64,000 nucleotides of DNA from Dendrobates tinctorius (GCF_039654945.1 NW_027361819.1:1302001-1366000), one strand, 5' to 3'; counted from the stretch's first letter, positions 1 to 64,000 are shown. Program-made: numbers and translations. Notes: a model not told the origin generated them from the letters alone.

Positions 1-1037
1 TGTTCTTTCTTTCTTTCCCTCACTTTCTTTCTCTGTCCTTTCTCTCCCTAATCTTTCTTTTTTTCTTTCTCTTTCTGTTCTTTCTTTCCCCTCTTTCTCT
101 CTCTTTCTTTCTTTACTTTTATTTCTCTCTCTGTTCTTTCTTTACCTTCTTTCTTTCTCTCTGTTCTTTTTTCTGTCCCCTTTTCTTTCTCCGTTCTTTC
201 TTTCCCCTCTTTATTTCTCTCTGTTCTTTCTTTCCCCTTTCTTTCTCTCTATTCTTCCTTTCTCTTTCTCTCTCTGTTCTCTCTGTTTTTTCTTTCCCCT
301 CTTTCTTTCGCTCTCTGTTCTTTCTCCTCTTTCTTTCTCTCTGTTCTTTCTTTCGCTCTCTGTTCTGTCTTCCCCTCTTTCTTTCTCTCTGTTCTTTCTC
401 CTCTTTCTTTCTCTCTCAGTTCTTTCTTTCGCTCTCTGTTCTTTCTTCCCCCCTTTCTTTCGCTCTGTTCTTTCTTTCCCCTTTCTTTCTCTCTGTTCTT
501 TCTTTCTCTCTGTTCATTCTTTCTCTGTTCTTTCTTTCCCCTTTTTTTCTCTCTCTCTGTTCTTTCTTTCACTCTCTGTTCTTTATTTCCCCTTTCTTTC
601 TCACTGTTCTTCCTTTCTCTTTCTCTCTCTGTTCTTTCTTTCTGTTCTCTCTCTGTTCTTTCTTCCCATCTTTTTTTGCTCTCTGTTCTTTCTTTCCCCT
701 CTTTCTCTTTGTTCTTTCTTTCCCCTTTCTTTCTCTCTGGTCTTCTCTCTGTTCTTTCTCTCTCTCTGTTTTCCTTCTTCTCTCTCTCTGTTTTCTTTCT
801 TTTCCTTAGTACCAGTCAGTGTGCCCACAGTACCAGCCACTGTGCCCAAAATGCCAGTCACTGTGCCCTCAGTACCAGTCAGTGTGATCAGCAGTGCTAA
901 ATGGGTGCTGTTGGGCGTGGACATGGGTGCGACTAGATGTGAAGTGGGTGTGGTTGGGTGTGGCCTAAAATTAGCAGCGACGCGCTGCACGCCCCACAGC
1001 CTTTCTCCCTCTTTCCCTTCAAAAGTTGGGAGGTATG
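1..1037 (-). mobile_element. Non-autonomous element end with CT-rich low-complexity tract (1-~805); inverted copy at 56647-57100
   Basis: Ends ...AAAGTTGGGAGGTATG at 1037. 805-1037 matches the reverse complement of 56647-56810, and both adjoin a CT/GA-rich tract. Confidence 0.7.
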
Positions 1038-1102
1038 ATATAGGATGTATGATAAATATTTAGGGTGACGACTGCTGGGACCCCACTGATACCGAGTGAT
1101 CA

Positions 1103-2234
1103 TGTGGTGCCCCTGAGGGTTCAGTCGCCACAGAGGTACTGCACCTCAGCTAGAGGTGTGGTACTCCGCTCTCAGGTAAGGAGGGGGCACTACCCAGAAC
1201 CCACACACTTACATCCAACACTGTACCTCTCAGGGCCTGGGAGGAGCTAGGTAGAGGGTGTGGGTGGAGAAAGTAGTAGGGGGGAACTGAAGGAAGTGAG
1301 GGTTGGAGAAAAAAGGAGATAGTTGGTGCTGGGGACTTGAGCAGAGAGGAGCTTGTCCCTAAACCAGAAGACAGTAGAGAGATAGAGGAAAGACATAAGA
1401 AACAGAAAGATAAGCTTCCGTGGAAGAGAGGAGGAAGGCACCCTAGGGGCACAGGAAGTGAGGACTCCACCCATGATGCCCGAATCCACGCCGACGGCAG
1501 TCGGGTGGAGGGACCAGGTCGCAGTAGGGGACCGACCCAAGACTAGTGTAGAAACTGAGGACACAGCTAGCTAACCGTAGGTTGCAGTATCTGCATGTGC
1601 TGCAGCCACATCCGCACACAATTGCTGAAAAGGCAGCCGTATAGGATCAAGGGGACCTAGAGGACATCGCCCAACAGTATCTGGGGCTGCTGGCTCGGGA
1701 CACTGTGTGTGAAGGCGCAGGGCAGGAGAGGTGGGAGCCAGCGCAGTGAGACAGCCAGGGAAGGAACATCTGAAGGGGGTTCTGACACGGTGTACCCCAA
1801 ATTACTTGAGCTGGCTAGACCACCAACCCGGAGGACACAGCACCTCGGCTGGGGAATGCAACTGGAAGAACTGTGAGTAGAAGTGTTGAAACTGCACTCC
1901 TCTGTGTCCTGGATTTATTTACTGCGTCACCTTTATTGCACCACAACCACCATCATCTTTTACACAAATAACTGCCCTGGGGCCTAGCTCTGCCAGTGGA
2001 GAGCTGTAACAACTCTGCTGCATCACCAACAGCCCCAATGGTCTCTTTTGCAGCGTCTGCTATGACCTTCATTGCCTAACACCACGGATGGTGTCATGAC
2101 TTTATTTCAACTAACTTCCCCATCTTTATTTGGATGCCCACAGGGCCACGGACCGGGTCACCACTGCTGTGACAAAACTCCTGAAGAACTGACTAAGGCC
2201 CGGACCGTGTCCCATGACCCTGTGGGGTGCTCCA
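1103..2234. mobile_element. Solo LTR, family A (Gypsy-like)
   Basis: TGTGG...TCCA termini with a 4-bp TSD ATCA (1099-1102, 2235-2238). Ends are homologous to 11486-11960 and 21083-22409. Confidence 0.85.
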
Positions 2235-2838
2235 ATCACCCACATCTGTGTCTCCCTTTTGGAGATCTGTCATTACAGCCACACTCGCGCTGTAGATTGC
2301 TGTTGGCTACTCGTTGGTTTGGCCGGCTATTCGGCTGGCCGCTTTCTCGCTGACTCTCCCACACTCAGGAGCACTCGCTATGCCCAGAGCTCCTGTGTTT
2401 TGAGAGTCGCTGTCAGACATCTCTGGTGGTGGATTATCGCCTACAGAACAAATGGATCAACAGTCCAAAATCAGACCTGCTGGATCCTTTTTTTTTCCCC
2501 GAGTTTGGCTGGTTCAGCTGACACTAGTCTGATGTGTATGGGGCCATAAGGTGGAGTGGACTGAAGACAGAATTGTGATTCCATCAGGGTCCCGATGTCC
2601 TCATATGAACTGTTCTTGGTCGAAGTCACCCAAAAACAATGGTTTGCACATACAATAAATATATCCTCACACATCCACATTAGAAGTAAACTGCCATTCT
2701 CTCCAGATCTGTCCGGTGATTATTTACATTTATTTTTATATTTCCGGCTACTGATTTGCTGCTAATGCAGTGAATGTGAAACTTGGCAGTCAGATGAATG
2801 AATCTTTATTAATAACTGCAGTCATCTACACACTAGAC

Positions 2839-3626
2839 CAGGGGTCTCAAACTCGGCTGGTTATATGGGCCGCGCATAGAAAAAAAATTGAATTTGACAC
2901 ACCGCATTCTTTGCAAGATGAGATGACATTTTCTGTAATAACCTTTTTTTCCCCATACAACTTTTTGATCACTTTTGGAATTTTTTTCAATGCCAATGCA
3001 TCATATGGGTTATGGTAGAATTTTATAGCTGGTCACCTTCATGTAGCTAAGTCCCCATCCTGGTCACCTTCATGTTGCTATGTCCCCATCCTGGTCACCT
3101 TCGTGTAGCTATGTCCCCATCCTGGTCACCTTCGTGTAGCTATGTCCCCATCCTGGTCACCTTCGTGTAGCTATGTCCCCATCCTGGTCACCTTCGTGTA
3201 GCTATGTCCCCATTCTGGTCACCTTCTTGTAGTAATGTCCCCATCCTGGTCACCTTCCTGTAGCAATGTCCCCATCCTGGTCACCTTCTTCTCACCTTAC
3301 CTGTTCTCCCTCAGGGAACAGTGTCCTTGTCTCCTCCACAGCCAGGGCATGCGCATGGCAGTGAAATCATATGCTGCCCGTGCCGGCATGCTAAAGTCAC
3401 CAGTGGGCCTCTCATTGGCCGGTGGCTGGTATTGGTATTATGGTGCAGAGAGATGGCAATACATTTCAATTAAATGTGCCTCCAAGGATGCACAATCAGC
3501 TAAAACAAAGTGCGTGGGTTGGCAGCCCCTAGACCGGGCCACGATCATCAAGGGGCGCTCCGGTGCTTGCAGGCCACATGATGCAGCCTCAGCGGCTGCA
3601 CACGTCCCACGTGTTTTAGACCTTTG
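2839..3626. mobile_element. hAT-like MITE containing a 31-bp minisatellite (~3030-3285)
   Basis: Degenerate TIRs CAGGGGTCTCAAAC / GTTTTAGACCTTTG and an imperfect 8-bp TSD CACTAGAC/CACTAAAT. Repeat unit CTGGTCACCTTCGTGTAGCTATGTCCCCATC. Confidence 0.7.
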
Positions 3627-5210
3627 CACTAAATCATCAGTAACCAGATTGCCCAGAGGAAAATATATCAGAGAAGACTAACGCAACAACATGAAGGCGG
3701 TATCCACCGCTCCAGACAGGAGAAAGGCGTCTTGGAGGTAGACATCTGTCCTTGGCTCTTCCCGGAATGACTCTTGGTAGATGTGGTAAGCTTTGAGAAT
3801 TTTGCACATTTCATAGTTTTGAAGAAAAACTTTGCATTCTTGAAGCTTGAGAAGCTTTGGCTTGTCATGGATAGGACACTGTTGGTTTGGATCCCCACGT
3901 TCTTGCAATGTGGTGGGCGATACCTCAGTTTTTTGTAAACATAGTTTTCTTTAAGGGGATTATACGGCACACGCACACAATACCTGGTGACTGCGCACAC
4001 ATAATGCCAGCAGGGGCAGATTAAGAGTGGCCAAGGCCCTGGGCAGTCTAGAGGGCGTGGGCCCCCCAAGGTACCCGATGTACTACATGGCAGGTCACAT
4101 GATCCTCTTTGATAGGTCATGTGGGTAACACACAGGCGCTCTGCTGCACATCCGCAGATGGAAATGATCAGTGATATAGAAGTGCACGTAGCACGCGTTG
4201 CAAATCTTTCCCTTATGTACAGCTCTATACGTAACATAGCTCTATGCATAATAGAGCGGGGGGGTATTCATTTTCCCAAGGGGCCACATGACAGACAGTG
4301 ACTACTCTGGAGGCCGAACAGATAATTTCAGCCTATTTTTGCTCAATATTAACATATTAATTATAATTGTTTTATTATATAAATGTATTACTTCATTTTG
4401 AGCAGAATTAAGCTTGCGGACATCCCCTATATACAGTATGAGCCCCCACATAGCTCCCTACATACAATATGAGCCCCCACGCCCCTCAACCAAAGTGATC
4501 AACCTATGGGGTCCTTAGAAATGTAAGCTATAAGCTAAAAAAAATAGAAAAAAAAAATTTATACCCTATATGGCCTGAACTGTTGTGTACTTAGCTTAAT
4601 GGCATCTTCTTCTGACGCGTTTCCTCCATCTTTTGGTCATTCAGGGCTGATCAGGGAATTCATCAATCAGGACAAGAAAAGGAGACCATAAGCCGTACTG
4701 GAATGATCTTCTCAGTGGGCTAGATTTGGAGAAACTAGATCCATACAGTGATTGGCTGCAGCAGTCTCAGACCGACCAGATAAGAAAAGGCTAGAAAAGC
4801 GATGCGGGACCAGGCTAGTCAAAAGAAGGAGAGAAGCGGGATCTGAGGGTCAGTATATGACATTTATTTTTGTTACCACACATGGGCTATATGTTAATTA
4901 TAAGAAAGTGGTGGAAAGTCCCTTAATTCTGGCCATCATATTAAAGGGGTATTCTCATGCTATTAAATTGCCTTAGTTAGCCAGAATATAAGCACATTTG
5001 TAACTGACATGCTTTTCTCTCTGCTGTGGTTCTCCTGATATGACAGCTTTTATCTTACATAGTGTACAGATTGTTGCCAATGAGACCGAACACCAAAGCC
5101 TTGCCCAATATGTGCAGTAGTTATATTGCAAGCTGAGGAGTTAACTCCTAAGATCCCAGTCATCTCTCTCCAACCCATTGATTTATATGCAGCCGTTAGC
5201 TGCTCACCTC

Positions 5211-5319
5211 CCTTTGAAAAAGCAGTAATTAGGAGACTGATAACAGTTCAGGAGCTAATAGAGTAATATTAGCTCCTGAGCTGCTGTTATCAGTCTCCTA
5301 ATTACTGCTTTTTCAAAGG
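5211..5319. repeat. Near-perfect ~50-bp-arm inverted repeat (hairpin)
   Basis: CCTTTGAAAAAGCAGTAATTAGGAGACTGATAACAG...GGAGCTAATA, a 6-nt loop, then its reverse complement with one small indel. Confidence 0.9.
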
Positions 5320-8073
5320 CGCTGTTATTCTTATATGTTAATATAGTGGTATTAGTGTAGACTCCAGAATAATTACACTGACAGACTGCTAATGTGTCAC
5401 AGTACTGTAAGCTCAGCACAAAGAGACTGACCAGAACTGTCACTCAGAGGAGTGCCCTCCCATCCAACAACAAGGGAAAACGCTATTTTTTTGCGGGAAT
5501 TACGCAAGCGGATTTCTTGCGTATTTCCCGCAGCAGGGAGTGGCGGAATTGCCGCGGAAATTCTGCAAGTGTGCACATAGCCTTAATGACAGCCAATACG
5601 TCTTTTCTTTACAGGCCTGAGATGTAAGAGAATAGCATCCTCATACAGGTGACAATCCAGCAGCTGTCGGCTGTCCACTATAGCTGACAACTTGCTGCAT
5701 CAGCCACGATCGGTGTTGGCACTGTCCAAATCTATTTAACCCCTCAGATGCTATTGTCAATAGTGACTACATCATATAAATGGTTAGCAGAGTATTGGGG
5801 CTTCTTCTTTAACCCCACTGGCACCTTGAGATCATGATTGTGTGGTCCTGATATTTGCCATGGCAATTCATAACCAAATAGCGGCCTTAGAGTCTGCCGG
5901 ATATAGCGGCCTGTTCAGAAGTTAGCGAGGTAAAAATACACTTTTTCATTCTTGTTATGTCACTTTGCATTCATTCCTGAACAGCACCTGAAGGGTTAAT
6001 AAACTACCTGACAGCAGTTTTTCAATATGTCGAGGGGTGCAGTTTTAAAAATGGTATCACTTTTGGAGGTTTTCCAATATCTAGGACCCCTAAAGTCACT
6101 TCAAACCTGGAGAGGTCCTTCAAAAATCTAAATTTTGTAAATGTCCTTGAAAAAAAGAAAAATGACTGCTACAATTTTAAACCTCCTAAAAGGCTAACAA
6201 AATAAAATAACATGTTACTAATGGTGCTGATGTAAAGCAGACACGTGGGAAAGGTCATTTATTAACGTTTCTCTGTGGTCTGACTATCTGGATTAAAGGG
6301 ATAATCATTCAACGTTTGAAAATTGCAAATTTTTTTTACATTTTTGTCAAATTTCTGATTATTTTTTTATAAATAAACATAAAACCTATTGACCTAAATT
6401 TACCATTATCATAAATGTCAATGTGCCATGAAAAAACAGTCTCAAAATCATTGGGGTTTGTTGGAGCATTCTAGAGTTATTACCACATAAAGCGACAATG
6501 GTCAGATTTCAAAAATTCGGCCCCGTCACTAAGGGGTTAAAATGTTTTATGCGCCACCGATGCAGCGCACATATCCCGGCACAGAGCTCTGTTGCCGACG
6601 ATTCAGAATAGCAGGGCAGCTCCCGTCGCCTCTGCTGTGACGTGGCAGCGTGATGACATCATCAGGAGGCGCGCCAGCATGTATGCACCACATGTACAAG
6701 TGGAGCATCGAGTAACGGGGCAGAGTTCAGGGGGAACAGGAACAGGAGAGGGGAGTATGTTCCTCCTGAACTAAACACATTTGTAACTCCATTTAAATAT
6801 CCCTACAACATTGGCAAACCACAGGATAAGATAAAGAACAATGCGTCACAGTCACCCGGGGTTACACAACCAGGAATATCAGTAGAGCAAGTTACGTAAT
6901 GTGTTATGAGCTTAATAAGGCAGGTCTCGGAAAGATTGATGACCGCCCCGAGAAGTACAGAGGCTGAAGAGCAGCACGTACAACAACTAACCAGTGTCTT
7001 ATACCAATCCTACAGCTCAGTGTTTAATAAGGGGTGAGGTCCTCAATCAGCGGAATGCATGAAAAGTCCCAACATCTGTTGACATTGGTGACCCACCTAC
7101 AGCTGGAAATATGAGATGGGACCGACTCCGGCAGAATTCTCATAATCCTAAAGTTATTGATTTGCCTTATTCAAGAAGTTACAACATTTTCCAACAATTA
7201 GTCATAAAGATTATTACAAGTTTAAGGAACTATAATAAAATCAGCAATAAACACTAGAGATGAGCAAGTCACTGGAAATACAAATCTGCCAGCTTTGCTA
7301 AATTTTCCCTGGTGATTCGGCATGAATCTAAGGGGCTTCAAATCCTCCAAATTTCCACCAAAAAATATGTATGACTATTCTCTTTTCTTCAAACCCTAAT
7401 CTTATTTTTTGCTGAGCTATAAACAAACTGTATACTTTCTTCACTCTTTTATCTTTCTCTACATGTCTATGTGATTAAGCTGTGAGCTTCGAGGTCCTAC
7501 AAAATGGCGACTGCAATTCCTGCTTCTGCTTTTATTCAGGCTACGATAGCCCCTCATCATTGGCTGTGCTATACCATATGATGTGATAACTGCAAGGCAT
7601 TATGGGAAAGCCCAAATGCTATGGAAGTCATGGGATGTTTGTTTGGCTGATGTAATCTTCTGAAAGGTGTAAAATCGAGAAAACCATTTTAGGAGTTCAA
7701 GTGGGAAAAGTGAATTCCTAAAAATTGGTAACAATTAAATTTGCATCAAATTGATTCCCTCATCTCTACTAGAAACAATCTTAGGGGGCACACAGACAGC
7801 CGTATTTCTCATGCGAGAATCGCATTGTAACCCTCGGACTGACCGTCGGCTCTCCGAAAGGAATATGACAGATGCATGGAAATACATCACGATGTCAAGC
7901 TCAGGTCAGGAGAGGTGCCGGACCAGTCCATGCACTGCGATGTGATCCTCATGCAAAAACAACGGCCTTCTGTCTGCCCCCCTTGGAGTTGAAGTGGTTA
8001 ACTCTCCAGTACAAATACTCCACCCTGTTATGTAAAGACATTTTTTAGCTTTCGGTTCCTGTTATTTCCCACT

Positions 8074-9639
8074 ATGATCGCATCTGCGGAGCTGAGGGAC
8101 GAGCTGAACTGCTCCATCTGCCTGAGCCTCTATACAGATCCCGTATCCCTGAGATGTGGACACAACTTCTGCCGCTCGTGTATTGTGAGTGTGCTGGATG
8201 CCCAGGAGGCGGCTGGAGGGTATTCCTGTCCTGACTGCAGAGCAGAATATCCGGAGCATCCGACCCTGGAGAAGAACCAAAAGCTGGGGAATATAGTGGA
8301 GCGTTTCTCATCTACTCAGCCTGATATGGAGGAGACCAGGACCTTCTGTGCTTACTGTACAAAGTCTCCAGTACCGGCTGTAAGGACATGTCTGCAGTGT
8401 GAGAATTCTTTTTGTGATGACCACCTGACTGTCCACAATAAGACAATGGATCATATATTAGTAGAACCCACCAGCTCTTTTGGCAACAAGAGATGCTTCC
8501 TCCACAACAAGGTTCTGGAGTATTACTGCCCGCAGGACTCTGCTTGTCTGTGTGTGTCTTGCTGTCTCTTTGGCATGCACCGAGGACACCAGGTGGAACA
8601 TCTGAATAAAGCTTCTGAGAAGAAGAAGAAGAAACTGAGAAAATATCTGGATGAACTAAACCCCCAAAAAGCAAACATTCATACAACAATCCAGAATCTG
8701 AAGAATCATAAGAGGAAGATCCAGGAGAAAGCCTCCGATAAGAGGAAGAACATCAGTAAGATATTTATAGACATTAAGAAGCATCTGGAAATCGCAGAAA
8801 AGAAATCGCTGAGCGAGGTCTCCAGGCAGGAGGAGAAGATTGTGTCCCAAATATCTCATCTGATCAAGCAGCTGGAAATACAGGAGGACGAGCTGTCCAG
8901 GAAGATGCGTCTCATGGAGGAGATGTGTTGTGTCACTGACCCAATAAGACTCTTACAAGAAAGTGACATTATATTATGTAGTCATGAAGGTGATGAGGAC
9001 ACAGGAGGAGATGGTGGAGAGGTCAGTTCTGAGGAGGATCTGGATGAGGTTCTGATCTCACTGACCTTACACCGATCTATGAGGGATATTGTCACCAATG
9101 TAACATCAGAGCTCGGGGTCCATGTCCCAGACATATTGCTGGATGTGGACACTGCTCATAGAAGGGTGAAGATATCAGAAGATCTGAAAACAGCAACAAG
9201 ATCAGAAAAGGAACAGGTGAGACCAGAATCACCAGGAAGATTTCTGACTTACTCCCAGGTATTAAGCAGATGTCTCCTGTCCTCAGGACGACATTACTGG
9301 GAGGTAATGTGGAACCAGTTAGGAAGATGTATCATCGGATTGTCCTATTCCAGTATAGAAAGGGAAGGAGATGAATCTGGAATTTTATTTAATGATAAAT
9401 CTTGGTGTTTGGATATGTATGATGCAGTACGTCAAGTACTTCATAAATCATTCAGCCTAATCCTCAAAGCACAACCGAAGTGCTCAACACTTGGAGTCTC
9501 CTTAGACTATGAGCCGGGCGTCTGTCCTTCTATGAGCTGTGTGACCCCGTCAGACACTTACACACCTTCACCGCCTCCTTCACTGAACCCCTACATGTCG
9601 TCTTCTATGTGGAGGATGGAGCCTCTGTTAGAGTATTAA
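8074..9639 (+). CDS. TRIM E3 ligase copy 1 (TRIM39/TRIM25-like, RING-2xBbox-CC-PRY/SPRY), frameshifted near the C-terminus
   Basis: C3HC4 RING, two B-boxes, coiled coil and the PRY/SPRY motifs GRHYWEV and LDYE. A 1-nt deletion near 9513 moves the last ~42 codons into another frame; the ancestral frame ends at TAA 9650. AATAAA at 9780. Confidence 0.9.
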   Translation: MIASAELRDELNCSICLSLYTDPVSLRCGHNFCRSCIVSVLDAQEAAGGYSCPDCRAEYPEHPTLEKNQKLGNIVERFSSTQPDMEETRTFCAYCTKSPVPAVRTCLQCENSFCDDHLTVHNKTMDHILVEPTSSFGNKRCFLHNKVLEYYCPQDSACLCVSCCLFGMHRGHQVEHLNKASEKKKKKLRKYLDELNPQKANIHTTIQNLKNHKRKIQEKASDKRKNISKIFIDIKKHLEIAEKKSLSEVSRQEEKIVSQISHLIKQLEIQEDELSRKMRLMEEMCCVTDPIRLLQESDIILCSHEGDEDTGGDGGEVSSEEDLDEVLISLTLHRSMRDIVTNVTSELGVHVPDILLDVDTAHRRVKISEDLKTATRSEKEQVRPESPGRFLTYSQVLSRCLLSSGRHYWEVMWNQLGRCIIGLSYSSIEREGDESGILFNDKSWCLDMYDAVRQVLHKSFSLILKAQPKCSTLGVSLDYEPGVCPSMSCVTPSDTYTPSPPPSLNPYMSSSMWRMEPLLEY

Positions 9640-10615
9640 ACGGAGTTTAACGAAGCCCACAGCAATCTGTTATATCACTTACTATATAGCAATGTGTTAG
9701 CAGGAGCTACCACTAATCTGGGGTTGCCCTTTAATTAATCTACAGATTGGTGATTTTTTTGGAATATCATGTAACACTCAATAAAGATCCCTAAAGATCC
9801 CGAAAGAGCTATGTAACAAAAGTCTAGCCCAAACGTCTGGGCTATGGGATCCAGGCATGCAGAGCAGGATCCCACAAGTAAGACCTTTGCACTAGATGAG
9901 CGCTACCACATACTTTACTAAGTTGTTACTGAACGGAGGGTTGTGGGAACCCGCTCTGCATGCTGGGACCCTACATCCTGGAAGTTCGGCCTTTTTTGAG
10001 GCATTTGGAACCATTCTGAGCATTTTTATAAATATATGATATTTAGAAAAATCACCAATCTGGGGCTGTTTACTATTGAATAAGAAGGGCAGCCAAAAAT
10101 TGGTAATTGGTAGTTTTTTAAGGTAAGGCCAGAATTTGTGGCCAAGATGTAGTTTTTGACTGATGAATTTTGGATTGCATGAATTGGCCATTTTTCATTT
10201 CTTCCCCTTTTTGCCAGAGTCATAACTTTTTTATAACTTTTTATATCAGGGCTTGTTCTTTCCAGGACGAGTTTTACTTTTAAATAACACCATTCATTAT
10301 AATATAGAATGAAGTGGAAAACAGAAAAATAATTCCAGGTCTGTTGAAATTGCAAAAAAAAGTGCAATTCCACAATTGTTTTTTTTATTTTTATTTATCA
10401 TGTCCGCTTAGTGGTAAAACTGACCTGGCGATCGGATTCTTCAGGTCAGTACAAGTGCTGAGATATTGAACATGTGTATTTCTTTTTGTATTTAAGCGGT
10501 GGGGGGAAAATCAGAAATGTGTAAAAAAAAAAAAATTGCTTTTGTTGCCATTTTCTGAGACGTGGAACGTTTTAATTTTTCGGGATCTGGGGCTGGGCTA
10601 GGATTTATTTTTTGG

Positions 10616-10998
10616 AAAAAACACCGTGTGCACAACTGTGGTGGTGCCGAGGTAGGTTCCCAAACCATATATAGTATAATGAAAACCTGGCACTCAACTT
10701 AAATGCTTAAATGGAACAGTTTATTTGTAGTACCAAACAAAACGTTTCGGTCAGTGCAGACCTTCATCAGTTACATGCTCAAAGATTGTCTGTACTTAGA
10801 TTGGAGGGCGCTTTTTGTATGTCCCTGTAAAGCCAAATGTCAGTGTGCTGCTGGAGCGCAGTTATCTGTCTGGCAGGGAAAGCGCAAGCCTGGTCCTCCT
10901 GGACGCTGTGGAACACAGTACGAAACGTTTTGTTTGGTACTACAAATAAACTGTTCCATTTAAGCATTTAAGTTGAGTGCCAGGTTTTCATTATACTA
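10616..10998 (-). mobile_element. Penelope-like element remnant with inverted terminal segment and a minimal hammerhead motif
   Basis: 17-bp direct repeat TAGGATTTATTTTTTGG (10599-10615, 10999-11015). Perfect 80-bp inverted repeat 10670-10749 / 10921-11000. Minus strand reads CTGATGA-A-GGTC-TGCACT-GACC-GAAACGTT at 10770-10741. Confidence 0.7.
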
Positions 10999-11485
10999 TA
11001 GGATTTATTTTTTGGGGCCTGAACTGATATACTTACTGATATTTTTTGGGTTAGATATGTTGTGTTGATCACCTCTTATTGCAATGTTGTGGAACAAAAA
11101 AAAAACAACCAAAAAACGTACATTTGTCGTTTTGATTTTTTTTCGTTATGCCGTTTACCAATCGGATTAATTTAGATTATATTTTGATAGACTGGACTTT
11201 TATGAACGCAGTGATACCAAATATGTGAATTTTTTTTGTTTTATTTTTAATGTGGCAAAAGGGGGGTGTATGATTTGAACTTGTTTTTTTTTTATATTTG
11301 TACTGTATTTAATAGTCCCCTTTGCGGACTTAAAGCTGCCATCATCTGATTGGTTGTGGTATACATAGCAGAGCTACAACATTGCTATGTAGAGCTAAAA
11401 TCACGATCTACTTTGAAAGCCGGCTTTAGGCCGACGTTCACAGGAGATTCATAATGACAGGCATGAGGGTCAGATCCCTCACTAT

Positions 11486-11960
11486 TGTGGCGCCCCTGAG
11501 GCTCAGTCGCCACAGAGGTACTGCACCTTCCTTGCTCCTTAAAGATGTAGTGCCCCACCATCATCCAAGTAAGGTGGGAACTCCTTTCCACACTCCAACA
11601 CTCGCACCCCACACAACAGGGCAGTTCTGCACAACCACATTGCGGCTCAGTGCTTAGTAGCAGAGCACCTCTGGTGGTTCCCTGCATGGAACACTGGATG
11701 TGCTAGGAGGTGGGTGGAGTTGAGATCCATATAAAAGGTTGGGAAGGTTTAGAATCACAGGTTAGTCTGACTGGAGGTCAGGAGAGAGAAGGACAGTCAG
11801 TCAGGAGAGTCTGAGGACGGGTCTGAGGAGGAGTGCTATATCACAAACCACCATTGATTTGGGCGCCCAGGGCCACGGACCGGGTCACCGCTGCTGTGAC
11901 ACATTTCCCCCTGACACCGGCCCGGTACCGAGTACCCCACAGCCCTGGGAGGGCAACCCA
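11486..11960. mobile_element. Solo LTR, family A, internally deleted
   Basis: TGTGG...CCCA termini, 4-bp TSD CTAT on both sides, strong similarity to both ends of 21083-22409. Confidence 0.85.
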
Positions 11961-12199
11961 CTATCATGACAACTTATTGGCACCCTGCGATCATGCCACC
12001 GGTGCTCCGATGAGCATGTGGAATGATATGCCCCATGGCGGCACATGTTAAATGTCACTGTCAGAGATTGACAGCGAGACTAAACAGGTTCACATCCGCA
12101 GGTGGAGCTCTGGGAAAGATGTGGGCATGGTGTGTGAGCCCGCATCAAAGGAAGGGACGCAAAGGGGTTAGTGTCGTGGTGGACAAGATTTGTGGAGGA

Positions 12200-12630
12200 A
12201 ATAGTTCAGATGGCTGTGTTGACCCAAAAAACCCAACAGATAATTTTCCTTCAACTTTATACTCTGCTGATGACTTTAGTAGATCAAGATCCCGTAAAGG
12301 GTCATTGAATTCAACTCTAATAAATGTCTGGCACGTTCCAACACCAACTCCCGATGCCACAAAGACATCATCATCAGCTTCTTCTGACACATGGAAAGAT
12401 TTCATCCCTATGTGAACTTTCCAAAGCTGCAGGGAGACTTGGTTACTCAATTGAATTTCTGGTCTTTGTTGTAAATCCAATGATATTCATCTTGACAAAG
12501 TAGCAGTCATCAACATGGTTTTGAAGTTCTCACCAGAACATTGGAATACCAAAGCTGAGACGCTCTCTGACCTTCTGTCCACTGTCTGAGATGTTCAACA
12601 CAAAACCTGCACACTTTAGGTCGTGCCTAC
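12200..12630 (-). pseudogene. Decayed DNA-transposase fragment, resembling CMC-Chapaev-3
   Basis: Manual minus-strand translation with stops and frameshifts gives KVCRFCVEHLRQWTEG / LSFGIPMFW*ELQNHVDDCYF / FNDPLRDLDLLKSSAE. Family assigned from recalled motifs only. Confidence 0.6.
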
Positions 12631-12856
12631 AATGGACTAGATTTGTAGATATAAACTGTATATATCATATCAAATAGTAATAATTCTATAATGATTGTCA
12701 ACACTTAAGGTCTTAGTATAGTGGAGACCACACAGAAGTGGCCCAATTTTGGAAATCAAATGTGGGTCAAGCTGTAGTTTTTGGGGCATATTTTGATGGT
12801 TTGAAATGTATTATATTATTATTATTATTATTATATTACTATATTATTATTATATT

Positions 12857-13390
12857 ACTAGATGAAGAGCCCGGCATTGCCCGGGTATAGTAACTAACTG
12901 CCGTCACGCTCTCTCCCTCCAAAGCCCCGCTCTCCACTCGCCATCCCGCATTCTCCCAAAGCAGCCCCGCTCTCCATCCACCGTCCCCGCTCTCTCCCTC
13001 TGCAGCCCCTGTCTCCACTGGCCGTCCTGGTCTCTCCCTCCGCAGTCCCTGCCTCCACTGGCCATCCTGCTCTCTCCCTCCGCAGCCCCTGTCTCCACTG
13101 GCTGTCCCACTCTCTCCCTCCGCAGCCCCACTCTCCACTGGCCGTCCCTCTCTCTCCCTCCGCAGCCCCGCTCTCCACTGGCCGTCCCGCTCTTTCCCTC
13201 CGCAGCCCCTGTCTCCACTGGCCATCCCGCTCACTCTCTCCGCAGCCCCTGACTCCATTGGCAGTCCCGCTCTCTCCCTCCGCAGCCCCGCTCTCCACTG
13301 GCCATCCTGCTCTCTCCCTCCACAGCCCTGCTCTCCACTGGCCGTCCCGCTCTTTCCCTCTGCAGCCCCTGACTCCACTGGCCTTCCCGA
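12857..13390. repeat. 40-bp minisatellite behind an ACTAG...CCCGG-n-CCCGGG element head (Helentron/DINE-like)
   Basis: About 12 copies of GCCGTCCCGCTCTCTCCCTCCGCAGCCCCGCTCTCCACTG at 12900-13385. Confidence 0.75.
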
Positions 13391-13815
13391 TCTCTTCAAG
13401 GCCCCCACATGTCACGTTTTTAGGATTTCCATAGAATTGCACAGGTGAGGGAATTCCTGATGCCATGATGATACGCCTTTCACCAGGGGAATGCAAAGGA
13501 AATCCTGAGAACATGACATATTGGGGGCTGTGAGGACTGGAGTGTGGGAAACCCTGATCTAGGGGAAAAAAAATATATATAGCAGCAATTCTGTAATTGT
13601 TTTTTTATTTTATCAGTGTTCACAAAGCAGGATAATTAACATGATAACGTTAGGATATGTGGTAAATGATAAATATTGTGGATATGATAAAGTTACAGAT
13701 GTGGTGATATCAATGTTATATTATTTTTATATCTAACTTATATTTAGAGTTGCTATAGATGCGGTATTATGAATTATACATTTTTATTTAAATTATTACT
13801 TTTGCATAATAAAAC

Positions 13816-14588
13816 TGTAAGAGAATGGTCAGCCATAATATATTGAGCGGCCATGATGAGTCAGGCAGCCATCTTGTCGAAAGTTAGAGAAGATTCAACT
13901 TTTACAAAAGAGCTAATAAAATGTACTAAATGGAGGATGGAAAATGAGATCATTTCTCCTACCAACCTCAGTATATGTGCATAGACGAAGATTGGATCAA
14001 TAGGGGAATAAGGTTACCAAATATATGGTCAATGTGCGTATACGTGATAGTTTTGGAAGAAAGAACAGAATCATTAAAATGTCAAATGCATGAATTTATG
14101 GATCAAGCCTGAAGATTAAGGACAGTAGCCATAGATACCAATGACTTATGGGTTTTAGTGTTGCTTGGAGAAACATTAATGTCTTCGTATTATGTCATTA
14201 TATTCTCTGTTCTAAACCATGTTTCTCTAGAATTACCATGTAAACACCTTAGAATTATCATGTAAAACGCCCTCTGCGGCAAGATGCAGCTTTCTTTGTT
14301 CTCATAATGTATAAGAAGCCCCTGTTACTGTCGATCGGGGCCATTCCATCGCCATCATGCCACTGTGCCTCACCATGGCCAGGGCACAGAGCCTTATCAC
14401 CGCTAGATCTCCTAGTAAATCTCTGCCCGTCTGAATTCCTGTTTTTGCCCGCATATTTCAACTTCTCTGATTGTCCGTTCTGTTTTGCCGTGTATCTCCT
14501 GAATAAACTTCAACCTCAGCTCAACGAGAAGATCGTCTCCAGTTTTGTTCGGCTCTTCCAGCTCTCTCAATAAGAACTTTTTCTTACA
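13816..14588 (+). mobile_element. Solo LTR, family B
   Basis: TGTAAGA...TCTTACA termini and a 5-bp TSD AAAAC. Internal TATA-like TATAAGAA near 14310 and AATAAA near 14502. Confidence 0.85.
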
Positions 14589-17439
14589 AAAACCATTTTA
14601 AAAAAAATTGTTGTTGCTATATTGAACCGCTGCACCCCAAAATTTTGTTTTTAAACTTCTACACTACAAGTTTCCTTACGGCCAGGTTCACACAACTGTA
14701 CTACATGTCAGGCCAGTCACATGCACAAATCATGAATGCACCTGGCTCCGTGTGCAGCTCCACATTCTCGACTACGAGGCGGACAATTGCTCCCTGCCAT
14801 TCATATGCACTTGTTTTGTCGGTAAATCAGACCAACGTTGTGCATGCTGCAATTTTTTCCCGACAGATCATTGATCCATGTGCAAAAGCTACTGTATAGT
14901 GAGTATAATTGCTGACCAGATCCTGATATAGAGATAGGAACACCAGCATCCACCTTGGACACCCAAAGTGCGTTTCGCCCCAGGCTTTATCTGAGGGTAC
15001 AGAGGTGGAGAATGTGGGTAAAGATGGAATATTCATTACTGCTTACAAAGAGGCGCCATTTTGCAGAAGGATGTAACCAATAGATGGAGCTGGGTGAGTG
15101 CTGTAAATATGGAAATAATTGTGCACCGTTTATGGCAAGTGCCACTGTCTGCTGTGCCCTCTTCCCCCAACCCCCAGGTAGTGTGCGATTCAGAGGCCTC
15201 CCTACCTTTCTGTTATGGATAAGTGTTTGGTTACCTTTCACTGTGGCCAATTATAGCCAGAGGGACTAGTACAGCCCCTTGCTCGTGGTTTTAAAAGCCC
15301 CCCTGCGTGCCAGTCTCTTCCTCTTCCCTTTTGGGTTCCGGAAGTGCTCTCGCCCCACGAGCGCGCCCCATTTTTTGTGTGTTTTAATAAATGTTATTTC
15401 ATTATAGAAATTCAAGGCCGTTTCAGTTAAAGAAAGGAAGCACCGGGACGTTTCGACCACGTAGGCCGACTTGTCCGCTGACATGCTGCAGGGCATTTGG
15501 TTGCTATTCTTGTGTTTTTAGTGGCTTCCTTTTATTGTTATAGTGTATATATGTTACAGTGAAGCTGTGACCGACCGCCATCCATCCACCGATGTGTCGT
15601 TATTTGTTCTACGGGGTTTTGGAGGGAGGGGAGGCACCTGGGGTCATATTGGGGTCGTTGCAATCAGCAATACTGAAGAAATGTTTGGGGAGAAGACGCA
15701 TAAATAACCGATAGATGACAATGTGTTAGCGCTACAAAGAAAAAAACATAACAGTAGAAGAATCAACTGGACAAAGACCAAAAGTTTTTTTTATGTTAAT
15801 AAAGGCATTAAAAGTGGAAAAAGGGAGATTTGCATTTCTTATATGGATTTTTTTTTTAACTTTTGTTACTTAGTCCCAGTAATGATTGCTGGTATAATGC
15901 ACCGCAGAGCTTCTGTATTATACAGCTTTATGTAGGGTGCTGGCTACAAGCTGAACTTGGAGGAAGCTGCCATCCAGAGCTCCACCAGTCAGGATTGAAT
16001 CCGGCTCCATGTAGGGCTGATTTCCACCCGAGACCCTGAGGAACAGCTTTATTGGTCTCTTGCCCCAATGAGAGCACTTTTGTAGTTGCGGCCTATTGCA
16101 GCACTTGGAGACTGGAGCACAATTTTCACCTGGTCCAAGGATATCCTGCCCCGGATCAGCACGGAATGCAAATGAAATAGCCTGATACTTGTACTTCTGC
16201 CTCCTGTATGACACTGACCAATCATAAGCAGGCAGCAACATTGAAGTGTTGAAGGACCAGTGATGATGTCATCAAGGTCACATGACTTGAGCCCGCTGGT
16301 CCTGCCAGTCGCATTGTGCAGCTAAATGAGCACTGAAGTATGGAAATAGTAACTCAAGGATTGGTCAGGTAGCTGGGTCAAAACAAGGAGGGGAGAGAAG
16401 GTACAAAATCAGAAGACGCATTAGTAGACACTAGTCATTAAACAGGCCCTGGTCAAAACTGGAAAAAAAAATACATGCGATAGGAGCTGCTGAGCTGACG
16501 TTTTTATTGATATAATTTTGGTGTAGATACAATGTTTTGATCGCCCGTTATTGCATTTCATTGCCTTGCTGCGGCGACGCAATTCTGGTGTTTTTACTTT
16601 TCTCGTTACGCCATTTACCGATCAGATTATTTTATATTTTTATAGATTTGGTGATTCTGAATGCGGCGATACCAAATGTGTATTTATGATTTTTATTTGT
16701 TTTATTTTGAATGGGGCAAAAGGGGGGGGTGATATGAACTTTTATATTTTTTTAATATTGTTAAAAACATTTTGTTACACTTTTTCCTGGCTTTAATATT
16801 TTCCTTGGGAGACTTGAAGCTGCGATCATACAATCACCTGTGCTAGACATAGTAGAGCTTCAGCCCTGCAATGTGTAGCAAAAATAATCATCTGTTAACA
16901 GCCACGGGTGGAATTCGATTCCACCCACGGCTGTTAGGGGCATATGACAGTTGATCAGATCAGTTATCATGTGCCAGAAAAAATGTGGGCTCAGAAAATC
17001 TGCAATTCAAAAACTCATTGTGGGAAAGTAGCCTTAGGAGGTATATGTAATCTCTTTCTGTGGATCAGCTTCTAGTAATACACTGGGAGCTTTAATAGGG
17101 TGTGTTGCTTTCCAATTCCCCAAAGCAGGAAGTTGATCAAAGAATTGTAGAATCCCAGAATGTTAGCGTTGGGCAGGACTTCCAGGGTCATCATGTCCAA
17201 CCCTCTGCTCAATAACGTCAGTTAGACAGCACACACTCTCATACTGCCAGACTGGGTGAAACTATAAATCCCAGCCGACCTACTCAGTGGCAGAACAGAG
17301 CCTGCACTGCCCAGTTTCTGGTTCCTACATCTCCTATATCACCAGTAGCACCTGGTGACAGAAGCAGACACCCCAGAGGAGATGTGACAGACATACAGTA
17401 TATGGAGCTCGTTTCAGCAGTATATCTGCTTTTAATTTA

Positions 17440-17691
17440 TTTATTGTGCATATATAGCGCCATTAATTCCACAGCACTTTACAGACATCATCATCATTGT
17501 CCCCATTGGGATCACAATCTACATTTTCTATAATTATGTCCTTAAATTGTGGGTGGAAATAGAAGAACCTGAAGTAAACCCACACAAATACGGGGTGAGC
17601 ATACAAACTTCTGCCAGATGTTTCCTTGGTGGGATTTGAGCCCATGGCCCCAGCATTGCAAAGCAAAAGTACTAACCACTGAGCCAACATG
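17440..17691 (-). mobile_element. Degenerate tRNA-derived V-SINE
   Basis: Minus-strand TGGCTCAGTGG A-box and a decayed B-box; homologous to 56363-56645. Confidence 0.75.
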
Positions 17692-18430
17692 ACTCTTTAT
17701 TGCAGGGAAAAAGGATGGAAAAAAAATGTATGTGGATTATATACAGATCTATAAATTAAGAAATAGAGCCGAAAATCGTTTTCTTGGAGAGCACTAGACG
17801 GAGAGATAACACTTCCCCTGGACGCTAGTTTTCTTGTATAATCAAGCAACAATTAATGACCACAGAGTAGAAAGTTAAAGGTGCACAGCCACCTGAATCA
17901 CATCGATGCCGCGCGTCATGTAACTCACGCTGTGACTTTGTACGTCTTCTTTGAGCACTTTATGTGAATAAAGTATTCATGATTCGTTGAGCTGGATCTT
18001 TCTACTTTGTGGTCTTCCAACGCCTTTCCAATCTCCGAGCACCCTCAGGGTGCCATCCACAGTGAGCTGGATTTTATTGCTCCAACAATTATTGAAACCA
18101 GCAGCGAAAATGAGAGAGAGATGACATCAATAGTACAAAGAAAGAAAAGTGAGGATTGTGCCCGTACAAAACATTACATAAGAAAAAGCTTTATGTCAGG
18201 AGTAGAATGACGCGTCCATGTTCTTCAGGAACGAGCCAACCGTCAGTACAATAATCTACAACTAAGTTTGCAATCCGATACCTGATTTGGTTAATTATTT
18301 TCTTCCTGAGCATAAATCAGCAATAAACATAAACTCTGATCTGTAGGGTTAAAAGTTTATTCATAGAACTCTCCGCCCTTCTTACGCAAGGAAAATATTT
18401 AGCTTTAGGTTCCTGCTCTTTCCCACTACA

Positions 18431-19993
18431 ATGGCGTCTGCGGAGCTGAGGGAGGAGCTGAACTGCTCCATCTGCCTGAGCCTCTATACAGATCCCGTAT
18501 CCCTGAGATGTGGACACAACTTCTGCCGCTCGTGTATTGTGAGTGTGCTGGATGCCCAGGAGGCGGCTGGAGGGTATTCCTGTCCTGACTGCAGAGCAGA
18601 ATATCCGGAGCGTCCGGCCCTGGAGAAGAACCGGAAGCTGGAGAATATAGTGGAGCGTTTCTCATCTACTCAGCCTGATATGGAGAAGACCAGGATCTAC
18701 AATACTTACTGTGATTCTCCTACCCCGGCTGTAAGGACATGTTTGCAATGTGAGACCTCTGTGTGTGAGGAACATCTCGCAGACGATAACAAGTCGATGA
18801 ATCACAATCTACTTGAACCTACCCTGACATTTAAGGGTCAAAAATGCTCCACACACAATGAGATCCTGAAATACTACTGTCCTATAGACATCGTCTGTAT
18901 CTGCGAGTCCTGCTGGGTGGCTGGAGACCACAAGGGACATGACGTGGAACTACTGGACATGGCTTCAGAGACGACAAAGGAGAAACTGGAGAAATTTTTG
19001 GATGATCTAAACCCACAAAAAACACAAATCCAAACAAGAGTTAAGCATCTGCAGGAACATAAGAGGAAGATCCAGGAGAAAGCCTCCGATAAGAGGAAGA
19101 ACATCAGTAAGATATTTATGGACATTAAGGAGAAACTGGAAATAGCAGAAAAGAAAGCGCTGAGCGAGGTCTCGAGGCAGGAGGAGAAGATTGTGTCCCA
19201 GATATCTGATCTGATCAGGAAGCTGGAAATACAGAACAACGAGCTGTCCAGGAAGATGCGTCATATGGAGGAGATGTGTCGTGTCACCGACCCAGTAAGA
19301 CTCTTACAAGAAAGTGACATTACAGTAAGTAGTCATGGAGGAGATGAGGACACAGGAGGAGATGGTGGAGAGGTCGGTACTGAGGAGGATCTGGATGAGG
19401 TTCTGATCTCACTGATCTTATACCGATCTATGAGGGATATTGTTACCAATGTAACATTAGAGCTCGGGATCCATGTCCCAGACATATTGCTGAATGTGGA
19501 CACTGCTCATAGAAGGGTTAAGATATCAGAAGATTTGAAAATAGCAACAGAATCAGAAGAACAGGAGAAACCAGAATCACCAGGAAGATTTGTGACATTT
19601 CCCCAGGTGTTAAGTAGACCTGGCCTCTCTTCAGGGCGACATTACTGGGAGGTAGTGTGGGACCAGATAGGAATATGTGGCATCGGATTGTCCTATCCCA
19701 GTATAGAAAGGGATGGAGGACAGTCTGGTATTGTATATAATGATAAATCTTGGTCTTTGTACATGTATGATGGTCAATATGGAGTATATCACAACTCCCT
19801 AGGATTAATTCTCAATGTAAAGCCAACATGTCCAAAACTTGGGGTCTTTTTAGACTATGAGGCCGGGCGTCTGTCCGTCTATGAGCTGTGTGACCCCATC
19901 AGACACTTACACACCTTCACTGCCTCCTTTAGTGAACCCCTTCATGTTGTCTTCCATTTGTATGATAAGGCCTCTGTCAAAATAAGAAGCTGA
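18431..19993 (+). CDS. TRIM E3 ligase copy 2 (intact ORF, degenerate B-box1)
   Basis: 520-aa ORF with RING, B-boxes, coiled coil and complete PRY/SPRY (LDYEAGRLS...EPLH). Confidence 0.95.
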   Translation: MASAELREELNCSICLSLYTDPVSLRCGHNFCRSCIVSVLDAQEAAGGYSCPDCRAEYPERPALEKNRKLENIVERFSSTQPDMEKTRIYNTYCDSPTPAVRTCLQCETSVCEEHLADDNKSMNHNLLEPTLTFKGQKCSTHNEILKYYCPIDIVCICESCWVAGDHKGHDVELLDMASETTKEKLEKFLDDLNPQKTQIQTRVKHLQEHKRKIQEKASDKRKNISKIFMDIKEKLEIAEKKALSEVSRQEEKIVSQISDLIRKLEIQNNELSRKMRHMEEMCRVTDPVRLLQESDITVSSHGGDEDTGGDGGEVGTEEDLDEVLISLILYRSMRDIVTNVTLELGIHVPDILLNVDTAHRRVKISEDLKIATESEEQEKPESPGRFVTFPQVLSRPGLSSGRHYWEVVWDQIGICGIGLSYPSIERDGGQSGIVYNDKSWSLYMYDGQYGVYHNSLGLILNVKPTCPKLGVFLDYEAGRLSVYELCDPIRHLHTFTASFSEPLHVVFHLYDKASVKIRS

Positions 19994-21082
19994 GGCCGAT
20001 GTCGTCCACATCACCTTATAATTACATTATTCCTTGTCACATGGACACATCTGTATATAGTGAGTTATCAGCGGGACCCTCTAATAATACAATGTATATG
20101 GCGGAGTCATTGGGGGATTTTACCAATTGGATTATTTTGCCTTCCTCATTGATCAGATGCAGAATCAATGATTGAGCAATTTGTAAATATTATTGGATGA
20201 ATTATCCTGAGACTGATAATTTTTATTCCGTAAAAGGTTAATCCTATCTGATAAAGTGCTGGTATATAGCTGGGATATGTCATGGTGATGGCCCATAGAC
20301 AGTATGATACCTTACTGTGCGGCCCACATACAATGAGTAGCAAAATAGAAAATAAAATCCTCCCCTTGCCTCGTTCACTTGATGCTCTGCTCTGGTCGGT
20401 GCCCAGTGTGGACTGAGACTCTGCGCAGCAGGCGATGACAACATAGGAATCAGAGGCACAGGCTGAATGGTGCAGCAGGGAGCCGACGCCTCGTGTCCCA
20501 TCATTGTGTTCTACTGTAGCTGCATCCGGAGCTGTAAGTGCAGGAGGGTTGGATGTTGCACTTGCAATTTTCCTGCTTCTTTCCCTGGTCACTGTCCGCC
20601 GCCTGTCAGTCAGAGGCAAGCGTCATCAGGTGGGGAAAAGGGAGAGAGTCAGGAAAGCTGCAAGTGCAACATCCAACCCCACTGCACTTGCAGCTCATTA
20701 GCATTCAGATTTCAACTAGGGATTTCACTACAGCAGAAAAATGGATTTCTTCGAGAAAGGTCAATATTTCATCCAAATTATATCACCTTTACATATCTGC
20801 CATTAGTTTAGGATATGAAGTCCTGATGGCAGGTTCCCTTTAAGATGGATGAACTCAGGCCTCCGAAATGCTTCCTTCAGGAAGGACTATAACATTGATA
20901 AACTGTGGATTTCCATTATTTACTTCTCTAGTGTGATATAAACCTATTAGATCCATTCAGTCCTGCTGAGAGTCTTATTGGCGGGTTCACTCCTGGACTG
21001 TGACAAGAACTTCATGACTTCATCAGAGACCCCTCTAGATTATTATAAGGACTGGTCAACCTTCAGGCTGGGAAGATGAATC

Positions 21083-22409
21083 TGTGGCGCCCCTGAGGCT
21101 CAGTCACCACAGAGGTACTGCACCTCCTCCTGAGGTGTGGTGCCCCACCATCCAGGTAAGTTGGAGGCTCCTGACCACGCTCCAACACTCGCACTCCACA
21201 CAGCAGAGTAGTTCAGCAAAACCACATTGCGGCTCCTTGCTTAGAGAGTAGCAGAGCACCTTTGGTGGCTCCCTGCTTGGAACACTAAACGTGCTGGGAG
21301 GCGGGTGGAGTTGAGAATCCATAAAAGAGCGGGAAGGTTTAGAATTTCAGTGAGTCAGTCAGTAGGTCAGTCTGAGAGAGGAAGCCGCTCAGAGAGGAGT
21401 GAGGAAAGAAGATCCCTGAGAGAGGGATGGAGGAAGGAGGTGCTGCAGCAGACCTGAGTGACCCGGGTCTTCTGGCACGGGAAAGGAAAGAAGGAGAAAG
21501 ACATTGAACTGAAACCTGATCTTCCATAAGAAGGAAAGACTAGTACGGAACGTAGGAGTAAAAAGGAACAGAGAGGACGTGGGTTAGGGGAAGAACCCTG
21601 CCTAGAAGTTCTAAGCGCAAGGCCGGGGCTCGGTCCCCGAGGTTGTATGGACACTAATGGTTCTGCAGCAGACACCGGTGGAGTAGTGGGCTGTAAATGC
21701 ACTACTCCCATCTAAGACTTGGGGCACAACAGCAACTCGGATAGTGAGCCGGGACTCAGGAGTAAGGAGTCCCTGAAGCAGGCTACAGCTGTCTGCCGTA
21801 CAAGTAGAGTTCTTGGGAACATCAGTCAGGAGGCACTCCAGTGTAACTCAGTACTGGGAGTACTTCACACTTAAAGGCGCTATAGAGGAGACGTTCAGAA
21901 AGGTACATGTTGGCGGAGCGTTGGAAGGGAGCATTCCATCTTGCCTGGAGGTTGACTGAGTCCCTGACCCGGAGGACACGGCACGGAGGCAGGCACCTGT
22001 GTGTACTACAGATTGTGAGTAAAGCTTTGGAACTACAAGCCCTGGTGTCCTCCATTCATTCTTGCGCCAACGCACCCAGCACCGCTACATCTGGGTCCCA
22101 GCTTCTACACAGCTTGTGCCTCTCCTCTAATTCCACATCTACACTGCCCTGGGACTACAGCTCCACCTGTGGGGAGCTTCACCATCTTAGCTGCAACCAC
22201 ACCATTAGCCCCAGAGGATCTGCATGCAGCGTCGGCCTAACATTTCACTTGCCGAACACCACAGGTGGTGTCACAAACTATTCATTTAACTACATTCCAC
22301 CACCATTTCAATTCCCCCATTACTTGGGCGCCCAGGGCCACGGTCCGGGTTACCGCTGCTGTGACACATCCCACTGATACCGGCCCGGTACCGAGTACCC
22401 CGCGGCCCA
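21083..22409. mobile_element. Solo LTR, family A
   Basis: TGTGG...CCCA termini with a 4-bp TSD AATC (21079-21082, 22410-22413). Confidence 0.85.
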
Positions 22410-24853
22410 AATCTCTTCTGGTCCTGGCATAGTTGAGTGCCTTTAGACATTAGTTCTGCAGGGAGGGGGGGAAAGTCTCCAGAAAAAAAACATCAAATCA
22501 TCTAAATAAGTTGTCAGGAATAATAGGCTAGAGCAGCATGACGGCTGCTACTGTGACCTGGACTTGTCTGATCTTCAGCAATTCTCTTGGTATCATGTAA
22601 ACTGGAAGAAACCTGTAGGTCAGTTTGAACATCCAAGGTGGAGAAGCACCATGCACTCCCAAGTGATAGTCCCCTGATGAAGGGAAAAAAAAAATATGTG
22701 ACTTGGCAGTGAGCATGTCTGCGTCTAAATGGGTCTTTGAAACATTGCACATCTTATTGATCTGCTCTAGATCTTTATTTCAGAGACATGATCTTTGACT
22801 GCTGAACCTCGTCTCGATTAGCGATGATATTGAAGGAGCTGTAATGCTTACTATTATTTATTCTGGCCTGTACAGACCACAAGATCTAGATACTAAATGG
22901 CACACTCGTCCCCGAGACATCTTCCACATGTGAGGGAGTAAAGATTTCACAATTATAGAGTTCACCTATCGGTCATTGGTCCAGGATCTCTCTGTAGGTT
23001 TAGTGAGTGCCATAAGGACCTGCAGCCATTTGCTGCTCTCATAAATCGTAATGTCTATGGATGCCAATGGTTTCTCCATAGAACAGGAGAAAGGAAGAGA
23101 ATATCTCCGAGGGATTTATGACAAAGTCTAAGAAGATATTTGTTCTTTTTGGAACAATGTCCAATTTTCATAATTGAGGTGACCAAAAAGTAAAATGCCT
23201 TAGTCTCCATATATATGGACTGTGCATCCAAAAATAAGATTATAATGAAAATTCCAGTGATGTAATAAGAAACATTAGTTTATTAAAAATCCCAAAAGTA
23301 TTATTGGTTAAAGGGTTCAAGCCCTTCTTCAGACTCAGATGACAAGCAAGCACAGCAGGGCAGTATAACTGTGGAACATGGAGCCAAAAGTATCACAACC
23401 ATCTAATCACAACCTGCACAGCAGAGTTAGGAGAGGCCATCATGTGTATAACAGACCATGGTAGAAGTCTTACAAAATATGTACCCATTTCAGTAAAAAA
23501 TATCAATATCTCTTTTTGAGGAGTGTGGGGTGGCCCAATGTGAACATTTGCATGGGGCATTGTGATTTCTACATATTCCACTGCCAGCAATACCAAGTAA
23601 ATAATTTTCTCTCCTTCAGTGTGACTGGTCTTCTTCTTCATTACAGGCAGATTGTACTGGTACATAGAGCTACATCTCTATTTATCAGTGCATTTCTATG
23701 TACTTATTTCAATGTATTCTAGGGGTAAAATAAAAAAATAAAAAAAATCAGATATTTTTTCTTCCTTTAAAACTACTAAAAAATAATGAAGAACATTTAC
23801 AATAATAAATTTTTTACTGCGCTTTTTAAAAAATAAACATCACATCCTCAAATAACAGACATATTTGGTGTTCTTGTAATTGTAACAATCTGTTCAATAC
23901 GGCGATCGGATTATTTACGGTGATCGGTAAATGGTGTCATTGATATTTTCTTAATTAAACCCAGAAATTAGTATTAATGTAACACTGAAGCCGTATTCAC
24001 ACACAGTGTAAACGCTGCGTGTTTTCTGCAGGTTCCGCACCACATAACGCAATAACAATCTTTTCTGATTTTTATGTTTTTGCTGCATTTTTTATGCCTT
24101 TTCCTGTCTATTTGATACATTTGTGGTGCAGATTTGAAGCTGCGTTTTTTAAATATTAGATTCTGCATTTAAAAGAGCAACTGCGTGTTTTTCTTTGCAT
24201 TTTTTCAGGCTCCACAGATAAAAAAAAAAAAAAACACCGAAATCGCACAGTTCAGCAGCGTCTTTAGACACAGCGGGCAGCAGTTCTCATGAATTCACAT
24301 CCATTTTGTTTACACCGTTAGGTCGTGTTCACACATGGTGTAAATGCTGCGTTTTTATGCTGCTACTTTTTTGTGTGCAGAAAATCTGCTGCGTTTAACT
24401 GTCCAAGCAAAGTGGATGTGATTTCATGTAAACTCGTGCCCGCTGTGATCTAAAGACGCTGCTGAACTCTGCGGTATTGGGGCTTTTTCCTAATTAAGAG
24501 CCTGAAAAAAAACACAGTTGTGTTTTATTTAAAGCAGAATGAAAGTTTTTCTGAAGTATTAAAAAAAAAAAAAACATTAAAAACGCGGCTTCACATCTGC
24601 ACCAAAAACGACCAAAAGAAGGAAAAAGGAAAAAAAAAACGCAGCAACAATGTAATAATCAGAGAAGATTGTTATTGTGAAGTTTGGTATGGTTATTGCA
24701 GGAAATGTGCAGAAAAAAATGCGGCATTTAAGCGACATGTGAACACAGCCTTACAGAACGTTACAGAATATTTCGCAAAACGGCTCTTTAAAAAAAACAA
24801 AACAAAACACTGATGAAATACTGACATGTGAATGAGGCCTAACATTGTAATAA

Positions 24854-25037
24854 GGCCACGTTCACACGTTCAGTATTTGGTCAGTATTTTACATCAGTAT
24901 TTGTAGTCAAAATCAGGAGAGGAACAATCAGAGGAAAAGTAAAATAGAAACTCGTCGTCACCACTTCTGGATTTATCACCCACTCCTGGTTTTGGCTACA
25001 AATTCCGGTGTAAAATACTGACCGTGTGAACGAGGCC
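24854..25037. mobile_element. PIF/Harbinger-type MITE
   Basis: TIRs GGCCACGTTCACACG / CGTGTGAACGAGGCC with a 3-bp TSD TAA. Confidence 0.8.
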
Positions 25038-25548
25038 TAATAAATAAGAGAATCTTCCTAATCATATGAGAAAATCACTAATAAGACACTGATGAAAATC
25101 GGAACAAAACCACCGATGGACAACGGTTTATGATTTCATGGACGTCAGAATGAGACCTAAAGATGAGTCCTTCATCAGGCACATATGGAGTCGTCTGTTG
25201 GACTCCGACTGTTTATTTCAGTCTGATAGGAAAAGGTGCAGATCAATTTTACTTTACTCAACTCAAGATTTGCAAAAACTTTTCTTTGTATGAAGTAAAG
25301 TTTCATGAGTTTTCTGCTTACTTCTCCTTCCACAAACTGGTGGTGGATTCTCTTGATGACCAGGTGGAGTCACTCCAACTCCTAATCCTACACCAGATCC
25401 TCATGGCTGATCATTAAGTCCTTTCTTCCTAAGTATGGAACAGCAGTGATCACAACCATGAAGCTGAGGGGTTAATTATTCTCAAATTCAACCACCCTTC
25501 TTATGGAAAGAAACTTTTAGCGTCTGGTTCCTGCTCTTTCCCACTACA

Positions 25549-27084
25549 ATGGCGTCTTCTGACTTGAATTGCTCCATCTGCCTGAGCCTCTATACAGATC
25601 CCGTATCCCTGAGATGTGGACACAACTTCTGCTGTTCCTGTATTGTGAGTGTGCTGGATGCCCAGGAGGCGGCTGGAGGGTATTCCTGTCCTGTCTGCAG
25701 AGTAGAATATCGGGTGCGTCCAGCCCCGGAAAAGAAACGGAAGCTGAGGAATAGAGTGGAGCGTTTCTCATCTTCTCAGCCTGATATGGAGGAGACCAGG
25801 ACCTTCTGTGCTTACTGTACAAAGTCTTCTGTCCCGGCTGTGAAATCCTGTCTGCAGTGTGAGAATACTTTCTGTAGCGACCACCTGACAGCCCACAACA
25901 AGACAATGGATCACATATTAATAGATCCCACAAGATCTTTTGACAACAAAAAATGTTCCCTCCACAAGAAGGTTCTGGAGTATTACTGCCTGCAGGACGC
26001 GGCTTGTCTGTGTGTGTCTTGCTGTTTAATTGGAGAACACCAAGGACACCTGGTGGAACTTCTAGATGTGGCTTCTGAGAAGAAAAGAAAGAAAATGAAG
26101 GAATATCCGAACAAACTAAATGCAGAAAAAGAAGATATTCAGAAAGAAGTCCAGTATCTGCAGGATGATAAGAGGAAGATCCAGGAGAAAGCCTCCAATA
26201 AGAGGAAGAACATCAGTAAGATATTTATGGACATTAAGAAGCAAGTGGAAATGGCAGAAAAGAAAGTGCTGAGTGAGGTCTCCAGGCAGGAGGAGAAGAT
26301 TGTGTCCCAGATATCTGATCTGATCCAGAAGCTGAAAATAGAGGAGGATGAGCTGTCCAGGAAGATGTGTCACGTGGAGGAGATGTGTCGTGTCACCGAC
26401 CCAATAAGACTCTTACAAGAAAGTGACATCACAGTATGTAGTCTTGGAGATGGTGGAGAGGTCAGTTCTGAGGAGGATCTGGATGAGGTTCTGATCTCAC
26501 TGACCTTACACCGGTCTATGAGGGATATTGTCACCAATGTAACATCAGAGCTCGGGGTCCATGTCCCCGATATATTGCTGGATGTGGACACTGCTCATGA
26601 ATGTGTGAAGGTATCAGAAGATCTGAAAACAGCAATGGGTTCAGATAACAAACAGGAGAGGTCAGAATCACCAGGGAGATTTGTGGATTGCTCCCAGGTG
26701 TTAAGCAGATGTGGCCTCTCCTCAGGACGACATTACTGGGAGGTAGAGTGGGACCAGAAAGGAGAATGTAGTGTTGGATTGTCCTATTCCAATATAGAAA
26801 GGAAAGGAGATAAGTCTGGTGTTGGATATAATGATAAATCTTGGAGTTTGGATATGTATAATGAAGAATATAATGTATGGCACAACTCCAATATATTACC
26901 TCTCAGTGTAAAGCCAACATGTCCAACACTTGGGGTCTTCTTAGACTATGAGGCCGGGCGTCTGTCCTTCTATGAGCTGTGTGACCCCATCAGACACTTA
27001 CACACCTTCACCGCCTCCTTCACTGAACCCCTACATGTTGTCTTCAGTCTGGAGGTTGGAGCCTCTGTTACAATAAGAAGCTGA
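25549..27084 (+). CDS. TRIM E3 ligase copy 3 (intact)
   Basis: 511-aa ORF with the full domain set. In-frame deletions at the N-terminus (4 codons) and in the acidic linker (7 codons) relative to the paralogues. Confidence 0.95.
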   Translation: MASSDLNCSICLSLYTDPVSLRCGHNFCCSCIVSVLDAQEAAGGYSCPVCRVEYRVRPAPEKKRKLRNRVERFSSSQPDMEETRTFCAYCTKSSVPAVKSCLQCENTFCSDHLTAHNKTMDHILIDPTRSFDNKKCSLHKKVLEYYCLQDAACLCVSCCLIGEHQGHLVELLDVASEKKRKKMKEYPNKLNAEKEDIQKEVQYLQDDKRKIQEKASNKRKNISKIFMDIKKQVEMAEKKVLSEVSRQEEKIVSQISDLIQKLKIEEDELSRKMCHVEEMCRVTDPIRLLQESDITVCSLGDGGEVSSEEDLDEVLISLTLHRSMRDIVTNVTSELGVHVPDILLDVDTAHECVKVSEDLKTAMGSDNKQERSESPGRFVDCSQVLSRCGLSSGRHYWEVEWDQKGECSVGLSYSNIERKGDKSGVGYNDKSWSLDMYNEEYNVWHNSNILPLSVKPTCPTLGVFLDYEAGRLSFYELCDPIRHLHTFTASFTEPLHVVFSLEVGASVTIRS

Positions 27085-27474
27085 GGCCGATGTCGTCCTC
27101 GTCACATTATAATGACATTATTCCTTGTCACATGGACCCATCTGTATATAGTGAGTTATCAGCGGGACCCTCTAATAATACAATGTATATGGCGGAGTCA
27201 TGGGGGGATTGTTCCTATTGGATTGGTTTGTCTACCTTGGAACTAAGATGCAAAATCAATAATGGAGGAAAATTGAAATATTAATGGGTAAATTGGCCTA
27301 AAAGTGATAATTCTTAATCACGAACCCCTGTCAGAAAACCTCTGTACATGTACGGCATAATTATTGTTGGCTCAATCAGAGCTGGGTGTTCGCTGTATAT
27401 CATAGCTGACACCCTGCTGTCAATAAGGTACTGAGAGCAGGAGCAGTGTAAGACTGAGAGGCCTAATACACTGT

Positions 27475-27565
27475 CAGGCTCACCCACTAAAAAACGGACG
27501 CATGTTTCACCATTGCTTCATCAGGGGTCTGGTTGATGAAACGCGCGTCTGGGGGGTGAGCCTGA
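27475..27565 (-). other. Degenerate minimal hammerhead in a Penelope-like remnant; paralogous copy at 43206-43285
   Basis: Minus strand CTGATGA-AGCAATGGT-GAAAC-ATGC-GTC (27524-27497), inside the inverted repeat TCAGGCTCACCC / GGGTGAGCCTGA. Confidence 0.5.
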
Positions 27566-28681
27566 ACATGTCCTCATTATTATGTACACTATTTGCCGTT
27601 TATGCTACTTATTGTATGGGACCCTAATACTGTTCGCACCTTAATTCTTATTTCTATACCTCGATTTTAAATTTGGATTCATTGTCCATTACTTATTATG
27701 TGACAAGCTTTCTACATCTTTGCATTCAGATGTCACCTCGCATTGTTTCCATCTTTTGGGGTAATTCTTTTTTATTGGCTCGCCCACCATTAATGTTTAT
27801 GCTTTTTATGTTGGACATTTGTTCTCTTTTAAAAAAATTATTCAATAAAGATTGTTGATCGTGTTTATTCATATCTACTTTAGTCCTCGCACATTTCTTA
27901 TTTTCGGGTTTGTGAATCAATGCAGTAAAACCTGCGCAAACCACAGTTATCAACATGTACAGCATTACTGCAAAGGGGAGAACCCAACTAAAAGGCTTCT
28001 CCAGGCAAGGGCGAACATACCGCTGATGCAACTGCATCGGGGCCCCAAGGTGGAGGATGCAGTAACTATGGGGCCACTGAGCCAAGATTATAGGCGGGAG
28101 TGAGAGTTGCTCTGTGTCAGGCAGCATTGGGCCCCTTTCACTCCCTTCCGTAATCATGCAACTACCCAGAGCTGGGGAGAGAGCAGCACGCAGAGTGCAG
28201 GATTTCAAAAAGGGGGCATGTCATGCAGGGAGAGACACTGGCCAATGAATGCTTTCCCCACCAGACTGATGAGAGCGCTCACTGGCTGCTGTGTCTGTCC
28301 TCCTGCATGGCGCGTCCCAATGGTGAGTATTCACCTGTAGTCAGGGGGCCCTCACAGCACACAGGGGACAATAATGGAGGAAGATCAGGACTTATGTTGT
28401 GTCTTCTGTTCCCTCCACTGTTCTATTCCCAGCAGCATCTCCTCACAGAGAAGAGGTCGGGGGAGGAGGCTCACGGCAGCGGACAGCACAGTTGCAGCAG
28501 AGGGCTGATATCAGTCCTCTGCTGTGTCTCCATCCCTCACAGTGGGTTCTGCAGCCCTCTAGCTGATCTCAGAACTACGAGGTCGACCTGCTCCACAGCT
28601 CATCTAATCACCTGATGTCACAGATTAGTATGTGTTTGTTTGTATATGTACATGTATGTGTGTGTGCGTACAGTTTATGTA

Positions 28682-29095
28682 CGAGGGGCGTTCATTAAAG
28701 ATTTCCCCTGACCCACTTCCTGTGGATTGACAGCAATGAAACTTGGCAGAGTCATTAGTCCTTCTCTATATAGGTGCCACCTAGGGACATGTACTTCTCC
28801 CATCTTTTTAAGCAACTGTAAACACCTCTCTTGTCAACAGGTTGCTCCAAAAGCCATGTTGTGACTTCGGAAATCTGAGTCTCATCATCTGGAAAATGCT
28901 TTCCCTTTAAAAACTAACTTAATTGTCCAAAAAATGTGGACGTCTGATGGTGCAAGGTCGGGTGAATAAGGGGGATTCTGTAGAATTTCACAGCCACATG
29001 AGCATGCTTCCATTTGGGTAACATGTGAGTTGTGAACTGGTGCATTGTCTTGCAGAAGGCGGACACCTTTGATGAGCTTGCCACGTCTCTTGGTT
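28682..29095 (-). mobile_element. Mariner transposon 3' fragment (DD34D type)
   Basis: Minus-strand translation gives LLQDNAPVHNSHVT and PYSPDLAPSD. Terminus TA-CGAGGGG. Confidence 0.8.
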
Positions 29096-30248
29096 TTGAT
29101 GTTCTCTTATTACCCTTTGGGAAAAAGAAAAATTTGTAGGATAAAGTATAATTTTTGTGGAAAAATTTGTCATTTTTGATTCACAATGTGACAAACTTTT
29201 GAGACGCTCCTGTATGTTCAAAAAGGTCACAATACCGAAAAGATGAATCCCGTAAGGGGTGATAGTTTCCACAATGCCATCAGTTGTTTGTTTTTGCTGT
29301 TTTGGTACATTGGTGGCAAGGAAAACCCGACATGAAATCCACAATCTATCAATATAAAAAAAGAATTAACCTGATCGTTAGAAAAAAAAGTCAAAACGCC
29401 AGAATTCCTTTTTTTTTGGTCACTGCAGCATTGCATTAAAATGCAATAACGGGCGATCAAAAGATCGTCTCTGCAACAAAATAGTATCAATGAAAATGTC
29501 AGCTCTGCCCGCACAAAATAAGCCCTCACCCAACCCGAGATCGCGAAAAATGGAGACGATACACGTCTCGGAAAACGCTTTTTTTTTGTTTTTTTAACAA
29601 ATTTTGGATTTTTTTTTCATCACTTAAAAAAGAACCTGGACAAGTTTGGTGTCTGTGAACTCGTAATGACCTGGAGAATCATAATGGCAGTTCTGGCATT
29701 TAGTAAGCATGGTGAAAACAAAAAAACAAGTGTGGAATTGCACTTTTTGCAATTTCACTGCACTTGAAATTTTTTTTCCCCCCATTTTCCAGTAGACGAC
29801 ATGGTAAAACCAATGGTGTCATTCAAAAGTACAACTCGTCCTGAAAAAAAAAACAACAAACCCTCAGACGGCCATATTGACGGAAAAATAAAAAAAAAAA
29901 AAGTTATGGCTTTGGGAAGAAGAGGAACGAAAAACAAAAACGCAAAAATGGAAATACCTCTGGTCGTGAAGGGGTTAATATAGTATAGACCAGCTCATTT
30001 CTATGTCCCTGTATTCTAGGGGCAAAATAAAAGTCAGAGACTTTTTTTTTCTTCCCATAAAATAATTGCATTTTTTTCTTGCATTTTTCAGGCTCCACAG
30101 TAATAAAAACACAAAAACCGCACAGATCACGTAGACACAGCGGGCAGCAGTTCTCATGCACAGTTAGGTCGTGTTCACACCTGGTGTAAATGCTGCGTTG
30201 TGTTCTGCTGTGTTTTTCTGTGCAGAAAATCTGCTGCATTTACGGTAA

Positions 30249-30636
30249 GGCTGCTTTCACACATCCGGCTTTTTGAATCCGGCACGATGCGGCAAAATTT
30301 GGATCAACCGGATCCGGTTTTGTCCCATAGAGTTGTATTGTCGCCGCACCGTGCCGGATGGGTATGCGGTGCATCCGGTTTTTGCCGTATACGACAAGAA
30401 GTAGCCGTCCGGCGTCTGCAAAAAACATTCGCTGCAACGTTTTTTTGACAGCGCCGGACCGGTTTTTCTCACAGCGCATGCGCGGAGACTGTGAGTCTCG
30501 CGCTGCTCTTTTAAATGTGGGCGCCACCGTATCTGGCCACGCAGGCATCCAGTGTCTCCGGCACATCACGGATCCGCCCCTTCGGCTTTTCGCCGCCCGG
30601 CGCCGGAGACACAAAGCCGGATGTGTGAAAGAAGCC
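30249..30636. mobile_element. Palindromic PIF/Harbinger-type MITE
   Basis: TIRs GGCTGCTTTCACACATCCGGC / GCCGGATGTGTGAAAGAAGCC with TSD TAA. Confidence 0.85.
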
Positions 30637-30954
30637 TAACTGTTTAACCAAAATGAATGTGATTTCAGGTAAACTGCCCGCTGTGGTCTGAAGATTCTGC
30701 TGAACTCTGCAGTCTTGGTATTTTTTTTCTTTATAAGGAGCCTGAAAAAATACATGTAAAAATCACAGTTGTATTTTTAACGTAGAACCAAAGTTTTGCT
30801 GTAGTATAAGAAAAACACATTAAAAACGCGGCTTCACATCTGCAAAAAGCTCAGATAAAAAAGGGCAAAGGCACAAGAAAATGCAAGAATATATATATAC
30901 TAGCTATGAACCCGCTCTACGCCCGGGTGGTGAGCATTTTTATTGGTACAGTAT

Positions 30955-31855
30955 ATGGTCTCCCATCCTGGTATGTGCTGCCACCCTCATCCCTATCCTG
31001 GTATGTATGGTCCCCTCACCCCCCTATCCTGGTATGCATGGTCCTCTCACTCCCCTATCCTGGTATGTATGGTCCCCTCACCCCACAATCCTGGTATGCA
31101 TGGTCCCCTCACCCCCTATCCTGGTATGCATGGTCCCCTCACCCCCCAATCCTGGTATGCATGGTCCCCTCACCCCCCTATCCTAATACGCATGGTCCCC
31201 TCACCCCCCTTTCGTGGTATGCATGGTCCCCTCACCCCCCTTTCGTGGTATGCAAGGTCCCCTCACCCCCCTATCCTGGTATGCATGGTCCTCTCACTCC
31301 CCTATCCTGGTATGCATGGTCCCCTCACCTCCCTATCCTGGTATGCATGGTCCTCTCACTCCCCTATCCTGGTATGTATGGTCCCCTCACCCCCTATCCT
31401 GGCATGCATGGTTCCCTCACCTCCCTATCCTGGTATGTATGGTCCCCTCACCTCCCTATCCTGGTATGTATGGTCCCCTCACCCCCTATCCTGGTATGCA
31501 TGGTCACCTCACCCCCTATCCTGGTATGCATGGTCCCCTCACCCCCTATCCTGGTATGCATGGTCCCCTCACCCCCTATCGTGGTATGCATGGTCCCCTC
31601 ACCCCCCTTTCGTGGTATGCATGGTCCCCTCACCCCCTATCCTGGTATGCATGGTCCTCTTACTCCCCTATCCTGGTATGCATGGTCCTCTCACCCCCCT
31701 ATCCTGGTATGCATGGTCCCCTCACCCCCCTATCCTGGTATGCATGGTCCTCTCACACCCCTATCCTGGTATGTATGGTCCCCCTCACCCCCCTATCCTG
31801 GTATACATGGTCCCCTCACCCCCCAATCCTGATATGAATAGTCCCCCTCACCCCT
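30955..31855. repeat. ~30-31-bp minisatellite
   Basis: Unit TGGTATGCATGGTCCCCTCACCCCCCTATCC, preceded by an ACTAG...CCCG-n-CCCGGG head at ~30899. Confidence 0.95.
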
Positions 31856-32479
31856 ATTAAACTGCACACATTAAAAAAACCCAAATATTTATACTCCCCT
31901 TTCTTCCCTGTGTCCAGCGCTGTCCTGTTCTGGGCGTGTTGTGGTGCCAGACTCGGCGCCTGCACTGTCCTAGCTTTCCGCCGCCATGTTCTTGAAGACA
32001 CACTGCAGTGTGTCTTCAAGAAAATGGAGGTGAAAAGTGCCGATTCTGGCGCTACAACACGTCCACTCCAGACGTCACCTGAAGACGCAAGTCCCCGCCG
32101 GCAACAGCAACACCGGGTTCGGTAAGGTGTTGCGGAGATCGCGGTATGCGTTCAGTGCTTACGCATTACCGCGATCTCCTGGGGGAATACGTCACTCTGT
32201 GGGGGATGCGTCCCTCTGGGTCCAGACTGCGCAGGCGTGTCGCACTTGCACAGTCTATAAAGGCTTCAGACAGAGTGACGCTCCCATGGTTATATTATAG
32301 ATACCAGGATGGGGGATGTATATACCAGGATGGGGCGTATATATACCAGGATGGGGGATGTATATACCAGGATGGGGGATGTACAGTATATACCAGGATG
32401 GGGGATGTATATACCAGGATGGGGGATGTACAGTATATACCAGGATGGGGGATGTTTACACCAGGATGGGGGATGTATA

Positions 32480-34086
32480 CAGTGGGGAAAAAAAGTATTT
32501 AGTCAGTCAGCAATAGTGCAAGTTCCACCACTTAAAAAGATGAGAGGCGTCTGTAATATACATCATAGGTAGACCTCAACTATGGGAGACAAACTGAGAA
32601 AAAAAAATCCAGAAAATCACATTGTCTGTTTTTGTTTCCTTTTATTTGCATATTATGGTGGAAAATAAGTATTTGGTCAGAAACAAGCAATCAAGATTTC
32701 TGGCTCTCACAGACCTGTAACTTCTTCTTTAAGAGTCTCCTCTTTCCTCCACTCATTACCTGTAGTAATGGCACCTGTTTAAACTTGTTATCAGTATAAA
32801 AAGACACCTGTGCACACCCTCAAACAGTCTGACTCCAAACTCCACTATGGTGAAGACCAAAGAGCTGTCAAACGACACCAGAAACAAAATTGTAGCCCTG
32901 CACCAGGCTGGGAAGACTGAATCTGCAATAGCCAACCAGCTTGGAGTGAAGAAATGAACTGTGGGAGCAATAATTAGAAAATGGAAGACATACAAGACCA
33001 CTGATAATCTCCCTCGATCTGGTGCTCCACGCAAAATCCCACCCCGTGGGGTCAGAATGATCACAAGAACGGTGAGCAAAAATCCCAGAACCACGCGGGG
33101 GGACCTAGTGAATGAACTGCAGAGAGCTGGGACCAATGTAACAAGGCCTACCATAAGTAACACACTACGCCACCATGGACTCAGATCCTGCAGTGCCAGA
33201 CGTGTCCCACTGCTTAAGCCTGTACATGTCCGGGCCCGTCTGAAGTTTGCTAGAGAGCATTTGGATGATCCAGAGGAGTTTTGGGAGAATGTCCTATGGT
33301 CTGATGAAACCAAACTGGAACTGTTTGGTAGAAACACAACTTGTCGTGTTTGGAGGAAAAAGAATACTGAGTTGCATCCATCAAACACCATACCTACTGT
33401 AAAGCATGGTGGTGGAAACATCATGCTTTGGGGCTGTTTCTCTGCAAAGGGGCCAGGATGACTGATCCGGGTACATGAAAGAATGAATGGGGCCATGTAT
33501 CGTGAGATTTTGAGTGCAAACCTCCTTCCATCAGCAAGGGCATTGAAGATGAAACGTGGCTGGGTCTTTCAACATGACAATGATCCAAAGCACACCGCCA
33601 GGGCAACGAAGGAGTGGCTTCGTAAGAACCATTTCAAGGTCCTGGAGTGGCCTAGCCAGTCTCCAGATCTCAACCCTATAGAAAACCTTTGGAGGGAGTT
33701 GAAAGTCCGTGTTGCCAAGTGAAAAGCCAAAAACATCACTGCTCTAGAGGAGATCTGCATGGAGGAATGGGCCAACATACCAACAACAGTGTGTGGCAAC
33801 CTTGTGAAGACTTACACAAAACGTTTGACCTCTGTCATTGCCAACAAAGGATATATCACAAAGTATTGAGATGAAATTTTGTTTCTGACCAAATACTTAT
33901 TTTCCACCATAATATGCAAATAAAATGAAAAAAAAACCAGACAATGTGATTTTCTGGATTTTTTTTTCTCAGTTTGTCTCCCATAGTTGAGGTCTACCTA
34001 TGATGTAAATTACAGACGCCTCTCATCTTTTTAAGTGGTGGAACTTGCACTATTGCTGACTGACTAAATACTTTTTTTCCCCACTG
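32480..34086 (+). mobile_element. Full-length Tc1-family (DD34E) transposon
   Basis: ~210-bp TIRs starting CAGTGGGGAAAAAAAGTATTTAG, TA TSD on both sides, 1607 bp long. Confidence 0.97.
32847..33869 (+). pseudogene. Tc1 transposase, 340 codons with three in-frame stops
   Basis: Motifs [17 protein letters not shown] and [11 protein letters not shown] at 32955, 33459 and 33720; no frameshift. Confidence 0.93.
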
Positions 34087-37000
34087 TATATCAGGATGAA
34101 GTGTGTATATACCTAGATGGGGGTGTATATACCAGGAAGGGGCATGTATATACCAAGATGGGGGATGTATATACCAGGATGGGGGGTGTATACACCAGGA
34201 TGGGGGATGTATATACTAGGATGGGGGATGTTTACACCAGGATGGGGGATGCATATACCAGGATGGGGCATGTATATACCAGGAAGGGGCATGTATATAC
34301 CAGGATGGGGGGTGTATATACCAGGAAGGGGGATGTATATACCAGGATGAGGCATGTATATACCAGGATGGGTGATGTATATACCAGGATGGGGGGTGTA
34401 TATACCAGGAAGGGGCATGTATATACCAGGATGGGGGATGTATATACCAGGATGGGGGATGTATATACCAGGATGGGGGATGTATATACCAGTATGGGGG
34501 ATGTATATACCAGGATGGGAGATGTATATACCTGGATGAGGCATGTATATACCAGGATGGGGGATGTATATACCAGGATGGGGGGTGTATATACCAGGAA
34601 GGGGCATGTATATAACAGGATGGGGGATGTATATACCAGGATGGGGAATGTATATACCAGGATGGGGAATGTATATACCAGGATGAGGCATGTATATACC
34701 AGGATGGGGGATGTATATACCAGGATTGGGGATGTATATATCAGGATGAGGCATGTATATACCAGGATTGGGGATGTATATACCAGGATGGGGGATGTAT
34801 ATATCAGGATGGGAACTGTATATACCAGGATGGGAGATGTATAGACCAGGATGGGGGATGTATATGCAAGGATGAGGCATGTTTACACCAGGATGGGGCA
34901 CGCATAAATCAGGATGGGGGATGTATAGTATATACCAGGATGGGGGATGTATATACCATGATGGGGGATGTATATTCCAGGATGGGGGATGTATATTCCA
35001 GGATGGGGCATAAATATATCTGGATGGGGCATGTATATATCAGGATGGGGGATGTACAGTATATACCAGGATGGGGGATGTATATACCATGATGGGGGAT
35101 GTATATTCCAGGATGGGGGATGTATATTCCAGGATGGGGCATAAATATATCTGGATGGGGCATGCATATATCAGGATGGGGGATGTACAGTATATACCAG
35201 GATGGGGGATGTATATACCATGATGGGGGATGTATATTCCAGGATGGGGGATGTATATTCCAGGATGGGGCATAAATATATCTGGATGGGGCATGTATAT
35301 ATCAGGATGGGGGATGTACAGTATATACCAGGATGGGGGATGTATATACCATGATGGGGGATGTATATTCCAGGATGGGGGATGTATATTCCAGGATGGG
35401 GCATAAATATATCTGGATGGGGCATGCATATATCAGGATGGGGGATGTACAGTATATACCAGGATGGGGGATGTATATACCATGATGGGGGATGTATATT
35501 CCAGGATGGGGGATGTATATTCCAGGATGGGGCATAAATATATCTGGATGGGGCATGCATATATCAGGATGGGGGATGTACAGTATATACCAGGATGGGG
35601 GATGTATATACCATGATGGGGGATGTATATTCCAGGATGGGGGATGTATATTCCAGGATGGGGCATAAATATATCTGGATGGGGCATGTATATATCAGGA
35701 TGGGGGATGTACAGTATATACCAGGATGGGGGATGTATATACCATGATGGGGGATGTATATTCCAGGATGGGGGATGTATATTCCAGGATGGGGCATAAA
35801 TATATCTGGATGGGGCATGCATATATCAGGATGGGGGATGTACAGTATATACCAGGATGGGGGATGTATATACCATGATGGGGGATGTATATTCCAGGAT
35901 GGGGGATGTATATTCCAGGATGGGGCATAAATATATCTGGATGGGGCATGCATATATCAGGATGGGGGATGTACAGTATATACCAGGATGGGGGATGTAT
36001 ATACCATGATGGGGGATGTATATTCCAGGATGGGGGATGTATATTCCAGGATGGGGCATAAATATATCTGGATGGGGCATGTATATATCAGGATGGGGGA
36101 TGTACAGTATATACCAGGATGGGGGATGTATATACCATGATGGGGGATGTATATTCCAGGATGGGGGATGTATATTCCAGGATGGGGCATAAATATATCT
36201 GGATGGGGCATGCATATATCAGGATGGGGGATGTACAGTATATACCAGGATGGGGGATGTATATACCATGATGGGGGATGTATATTCCAGGATGGGGGAT
36301 GTATATTCCAGGATGGGGCATAAATATACCAGGATGGGGGATGTATATATCAGGATGGGGGATGTATATACCAGGATGAGGCATATATATACCAGGATGG
36401 GGGATCTACATGTAGTGACCCGCTCCAGACTGGGTCTGTCCCTTTAAGTAACCCTTGACCGTGAGTAATTTTTGTACACCTCATCTCACCCCTAAGTTAT
36501 CCTTTTACTGTTATATGGTTTACATGAATCCATTACTCACTAATCTCATATATTCATGTTTTATATTATTCTCACAATATGAAGTCTGACACAAGAATTC
36601 AGAGTTATCCTATTGGTCGGTGACCCTGTCACCAAGGTTCAATGGGAGAAGCGACCTCCAGTCTCTGTGGAGACAAGACAGGGTTCTGGAAAGTTCCCTG
36701 AGGAGTCTGGTTCAAGATGTGACCCAGAGCAGACCTCATGTGAGGGGTCTCCTGACCCCCTCCAGGCTCCAAGCCTGGAGGTTCATCCTTCTCCTTATCT
36801 CAAGACTTACAGCCAGCCCTAATGCCTTGGATCTTCCTCTGACTTCTACAGCCATGATGGCTAAAGACTTTTAACCATTTTTACCCTGGGTCCCCGCTGT
36901 CCGGTATAAGGCGTCCAGCATTAGGTCGCACTAAATGTGTACAGAAGAACCAGTTGCTTCGCGTGTTGAGGAACTTGAGGGTCCCCCGCCTCACCGCAAA

Positions 37001-37500
37001 TTATCCGTTACTTCAAGTATATTTCTGCCCGTACCGTGACCAGCTGAGAAGATGAATCCGGGATTTCAGGTCTGTACATATTGCTATATATTCCCTCTTC
37101 TGCCTTTATGCCACCAATAGACTGAACTCTCTTATAAATAACTGCAAGTCCTGCTCCTAACTAATCCAGGTTCTTAACGCTCCAGAACCTCAATTCTGTG
37201 TCAGAATCCAATCCTGAACTGTATTGGCCGTGGATTCCCCATGTGAACTGTTACCATAACTCCATGAGAAAATCACTAAGAAGAACTGGCACAGACCAAA
37301 CACTGATGAAAATCAGAACAAAACCACTGATGAATCCGGAGTCCGACTGTATATTTCAGCCTGATAGAAAGAGGTGGATAGGAAAGTTACTCAACATTTG
37401 GAAGGGTTTCCTTTATTTATGCACTAACTAGATGTGTGCCCGACGCTATCGCATCAGGAGGGCAGTAACATCACGATGGGGGCAGCTTTGTGGCGCTGGG

Positions 37501-40143
37501 CAGAGGCGTATCCAGGGGGGGCAGCCGGGGCAGTTGCCCCGGGCGCAGGCAGCAGGGGGCGCAGTCAGGCCGCCTAATGCAGCGGTCCGCAGTGTCTCCC
37601 CCCGTCGTCTGCGTTCTGCCGCTCCCCATCCTGTGACTGTGAGTCGGCTGTTCTCTGTGCAGCGGCGCAAAGAAGGAGGCCCCGCTGAGCGGTCCGCGGT
37701 GTCTCCCCCCGTCGGCTGCGTTCTGCCGCTCCCCATCCTGTGACTGTGAGTCGGCTGTTCTCTGTGCAGCGGCGCAAAGAAGGAGGCCCCGCTGAGCGGT
37801 CCGCGGTGTCTCCCCCCGTCGGCTGCGTTCTGCCGCTCCCCATCCTGTGACTGTGAGTCGGCTGTTCTCTGTGCAGCGGCGCAAAGAAGGAGGCCCCGCT
37901 GAGCGGTCCGCAGTGTCTCCCCCCGTCGGCTGCGTTCTGCCGCTCCCCATCCTGTGACTGTGAGTCGGCTGTTCTCTGTGCAGCGGCGCAAAGAAGGAGG
38001 CCCCGCTGAGCGGTCCGCGGTGTCTCCCCCCGTCGGCTGCGTTCTGCCGCTCCCCATCCTGTGACTGTGAGTCGGCTGTTCTCTGTGCAGCGGCGCAAAG
38101 AAGGAGGCCCCGCTGAGCGGTCCGCAGTGTCTCCCCCCGTCGGCTGCGTTCTGCCGCTCCCCATCCTGTGACTGTGAGTCGGCTGTTCTCTGTGCAGCGG
38201 CGCAGAGAAGGAGGCCCCGCTGACTCCCAGGCAGCAATTGTACTTGGCGTCTATACAGACGCCAGTACAATTGAAGCTCTGACCGCCGGGTCAGAGCGAC
38301 GTCAGCAGCGTGACATGTCATGTGATCACGCTGCTGACGTCACTCCCCAGCGCCCAGAGCAAATGCTGGTGGTAAGTGTGCTCCTCTGTGGAGCTGAAGA
38401 ACCACTGAAGATGGGAGATGGGGGGTATTAATGAGTGGGGGGGTGTTTAATGTGGGGATGGGGGTTAATGAGAGGAGATGGGGGTTAATGAGTGGGGGTT
38501 TAATGAGTGGGGATGGGAGTTAATGTGTGGGGGGGTTAATGTGTGGGGATGGGGGTTAATGTGTGGGGATGGGGGTTAATGAGTGTGGGGGTTAATGTGG
38601 GGATGGTGGTTAATAAGTGGGGGGTTAATGAGTGTGGGGGGTTAATGAGTGGAGATGGGGGTTAATGTGAAGGGGGTTAATGTATGGGGGTTAATGAGTG
38701 AAGATGGGGGTTTATGTGTGGGGGGTTAATGAGTGGGGATGGGGGTTTATGTGTGGGGGGTTAATGAGTGGGGATGGGGCTTAATGAGTGGAGGGGTTAA
38801 AGAGTGGGGATGGGGGTTAATGAGTGGGGATGGAGGTTAATGTGTGGCGGGATTTGGAGTGGGGGTACATAATGTGTGTGGGGATTTGGGAGTAGGGACG
38901 AGGGGTTATTGAGTGGGGATGGGGGATACTTAATGTGTGGGGGGATTTGGAGTGGGGATGGGGGGTACTTAATGTGTGTGGGGGATTGGAGATGGGGGGA
39001 TTTGCAGTGGGGATGGTATTTAATGTGTGTGGGGAGATTTGAGGATAAAAAATGAAGAGTATGTATGCATGAGGGCATGTATGAGGAAACAGTATGGGGG
39101 ATGGGTTCAGACAGTAAGGGGTGCGAATGGGTGAATGTATGTGGACACAGTATGGGGAGTGAGGGTGATGGCATGTGTGCAGACACAGGATGGGGAGTCA
39201 GGGGTATGTGTGAGCAGACAGTATAGAGAGTGAGGGGGTAAATATATGAGGAGGCAGTATGGTGAACAGAGGGATGATAGAGGAGACAGTATGAAGAGGG
39301 AGGGGAATAGTGTGAGGCGACAGTATATTGCAGATATTTGTGTTTAGGGGCATTATAATGACACTTCTATATTTAAGGGCATCGTGTGGAGATTTGCTGC
39401 AGAAGACCGGAGAAGATGGAAGTCTACAGAGACGGCTGTGGATGAGAAAACTCATCATGGGGTCTGGACAAGAAGAAGAAAAGGAGAACGACTGCAGAGA
39501 CGACGTCATCTATAAGGTACCTGGATGTAAATGTTATTTGTGATACTGACTAATTCTCATGTTTTTATTTGTTAGGAACATTAAAGGGGTTGTCCAGGTT
39601 TGTGCTGAGTCTGCAGTCATTCTATGTGACTGCAGACTTCTGCATTCTCACAGTGCTTACTGCACACTGTTATAATTCGCTCGTGCCGGTAATTTATATC
39701 CATACGGTCACATGCTGACTAGACATGTGTGGCCTCACTCAATGAAAATGAACTGAGCGAGGCCGGGCACGTCTAGTCAGAATGTGGCCAGAAGTATATA
39801 AATCACATACTTGTGCTGACATGACTGTACATCGGCAAGGGAGAATCCTAAAAGTGTGCAGTGCATTCGTTGTGAGAATTCAGAAGCTGCAATGTCAGGA
39901 TTCAGCTCTGCAGGTTCCAGTAGTCATCACACGGACACTTCACTCATGCGATTTTCATAGTTATGGTCCTGTGACAACGACCTTCTCTTCCTGCTTTCAG
40001 TTTTTTACTGAACATTGAGAGCATTAGGGATAGCAGCTCGTGGGTACATGGCTAAGTGTGCAAGTCGCATATGTACTTGGGGGGGGGGGGGGCGCCGAAT
40101 CAAATTCTCGCCCCGGGTGCCGGAAAGCCTAGATACGCCTCTG
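37501..40143. mobile_element. Non-autonomous hAT element
   Basis: TIR CAGAGGCGTATC(C/T)AGG with a perfect 8-bp TSD GCGCTGGG (37493-37500, 40144-40151). Confidence 0.9.
37581..38223. repeat. 107-bp tandem repeat, 6 copies
   Basis: Near-identical GC-rich units starting AGCGGTCCGC(A/G)GTGTCTCC. Confidence 0.95.
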
Positions 40144-41000
40144 GCGCTGGGGGTGGTGGCCCACCCACTTCCATGCAGTCACAACCGGCAGGAAAGACGG
40201 TGTTTTGCGGCCTATGCTGGAGATGGTGTGCGGCGCCACCAGAGGGTGGCCGCACCCAATCTCCAGCACAGGCCTCAAGCCACGGACTTTCCTGCCAGCT
40301 GTGACTGCACGGAGGTGGGTGGGCAGGCAGCGATGGGATCCGGCGCGTGTAGTCAGGTGGTGGGTCCTGGCGGGGGTCCGGCGGCGGCATCCCTCTCATT
40401 ACTCCCCCCTCATTACACCCTCTCATTACACCCCCTCATTACACCCTGTCATTATACCTCCTTCATTACACCCCTCTCGTTATACCCCCTCGTTACACCC
40501 CTTTCACAGCCTCGTGATCCCAGCAGCTATCGTGATCGCAGCGGCGTTCGGGATCACAGCAGTGGCCTTGATCCGAGTGGCAGCTGGGATCCCATCGGCG
40601 GTCGGGATCGCAGTGGCATTCGGGATCGCAACTGCGTTCGGGATTGCAACTGCATCCTGGATCCGAGCGGCATCACTTGGGTGTACCAAAATGGCGGTTG
40701 GCATACTTCCGATGCGGCGCGGTGGATTGTGGGATTCGGGGACATCCAGACGGAGGTGGATGACAGACAATTTAAGGCAATTATATATATGGAAGTTTTC
40801 TGCTTTCTTCCCTGTGCTCAAATTGGTGGTGGATTCTCTTGATGACCAGGTGGAGTCACTATAACTCTTAATCCTACACCAGATCCTCATGGATGATTGT
40901 TAGGTGCTTTCATCCAAATTGTGAATCAGCAGTGAGCACAACTATGGAGCTGTAGGGGTTAATTATTCTCACAGTCCTCCACCCTTCCTGTGGAAAGAAA

Positions 41001-41017
41001 CTTTCACTTTCAGTTCC
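41001..41017 (-). promoter_or_regulatory. Candidate ISRE/IRF-binding element upstream of TRIM copy 4
   Basis: CTTTCACTTTCAGTTCC, which is GGAACTGAAAGTGAAAG on the minus strand (GAAANNGAAA consensus), 18-34 nt before the ATG. It could instead be a splice acceptor. Confidence 0.45.
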
Positions 41018-41034
41018 TGCTCTCTCCCACTACA

Positions 41035-42603
41035 ATGGCGTCTGCGGAGCTGAGGGACGAGCTGAACTGCTCCATCTGCCTGAGCCTCTATACAGATCCC
41101 GTATCCCTGAGATGTGGACACAACTTCTGCCGCTCGTGTATTGTGAGTGTGCTGGATGCCCAGGAGGCGGCTGGAGGGTATTCCTGTCCTGACTGCAGAG
41201 CAGAATATCCGGAGCGTCCGGCCCTGGAGAAGAACCGGAAGCTGAGGAACATAGTGGAGCATTTCTCATCTACTCAGCCTGATATGGAGGAGACCAGGAT
41301 CTTCTGTACTTACTGTACAAAGTCTCCTGTCCCGGCAGTGAAGTCCTGTGCTCATTGTGAGGCGTCTTTTTGTGAAGAGCACCTAAGCAGACACAGTAAG
41401 TCACCAGAACATATGTTAGTTGACCCCACTGATTCCCTGGAGGAAAGAAAATGCTCCACACACAAGGAGGTGCTGAAATACTACTGTCCTATAGACGCCG
41501 CCTGTATCTGTGTGTCCTGCTGTTTGGCCGGAGACCACAAGGGACATGACGTGGAGCTACTGGATGAGGCCTCTGAGAAGAAGAAGGAGAAATTTAGGGA
41601 ATATCTGCATGAACTAAATCCACGAAAAGCAGAAATTCAGACAAGAGTCCAGAATCTGCAGGATCATAAAGGAAAGATCCAGGAGAAAGCCTCCGATAAG
41701 AGGAAGAACATCAGTAAGATATTTATGGACATTAAGAAGCAACTGGAAATGGCAGAAAAGAAAGCGCTGAGCGAGGTCTCCAGGCAGGAGGAGAAGATTG
41801 TGTCCCAGATATCTGATCTGATCAAGAAGCTGGAAATACAGGAGGACGAGCTGTCCAGGAAGATGCGTCACGTGGAGGAGATGTGTCGTGTCACCGACCC
41901 AATAACACTCTTACAAGAAAGTGACATTACAGTATGTAGTCATGGAGGTGATGAGGACAGAGGGGGAGATGATGGAGAGGTCAGTTCTGAGGAGGATCTG
42001 GATGAGGTTCTGATCTCACTGACCTTACTCCGATCTATGAGGGATATTGTCACCACTGTAACATCAGAGCTCAGGGTCCATGTCCCAGACATATTGCTGG
42101 ATGTGGACACTGCTCATAGAAGGGTGAAGGTATCAGAAGATCTGAAAACAGCAACAATATCAGAAGAAAAACAGGAAATGCCAGAATCACCAGGGAGATT
42201 TGTGGATTACTCCCAGGTGTTAAGCAGATGTGGCCTCTCCTCGGGACGACATTACTGGGAGGTAGAGTGGGACCAGATAGGAGACTGTGCCATCGGATTC
42301 TCCTATCCCAGTATAGAAAGGGAAGGACGGCAGTCTTGTATTGGACTTAATGATAAATCTTGGAGTTTGGATATGTATGATGGAGAATATAAAGTATATC
42401 ACAACACAGATGTATTAACCCTCAGTGTAAAACCAACATGTCTGACACTTGGGGTCTTCTTAGACTATGAGGCCGGGCGTCTGTCCTTCTATGAGCTGTG
42501 TGACCCCATCAGACACTTACACACCTTCACCGCCTCCTTCACTGAACCCCTACATGTCGTCTTCTGTGTGGATTATGGGGCCTCTGTTACAATAAGAAGC
42601 TGA
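41035..42603 (+). CDS. TRIM E3 ligase copy 4 (intact, 522 aa from ATG 41035)
   Basis: ACAATGGCG start context shared with the paralogues; full RING-Bbox-CC-PRY/SPRY. Confidence 0.95.
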   Translation: MASAELRDELNCSICLSLYTDPVSLRCGHNFCRSCIVSVLDAQEAAGGYSCPDCRAEYPERPALEKNRKLRNIVEHFSSTQPDMEETRIFCTYCTKSPVPAVKSCAHCEASFCEEHLSRHSKSPEHMLVDPTDSLEERKCSTHKEVLKYYCPIDAACICVSCCLAGDHKGHDVELLDEASEKKKEKFREYLHELNPRKAEIQTRVQNLQDHKGKIQEKASDKRKNISKIFMDIKKQLEMAEKKALSEVSRQEEKIVSQISDLIKKLEIQEDELSRKMRHVEEMCRVTDPITLLQESDITVCSHGGDEDRGGDDGEVSSEEDLDEVLISLTLLRSMRDIVTTVTSELRVHVPDILLDVDTAHRRVKVSEDLKTATISEEKQEMPESPGRFVDYSQVLSRCGLSSGRHYWEVEWDQIGDCAIGFSYPSIEREGRQSCIGLNDKSWSLDMYDGEYKVYHNTDVLTLSVKPTCLTLGVFLDYEAGRLSFYELCDPIRHLHTFTASFTEPLHVVFCVDYGASVTIRS

Positions 42604-43502
42604 GGCCGATGTCGTCCTCGTCACATTATAATGACATTATTCCTTGTCACATGGACACATCAGTATATAGTGAGTTATCAGCGGGACCCTCTAATAATAC
42701 AATGTATATGGCGGAGTCATGGGGGGATTGTTCCTATTGGATTGGTTTGTCTACCTTGGAGATCAGATGCAGAATCAATAATTGAGGCGAACTGAAATAA
42801 TGGGTAAATTGTGCTAAAACTGATAATTGCTTGCTGATCATTAACCCCTTCCTGAAATCCTGTGTACATGCACGAAACAATTATTTTGCAGAGCTGGGTG
42901 CTAGCTGTATATCATAGCTGATACCTCCTGTAAAAGTCATGGTCGGTGATAAGCCTATTGTGGCCATTTGACCCCCTCTGGTGATTCTGTCAATGGCGAC
43001 AGTAGTATCTGTTTATTTTAGTGAGGGGACACCCTCTTCGTCCCTATCAGCACCCCATGATTTGGATTATGCGGTGCCAATGGCAGACATGATGACCCCA
43101 GGCTGAGTAATGGGGTCACCCAGCTATAGTGGCCTGTAAGATATTGCCATGAGCAGGACCTGACACACCACCTGTCAGTGTAAGACTGAGAGGCCTAATA
43201 CGCTGTCAGGCTCACCCACCAAACAGCCGACATGTGTTTCACCATTGCTTCGTCAGGGGTCTGGTTGGTGAAACGTGCGTCATGTGTCTGCTGACTGAGC
43301 CTGAACATGTCCTCATTATCATGTGCACTATTTGCTCTTTATTGTATGGGACCCTAGTACTGTTGGCACCTTTATTCTTATTTCTACACCTCATTTTTAG
43401 ATTTGGATTCATTAAGTGTTTACATTTGATTGCATATTAGTTTATATACCTTATTCATAATTTTGGAACATTTCCATCGTTGGGGTAATTCTTTTTTTAT
43501 TG

Positions 43503-44411
43503 AAGCAAAAGGGATTAGACAGTAGCGCTGTCACCTATTCCTTTCAAAGCAGCAGACTCAAAAAGCCCCTTCCCGGTGGTGCACAGTGGACCGGGTACAG
43601 TACATGAAAAAGATTAGAGATGCACTAAAAAAGGATACTGAAATGTAAAAAAGGAGGACGGGAACAGGTTTCCTTACCTGGAAATGGTGATGCTTTGTTC
43701 TGAATGTTAATGTCGGAATCCTGTGTCAGTAGGGAGTTTTGTTGCCGCACTGTGCTTGTGAGAAGATCCCGGGATTCTGTTCTCACTTCAGCGTTTGTGG
43801 AGAATCTGTTCGTACTCGCGAGGGATCCTGCGTTGGATCCACGCGTGATGAGCGGTGTCGGTATGCTGCCGGCCGGCCACTGCTGTACTGATTCCCGCTC
43901 AAAAAAGCTGCCATTCTCCCTCGAAAAAGGAGTGAGCTTGCTTGTCCAACACGTTTCTGTGGTTGCGACTGCCTTCATCAGGGATTACTCCTGCCATGTC
44001 TGGCAGTCCTTATATAGGCAAGTACCTTATTTCCTCATTTCAGGTTCCAATTCTTTTTTAGGTGTTCTTCATTTTTAAAATGCAAATAATTCTATTTCGC
44101 TATTGAGAATTACTGGTTTCAAAGTGTTCAGTGTGAAGATCCATCTGCTTTCAGCCCTCGACATTAGTTTTATAAAGTCTCCTCCTCTCCAAAGTTTTTC
44201 CACACCCGAAAAAGAGCTTCCCATTATGTTACCGCTAGGTGCCAACTTATAATGTAATGACGGGGTGTCCTGTGAACTGTCTCCTAATATTATAGACATG
44301 TAGATGGAATAAGGTCCTCTGTTATTTTGTCTCCCTTTAGTAGTGACCAATGTTTCCCTACAATTCGTTTTAGTAATTTGTATTCCTGGTTATATTGCGT
44401 TATAGCTGGCA
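43503..44411 (-). mobile_element. Penelope-like retroelement fragment (GIY-YIG endonuclease C-terminus and 3' region)
   Basis: ORF 44075-44350 ends ...SRAESRWIFTLNTLKPVILNSEIELFAF, resembling the PLE RE-x-x-WI-x-x-L-x-T-x-x-P-x-GLN motif. Absent from the paralogous flank at ~27780-27840. Confidence 0.7.
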
Positions 44412-45256
44412 TTATTCAATAAAGATCATCAATCATGTTTTATTCATATCTTCTTTAGTCTTCGCATATTTCTTTTTTGGGGGTTTATTAAACCAATCAA
44501 GTTAAATCCATGCTCAGAAAGCCGAATGTCCCATTCTGACTCACGCAGCGTGCAAAGGGGAGAACCCATCTAAAAGGCTTCTCCAGGTCTAATCAGTGAT
44601 CACTTACCACTACATAGTTCATCAATATGAGATCAATGTGGGTCTGACACCCACCAATCAGCTAAAAACTGCACCTCTAAAACAAGGTCCGGGCAGAACA
44701 CAACAGCACCGTCCATTGACTAGTGCGCACAGGTGAATATTGCGCTTTGTCCATTGAAGTGAATGTACTGCGGGACTCGGCATCGGCCACTAAACATTTT
44801 ATTGGACGGCTGTCTTTAGCTCGTACATCACTTAGTTCAGGCCACTGCAGAAGCAGTTTTCAGTTGATTATTGGATGGTCAGTCCCTCATCAATCATTTA
44901 TTGAGATGAGCCATCGAGCTTTAGGTACTGGACAACTCACTTAACAATCTAAGAGGTGTGGGTCTCCAGAAGCACAAGCTGGGCACAATGTATATAGCAC
45001 AAAAATGGCATATTTCAAATTTTCTCTCTGCAACATCCCTTCTTCCCCGAGCCTGTTTTCACCTTCCTCTCCGTGCAATTTTTTTCAATTCTGACCAGTA
45101 TCGACAGATCCCACTGATTCTGAGATTGTTTTCTCGTGACAAATTGCTCTTCATGATAGCGGTAAAATGTGTTTGATATGATTTGCATTTATGATATTTT
45201 CTGAAAATATCAAAAATTTAGCAAATTTGAAAATTTTGCAATTTTCAAACTTTCCT

Positions 45257-45739
45257 TGCACCTAGGATTTCACTGTGATTGGGCGCCTTTGCCGGCTGCC
45301 GCAGTGTTTTCTTTGACTGGTCTCCCTGAGGTCAGTGATTGTTTTGTGATGTTGGTCTACTAGGCATTGCTCCCACCTAGCCAGAATCCTACTCCACACT
45401 GATGAGGGGCAACAACCCGAAACAGCTGTCTGTGGATGGATACCTGGCCTTGGTATTTCCCTTGTCATATCTGTAAACTCGTAAAGAGCTGGATATTGAC
45501 TTAAAGGGCCACTTAATATGGTGGTTTCCGAAAGGAGCCACCCATTGGCTGGGTCCTTCCCTGGAGGAAGATCTGGCTAGTCCCGTGTTTGAGACTCTTA
45601 ATTGAGGCTCCACAGACTTTATTTGCATATTCGTATTTCCCAGGGAGCAATGCACCTAGGATTTCACTGTGACTGAGCGGCTTTGCCGGCTGCCGCAGTG
45701 TTTTCTTTGACTGATCTCCCTGAGGTCAGTGATTGTTTT
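45257..45739 (+). mobile_element. Non-LTR retrozyme / satellite-2-like element (1.2 copies of a 394-bp monomer)
   Basis: 89-bp direct repeat 45257-45345 / 45651-45739, internal hammerhead, ATTTGCAT octamer at 45621, no meaningful ORF. Confidence 0.8.
45381..45448 (+). ncRNA. Type I hammerhead ribozyme
   Basis: Stem I TCCACA/TGTGGA, core CTGATGA (45399-45405), stem II GGG-GCAACAA-CCC, GAAA, palindromic stem III ACAGCTGT, and a GTC triplet with predicted cleavage after 45430. Confidence 0.9.
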
Positions 45740-45974
45740 ATAACAGAGAGTTGTCAGTAACTGTCAACGGGCGAGGAAAAGCTGCCAGGGAGGGGACCTG
45801 TTTGTAGGACCAGTGCACAGCGCCGCTGGGTCCCCGGCAGCTATTAAACGTATGTATTTCTGTGAAACACTGCAGCTTTACAGAGGTAAACATGTCCAGC
45901 TGGGACAATACAGCCGTGCTGATGCAGGCTGCACAAACCATGAGCGGCTTATATCACCTGTCAGGAGACCTTTA

Positions 45975-46353
45975 GGCTGTGTGCACACGCTGCGGATTAG
46001 GTGCGGATTCATCCGTGCGGATTTTGTAAAATCCGCAGGTGAAACCGCAGGTCAAAAGACCTGCGGTTTTACCTGCGGATTGCTCTGCGGTTTTGCCCTG
46101 CGGTTTTTCATCTCCTCAATGGAGGAGATGGCAAACCGCAGCGGAATCCGCAGAAAGAATTGACATGTCAATTCTTTCTGCGGATTGAAAACCGCAGATA
46201 ATCCGCGCGGAAAATTCCGCACCGTCTGCATTGCGGTTTTTGATTCCCATAGGGAATCATGGTACTGTACACCGCAGCAGGAACTGCTGCGGGTCCGCAG
46301 CGGCCAAAACCGCTGCGGAACCGCAGCAAAATCCGCAGCGTGTGCACACAGCC
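45975..46353. mobile_element. Palindromic PIF/Harbinger-type MITE
   Basis: TIR GGCTGTGTGCACACGCTGCGGA with TSD TTA. Confidence 0.88.
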
Positions 46354-46357
46354 TTAA

Positions 46358-46872
46358 AGGGAATATGTCACCGGAAATTTGAGGGCTATGTAAATGCCCT
46401 GTGTCCGGTCCGATGGGCGGTGTTTCTTCTTTCTTTTCTCCACTCCATCCGTGGCCGCCATCTGCAATATTTTCCGGAATTATAGTTCTCCATATTTTGC
46501 GCATGCGCAAAGCAATCTTGCCTCGCGCACGCGCAGTATGCTTTGCCAAACTGCGGGCAAAGCCAAAAATCATTACTGCGCATGTGCCAATGCACTATGT
46601 TCCGGAACACAGCAAAATACTTCCGGCACATAGTGTACCGGCGCATGCGCAGTAATGATTTTCGGCTTTGCCCGCAGTTGGCCAAAGCATACTGCGCGTG
46701 CGTGAAGCAAGATTGCTTTGTGCATGCGCGAAATATGGAGCAGAACTACTCTAATTCCGGAAAATATAGAGGATGGCGGCAACGGATAGGGTGGAGAAAA
46801 GAAGAAACACCGTCCATCAGATCGGACAAAGGGCATTTACATAGCCCGCAAATTTCCGGTGACTGATTCCCT
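46358..46872. mobile_element. T2/Kolobok-type fully palindromic MITE
   Basis: TTAA-AGGGAA...TTCCCT-TTAA; the two halves are reverse complements over ~250 bp. Confidence 0.88.
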
Positions 46873-47119
46873 TTAAAGGGGTTATCCAGGCTTGGGATAA
46901 AAGTCTGCAGTCAATCGATGTGACTGCAGACTAGGTGCAGTGCGCATGCTGCCATGAGTCCCATCCGGTGCGATCAGGCGGTCAGACGTTTCCTATTTGC
47001 ATGTGCCGACTAGTTACATTTGGCGTCTTTCAATAAAAAAAATTGAGAGAAGCCAAAAGAGTTTTCAACACAGCTTCAGGCTGTATACCTGCGCAGACTC
47101 GCATCACCGATACTGGTGC

Positions 47120-48080
47120 CATTATTACTGTATATGGGGGCTACTCACGGGCCATTATTACAGTACATGGGGGACTCGGGGGACATTACTGTACATGGGG
47201 GACTCAGGGGGACATTATTACTGTACATGGGGGACTCGGGGGACATTATTACTGTTCATGGGGGACTCGGGGGACATTATTACTGTACATGGGGGACTCG
47301 GGGGACATTATTACTGTACATGGACTCGGGGGACATTATTATTGTACATGGGGGACTCGGGGGACATTATTACTGTATATGGGGGACTCGGGGGACATTA
47401 TTACTGTACATGGGGGAATCGGGGGACATTATTACTGTATATGGGGGACTCGGGGGACATTATTACTGTACATGGGGGACTCGGGGACATTATTACTGTA
47501 TATGGGGGACTCGGGGGACATTACTGTACATGGGGACTTGGGGGACATTATTACTGTACATGGGGGACTCGGGGGACATTATTATTGTACATGTTTGACT
47601 CGAGGGACATTACTGTACATGGGGAGACTCGGGGGACATTAGTACAGTACATGGGGGGACTTGGGGGACATTATTACTGTACATGAGGGGACTCATGGGC
47701 CATTATTACTATACATGGGGAGACTCATGGGAAATTATTACTGTACATGGGGGACTTATGGGCCATTATTACTGTACATGGGGGGACTCAGGGGTCATTA
47801 TTACTGTACATGGGGGACTCATGGGCCATTATTACTGTACATGGGGGACTCATTTGCCATTATTACTGTACATAGGGGGGCTCATGGGCCATTATTACTG
47901 TACATGGGGAGACTCATGGGAAATTATTACTGTACATGGGGGACTTATGAGCCATTATTACTGTACGGGGGGACTCAGGGGCCATTATTACTGTACATAG
48001 GGGGACTCATGGGCCATTATTACTTTTCATGGGGGGGCTCATGGGCCATTATTACTGTACATGGAGACTTGGGGGACACT
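47120..48080. repeat. ~30-bp minisatellite
   Basis: Unit GGGGGACATTATTACTGTACATGGGGGACTC. Confidence 0.95.
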
Positions 48081-51000
48081 ATTAAATGTTAATATAAGTA
48101 GAACTCCTCACTTTCTGTTACGGAGAGCCGTGTACTGATTATTAAATGTTAGGTGTACGCTTAATTATTATTGTTTCCAGGAGCACCAGTAGTGCCTTTA
48201 CCAGGTGGCAGACGGTACGATCATCCCGGGCCCCTCATTCGGATGTGATCACCCAGAGCTACCACCACTCCTAACTGTATCGGCATATAGTTAAGCTCTG
48301 CGGTGGTGTAGGGCGACATGATCTCCCTGCTCTACTGCTCTCCATTTTGTAGACCGCATGTCGCTTGACGCCTGCAGTTTACAGAACGATAGGGTGACAC
48401 GATGGGCCCCGGCACACACAGGACTTTAGCGTCCAGACACGCTGATGTCATTGCACAGAACCAAGACTCTGACATCTTGTGCGTGCACCATCGTGATGAC
48501 ATTGCAGTGGTCCACTTACACTTTTCCGGTGGACTCGTCAGGATCCAGGATTAGGTGGAGCATGGGGGAACCTCAAACTTTGTAAGGACTATTGTAGGGG
48601 GCCTTCATATTCCGTGGGAGCCATTATACATCATGGGAGCTAATGTGTGGACCATTATACAGTGTGAAGACTACTGTGGGGCCATTATACCCTTTGGGAG
48701 CTAATGAGAGGGCCATTATACAGCTTGTGGGCTAGTATGGGGACTACTGTGAGAGGCCCTCATACAGTGTGGGAGCCAATATAAAGTGTGGGGACTACTG
48801 TGGGGCCGTTATACAATGTGAGAGCATATATGAGCGCCATTCTACAGTTTAGCAGCCATCAAACAGTGTGGAGACTACTGTAGAGGCTAATATTAAGTGT
48901 GAGGGACATTATATAGTATTGAGGCTACCGTGGGAGCCATTATAGTGTGAGGGACATTATATAGAGTCGGGGTTATTGTGGGGGCCATTATACACTGTGA
49001 GGACTACTATGGGGGTCAGTATATTGTGTTTTGAGGGAGCAGTGGCCCCGTCATATTGTGTATAGGAGAGCTGTGGACTTAGCCTGCTTTGTATAGGGCA
49101 GCTGTGGGCCTTTCCTACTGTGCATAAAGATTTATTTTCAGTAATACCGTGATAATCGGCTGAGGTTCCCCTATACCCACAATTAGTGTGTGTCACCATA
49201 GTTGTAATCAGGGTAACCTAGTTAGGGGCCCACTCAGATGTTTTGCCCCCCCCCCCCCCCCCCCGAGCTAAACCCCTAGCTATGCCTCCGCTCAGAAGAA
49301 AAGGAGCACAATACTATAATGCAGATTTTACTGGTTTACGGATGCCATGACCCACTGGCAGAGCCCCTGAGGTGCCAGAACAGCCGACCCCCCAATAAAT
49401 GATCCCATTTTACAAACTACTCCTGTCAATGAATTGATCTAAGGGTGGAAGGATCATATTGACATCACAGGTGTGTCACAGACTTTTATAACATTGGGCA
49501 TGGGTATTTTCCAGAAACAAGCAGCAATGGATGTTGCTGAGTGAAAATTGCAAACTGCTGTTGTAGTGACCAGTACGCTGTAGTGACCAGTACGTTGTAG
49601 TCATCAGTACATTATGCCCAGCCCGTGCTTCTGTAGACACGCACCCGTAAGTTAGACGGGCTCTCATCACTACAGAAATGCCAACCGTGGACGCTATATG
49701 TGATTTAGACACACTGGGGCTCAGAAGGGAGGGGTGCATTTGCATTTAGGAGTGGAGAATTTGCTGAATTTCTTTTGGCGGGTGAGGAGCTATTTTGCTT
49801 TTTCAGAACCATTGTACCACCAGTAACTTGGAAGCCCCCTATATTTCCGTTAATAGGTGGCAGATCTGAGTAGGGACTTGCTCTTTTTGTGGACTGAAGC
49901 TTTTATTGGGAACATTTTACATAACGTTTGGGATCACAGTTATCCGGTGCTCTGCGCTGAGCACTTACATTGGGGTTTCCATGTATGGACCGGTAGAAGC
50001 GCTAAGCATGCGCGAAACAGCCGTAGTCCGTCAGGCTCTCTCATCTGCATAGCTCCCCTGCTACCTGCACTCTGCACTCTAATATGGTTTGATGTCACGT
50101 TTCACTACGGAATAAAATCGCACCTCAAGAAGGATCTGGGTGAGTGCTCCAGTTCTTCCAATTTCTTATGATTTACCTTGATGTCATCTATGTGAGTGCA
50201 CCACCCCACAGAGATCCTAAGGAGGCGCATTGAGGTGTGAACCAGTGAACATTGCTTGATTCCAGCAACTGGTGCTTAATTCTCTCTTTTTTTCAAATAA
50301 GAAGAATTGGTTTTATTTATTTTTTACGCTGTTCCTCGCGTGGGATAAGTGATTAGATGACATTATTCTTCGGGTCAGTACGATTACAGCGATATCAGAT
50401 TTATATCGTTTTTTATGTTTTGGCGCTTTTACACAGTAAAAACTATTTTAGAGAAAAAATAAGTTTTTGCATTGCTTTATTCTGAGAGCTATAACTTTTT
50501 TATTTTTCAGCTAACAGCTGTGTGGCTGCTTGTTTTTTGTGGACGAGATGATGTTTTCAGGTATGCCATTTCTATTTCCATTCGACTTTTTTGTTGCGTT
50601 TTATTGCACTTTTTGTTTGGCAGGATGAAGATAAAGCATCATTTTTTGACACTTTTTTTGCTGAAAGTGTTAACCGGTGGAACAGTTTTATAGGTCGGGT
50701 CGTTACGGACGTGGCAATACGAATTTTTTTTTTCCGTATATATATATGTGTATTGATTGGTAGAATTTTTTTTCATTTTTTTTGTTAATTAGTGATTTTT
50801 TAAAAAAATATTTTTAAAATTATTTTTACTTGGTTCCTCTATAGGGCTTTTTTTTTTTTACTCTGATCACTGGTAAAACACACTGCAATGCATTATACCT
50901 GTCAATGCTGCACAGACAGAAGACACTTGGACCATGCTTCTAGCATGCCCTAACAGGTTTGCCTGGAGGTCGTGGCAACAATCGGGCCCTGGTGATGACA

Positions 51001-52092
51001 TCATGGGGGCGCTGATCAAAAGAGAGTGCAATTTTTTTTGTATAAACAAAAGGGAGAGGGAGTCGCCTTCATCTTCTAGCCTTCTAAGGGTCCCGTTACA
51101 CATAGCGACGCTCCAGCGATCCCGAGAACGATACGACCTGATAAAGATCACTGGAGCGTCACTACATGATCGCTAGTGAGCTGTTAAACCGGTAGATCTA
51201 TTCAACGATGCAGCAACGATATGGCGATCCTCGGCCGTCGTTGGGACCTTGTCACACAGCAGCTATTCTGACGACACAGACCTTGATACACGTGCTTCAG
51301 CGAGGTCGCTCGTCGTTGTTACGGCGTCAAACACAGCGAGCATCGCTGGCCAGCGGGACACCAACGATCAAAAAATGGCCCAGGACATTCGCGCACGATC
51401 AACGAGATCGCAGCGGGTGCCCGCGCTGGTGAGGTCGCTGTTGCATCACAAAACCTGTGACGTGTCAGCGATCTCGTTATGTGAGGCGGGGCCTTAACGC
51501 TCCTGGCGGTGACAACCAGATTCCGCTCTAACTTAAAGAAGTTGTCCACTACTTGGAGAACTAAGGGCTGATAGCCAGAAACGCCTAAGAATGTGATCTC
51601 TGTTTTTATTCACATGGATTCCATTGTTATTTTAATGGTGTGAAATAAAGAAGGTATTTTTTTATACATTCAGCAAGTTGATCCTATTTTTTTCTAATAC
51701 CACTATCCGATGATCAGACGGACTCTGGATCTCTGCTGCAGCATTTAAGGCTACCAAGCACATATTACACGGTGAGGCAAGTTCCCCTTTTTTTTAATTT
51801 CCGTTGTTTTTCTACTTGGAGAACTCCTTGTCATCCCCCACGCTTGGCCCCAACAAAATAAAAAAGCTTATACTCCCCTCCCGTGCTGGTGCTGTTCCCA
51901 CGATGTCGGCACTCGCTTTCCCCGGGGGCCCCATGCTGTTGTTGTGACACATGACCCAGGTGCCCAATCAGCATTGGCATCACTGACCCCGCCTCCTATC
52001 AGATTGAATATGAAGAGGAAGTCAGAGATCAGCTGCAACTCGGACTTTCTCTTCATGTTCTATTTGTCCAAAGGCGCTGATTGGGTGCCGAG

Positions 52093-52403
52093 TAGTGATG
52101 AGCGAGTATGCTCGTTACTCGGGTTTTCCGTGCATGCTCGGGTGTTCTCTGAGTATTTTGGGCGTGCTCGGAGATTTAGTTTCTGTCTCCGCAGCTGCAT
52201 GATTTGCAGCTCCTAGACAGACTGAATATATATGGGGATTCCCTAACAAACAGGCATTCCCTGCATGTGTTCAGGTTGTCTAACAGCTGCAAATCATGCA
52301 GCTGTGGGGACCAAAACATAATCTACGAGCACGCCCGAAATACTCAAAGAGCACCCGAGCATGCTCGGAAAACCTGAGTAACGAGCACACTCGCTCATCA
52401 CTA
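52093..52403. mobile_element. hAT-type palindromic MITE
   Basis: TIR TAGTGATGAGCGAGT with a perfect 8-bp TSD GTGCCGAG. Confidence 0.9.
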
Positions 52404-52863
52404 GTGCCGAGCTAACTTGTCACAATAACCACACAGGAGTTCCGGGACCGTGAGTGCTGACACCGCTGGAACTGCATCGGCATGGAATGTGAGTATAGGC
52501 TTTTTTATTTTATCAGAGCCAAATATTTAGTTCAACAATGGGTTGTCCTTGTAGGGGACAACCCTTTTAAGCTGAGGTCCCATTGGCAATCACACGGTTA
52601 TAACCCCTGTGCCCTCACACAATTGCCATGACGTACCCATACGTCAAAAGTCAGGAACCCCCTTCTGACTCTAACGTATGGGTACATAAAATGGCGTGAA
52701 GAGGATAACTGTCCAAACTCCTTCCCGCTGTGCGTCTAAAGATGCTGCTGAACTCTACAGTCTTGTGGTGTTTTTTCTTAATGATGAGCCTGAAAAAAAA
52801 ACCATAGAACATACAGGGAAAAACTATAATTGAAAGATATACACCTGCTCTGTGTTTTGGATA

Positions 52864-53810
52864 TGTAACAAAAAGACATGAGACCGCTATAAAACTAGTG
52901 CAGGATTTTGCATTGATGAGGAAAGACTGTAATTTGCTGGCCAGCCAAAATTAAGCGGAACCAAAGTGAGCTGGAAGATTTGCAGGGGGAACGACATTGT
53001 GTGCTGGACCGGATCAGGTGATGCTCAGTAAGGACTTCACTGATATGCGCGCCCAACCATGAGGAGATTTGGCACCAGGGAAGAGAGCGAGGCAGATGTG
53101 CTCTACAGACACCTCTGAGACCAATGTGACAGACTTCAGCAGGGAGTCTGTGCTACCCAGGTGTCGGTCACCACCTGGCAAGGTCTCGATCCCCCAGAAG
53201 ATATCTTTGAGAACGGCTTACACTGGTCAGAGCCAGAATCTGTGCCCTGCGCTGGTCAAGCCTCTGAGGCCCGACTACGCCTGCCAAGAGTTGAGGCCCG
53301 ATCCTCTCTGCCCGAGCCTGAGAGACTTCCACTGACGGTTAAGCCAAGAAGAGCCATGCAACGACTGGGATAGGAGAGGCACACGTGCGAGAGAGGAGGG
53401 ACAGTGCAAGTGAGCAAGGCCATCACTTCCAGCTATCACCTACGGTACTAGGGTCAGCTGGGACTAGGATTACAGGATGGAAGGGGGCTGCTTGGGGCGA
53501 GCTTTAATACACTACGTCAGGAAGAGACCTGCTGCTTAGTGGGAAAACCTGGTGACTCCCGCTAGGGCCAGAGCTTCAAGTGACAACTCAAGTGGTGACT
53601 CCAAAGACTGGGCGCACCACCTTTGTGAAACGCACACTAGCGTTAAGTAGTGAGCGACTTTCTTGTTTATAGTAAACCTGTTGTGATTCCCTATACTGTT
53701 AAATTGTGTTTCTGCTAACACTAAATATTTAAAAGTTACTGTTGTGTATCAACCCCTGGCTGTTTCCACCTCATGATCTCTGATCGTTGCATCTAGACAC
53801 CTGCATTACA
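52864..53810 (+). mobile_element. Solo LTR, family C, inserted in a MITE ~270 bp upstream of TRIM copy 5
   Basis: TGTAA...TTACA termini and an imperfect TSD GATA/GAAA. The flanks rejoin as TGTTTTGGA..CACTCCTGGTTTTGGC, seen uninterrupted on the minus strand at ~57150-57180. Confidence 0.7.
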
Positions 53811-54083
53811 GAAACACTCCTGGTTTTGGCACAGCAATACTGATAAAATGCCGATCAAAAATACTGATGTGTGAATGAGGCCTAATATGATCAGGTGGAG
53901 TTACTACAACTCCTAATCCCACACCAGATCCTCATAAATGATCAGTAAGAGCTTACTTCATAAGTGTAGATCAGCAGTGAACACAACCATGGGGCTGTAG
54001 GGGTTAATGATTTTGCACAGACTCTCCGCCTTCTTACTGGGAGGAAACTTTTCCAATTTCAGTTCCCGCTCTTTCCCACTACA

Positions 54084-55511
54084 ATGGCGTCTGCGGAGCT
54101 GAGGGACGAGCTGAACTGCTCCATCTGCCTGAGCCTCTATACAGATCCCGTATCCCTGAGATGTGGACACAACTTCTGCCGCTCGTGTATTGTGAGTGTG
54201 CTGGATGCCCAGGAGGCGGCTGGAGGGTATTCCTGTCCTGACTGCAGAGCAGAATATCCGGAGCGTCCGGCCCCGGAGAAGAACCGAAAGCTGAGGAACA
54301 TAGTGGAGCGTTTCTCATCTACTCAGCCTGATATGGAGGAGACCAGGATCTTCTGTGCTTACTGTACAAAGTCTCCTGTACCGGTAGTGAAATCCTGTCT
54401 GCAGTGTGAGAATACTTTCTGTGACGACCATCTGACAGCCCACAACAAGACATTGGATCATATATTAATAGATCCCACAAGATGTTTTGGGAACAAAAAA
54501 TGTTCCCACCACAAGAAGGTTCTGGAGTATTACTGCCCGCAGGACGCGGCTTGTCTATGTGTGTCTTGTTGTTTGGTTGGTGACCACCAAGGATACCAGG
54601 TGGAACTTCTAGATGAGGCTTCTGAGAAGAAGAAAAAGGAACTGAGGAAATATCTGGATGAACTAAACCCACAAAAAGCAGAAATTCAGACAAGAGTCCA
54701 GAATCTGCAAGATCATAAGAGGAAGATCCAGGAGAAAGCCTCCGATAAGAGGAAGAACATCAGTAAGATATTTATGGACATTAAGAAGCAACTGGAAATG
54801 GCAGAAAAGAAAGCGCTGAGCGAGGTCTCCAGGCAGGAGGAGAAGATTGTGTCCCAGATATCTAATCTGATCAAGAAGCTGGAAATACAGGAGGACGAGC
54901 TGTCCAGGAAGATGCGTCACGTGGAGGAGATGTGTCGTGTCACCGACCCAATAAAACTCTTACATGAAAGTGACATTACAGTATGTAGTCATGGAGGTGA
55001 TGAGGACACAGGGGGAGATGGTGGAGAGCTCGGTACTGAGGAGGATCTGGATGAGGTTCTGATCTCACTTACCTTACACCGATCTATGAGGGATATTGTC
55101 ACCAATGTAACATCAGAGCTCGGGGTCCATGTCCCCGATATATTGCTGGATGTGGACACTGCTCATGAATGTATGAAGATATCAGGAGATCTGAAAATGG
55201 CAACAAAAGGAGAACAGGAGAAACTAAAATCTCCAGGAAGATTTGTAAATTACTCCCAGGTGTTAAGCAGATGTATCTTCTCCTCAGGGCAACATTACTG
55301 GGAGGTACAATGGGACCAGATAGGAGTCTGTGCTATTGGATTGTCCTATCCCAGTATAGATAGGCAAGGAGATAAGTCTAGTATTGGATATAATGATAAA
55401 TCTTGGTGTTTGGATATGTATAATGGAGGATATAAAGTATGGCACAACTCAGATAAACTAATCCTCAGTGTAAAGCCAACATGTCCAACACTTGGCATCT
55501 TCTGTCTATGA
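54084..55511 (+). CDS. TRIM E3 ligase copy 5, truncated in SPRY (possible pseudogene; relic frame runs to 55644)
   Basis: TTC-TTAGAC-TAT has become TTC-TGTC-TAT (net -2 nt) at ~55503, giving TGA at 55509-55511. The downstream YEAGRLSFYELCDPIRH...TIRS* is intact out of frame. Confidence 0.88.
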   Translation: MASAELRDELNCSICLSLYTDPVSLRCGHNFCRSCIVSVLDAQEAAGGYSCPDCRAEYPERPAPEKNRKLRNIVERFSSTQPDMEETRIFCAYCTKSPVPVVKSCLQCENTFCDDHLTAHNKTLDHILIDPTRCFGNKKCSHHKKVLEYYCPQDAACLCVSCCLVGDHQGYQVELLDEASEKKKKELRKYLDELNPQKAEIQTRVQNLQDHKRKIQEKASDKRKNISKIFMDIKKQLEMAEKKALSEVSRQEEKIVSQISNLIKKLEIQEDELSRKMRHVEEMCRVTDPIKLLHESDITVCSHGGDEDTGGDGGELGTEEDLDEVLISLTLHRSMRDIVTNVTSELGVHVPDILLDVDTAHECMKISGDLKMATKGEQEKLKSPGRFVNYSQVLSRCIFSSGQHYWEVQWDQIGVCAIGLSYPSIDRQGDKSSIGYNDKSWCLDMYNGGYKVWHNSDKLILSVKPTCPTLGIFCL

Positions 55512-56189
55512 GGCCGGGCGTCTGTCCTTTTATGAGCTGTGTGACCCCATCAGACACTTACACACCTTCACCGCCTCCTTCACTGAACCCCTACATGTTA
55601 TCATTTATCTGAATGATGGGGCCTCTGTTACAATAAGAAGCTGAGGCCGATGTCGTCCTCGTCACGTTATAATGACATTATTCCTTGTCACATGGACACA
55701 TCTGTATATAGTGAGTTATCAGCAGGACCCTCTAATAATACAATGTGTATGGCGGAGTCATGGGGGGATTGTTCCTATTGTTTTTTCCTCTTCCCTGTAG
55801 AAGAGGAAGAATCAATGATTGAGGAGAATGTAAATATTAATGGGTGAATTGTCCTGAGACTGATAATTGTTATTCAGTAAAGGGTTAATCCTATCTGATA
55901 AAGTGCTGGTATATACCTGGTATATGTCAGCACTATCTGACTCCCGGGACCCCCAACGATCCTGAGAATAAAGGGGCTGCAGCAGGGCCGGACAGGGACT
56001 AAAATTCAGCCCTGGCATTTGAAGTTACACAGGCCACTAGTCACATGGTGACTATATAATATCTTTGTACACTTGTAGGTTACAAGAAGTGAAAGGAGAT
56101 TAACACGACTATATAACATGTAGTCAGAGCTGTGCCCAGTATTTCAGCTCAGTCCTATTTATTGCTTTTAGGTACAGTACTCCTCCCAA

Positions 56190-56343
56190 AGCTCTGTCCC
56201 CTTTTGTATGCACGGTGATAGAATTCCTGGCAGAACTGCTATCCATTGGGCAACCAATATAATAATAGCTCTGTCCCCTTTTGTATGCACGGTGATAGAA
56301 TTCCTGGCAGAACTGCTATCCATTGGGCAACCAATATAATAAT
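56190..56343. repeat. 77-bp perfect tandem duplication
   Basis: AGCTCTGTCCCCTTTTGTATGCAC...CCAATATAATAAT occurs twice. Confidence 0.9.
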
Positions 56344-56362
56344 AATAGGTCATAGCCGCCCC

Positions 56363-56645
56363 TATAATAATCTTAATAATCTTTATTTTTATATAGCATA
56401 TAAACATATTCCGCAGCGCTTTACATTTTTCACACATTTTCACTGTCCCTAATGGGGCTCACAATCTAAATTCCCTATCAGTATGTCTTTGGAGTGTGGG
56501 AGGAAACCGGAGTACCCGGAGGAAACCCACGCAAACACGGGGAGAACATACAAACTCCTTGCAGATGTTGTCCTTGGTGGGATTCGAACCCAGGACCCCA
56601 GCGCTGCAAGGCTGCAGCGCTAACCACTGAGCCACCGTGCTGCCC
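56363..56645 (-). mobile_element. tRNA-derived V-SINE, well preserved
   Basis: A-box TGGCTCAGTGG, B-box GGTTCGAATCC, V-domain GGTTTCCTCCGGGTACTCCGGTTTCCTCCCACA and an (ATT)n-like tail. Confidence 0.9.
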
Positions 56646-56646
56646 A

Positions 56647-57100
56647 CACACCTCCCAAGTTTTGAAGAAGGGAAAGAGGGACAAAGACTGCGGCGCAACT
56701 AGTCACACCCATGTCCACGCCCAACCGCACCCATTTAGCACTGCTGATCACACTAACTGGTACTGAGGGCACAGTGGCTGGCATTATGGGCACACTGACT
56801 GGCACTAAGGAAGAGAGAAAACAGAGAGAGAGAGAAAAAAGAAAACACAGAGAAAGGAGAGCGAGAGAGAAAGTAAGAACAGGGAGCGAAAGAAGAAAGA
56901 ACAGAGAGAAAGAAAGAGGGGAAAGAAAGAACAGAGAGAGAAAGAGAAGTCAGAAAAGAAAGAACAGAGAGGAAAGAAAGAGGGGAAAGAAAGAACAGAG
57001 AGAGAGAAAGAAAAAAGAAAGATTAGAGAGAGAAAGAACAGAGAGAGAGAAAGAAAATGAGGGAAAGACAGAACAGAGAATGAGAAAGAAAGAACAGAGA
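56647..57100 (+). mobile_element. Inverted copy of the element at 1-1037 with GA-rich tract
   Basis: Starts CACACCTCCCAAG; reverse-complement match to 805-1037. Confidence 0.7.
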
Positions 57101-57378
57101 GGCCTCCTTCACAGATCAGTATTTTTGATCAGTATTTCATCAGTATTTGTATGCCAAAACCAGGAGTGTGTCCAAAACAAAGAACAGACATCAGTCTTTC
57201 AATTATATTTTTTCTCTGTAAGTTCCATTCCTGGCTTTGGCATACAAACACTGATGCAAAATGCTGACCAAATACTGACGTGTGAATGAGCCTAGAAAGA
57301 AAGAAAAATAGAGAAATAAAGAAAGATTCTATAAAGATACTATAGCAGCCCGGCTCCGATTGTAGTGCCCACCTGAGC

Positions 57379-60300
57379 CTCCCGGTGCAGGACATATCAT
57401 GATCCTCTCACATGGCCGGCATCCCCGATTCCATGGCGATCCTGCTGTCCTCGCTGTCGGAGGAGGACATGGTGATGGATCTGAAGCATTCCTAGTTCCC
57501 TCACAATCTCCTCATGAAATTACCTAATTTCCGGTCAGCTTCCAGCACATCACTTCCGGTGGACCGTCATGTGTGAGTTTTAAAATGCTCCTCTGGGCTC
57601 CACCGTGTACTCCTGGGTCCGTGGGAAAAGCCCACTTTGTATGCTTCGTATACACTTGGTTCTGCTCCGTACATCCAGTACACATATGGCTCCACTCCGT
57701 ACACACGACTCCGGTCCGTACACCCCGTACACACGTGGCTCCACTCCGTACACCAAGTACACACACGGCTCCAGTCCGTACACCTCGTTTACGTGCGGCT
57801 CTGCTCCATACACACGGCTCTGCTCCGTACACCTTGTACACATGGCTCCGCTGCGTACACCTCGTACACACACGGCTCCGCTCTGTACACCTCGTACACA
57901 CACGGCTCCTCTCCGTACACCTCGTACAAACGTGGCTCCGCTCCATACACCTCGCACACACGCGGTTCCGCTCCGTACACCTCATACACACGCGGCTCCG
58001 CTCCGTACACCTCATACACATACGGCTCGACTCCACTCCGTACACCTCGTACACACACGGCTCCGCTCCGTACACCTCGTACACATGGCTCCGCTCCGTA
58101 CACCTTGTACACACGGCTCCGCTCCGTACACCTCATACTCACGGCTCCGCTCCGTACACATGCGGCTCCGCTCCGTACACCTCGTACACACACGGCTCTG
58201 CTCCGTACACCTCGTACATATTCGGCTCTGCTCCGGACACCTCGTACACACGGCTCTGCTCAGTACACCTCGTACACACGGCTCTGCTCAGTACACCTCG
58301 TACACACACTGCTCTGCTCCGTACACCTCGTACACACACGGCTCTGCTCCGTACACCTCATACACACACGGCTCTGCTCTGTACACCTCGTACACACACG
58401 GCTCTGCTCTGTACACCTCGTACACACACGGCTCTGCTCAGTACACCTCATACACACACTGCTCTACTCCGTACAACTCGTACACACACTGCTCTGCTCC
58501 GTACACCACGTACACACACTGCTCTGCTCCGTACACCTCGTACACACACGGCTCCGCTCCGTACACCTCGTACACACACGGCTCCGCTCCGTACACCTCG
58601 TGCACACACGGCTCCGCTCCGTACACCTCGTACACACACAGCTCCGCTCCATACACCTTGTACACATACGGCTCGACTCCACTTCGTACACCTCGTACAC
58701 ACACGGCTCCGCTCCGTACACCTCGTACACATGGCTCCGCTCCGTACACCTTGTACACACGGCTCCGCTCCGTACACCTCATACTCACGGCTCCGCTCCG
58801 TACACACGCGGCTCTGCTCCGTACACCTCGTACACACACGGCTCCGCTCCGTACACCTCGTACACGCGGCTCCGCTCCGTACACCTCGTACACGCGGCTC
58901 CCGGTGCAGGACATATCATGATCCTCTCACATGGCCGGCATCCCCGATTCCAAGGCGATCCTGCTGTCCTCTCTGTCGGAGGAGGACATGGTGATGGATC
59001 TGAAGCATTCCTAGTTCCCTCACAATCTCCTCATGAAATTACCTAATTTCCGGTCAGCTTCCAGCACATCACTTCCGGTGGACCGTCATGTGTGAGTTTT
59101 AAAATGCTCCTCTGGGCTCCACCGTGTACTCCTGGGTCCGTGGGAAAAGCCCACTTTGTATGCTTCGTACACACTTGGCTCTGCTCCGTACATCCAGTAC
59201 ACATATGGCTCCACTCCGTACACACGACTCCGGTCCGTACACCCCGTACACACGTGGCTCCACTCAGTACACCAAGTACACACACGGCTCCAGTCCGTAC
59301 ACCTCGTACACGTGCGGCTCTGCTCCATACACACGGCTCTGCTCCGTACACCTCGTACACACACGGCTCCCCTCCGTACACCTCGTATACACACGGCTCT
59401 GCTCCGTACACCTTGTACACATGGCTCCGCTGCGTACACCTCGTACACACACGGCTCCGCTCTGTACACCTCGTACACACACGGCTCCTCTCCGTACACC
59501 TCGTACAAACGTGGCTCCGCTCCATATACCTCGTACACACGCGGTTCCGCTCCGTACACCTCATACACACGCGGCTCCGCTCCGTACACCTCATACACAT
59601 ACGGCTCGACTCCACTCCGTACAACTCGTACACACACGGCTCCGCTCCGTACACCTCGTACACATGGCTCCGCTCCGTACACCTTGTACACACGGCTCCG
59701 CTCCGTACACCTCATACTCACGGCTCCGCTCCGTACACATGCGGCTCCGCTCCGTACACCTCGTACACACACGGCTCTGCTCCGTACACCTCGTACATAT
59801 TCGGCTCTGCTCCGGACACCTCGTACACACGGCTCTGCTCAGTACACCTCGTACACACACTGCTCTGCTCTGTACACCTCGTACACACACGGCTCTGCTC
59901 CGTACACCTCGTACACACACGGCTCTGCTCTGTACACCTCGTACACACACGGCTCTGCTCTGTACACCTCGTACACACACGGCTCTGCTCCGGACACCTC
60001 GTACACACGGCTCTGCTCAGTACACCTCATACACACACTGCTCTACTCCGTACAACTCGTACACACACTGCTCTGCTCCGTACACCACGTACACACACTG
60101 CTCTGCTCCGTACACCTCGTACACACGGCTCCGCTCCGTACACCTCGTACACACACGGCTCCGCTCCGTACACCTCGTGCACACACGGCTCCGCTCCGTA
60201 CACCTCGTGCACACACAGCTCCGCTCCATACACCTTGTACACACGGCTCTGCTCCATACACCTCGTACACATATGGCTCGACTCCACTCCGTACACCTCG

Positions 60301-63300
60301 TACACACACGGCTCCGCTCCGTACACATGGCTCCGCTCCGTACACCTTGTACACACGGCTCCGCTCCGTACACCTCATACTCACGGCTCCGCTCCGTACA
60401 CATGCGGCTCCGCTCCGTACACCTCGTACACACACGGCTCTGCTCCGTACACCTCGTACATATTCGGCTCTGCTCCGGACACCTCGTACACACGGCTCTG
60501 CTCAGTACACCTCGTACACACGGCTCTGCTCAGTACACCTCGTACACACACTGCTCTGCTCCGTACACCTCGTACACACACGGCTCTGCTCCGTACACCT
60601 CATACACACACGGCTCTGCTCTGTACACCTCGTACACACACGGCTCTGCTCTGTACACCTCGTACACACACGGCTCTGCTCAGTACACCTCATACACACA
60701 CTGCTCTACTCCGTACAACTCGTACACACACTGCTCTGCTCCGTACACCACGTACACACACTGCTCTGCTCCGTACACCTCGTACACACACGGCTCCGCT
60801 CCGTACACCTCGTACACACACGGCTCCGCTCCGTACACCTCGTGCACACACGGCTCCGCTCCGTACACCTCGTACACACACAGCTCCGCTCCATACACCT
60901 TGTACACATACGGCTCGACTCCACTTCGTACACCTCGTACACACACGGCTCCGCTCCGTACACCTCGTACACATGGCTCCGCTCCGTACACCTTGTACAC
61001 ACGGCTCCGCTCCGTACACCTCATACTCACGGCTCCGCTCCGTACACACGCGGCTCTGCTCCGTACACCTCGTACACACACGGCTCCGCTCCGTACACCT
61101 CGTACACGCGGCTCCGCTCCGTACACCTCGTACTCACGGCTCCGCTCCGCACACACGCGGCTCTGCTCCGTACACCTCGTACACACACGGCTCCGCTCCG
61201 TACACCTCGTACACGCGGCTCCGCTCCGTACACCTCGTACACGCGGCTCCCGGTGCAGGACATATCATGATCCTCTCACATGGCCGGCATCCCCGATTCC
61301 AAGGCGATCCTGCTGTCCTCTCTGTTGGAGGAGGACATGGTGATGGATCTGAAGCATTCCTAGTTCCCTCACAATCTCCTCATGAAATTACCTAATTTCC
61401 GGTCAGCTTCCAGCACATCACTTCCGGTGGACCGTCATGTGTGAGTTTTAAAATGCTCCTCTGGGCTCCACCGTGTACTCCTGGGTCCGTGGGAAAAGCC
61501 CACTTTGTATGCTTCGTACACACTTGGCTCTGCTCCGTACATCCAGTACACATATGGCTCCACTCCGTACACACGACTCCGGTCCGTACACCCCGTACAC
61601 ACGTGGCTCCACTCAGTACACCAAGTACACACACGGCTCCAGTCCGTACACCTCGTACACGTGCGGCTCTGCTCCATACACACGGCTCTGCTCCGTACAC
61701 CTCGTACACGTGCGGCTCTGCTCCATACACACGGCTCCCCTCCGTACACCTCGTATACACACGGCTCTGCTCCGTACACCTTGTACACATGGCTCCGCTG
61801 CGTACACCTCGTACACACACGGCTCCGCTCTGTACACCTCGTACACACACGGCTCCTCTCCGTACACCTCGTACAAACGTGGCTCCGCTCCATATACCTC
61901 GTACACACGCGGTTCCGCTCCGTACACCTCATACACACGCGGCTCCGCTCCGTACACCTCATACACATACGGCTCGACTCCACTCCGTACAACTCGTACA
62001 CACACGGCTCCGCTCCGTACACCTCGTACACATGGCTCCGCTCCGTACACCTTGTACACACGGCTCCGCTCCGTACACCTCATACTCACGGCTCCGCTCC
62101 GTACACATGCGGCTCCGCTCCGTACACCTCGTACACACACGGCTCTGCTCCGTACACCTCGTACATATTCGGCTCTGCTCCGGACACCTCGTACACACGG
62201 CTCTGCTCAGTACACCTCGTACACACACGGCTCTGCTCCGTACACCTCGTACACACACGGCTCTGCTCTGTACACCTCGTACACACACGGCTCTGCTCCG
62301 GACACCTCGTACACACGGCTCTGCTCAGTACACCTCATACACACACTGCTCTACTCCGTACAACTCGTACACACACTGCTCTGCTCCGTACACCACGTAC
62401 ACACACTGCTCTGCTCCGTACACCTCGTACACACGGCTCCGCTCCGTACACCTCGTACACACACGGCTCCGCTCCGTACACCTCGTGCACACACGGCTCC
62501 GCTCCGTACACCTCGTGCACACACAGCTCCGCTCCATACACCTTGTACACACGGCTCTGCTCCATACACCTCGTACACATATGGCTCGACTCCACTCCGT
62601 ACACCTCGTACACACACGGCTCCGCTCCGTACACATGGCTCCGCTCCGTACACCTTGTACACACGGCTCCGCTCCGTACACCTCATACTCACGGCTCCGC
62701 TCCGTACACACGCGGCTCTGCTCCGTACACCTCGTACACACACGGCTCCGCTCCATACACCTAGTACACGCGGCTCCGCTCCGTACACCTCGTAAACGCG
62801 GCTCCGCTCCGTACACCTCGTACTCACGGCTCTGCTCCGTACACACGCGGCTCTGCTCTGTACACCTCGTACACACACGGCTCCGCTCCGTACACCTCGT
62901 ACACGCGGCTCCCGGTGCAGGACATATCATGATCCTCTCACATGGCCGGCATCCCCGATTCCAAGGCGATCCTGCTGTCCTCGCTGTCGGAGGAGGACAT
63001 GGTGATGGATCTGAAGCATTCCTAGTTCCCTCACAATCTCCTCATGAAATTACCTAATTTCCGGTCAGCTTCCAGCACATCACTTCCGGTGGACCGTCAT
63101 GTGTGAGTTTTAAAATGCTCCTCTGGGCTCCACCGTGTACTCCTGGGTCCGTGGGAAAAGCCCACTTTGTATGCTTCGTACACACTTGGCTCTGCTCCGT
63201 ACATCCAGTACACATATGGCTCCACTCCGTACACACGACTCCGGTCCGTACACCCCGTACACACGTGGCTCCACTCCGTACACCAAGTACACACACGGCT

Positions 63301-64000
63301 CCAGTCCGTACACCTCGTACACGTGCGGCTCTGCTCCATACACACGGCTCTGCTCCGTACACCTTGTACACATGGCTCCGCTGTGTACACCTCGTACACA
63401 CACGGCTCCTCTCCGTACACCTCGTACACACGCGGCTCCGCTCCGTACACTTCGTACACACGCGATTCCGCTCCGTACACCTCATACACACGCGGCTCCG
63501 CTCCGTACACCTCATACACATACGGCTCGACTCCACTCCGTACACCTCGTACACACACGGCTCCGCTCCGTACACCTCGTACACATGGCTCCGCTCCGTA
63601 CACCTTCTACTCACGGCTCCGCTCCGTACACCTCATACTCACGGCTCCGCTCCGTACACATGCGGCTCCGCTCCGTACACCTTGTACACACACGGCTCTG
63701 CTCCGTACACCTCGTACATATTCGGCTCTGCTCAGTACACCTCGTACACACACGGCTCTGCTCCGTACACCTCGTACACACACGGCTCTGCTCCGTACAC
63801 CTCGTACACACACGGCTCTGCTCCGTACACCTCGTACACACACGGCTCTGCTCCGTACACCTCGTACACACACGGCTCTGCTCCGTACACCTCGTACACA
63901 CACGGCTCTGCTCCGTACACCTCGTACACACACGGCTCTGCTCCGTACACCTCGTACACACACGGCTCTGCTCCGTACACCTCGTACACACACGGCTCCG
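57379..64000. repeat. Higher-order satellite: ~270-bp constant head plus a variable ~28-30-bp minisatellite
   Basis: Heads at 57379, 58898, 61247 and 62909 (periods 1519, 2349, 1662). Subunit CACGGCTCTGCTCCGTACACCTCGTACACA. Confidence 0.97.

What the first reader, a model, noticed from the sequence alone, without database searches (positions are those of the whole stretch)
8074..55644. Five-gene TRIM array with a constant RING module and hypervariable PRY/SPRY loops
Seen: 157 nt of RING-coding DNA (8101-8257) is identical in copies 1, 2, 4 and 5, including synonymous sites, and the YELCDPIRHLHTFTASF-coding DNA is near-identical in all copies. Short SPRY segments between them differ radically: LGRCII/IGICGI/KGECSV/IGDCAI/IGVCAI; DAVRQVLHKSFSL/DGQYGVYHNSLGL/NEEYNVWHNSNIL/DGEYKVYHNTDVL/NGGYKVWHNSDKL; YVED/HLYD/SLEV/CVDY/YLND. 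Established: SPRY variable loops set target specificity in TRIM5, TRIM21 and fish finTRIMs. Inference: an amphibian innate-immune receptor repertoire with gene-converted framework and diversifying recognition loops.
Basis: partly seen in the sequence, partly recalled or inferred. Interest (0 to 1): 0.75.

Follow-up and report, generated by a model that had tools for sequence, protein, structure and literature searches.

The report
Mosaic TRIM25-like gene array, poison frog
Five tandem, single-exon TRIM25-like ubiquitin-ligase genes of the dyeing poison frog (three intact, two frameshifted) keep most of their length alike by copying between copies, retain two ancient B-box types, and diversify a few target-binding positions, as fish finTRIMs and primate TRIM5 do.

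Summary
Five RING/B-box/coiled-coil/PRY-SPRY genes lie on the + strand. The 157-nt RING block is letter-identical in copies 1, 2, 4 and 5, and every quoted peptide is present.

Three corrections:
- Copies 1 and 5 carry 1-nt and 2-nt deletions in the SPRY, so only three copies are intact.
- The most diverged segment is the B-box (dS about 1, dN/dS about 0.2), not the SPRY loops.
- The RING block is also identical in a Phyllobates copy, so within-genome copying may not be the whole cause.

Segment trees disagree. The B-box keeps two lineages older than the toad/poison-frog split. RING, coiled coil and PRY/SPRY group by frog family. This indicates concerted evolution that spares the B-box.

A self-written codon site test finds about 13% of PRY/SPRY codons at omega 4-5 (LRT 88-93). 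Controls and null simulations stay at or below 12. A pairwise estimate is weaker (1.45, CI 0.86-2.58).

An immune role is inferred by analogy only.

This scan had already noted the same family in neighbouring windows of this genome. One earlier follow-up reached a similar reading. I rate it a new, apparently undescribed member of a known kind.

The parts
8074..9650 (+). Copy 1: TRIM25-like gene, frameshifted. A 1-nt deletion lies after 9512. The ancestral frame resumes at 9513 and ends at 9650; the ORF as assembled ends at 9639. It is the oldest and most diverged copy in flanks and SPRY.
18431..19993 (+). Copy 2: intact 520-aa gene with a type-B B-box lineage. Its B-box1-like motif reads N and D where the other copies have a Cys and a His.
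25549..27084 (+). Copy 3: intact 511-aa gene with a type-A B-box. Its RING differs at 10 of the 157 block positions. It has 12-nt and 21-nt in-frame deletions.
41035..42603 (+). Copy 4: intact 522-aa gene (ATG at 41035; the listed ORF starts further upstream at a GTG). It has a type-B B-box nearest to the Phyllobates and Bufo gargarizans genes. Used as the numbering reference.
54084..55644 (+). Copy 5: frameshifted. A 2-nt deletion lies after 55503, and the ORF stops at 55511. The ancestral frame resumes at 55504 and ends at 55644. In the B-box2 motif DHxGH, the second His is Tyr in this copy.
41059..41215 (+). The 157-nt RING block, identical at 8101-8257, 18455-18611, 41059-41215 and 54108-54264, and also identical in the Phyllobates terribilis locus L002.
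41320..41670 (+). B-box1/B-box2 segment of copy 4 (aa 96-212). It is not homogenised, holds two ancient lineages, has dS 0.8-1.5 between types and is under purifying selection.
41671..42099 (+). Coiled coil plus linker of copy 4 (aa 213-355), homogenised: dS 0.02-0.12 among the nine D. tinctorius copies compared, with dN about equal to dS.
42100..42600 (+). PRY/SPRY (B30.2) domain of copy 4 (aa 356-522). Positively selected positions fall in 42121-42123 (aa 363), 42157-42213 (aa 375-393), 42283-42291 (aa 417-419), 42328-42348 (aa 432-438), 42370-42420 (aa 446-462) and 42559-42579 (aa 509-515).
40905..41034 (+). About 130 nt before the ATG, conserved in all copies. The last 60 nt are also recognisable in a Bufo bufo gene. 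An IRF/ISRE-like core GAAAGTGAAA lies on the - strand at 41002-41011.
42604..42934 (+). 3' flank shared by copies 2-5 (85-87% over 225-340 nt; K 0.07-0.18). It is not shared by copy 1.

Best explanation
The window is a 64-kb stretch (about 1.302-1.366 Mb of contig JAYMGB010000173.1) of a tandem array spanning more than 400 kb in Dendrobates tinctorius. The array consists of TRIM25-like class-IV TRIM E3 ubiquitin-ligase genes, each with its coding sequence in a single exon. Relatives with the same architecture occur in many copies in dendrobatid, aromobatid, bufonid, hylid and leptodactylid frogs.

Shown here: each gene is an evolutionary mosaic.
- RING, coiled coil/linker and the beta-core of the PRY/SPRY are kept alike among paralogues. 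The cause is sequence exchange between copies (ectopic gene conversion or unequal crossing-over) on top of purifying selection.
- The B-box1/B-box2 segment is spared. It carries two lineages that predate the Bufonidae/Dendrobatidae split and evolve under purifying selection.
- About 13% of PRY/SPRY codons evolve with dN/dS well above 1. They lie in the beta2-beta3 loop, the start of beta5, the beta5-beta6 loop, strands beta7/beta8 and the beta12-beta13 turn.
- Copies 1 and 5 are probably pseudogenes.

Inferred, not shown: the proteins dimerise through the coiled coil, ubiquitinate through the conserved RING, and use the diversified B30.2 surface to bind varied, probably pathogen-derived, targets. 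That would make them a germline repertoire of sensors or restriction factors, like fish finTRIMs and primate TRIM5.
For: - Domains: Pfam hits. The PRY/SPRY model has pLDDT 90.7 and 13 strands. Its best structural match is human TRIM25 PRYSPRY, TM 0.90. The best sequence match in the PDB is TRIM25.
- Family size and host.
- Mosaic divergence: dS is about 0.05 in RING and coiled coil, about 1 in the B-box (dN/dS 0.2), and 0.1-0.45 in the SPRY.
- DNA trees of 14 genes. The B-box splits into two types with 100/100 support, each containing a Bufo gene, and rejects Bufo monophyly (p-AU 0.00025). RING+coiled coil and PRY/SPRY unite the two Bufo genes (100/100) and reject the B-box type (p 4e-5 and 6e-13).
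- The 82-protein set gives the same result: RING+coiled coil rejects the B-box clade, p-AU 0.0005.
- Copy 1 has a RING dS of 0.03-0.05 to copies 2, 4 and 5, but a B-box dS of 0.47 to its nearest copy, a 5' flank K of about 0.6 and an unrelated 3' flank.
- Site test: M2a against M1a gives LRT 88 (14 genes) and 93 (12 intact genes), omega2 4.4-5.3, p2 about 0.13. Three sub-segments with their own trees give LRT 38, 24 and 28.
- Controls give LRT 0 for the B-box, 0.9 for the RING and 11.8 for the coiled coil. Four null simulations give 1.3-6.6.
- The 26 sites that are hypervariable in Bufo proteins alone have dN 0.50 against dS 0.35 in dendrobatid DNA. The rest of the domain has dN/dS 0.54.
Against: - The site test is my own implementation. 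Branch-length proportions are fixed from M0, only 12-14 sequences were used, and the null runs look slightly liberal.
- Residual recombination inside about 55-codon segments could still inflate the test.
- The recombination-insensitive pairwise estimate at independently defined sites is 1.45 with CI 0.86-2.58, so it does not exclude 1.
- A Sawyer-type run test on the five copies alone is not globally significant.
- The 157-nt RING block is identical in a Phyllobates gene. Dendrobates-to-Bufo four-fold divergence in RING and coiled coil (0.11-0.17) is only about half that of the nearest B-box pairs (0.23-0.38). Extra constraint on silent sites, or misjudged B-box orthology, therefore cannot be excluded.
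- No expression, induction, ligase or binding evidence was obtained. The read layout was dominated by cross-matching paralogues.
- The frameshifts could be assembly or polishing errors.
Confidence: 0.75

Rival explanations
1. There is no exchange between copies. The pattern reflects only different selective constraint along the gene: RING and coiled coil strongly constrained, B-box and loops free, in genes that duplicated once.
For: RING and coiled-coil proteins are highly conserved across eight frog species. The 157-nt block is identical even in Phyllobates. The Sawyer-type run test is not globally significant.
Against: Constraint cannot change tree topology. B-box types are shared across frog families, while RING/coiled coil and SPRY group by family, and each data set rejects the other's grouping. 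The B-box is itself under purifying selection (dN/dS 0.2; M2a LRT 0), yet has dS about 1. Silent-site divergence in the RING (0.02-0.05) is well below that of the adjoining flanks (K 0.15-0.6).
Confidence: 0.06
2. The variable SPRY positions reflect relaxed constraint plus old, unconverted sequence patches, not adaptive diversification. The site-model signal is an artefact of recombination.
For: Local dS at the hypervariable codons is raised (0.35 against 0.16), as expected for older patches. The pairwise dN/dS confidence interval includes 1. The coiled-coil control also gave a modest LRT of 11.8. Null simulations reached 6.6. Two of the five copies are decaying.
Against: LRT is 88-93 overall and 24-38 in each of three segments given their own trees, far above the controls and null runs. 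Estimated omega2 is 4-5, not about 1. The same positions are hypervariable independently in Bufo and in dendrobatids. They fall on the loops and strands that build the canonical B30.2 binding site. Leaving out the two frameshifted copies strengthens the signal.
Confidence: 0.13
3. The family is real and diversifying but is not antiviral or immune. It might, for example, control endogenous mobile elements, act in the germline or in reproduction, or act on host proteins.
For: No expression or induction data were obtained. A canonical ISRE-like core is present before only 3 of the 13 genes examined. The genome is very rich in repeats, and the array is embedded in satellites and transposon remains.
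Against: The closest characterised relatives all act in antiviral defence: TRIM25, and finTRIMs such as FTR83 (PMC5445110; title and abstract as listed). Positive selection focused on B30.2 contact positions is typical of host-pathogen conflict (PMC2657112). This is analogy, not a test.
Confidence: 0.2
4. The array or its frameshifts are assembly artefacts, such as collapsed or chimeric paralogues or polishing errors.
For: Both frameshifts lie within 10 nt of each other, at the 5' edge of the most conserved SPRY block. Reads from paralogues would mis-map there. The read layout could neither confirm nor contradict them.
Against: Each copy has its own unrelated intergenic sequence and its own B-box and SPRY variants. 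A copy-5-specific 268-nt stretch occurs without any difference in a DNA run, although that run is possibly from the same sample. Copies 2, 3 and 4 match gene models of the public assembly exactly. Copy 5 also has a His-to-Tyr change in its B-box2 DHxGH motif, which fits real decay.
Confidence: 0.1

Closest known systems
Fish finTRIM (ftr) genes
   Same: Both are large lineage-specific tandem expansions of RING/B-box/coiled-coil/B30.2 genes related to TRIM25 and TRIM16. Both have a conserved N-terminal part and B30.2 positions under positive selection at the variable loops, and both show recombination among copies (PMC2657112; here).
   Different: finTRIMs were reported as teleost-specific with no Xenopus orthologue (PMC2657112). 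They are multi-exon, with the B30.2 on its own exon (PMC3137616). The frog genes have a single coding exon. They also show an ancient B-box dimorphism, which was not mentioned in the passages of those papers that I read. Orthology was not tested.
TRIM25 (human and mouse)
   Same: TRIM25 is the best sequence and structure match: E 9e-59 over RING to coiled coil, and PRYSPRY TM 0.90 at 33-34% identity. NCBI names the frog genes TRIM25-like.
   Different: TRIM25 is a single gene of about 630 aa with a longer linker (the 630-residue chain 4cfg). The frog genes are about 520 aa and present in many copies with a single coding exon. They are not the orthologue.
Primate TRIM5/6/22/34 cluster
   Same: Both are tandem paralogues with patches of positive selection in the B30.2 variable regions that set target specificity, and with discordant evolution of neighbouring genes (PMC2151084 title and abstract; PMC2657112).
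   Different: That cluster has far fewer copies and multi-exon genes. No capsid-binding evidence exists for the frog genes, and the relationship is only at family level.
Concerted evolution with spared segments in other immune multigene families (e.g. zebrafish NLR-B30.2 genes)
   Same: Gene conversion is treated at length in the zebrafish NLR paper (PMC4852459; 22 occurrences of the term).
   Different: That paper was not opened. The domain architecture differs. Here the spared module is the B-box, which is under purifying rather than diversifying selection.

Membership tests
Class-IV TRIM (RBCC-B30.2) E3 ligases | N-terminal C3HC4 RING finger | tested here: met
   zf-C3HC4_4, zf-RING_UBOX and zf-C3HC4 hits at aa 8-55 in all five copies
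Class-IV TRIM (RBCC-B30.2) E3 ligases | B-box zinc finger(s) after the RING | tested here: met
   zf-B_box hit at aa 132-175 in all copies. A B-box1-like Cys/His pattern lies upstream, read by eye. Copy 2 reads N and D where the others have a Cys and a His; copy 5 has Tyr for the second His of DHxGH.
Class-IV TRIM (RBCC-B30.2) E3 ligases | Coiled coil | tested here: met
   PF25600 TRIM_CC hit at about aa 195-311. It is above the cut-off in copies 2-5 and just below in copy 1.
Class-IV TRIM (RBCC-B30.2) E3 ligases | C-terminal PRY/SPRY beta-sandwich | tested here: met
   PRY and SPRY hits. The model has pLDDT 90.7 and 13 strands. TM 0.90 to TRIM25 PRYSPRY. The domain is truncated by frameshift in copies 1 and 5.
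Class-IV TRIM (RBCC-B30.2) E3 ligases | E3 ubiquitin-ligase activity | not testable with these tools
   Needs an in-vitro ubiquitination assay.
TRIM25 orthologue | One gene per genome, about 630 aa, multi-exon | tested here: not met
   Many paralogues per genome, about 520 aa, uninterrupted ORFs. The exon structure of TRIM25 is from general knowledge.
finTRIM-like diversified TRIM repertoire | Large lineage-specific tandem expansion related to TRIM25/TRIM16 | tested here: met
   Five copies in 64 kb. More copies lie at 1.39, 1.66, 1.71 and 1.72 Mb of the same contig. Many paralogues occur per species in eight frog species.
finTRIM-like diversified TRIM repertoire | Positive selection concentrated in B30.2 variable loops | tested here: met
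   M2a against M1a LRT 88-93. Sites fall in the beta2-3 loop, beta5, the beta5-6 loop, beta7/8 and the beta12-13 turn. Caveats: own implementation, and the pairwise confidence interval includes 1.
finTRIM-like diversified TRIM repertoire | Membership of the teleost ftr clade (orthology) | not tested
   No ftr sequences were fetched. PMC2657112 reports no Xenopus orthologue.
finTRIM-like diversified TRIM repertoire | Induction by virus or interferon | not testable with these tools
   Only a lead: GAAAGTGAAA lies 33 nt before the ATG of copy 4, and at the same place in L001 and L002. It is degenerate before the other ten genes.
Concerted evolution by ectopic gene conversion | Segment trees that disagree significantly | tested here: met
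   AU tests
Concerted evolution by ectopic gene conversion | Paralogues within a lineage more alike than same-type genes across lineages in the converted segments | tested here: met
   RING and coiled-coil four-fold divergence is 0.06 within D. tinctorius and 0.11-0.17 to Bufo. The two Bufo genes, of different B-box types, group together.
Concerted evolution by ectopic gene conversion | Significant shared tracts (GENECONV-type test) | tested here: inconclusive
   Pairwise permutation p is 0.002-0.04 for seven of the ten pairs. Global p is 0.08 or more with only five sequences.

The most novel reading that the evidence does not exclude
The genes may be built from three kinds of exchangeable cassette:
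- a constant effector part (RING, coiled coil);
- one of a few B-box types kept apart for more than the age of the toad/poison-frog split, because they set which proteins can assemble together;
- a diversifying B30.2 surface.

Ongoing exchange between copies would then shuffle B-box type against binding surface, giving a combinatorial germline repertoire.

A related possibility is that the letter-perfect RING block, identical across paralogues and across genera, is kept by selection on the DNA itself, for instance as a homology anchor for that exchange.
Probability: 0.12. Interest if true: 0.7.

Novelty: new member of a known kind. Interest (0 to 1): 0.45.

Why it matters
Amphibians are declining under ranavirus and chytrid infection, and their innate immune gene repertoires are poorly described. 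I found no paper on this frog TRIM25-like expansion in the library I could search. [quoted passage not shown]

The array offers a tetrapod counterpart with a single coding exon, which makes copies easy to clone and swap. It yields a concrete list of candidate target-contact residues. The segment that escapes homogenisation, the B-box, is the assembly module rather than the binding module, and that points to a testable question about which TRIM proteins can co-assemble.

The general pattern (tandem TRIM expansion, exchange between copies, selected B30.2 loops) is well known. A specialist would therefore be interested but not surprised.

Tried and rejected
- RNA structure as a cause of the silent-site identity of the RING block: rejected. 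Folding gives z -0.2 for the 157 nt and -0.4 for 301 nt including the 5' leader.
- Strong silent-site constraint across frog families: suggested by NG86 dS. Four-fold sites reduce the contrast to about two-fold. It is left open, not claimed.
- Protein-level test of Bufo monophyly on B-box data: not significant (p-AU 0.13). The DNA test was significant.
- Sawyer-type run test on the five copies: low power, no global significance.
- Reads: all runs are short contigs with heavy cross-matching from paralogues.
  - They neither confirm nor contradict the copy-5 deletion and give no usable expression evidence.
  - One run of unknown type has very high depth over the conserved gene parts only.
- ISRE as evidence of interferon control: one exact GAAAGTGAAA in the window, at -33 of copy 4, with 0.14 expected by chance. 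It is present before only 3 of 13 genes. Kept as a lead only.
Placement is by secondary-structure element only.
- Literature searches for a description of the anuran expansion found none.
- One protein look-up failed (P0017).
- No complex prediction or large protein search was run; neither was needed.

Full report
**What is there**

The window has no N. It carries five long ORFs on the + strand, at 8074, 18431, 25549, 41035 and 54084. Each has RING, B-box, TRIM coiled-coil, PRY and SPRY Pfam hits. tblastn with copy 4 finds these five and nothing else.

The genes are 7-15 kb apart. Homology between copies covers the coding sequence, about 130-240 nt upstream and about 225-340 nt downstream. The rest of the spacers is unrelated and full of satellites and a Tc1-type transposase remnant.

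The proteins of copies 2, 3 and 4 are identical to gene models on contig JAYMGB010000173.1 of the Dendrobates tinctorius assembly GCA_039654945.1. Copy 4 lies at 1,343,035-1,344,603 there, so the window is about 1.302-1.366 Mb. Further paralogues lie at 1.39, 1.66, 1.71 and 1.72 Mb. The array therefore spans more than 400 kb.

NCBI names the relatives 'E3 ubiquitin/ISG15 ligase TRIM25-like'. Many paralogues per species appear in Dendrobates, Phyllobates, Ranitomeya, Anomaloglossus, Bufo, Dendropsophus, Hyla and Leptodactylus.

**Check of the observation**

The 157 nt at 8101-8257 recur exactly in copies 2, 4 and 5. Copy 3 differs at 10 positions.

Copy 1 lacks one base after 9512 and copy 5 lacks two bases after 55503. 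Their last 45 or so residues can only be read by shifting frame. As assembled, both lose strands beta10-beta13 of the SPRY. In the B-box2 motif DHxGH, copy 5 also has Tyr in place of the second His.

The two deletions lie within 10 nt of each other at the 5' edge of the most conserved SPRY block. This could reflect real decay, a fragile spot, or mis-polishing. The read layout could not decide.

**Mosaic divergence**

Sliding-window and per-domain estimates give the following for the window copies:

| Segment | dS | Note |
|---|---|---|
| RING | 0.02-0.05 | copy 3: 0.11-0.14 |
| Coiled coil and linker | 0.04-0.12 | dN about equal to dS |
| B-box1/B-box2 (aa 96-212) | 0.8-1.5 between types | dN/dS about 0.2 |
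| PRY/SPRY | 0.1-0.36 | short patches of low identity |

The flanks give a rough neutral yardstick. K is 0.07-0.18 for the 3' flank and 0.21-0.44 for the 5' flank among copies 2-5. For copy 1, K is about 0.6 at the 5' flank and the 3' flank is unrelated.

Copy 1 is therefore an old paralogue. Its B-box dS to its nearest copy is 0.47. Yet its RING is almost identical to the others (dS 0.03-0.05). This is hard to explain without copying between genes.

**Test of exchange between copies**

I fetched nine more genes with their DNA: four from D. tinctorius, one from Phyllobates, two from Ranitomeya, one from Bufo gargarizans and one from Bufo bufo. I built separate maximum-likelihood trees for each segment.

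- The B-box tree has two deep types with 100/100 support.
  - Type B holds copies 2 and 4, the Phyllobates gene, one Ranitomeya gene, one further D. tinctorius gene and the B. gargarizans gene.
  - Type A holds copies 1, 3 and 5, the other frog genes and the B. bufo gene.
  - B-box data reject a tree that unites the two toad genes (p-AU 0.00025).
- RING+coiled coil and PRY/SPRY each unite the two toad genes (100/100).
  - Each rejects the type-B grouping (p 4e-5 and 6e-13).
- An 82-protein set from eight species gives the same picture.
  - The B-box split has support 100 and contains both frog families on each side.
  - RING+coiled coil separates the families perfectly and rejects the B-box clade (p-AU 0.0005).

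So the B-box lineages are older than the toad/poison-frog split. The rest of the gene has been homogenised independently in each lineage. This is concerted evolution that spares the B-box.

GC3 is somewhat higher in the homogenised parts (0.62 and 0.57 against 0.48 and 0.42). This fits GC-biased conversion but is weak evidence. A Sawyer-type run test on the five window copies alone lacks power.

**An open point**

The 157-nt block is also identical in the Phyllobates gene. It differs at only 2-3 positions in the two Ranitomeya genes and at 7-10 in Bufo. Within-genome conversion cannot lower divergence between species.

At four-fold sites, Dendrobates-Bufo divergence is 0.11-0.17 in RING, coiled coil and SPRY. 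It is 0.23-0.38 for the nearest B-box pairs. Two explanations remain:
- The same-type B-boxes of the two families are not true orthologues. In that case neutral divergence is about 0.15 and nothing more is needed.
- Silent sites in the homogenised parts are under some extra constraint.

RNA structure is not the cause (z -0.2 and -0.4). I leave this open.

**Selection in the PRY/SPRY**

An AlphaFold model of copy 4 residues 338-522 (pLDDT 90.7) has the 13 strands of a PRY/SPRY sandwich. Its best match is human TRIM25 PRYSPRY, TM 0.90 at 34% identity.

No codeml or HyPhy was available, so I wrote an M0/M1a/M2a codon site test (F3x4 frequencies, branch-length proportions fixed from M0).

| Data set | LRT |
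|---|---|
| PRY/SPRY, 14 genes (omega2 4.4 for 13.7% of codons) | 88 |
| PRY/SPRY, 12 intact genes (omega2 5.3) | 93 |
| aa 356-412, own tree | 38 |
| aa 413-468, own tree | 24 |
| aa 469-522, own tree | 28 |
| B-box (control) | 0 |
| RING (control) | 0.9 |
| Coiled coil/linker (control) | 11.8 |
| Four M1a simulations on the same tree | 1.3-6.6 |

The test is a little liberal but far below the observed values.

The sites with high posterior probability are aa 363, 375, 381, 391-393, 417, 419, 432, 433, 435, 438, 453, 455, 460, 462 and 511-515. They lie just before beta1, at the end of beta2, in the beta2-beta3 loop, at the start of beta5, in the beta5-beta6 loop, at alternate residues of beta7 and beta8, and in the beta12-beta13 turn.

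Solved TRIM complexes place the binding site on top of the 6-stranded sheet, shaped by the surrounding loops. Strands 7 and 8 lie at the edge of that sheet (PMC12355088). That the frog sites form one surface is inferred, because I could not read the model coordinates.

As a check free of tree assumptions, I defined 26 hypervariable positions from Bufo proteins alone and measured them in dendrobatid DNA. There dN is 0.50 and dS 0.35, a ratio of 1.45 (bootstrap CI 0.86-2.58). The rest of the domain gives 0.54. The direction agrees, but the interval includes 1. The raised local dS shows that these patches are also older than their surroundings.

**Function**

Nothing here tests function. The architecture, the TRIM25-like fold and the finTRIM/TRIM5-like evolutionary pattern make a RING-dependent E3 ligase with a diversified target-binding surface the most likely reading. 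Pathogen recognition is the most likely driver.

The last 130 nt or so before the ATG are conserved in all copies. The last 60 nt are recognisable even in a B. bufo gene. They contain GAAAGTGAAA on the minus strand, 33 nt before the ATG of copy 4, and at the same place in one other D. tinctorius gene and the Phyllobates gene. The motif is degenerate before the other ten genes. That this resembles an interferon-response core is from memory and is only a lead.

**Comparison with known systems and novelty**

The closest known system in behaviour is the teleost finTRIM family. [quoted passage not shown] The closest in sequence and fold is TRIM25. The frog genes are not its orthologue: they are many, about 520 aa long, and have a single coding exon.

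Searches of the held literature found no description of this anuran expansion.

Within this scan, the same family was already noted on neighbouring and other pieces of this genome. One follow-up reached a similar conclusion about a gene pair.

- the frameshifts in copies 1 and 5;
- the ancient B-box dimorphism shared across frog families, with formal tests;
- a controlled site test with a list of candidate contact residues;
- the cross-genus identity of the RING block.

I class the finding as a new member of a known kind.

The one read-laying run used 2,301 letters. No N was present.

Noticed in passing
window 9512/9513 and 55503/55504: The two independent frameshifting deletions, in copies 1 and 5, lie within 10 alignment columns of each other. 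Both sit at the 5' edge of the most conserved SPRY block (LDYEAGRLSFYELCDPIRH). This could be a fragile spot, the end of a conversion tract, or mis-polishing by reads from paralogues.
   Followed up: partly
L002:10025-10181 (Phyllobates terribilis) against window 41059-41215: The 157-nt RING block is letter-identical in a gene of another genus. It differs at 2-3 positions in the two Ranitomeya genes and at 7-10 in Bufo. Conversion within one genome cannot explain identity between species.
   Followed up: partly
window 18431-19993 (copy 2), aa 88-120; window 54084-55644 (copy 5), aa about 170: In its B-box1-like motif, copy 2 reads N and D where the other copies have a Cys and a His. In the B-box2 motif DHxGH, copy 5 has Tyr in place of the second His.
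   Followed up: no
window 41002-41011 (- strand); same place in L001 and L002: GAAAGTGAAA, an IRF/ISRE-like core by memory, lies 33 nt before the ATG inside a leader that is conserved even in a Bufo bufo gene. It is the only exact match in the window (0.14 expected by chance) and is degenerate before 10 of the 13 genes examined.
   Followed up: partly
L003:11129-11266 (Bufo gargarizans): A 138-nt insertion sits in the part coding for the beta2-beta3 loop. The 522-aa gene model evidently leaves it out as an intron. The ATG of this gene is preceded by TTGCAG, a splice-acceptor-like site, so toad genes may have a 5' UTR intron.
   Followed up: no
window 53700-56000, run X15: A run of unknown type from the same organism shows summed contig depth of 10^4-10^5 over the conserved TRIM parts and the 3' flank. 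Depth starts within about 75 nt before the ATG. It is zero or near zero over copy-5-specific stretches and the upstream spacer. This would fit strong transcription of the family but not of copy 5. The run type is not on record.
   Followed up: no
window 32961-33461 (+): An ORF with a Tc1/Tc3-type transposase helix-turn-helix domain (PF01498, E 4e-24), a remnant of a Tc1/mariner element between copies 3 and 4.
   Followed up: yes
window 30991-31854; 34103-36405; 37581-38223; 47120-48084; 57810-64000; 12900-13395; 38-802: The spacers are full of satellite arrays, which produce many of the long spurious ORFs in the ORF list.
- 31-nt units at 31 kb and 47 kb.
- 21/131-nt units over 2.3 kb at 34-36 kb.
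- Six 107-nt units at 98% identity at 37.6 kb.
- A C-rich 30-nt array of more than 6 kb that runs off the window end.
   Followed up: partly
window 46354-46876: A stretch of about 520 nt matches its own reverse complement at 84.5% (a large palindrome-like inverted repeat). It lies a little downstream of the hammerhead-like unit that other readers flagged at 45257-45739.
   Followed up: no
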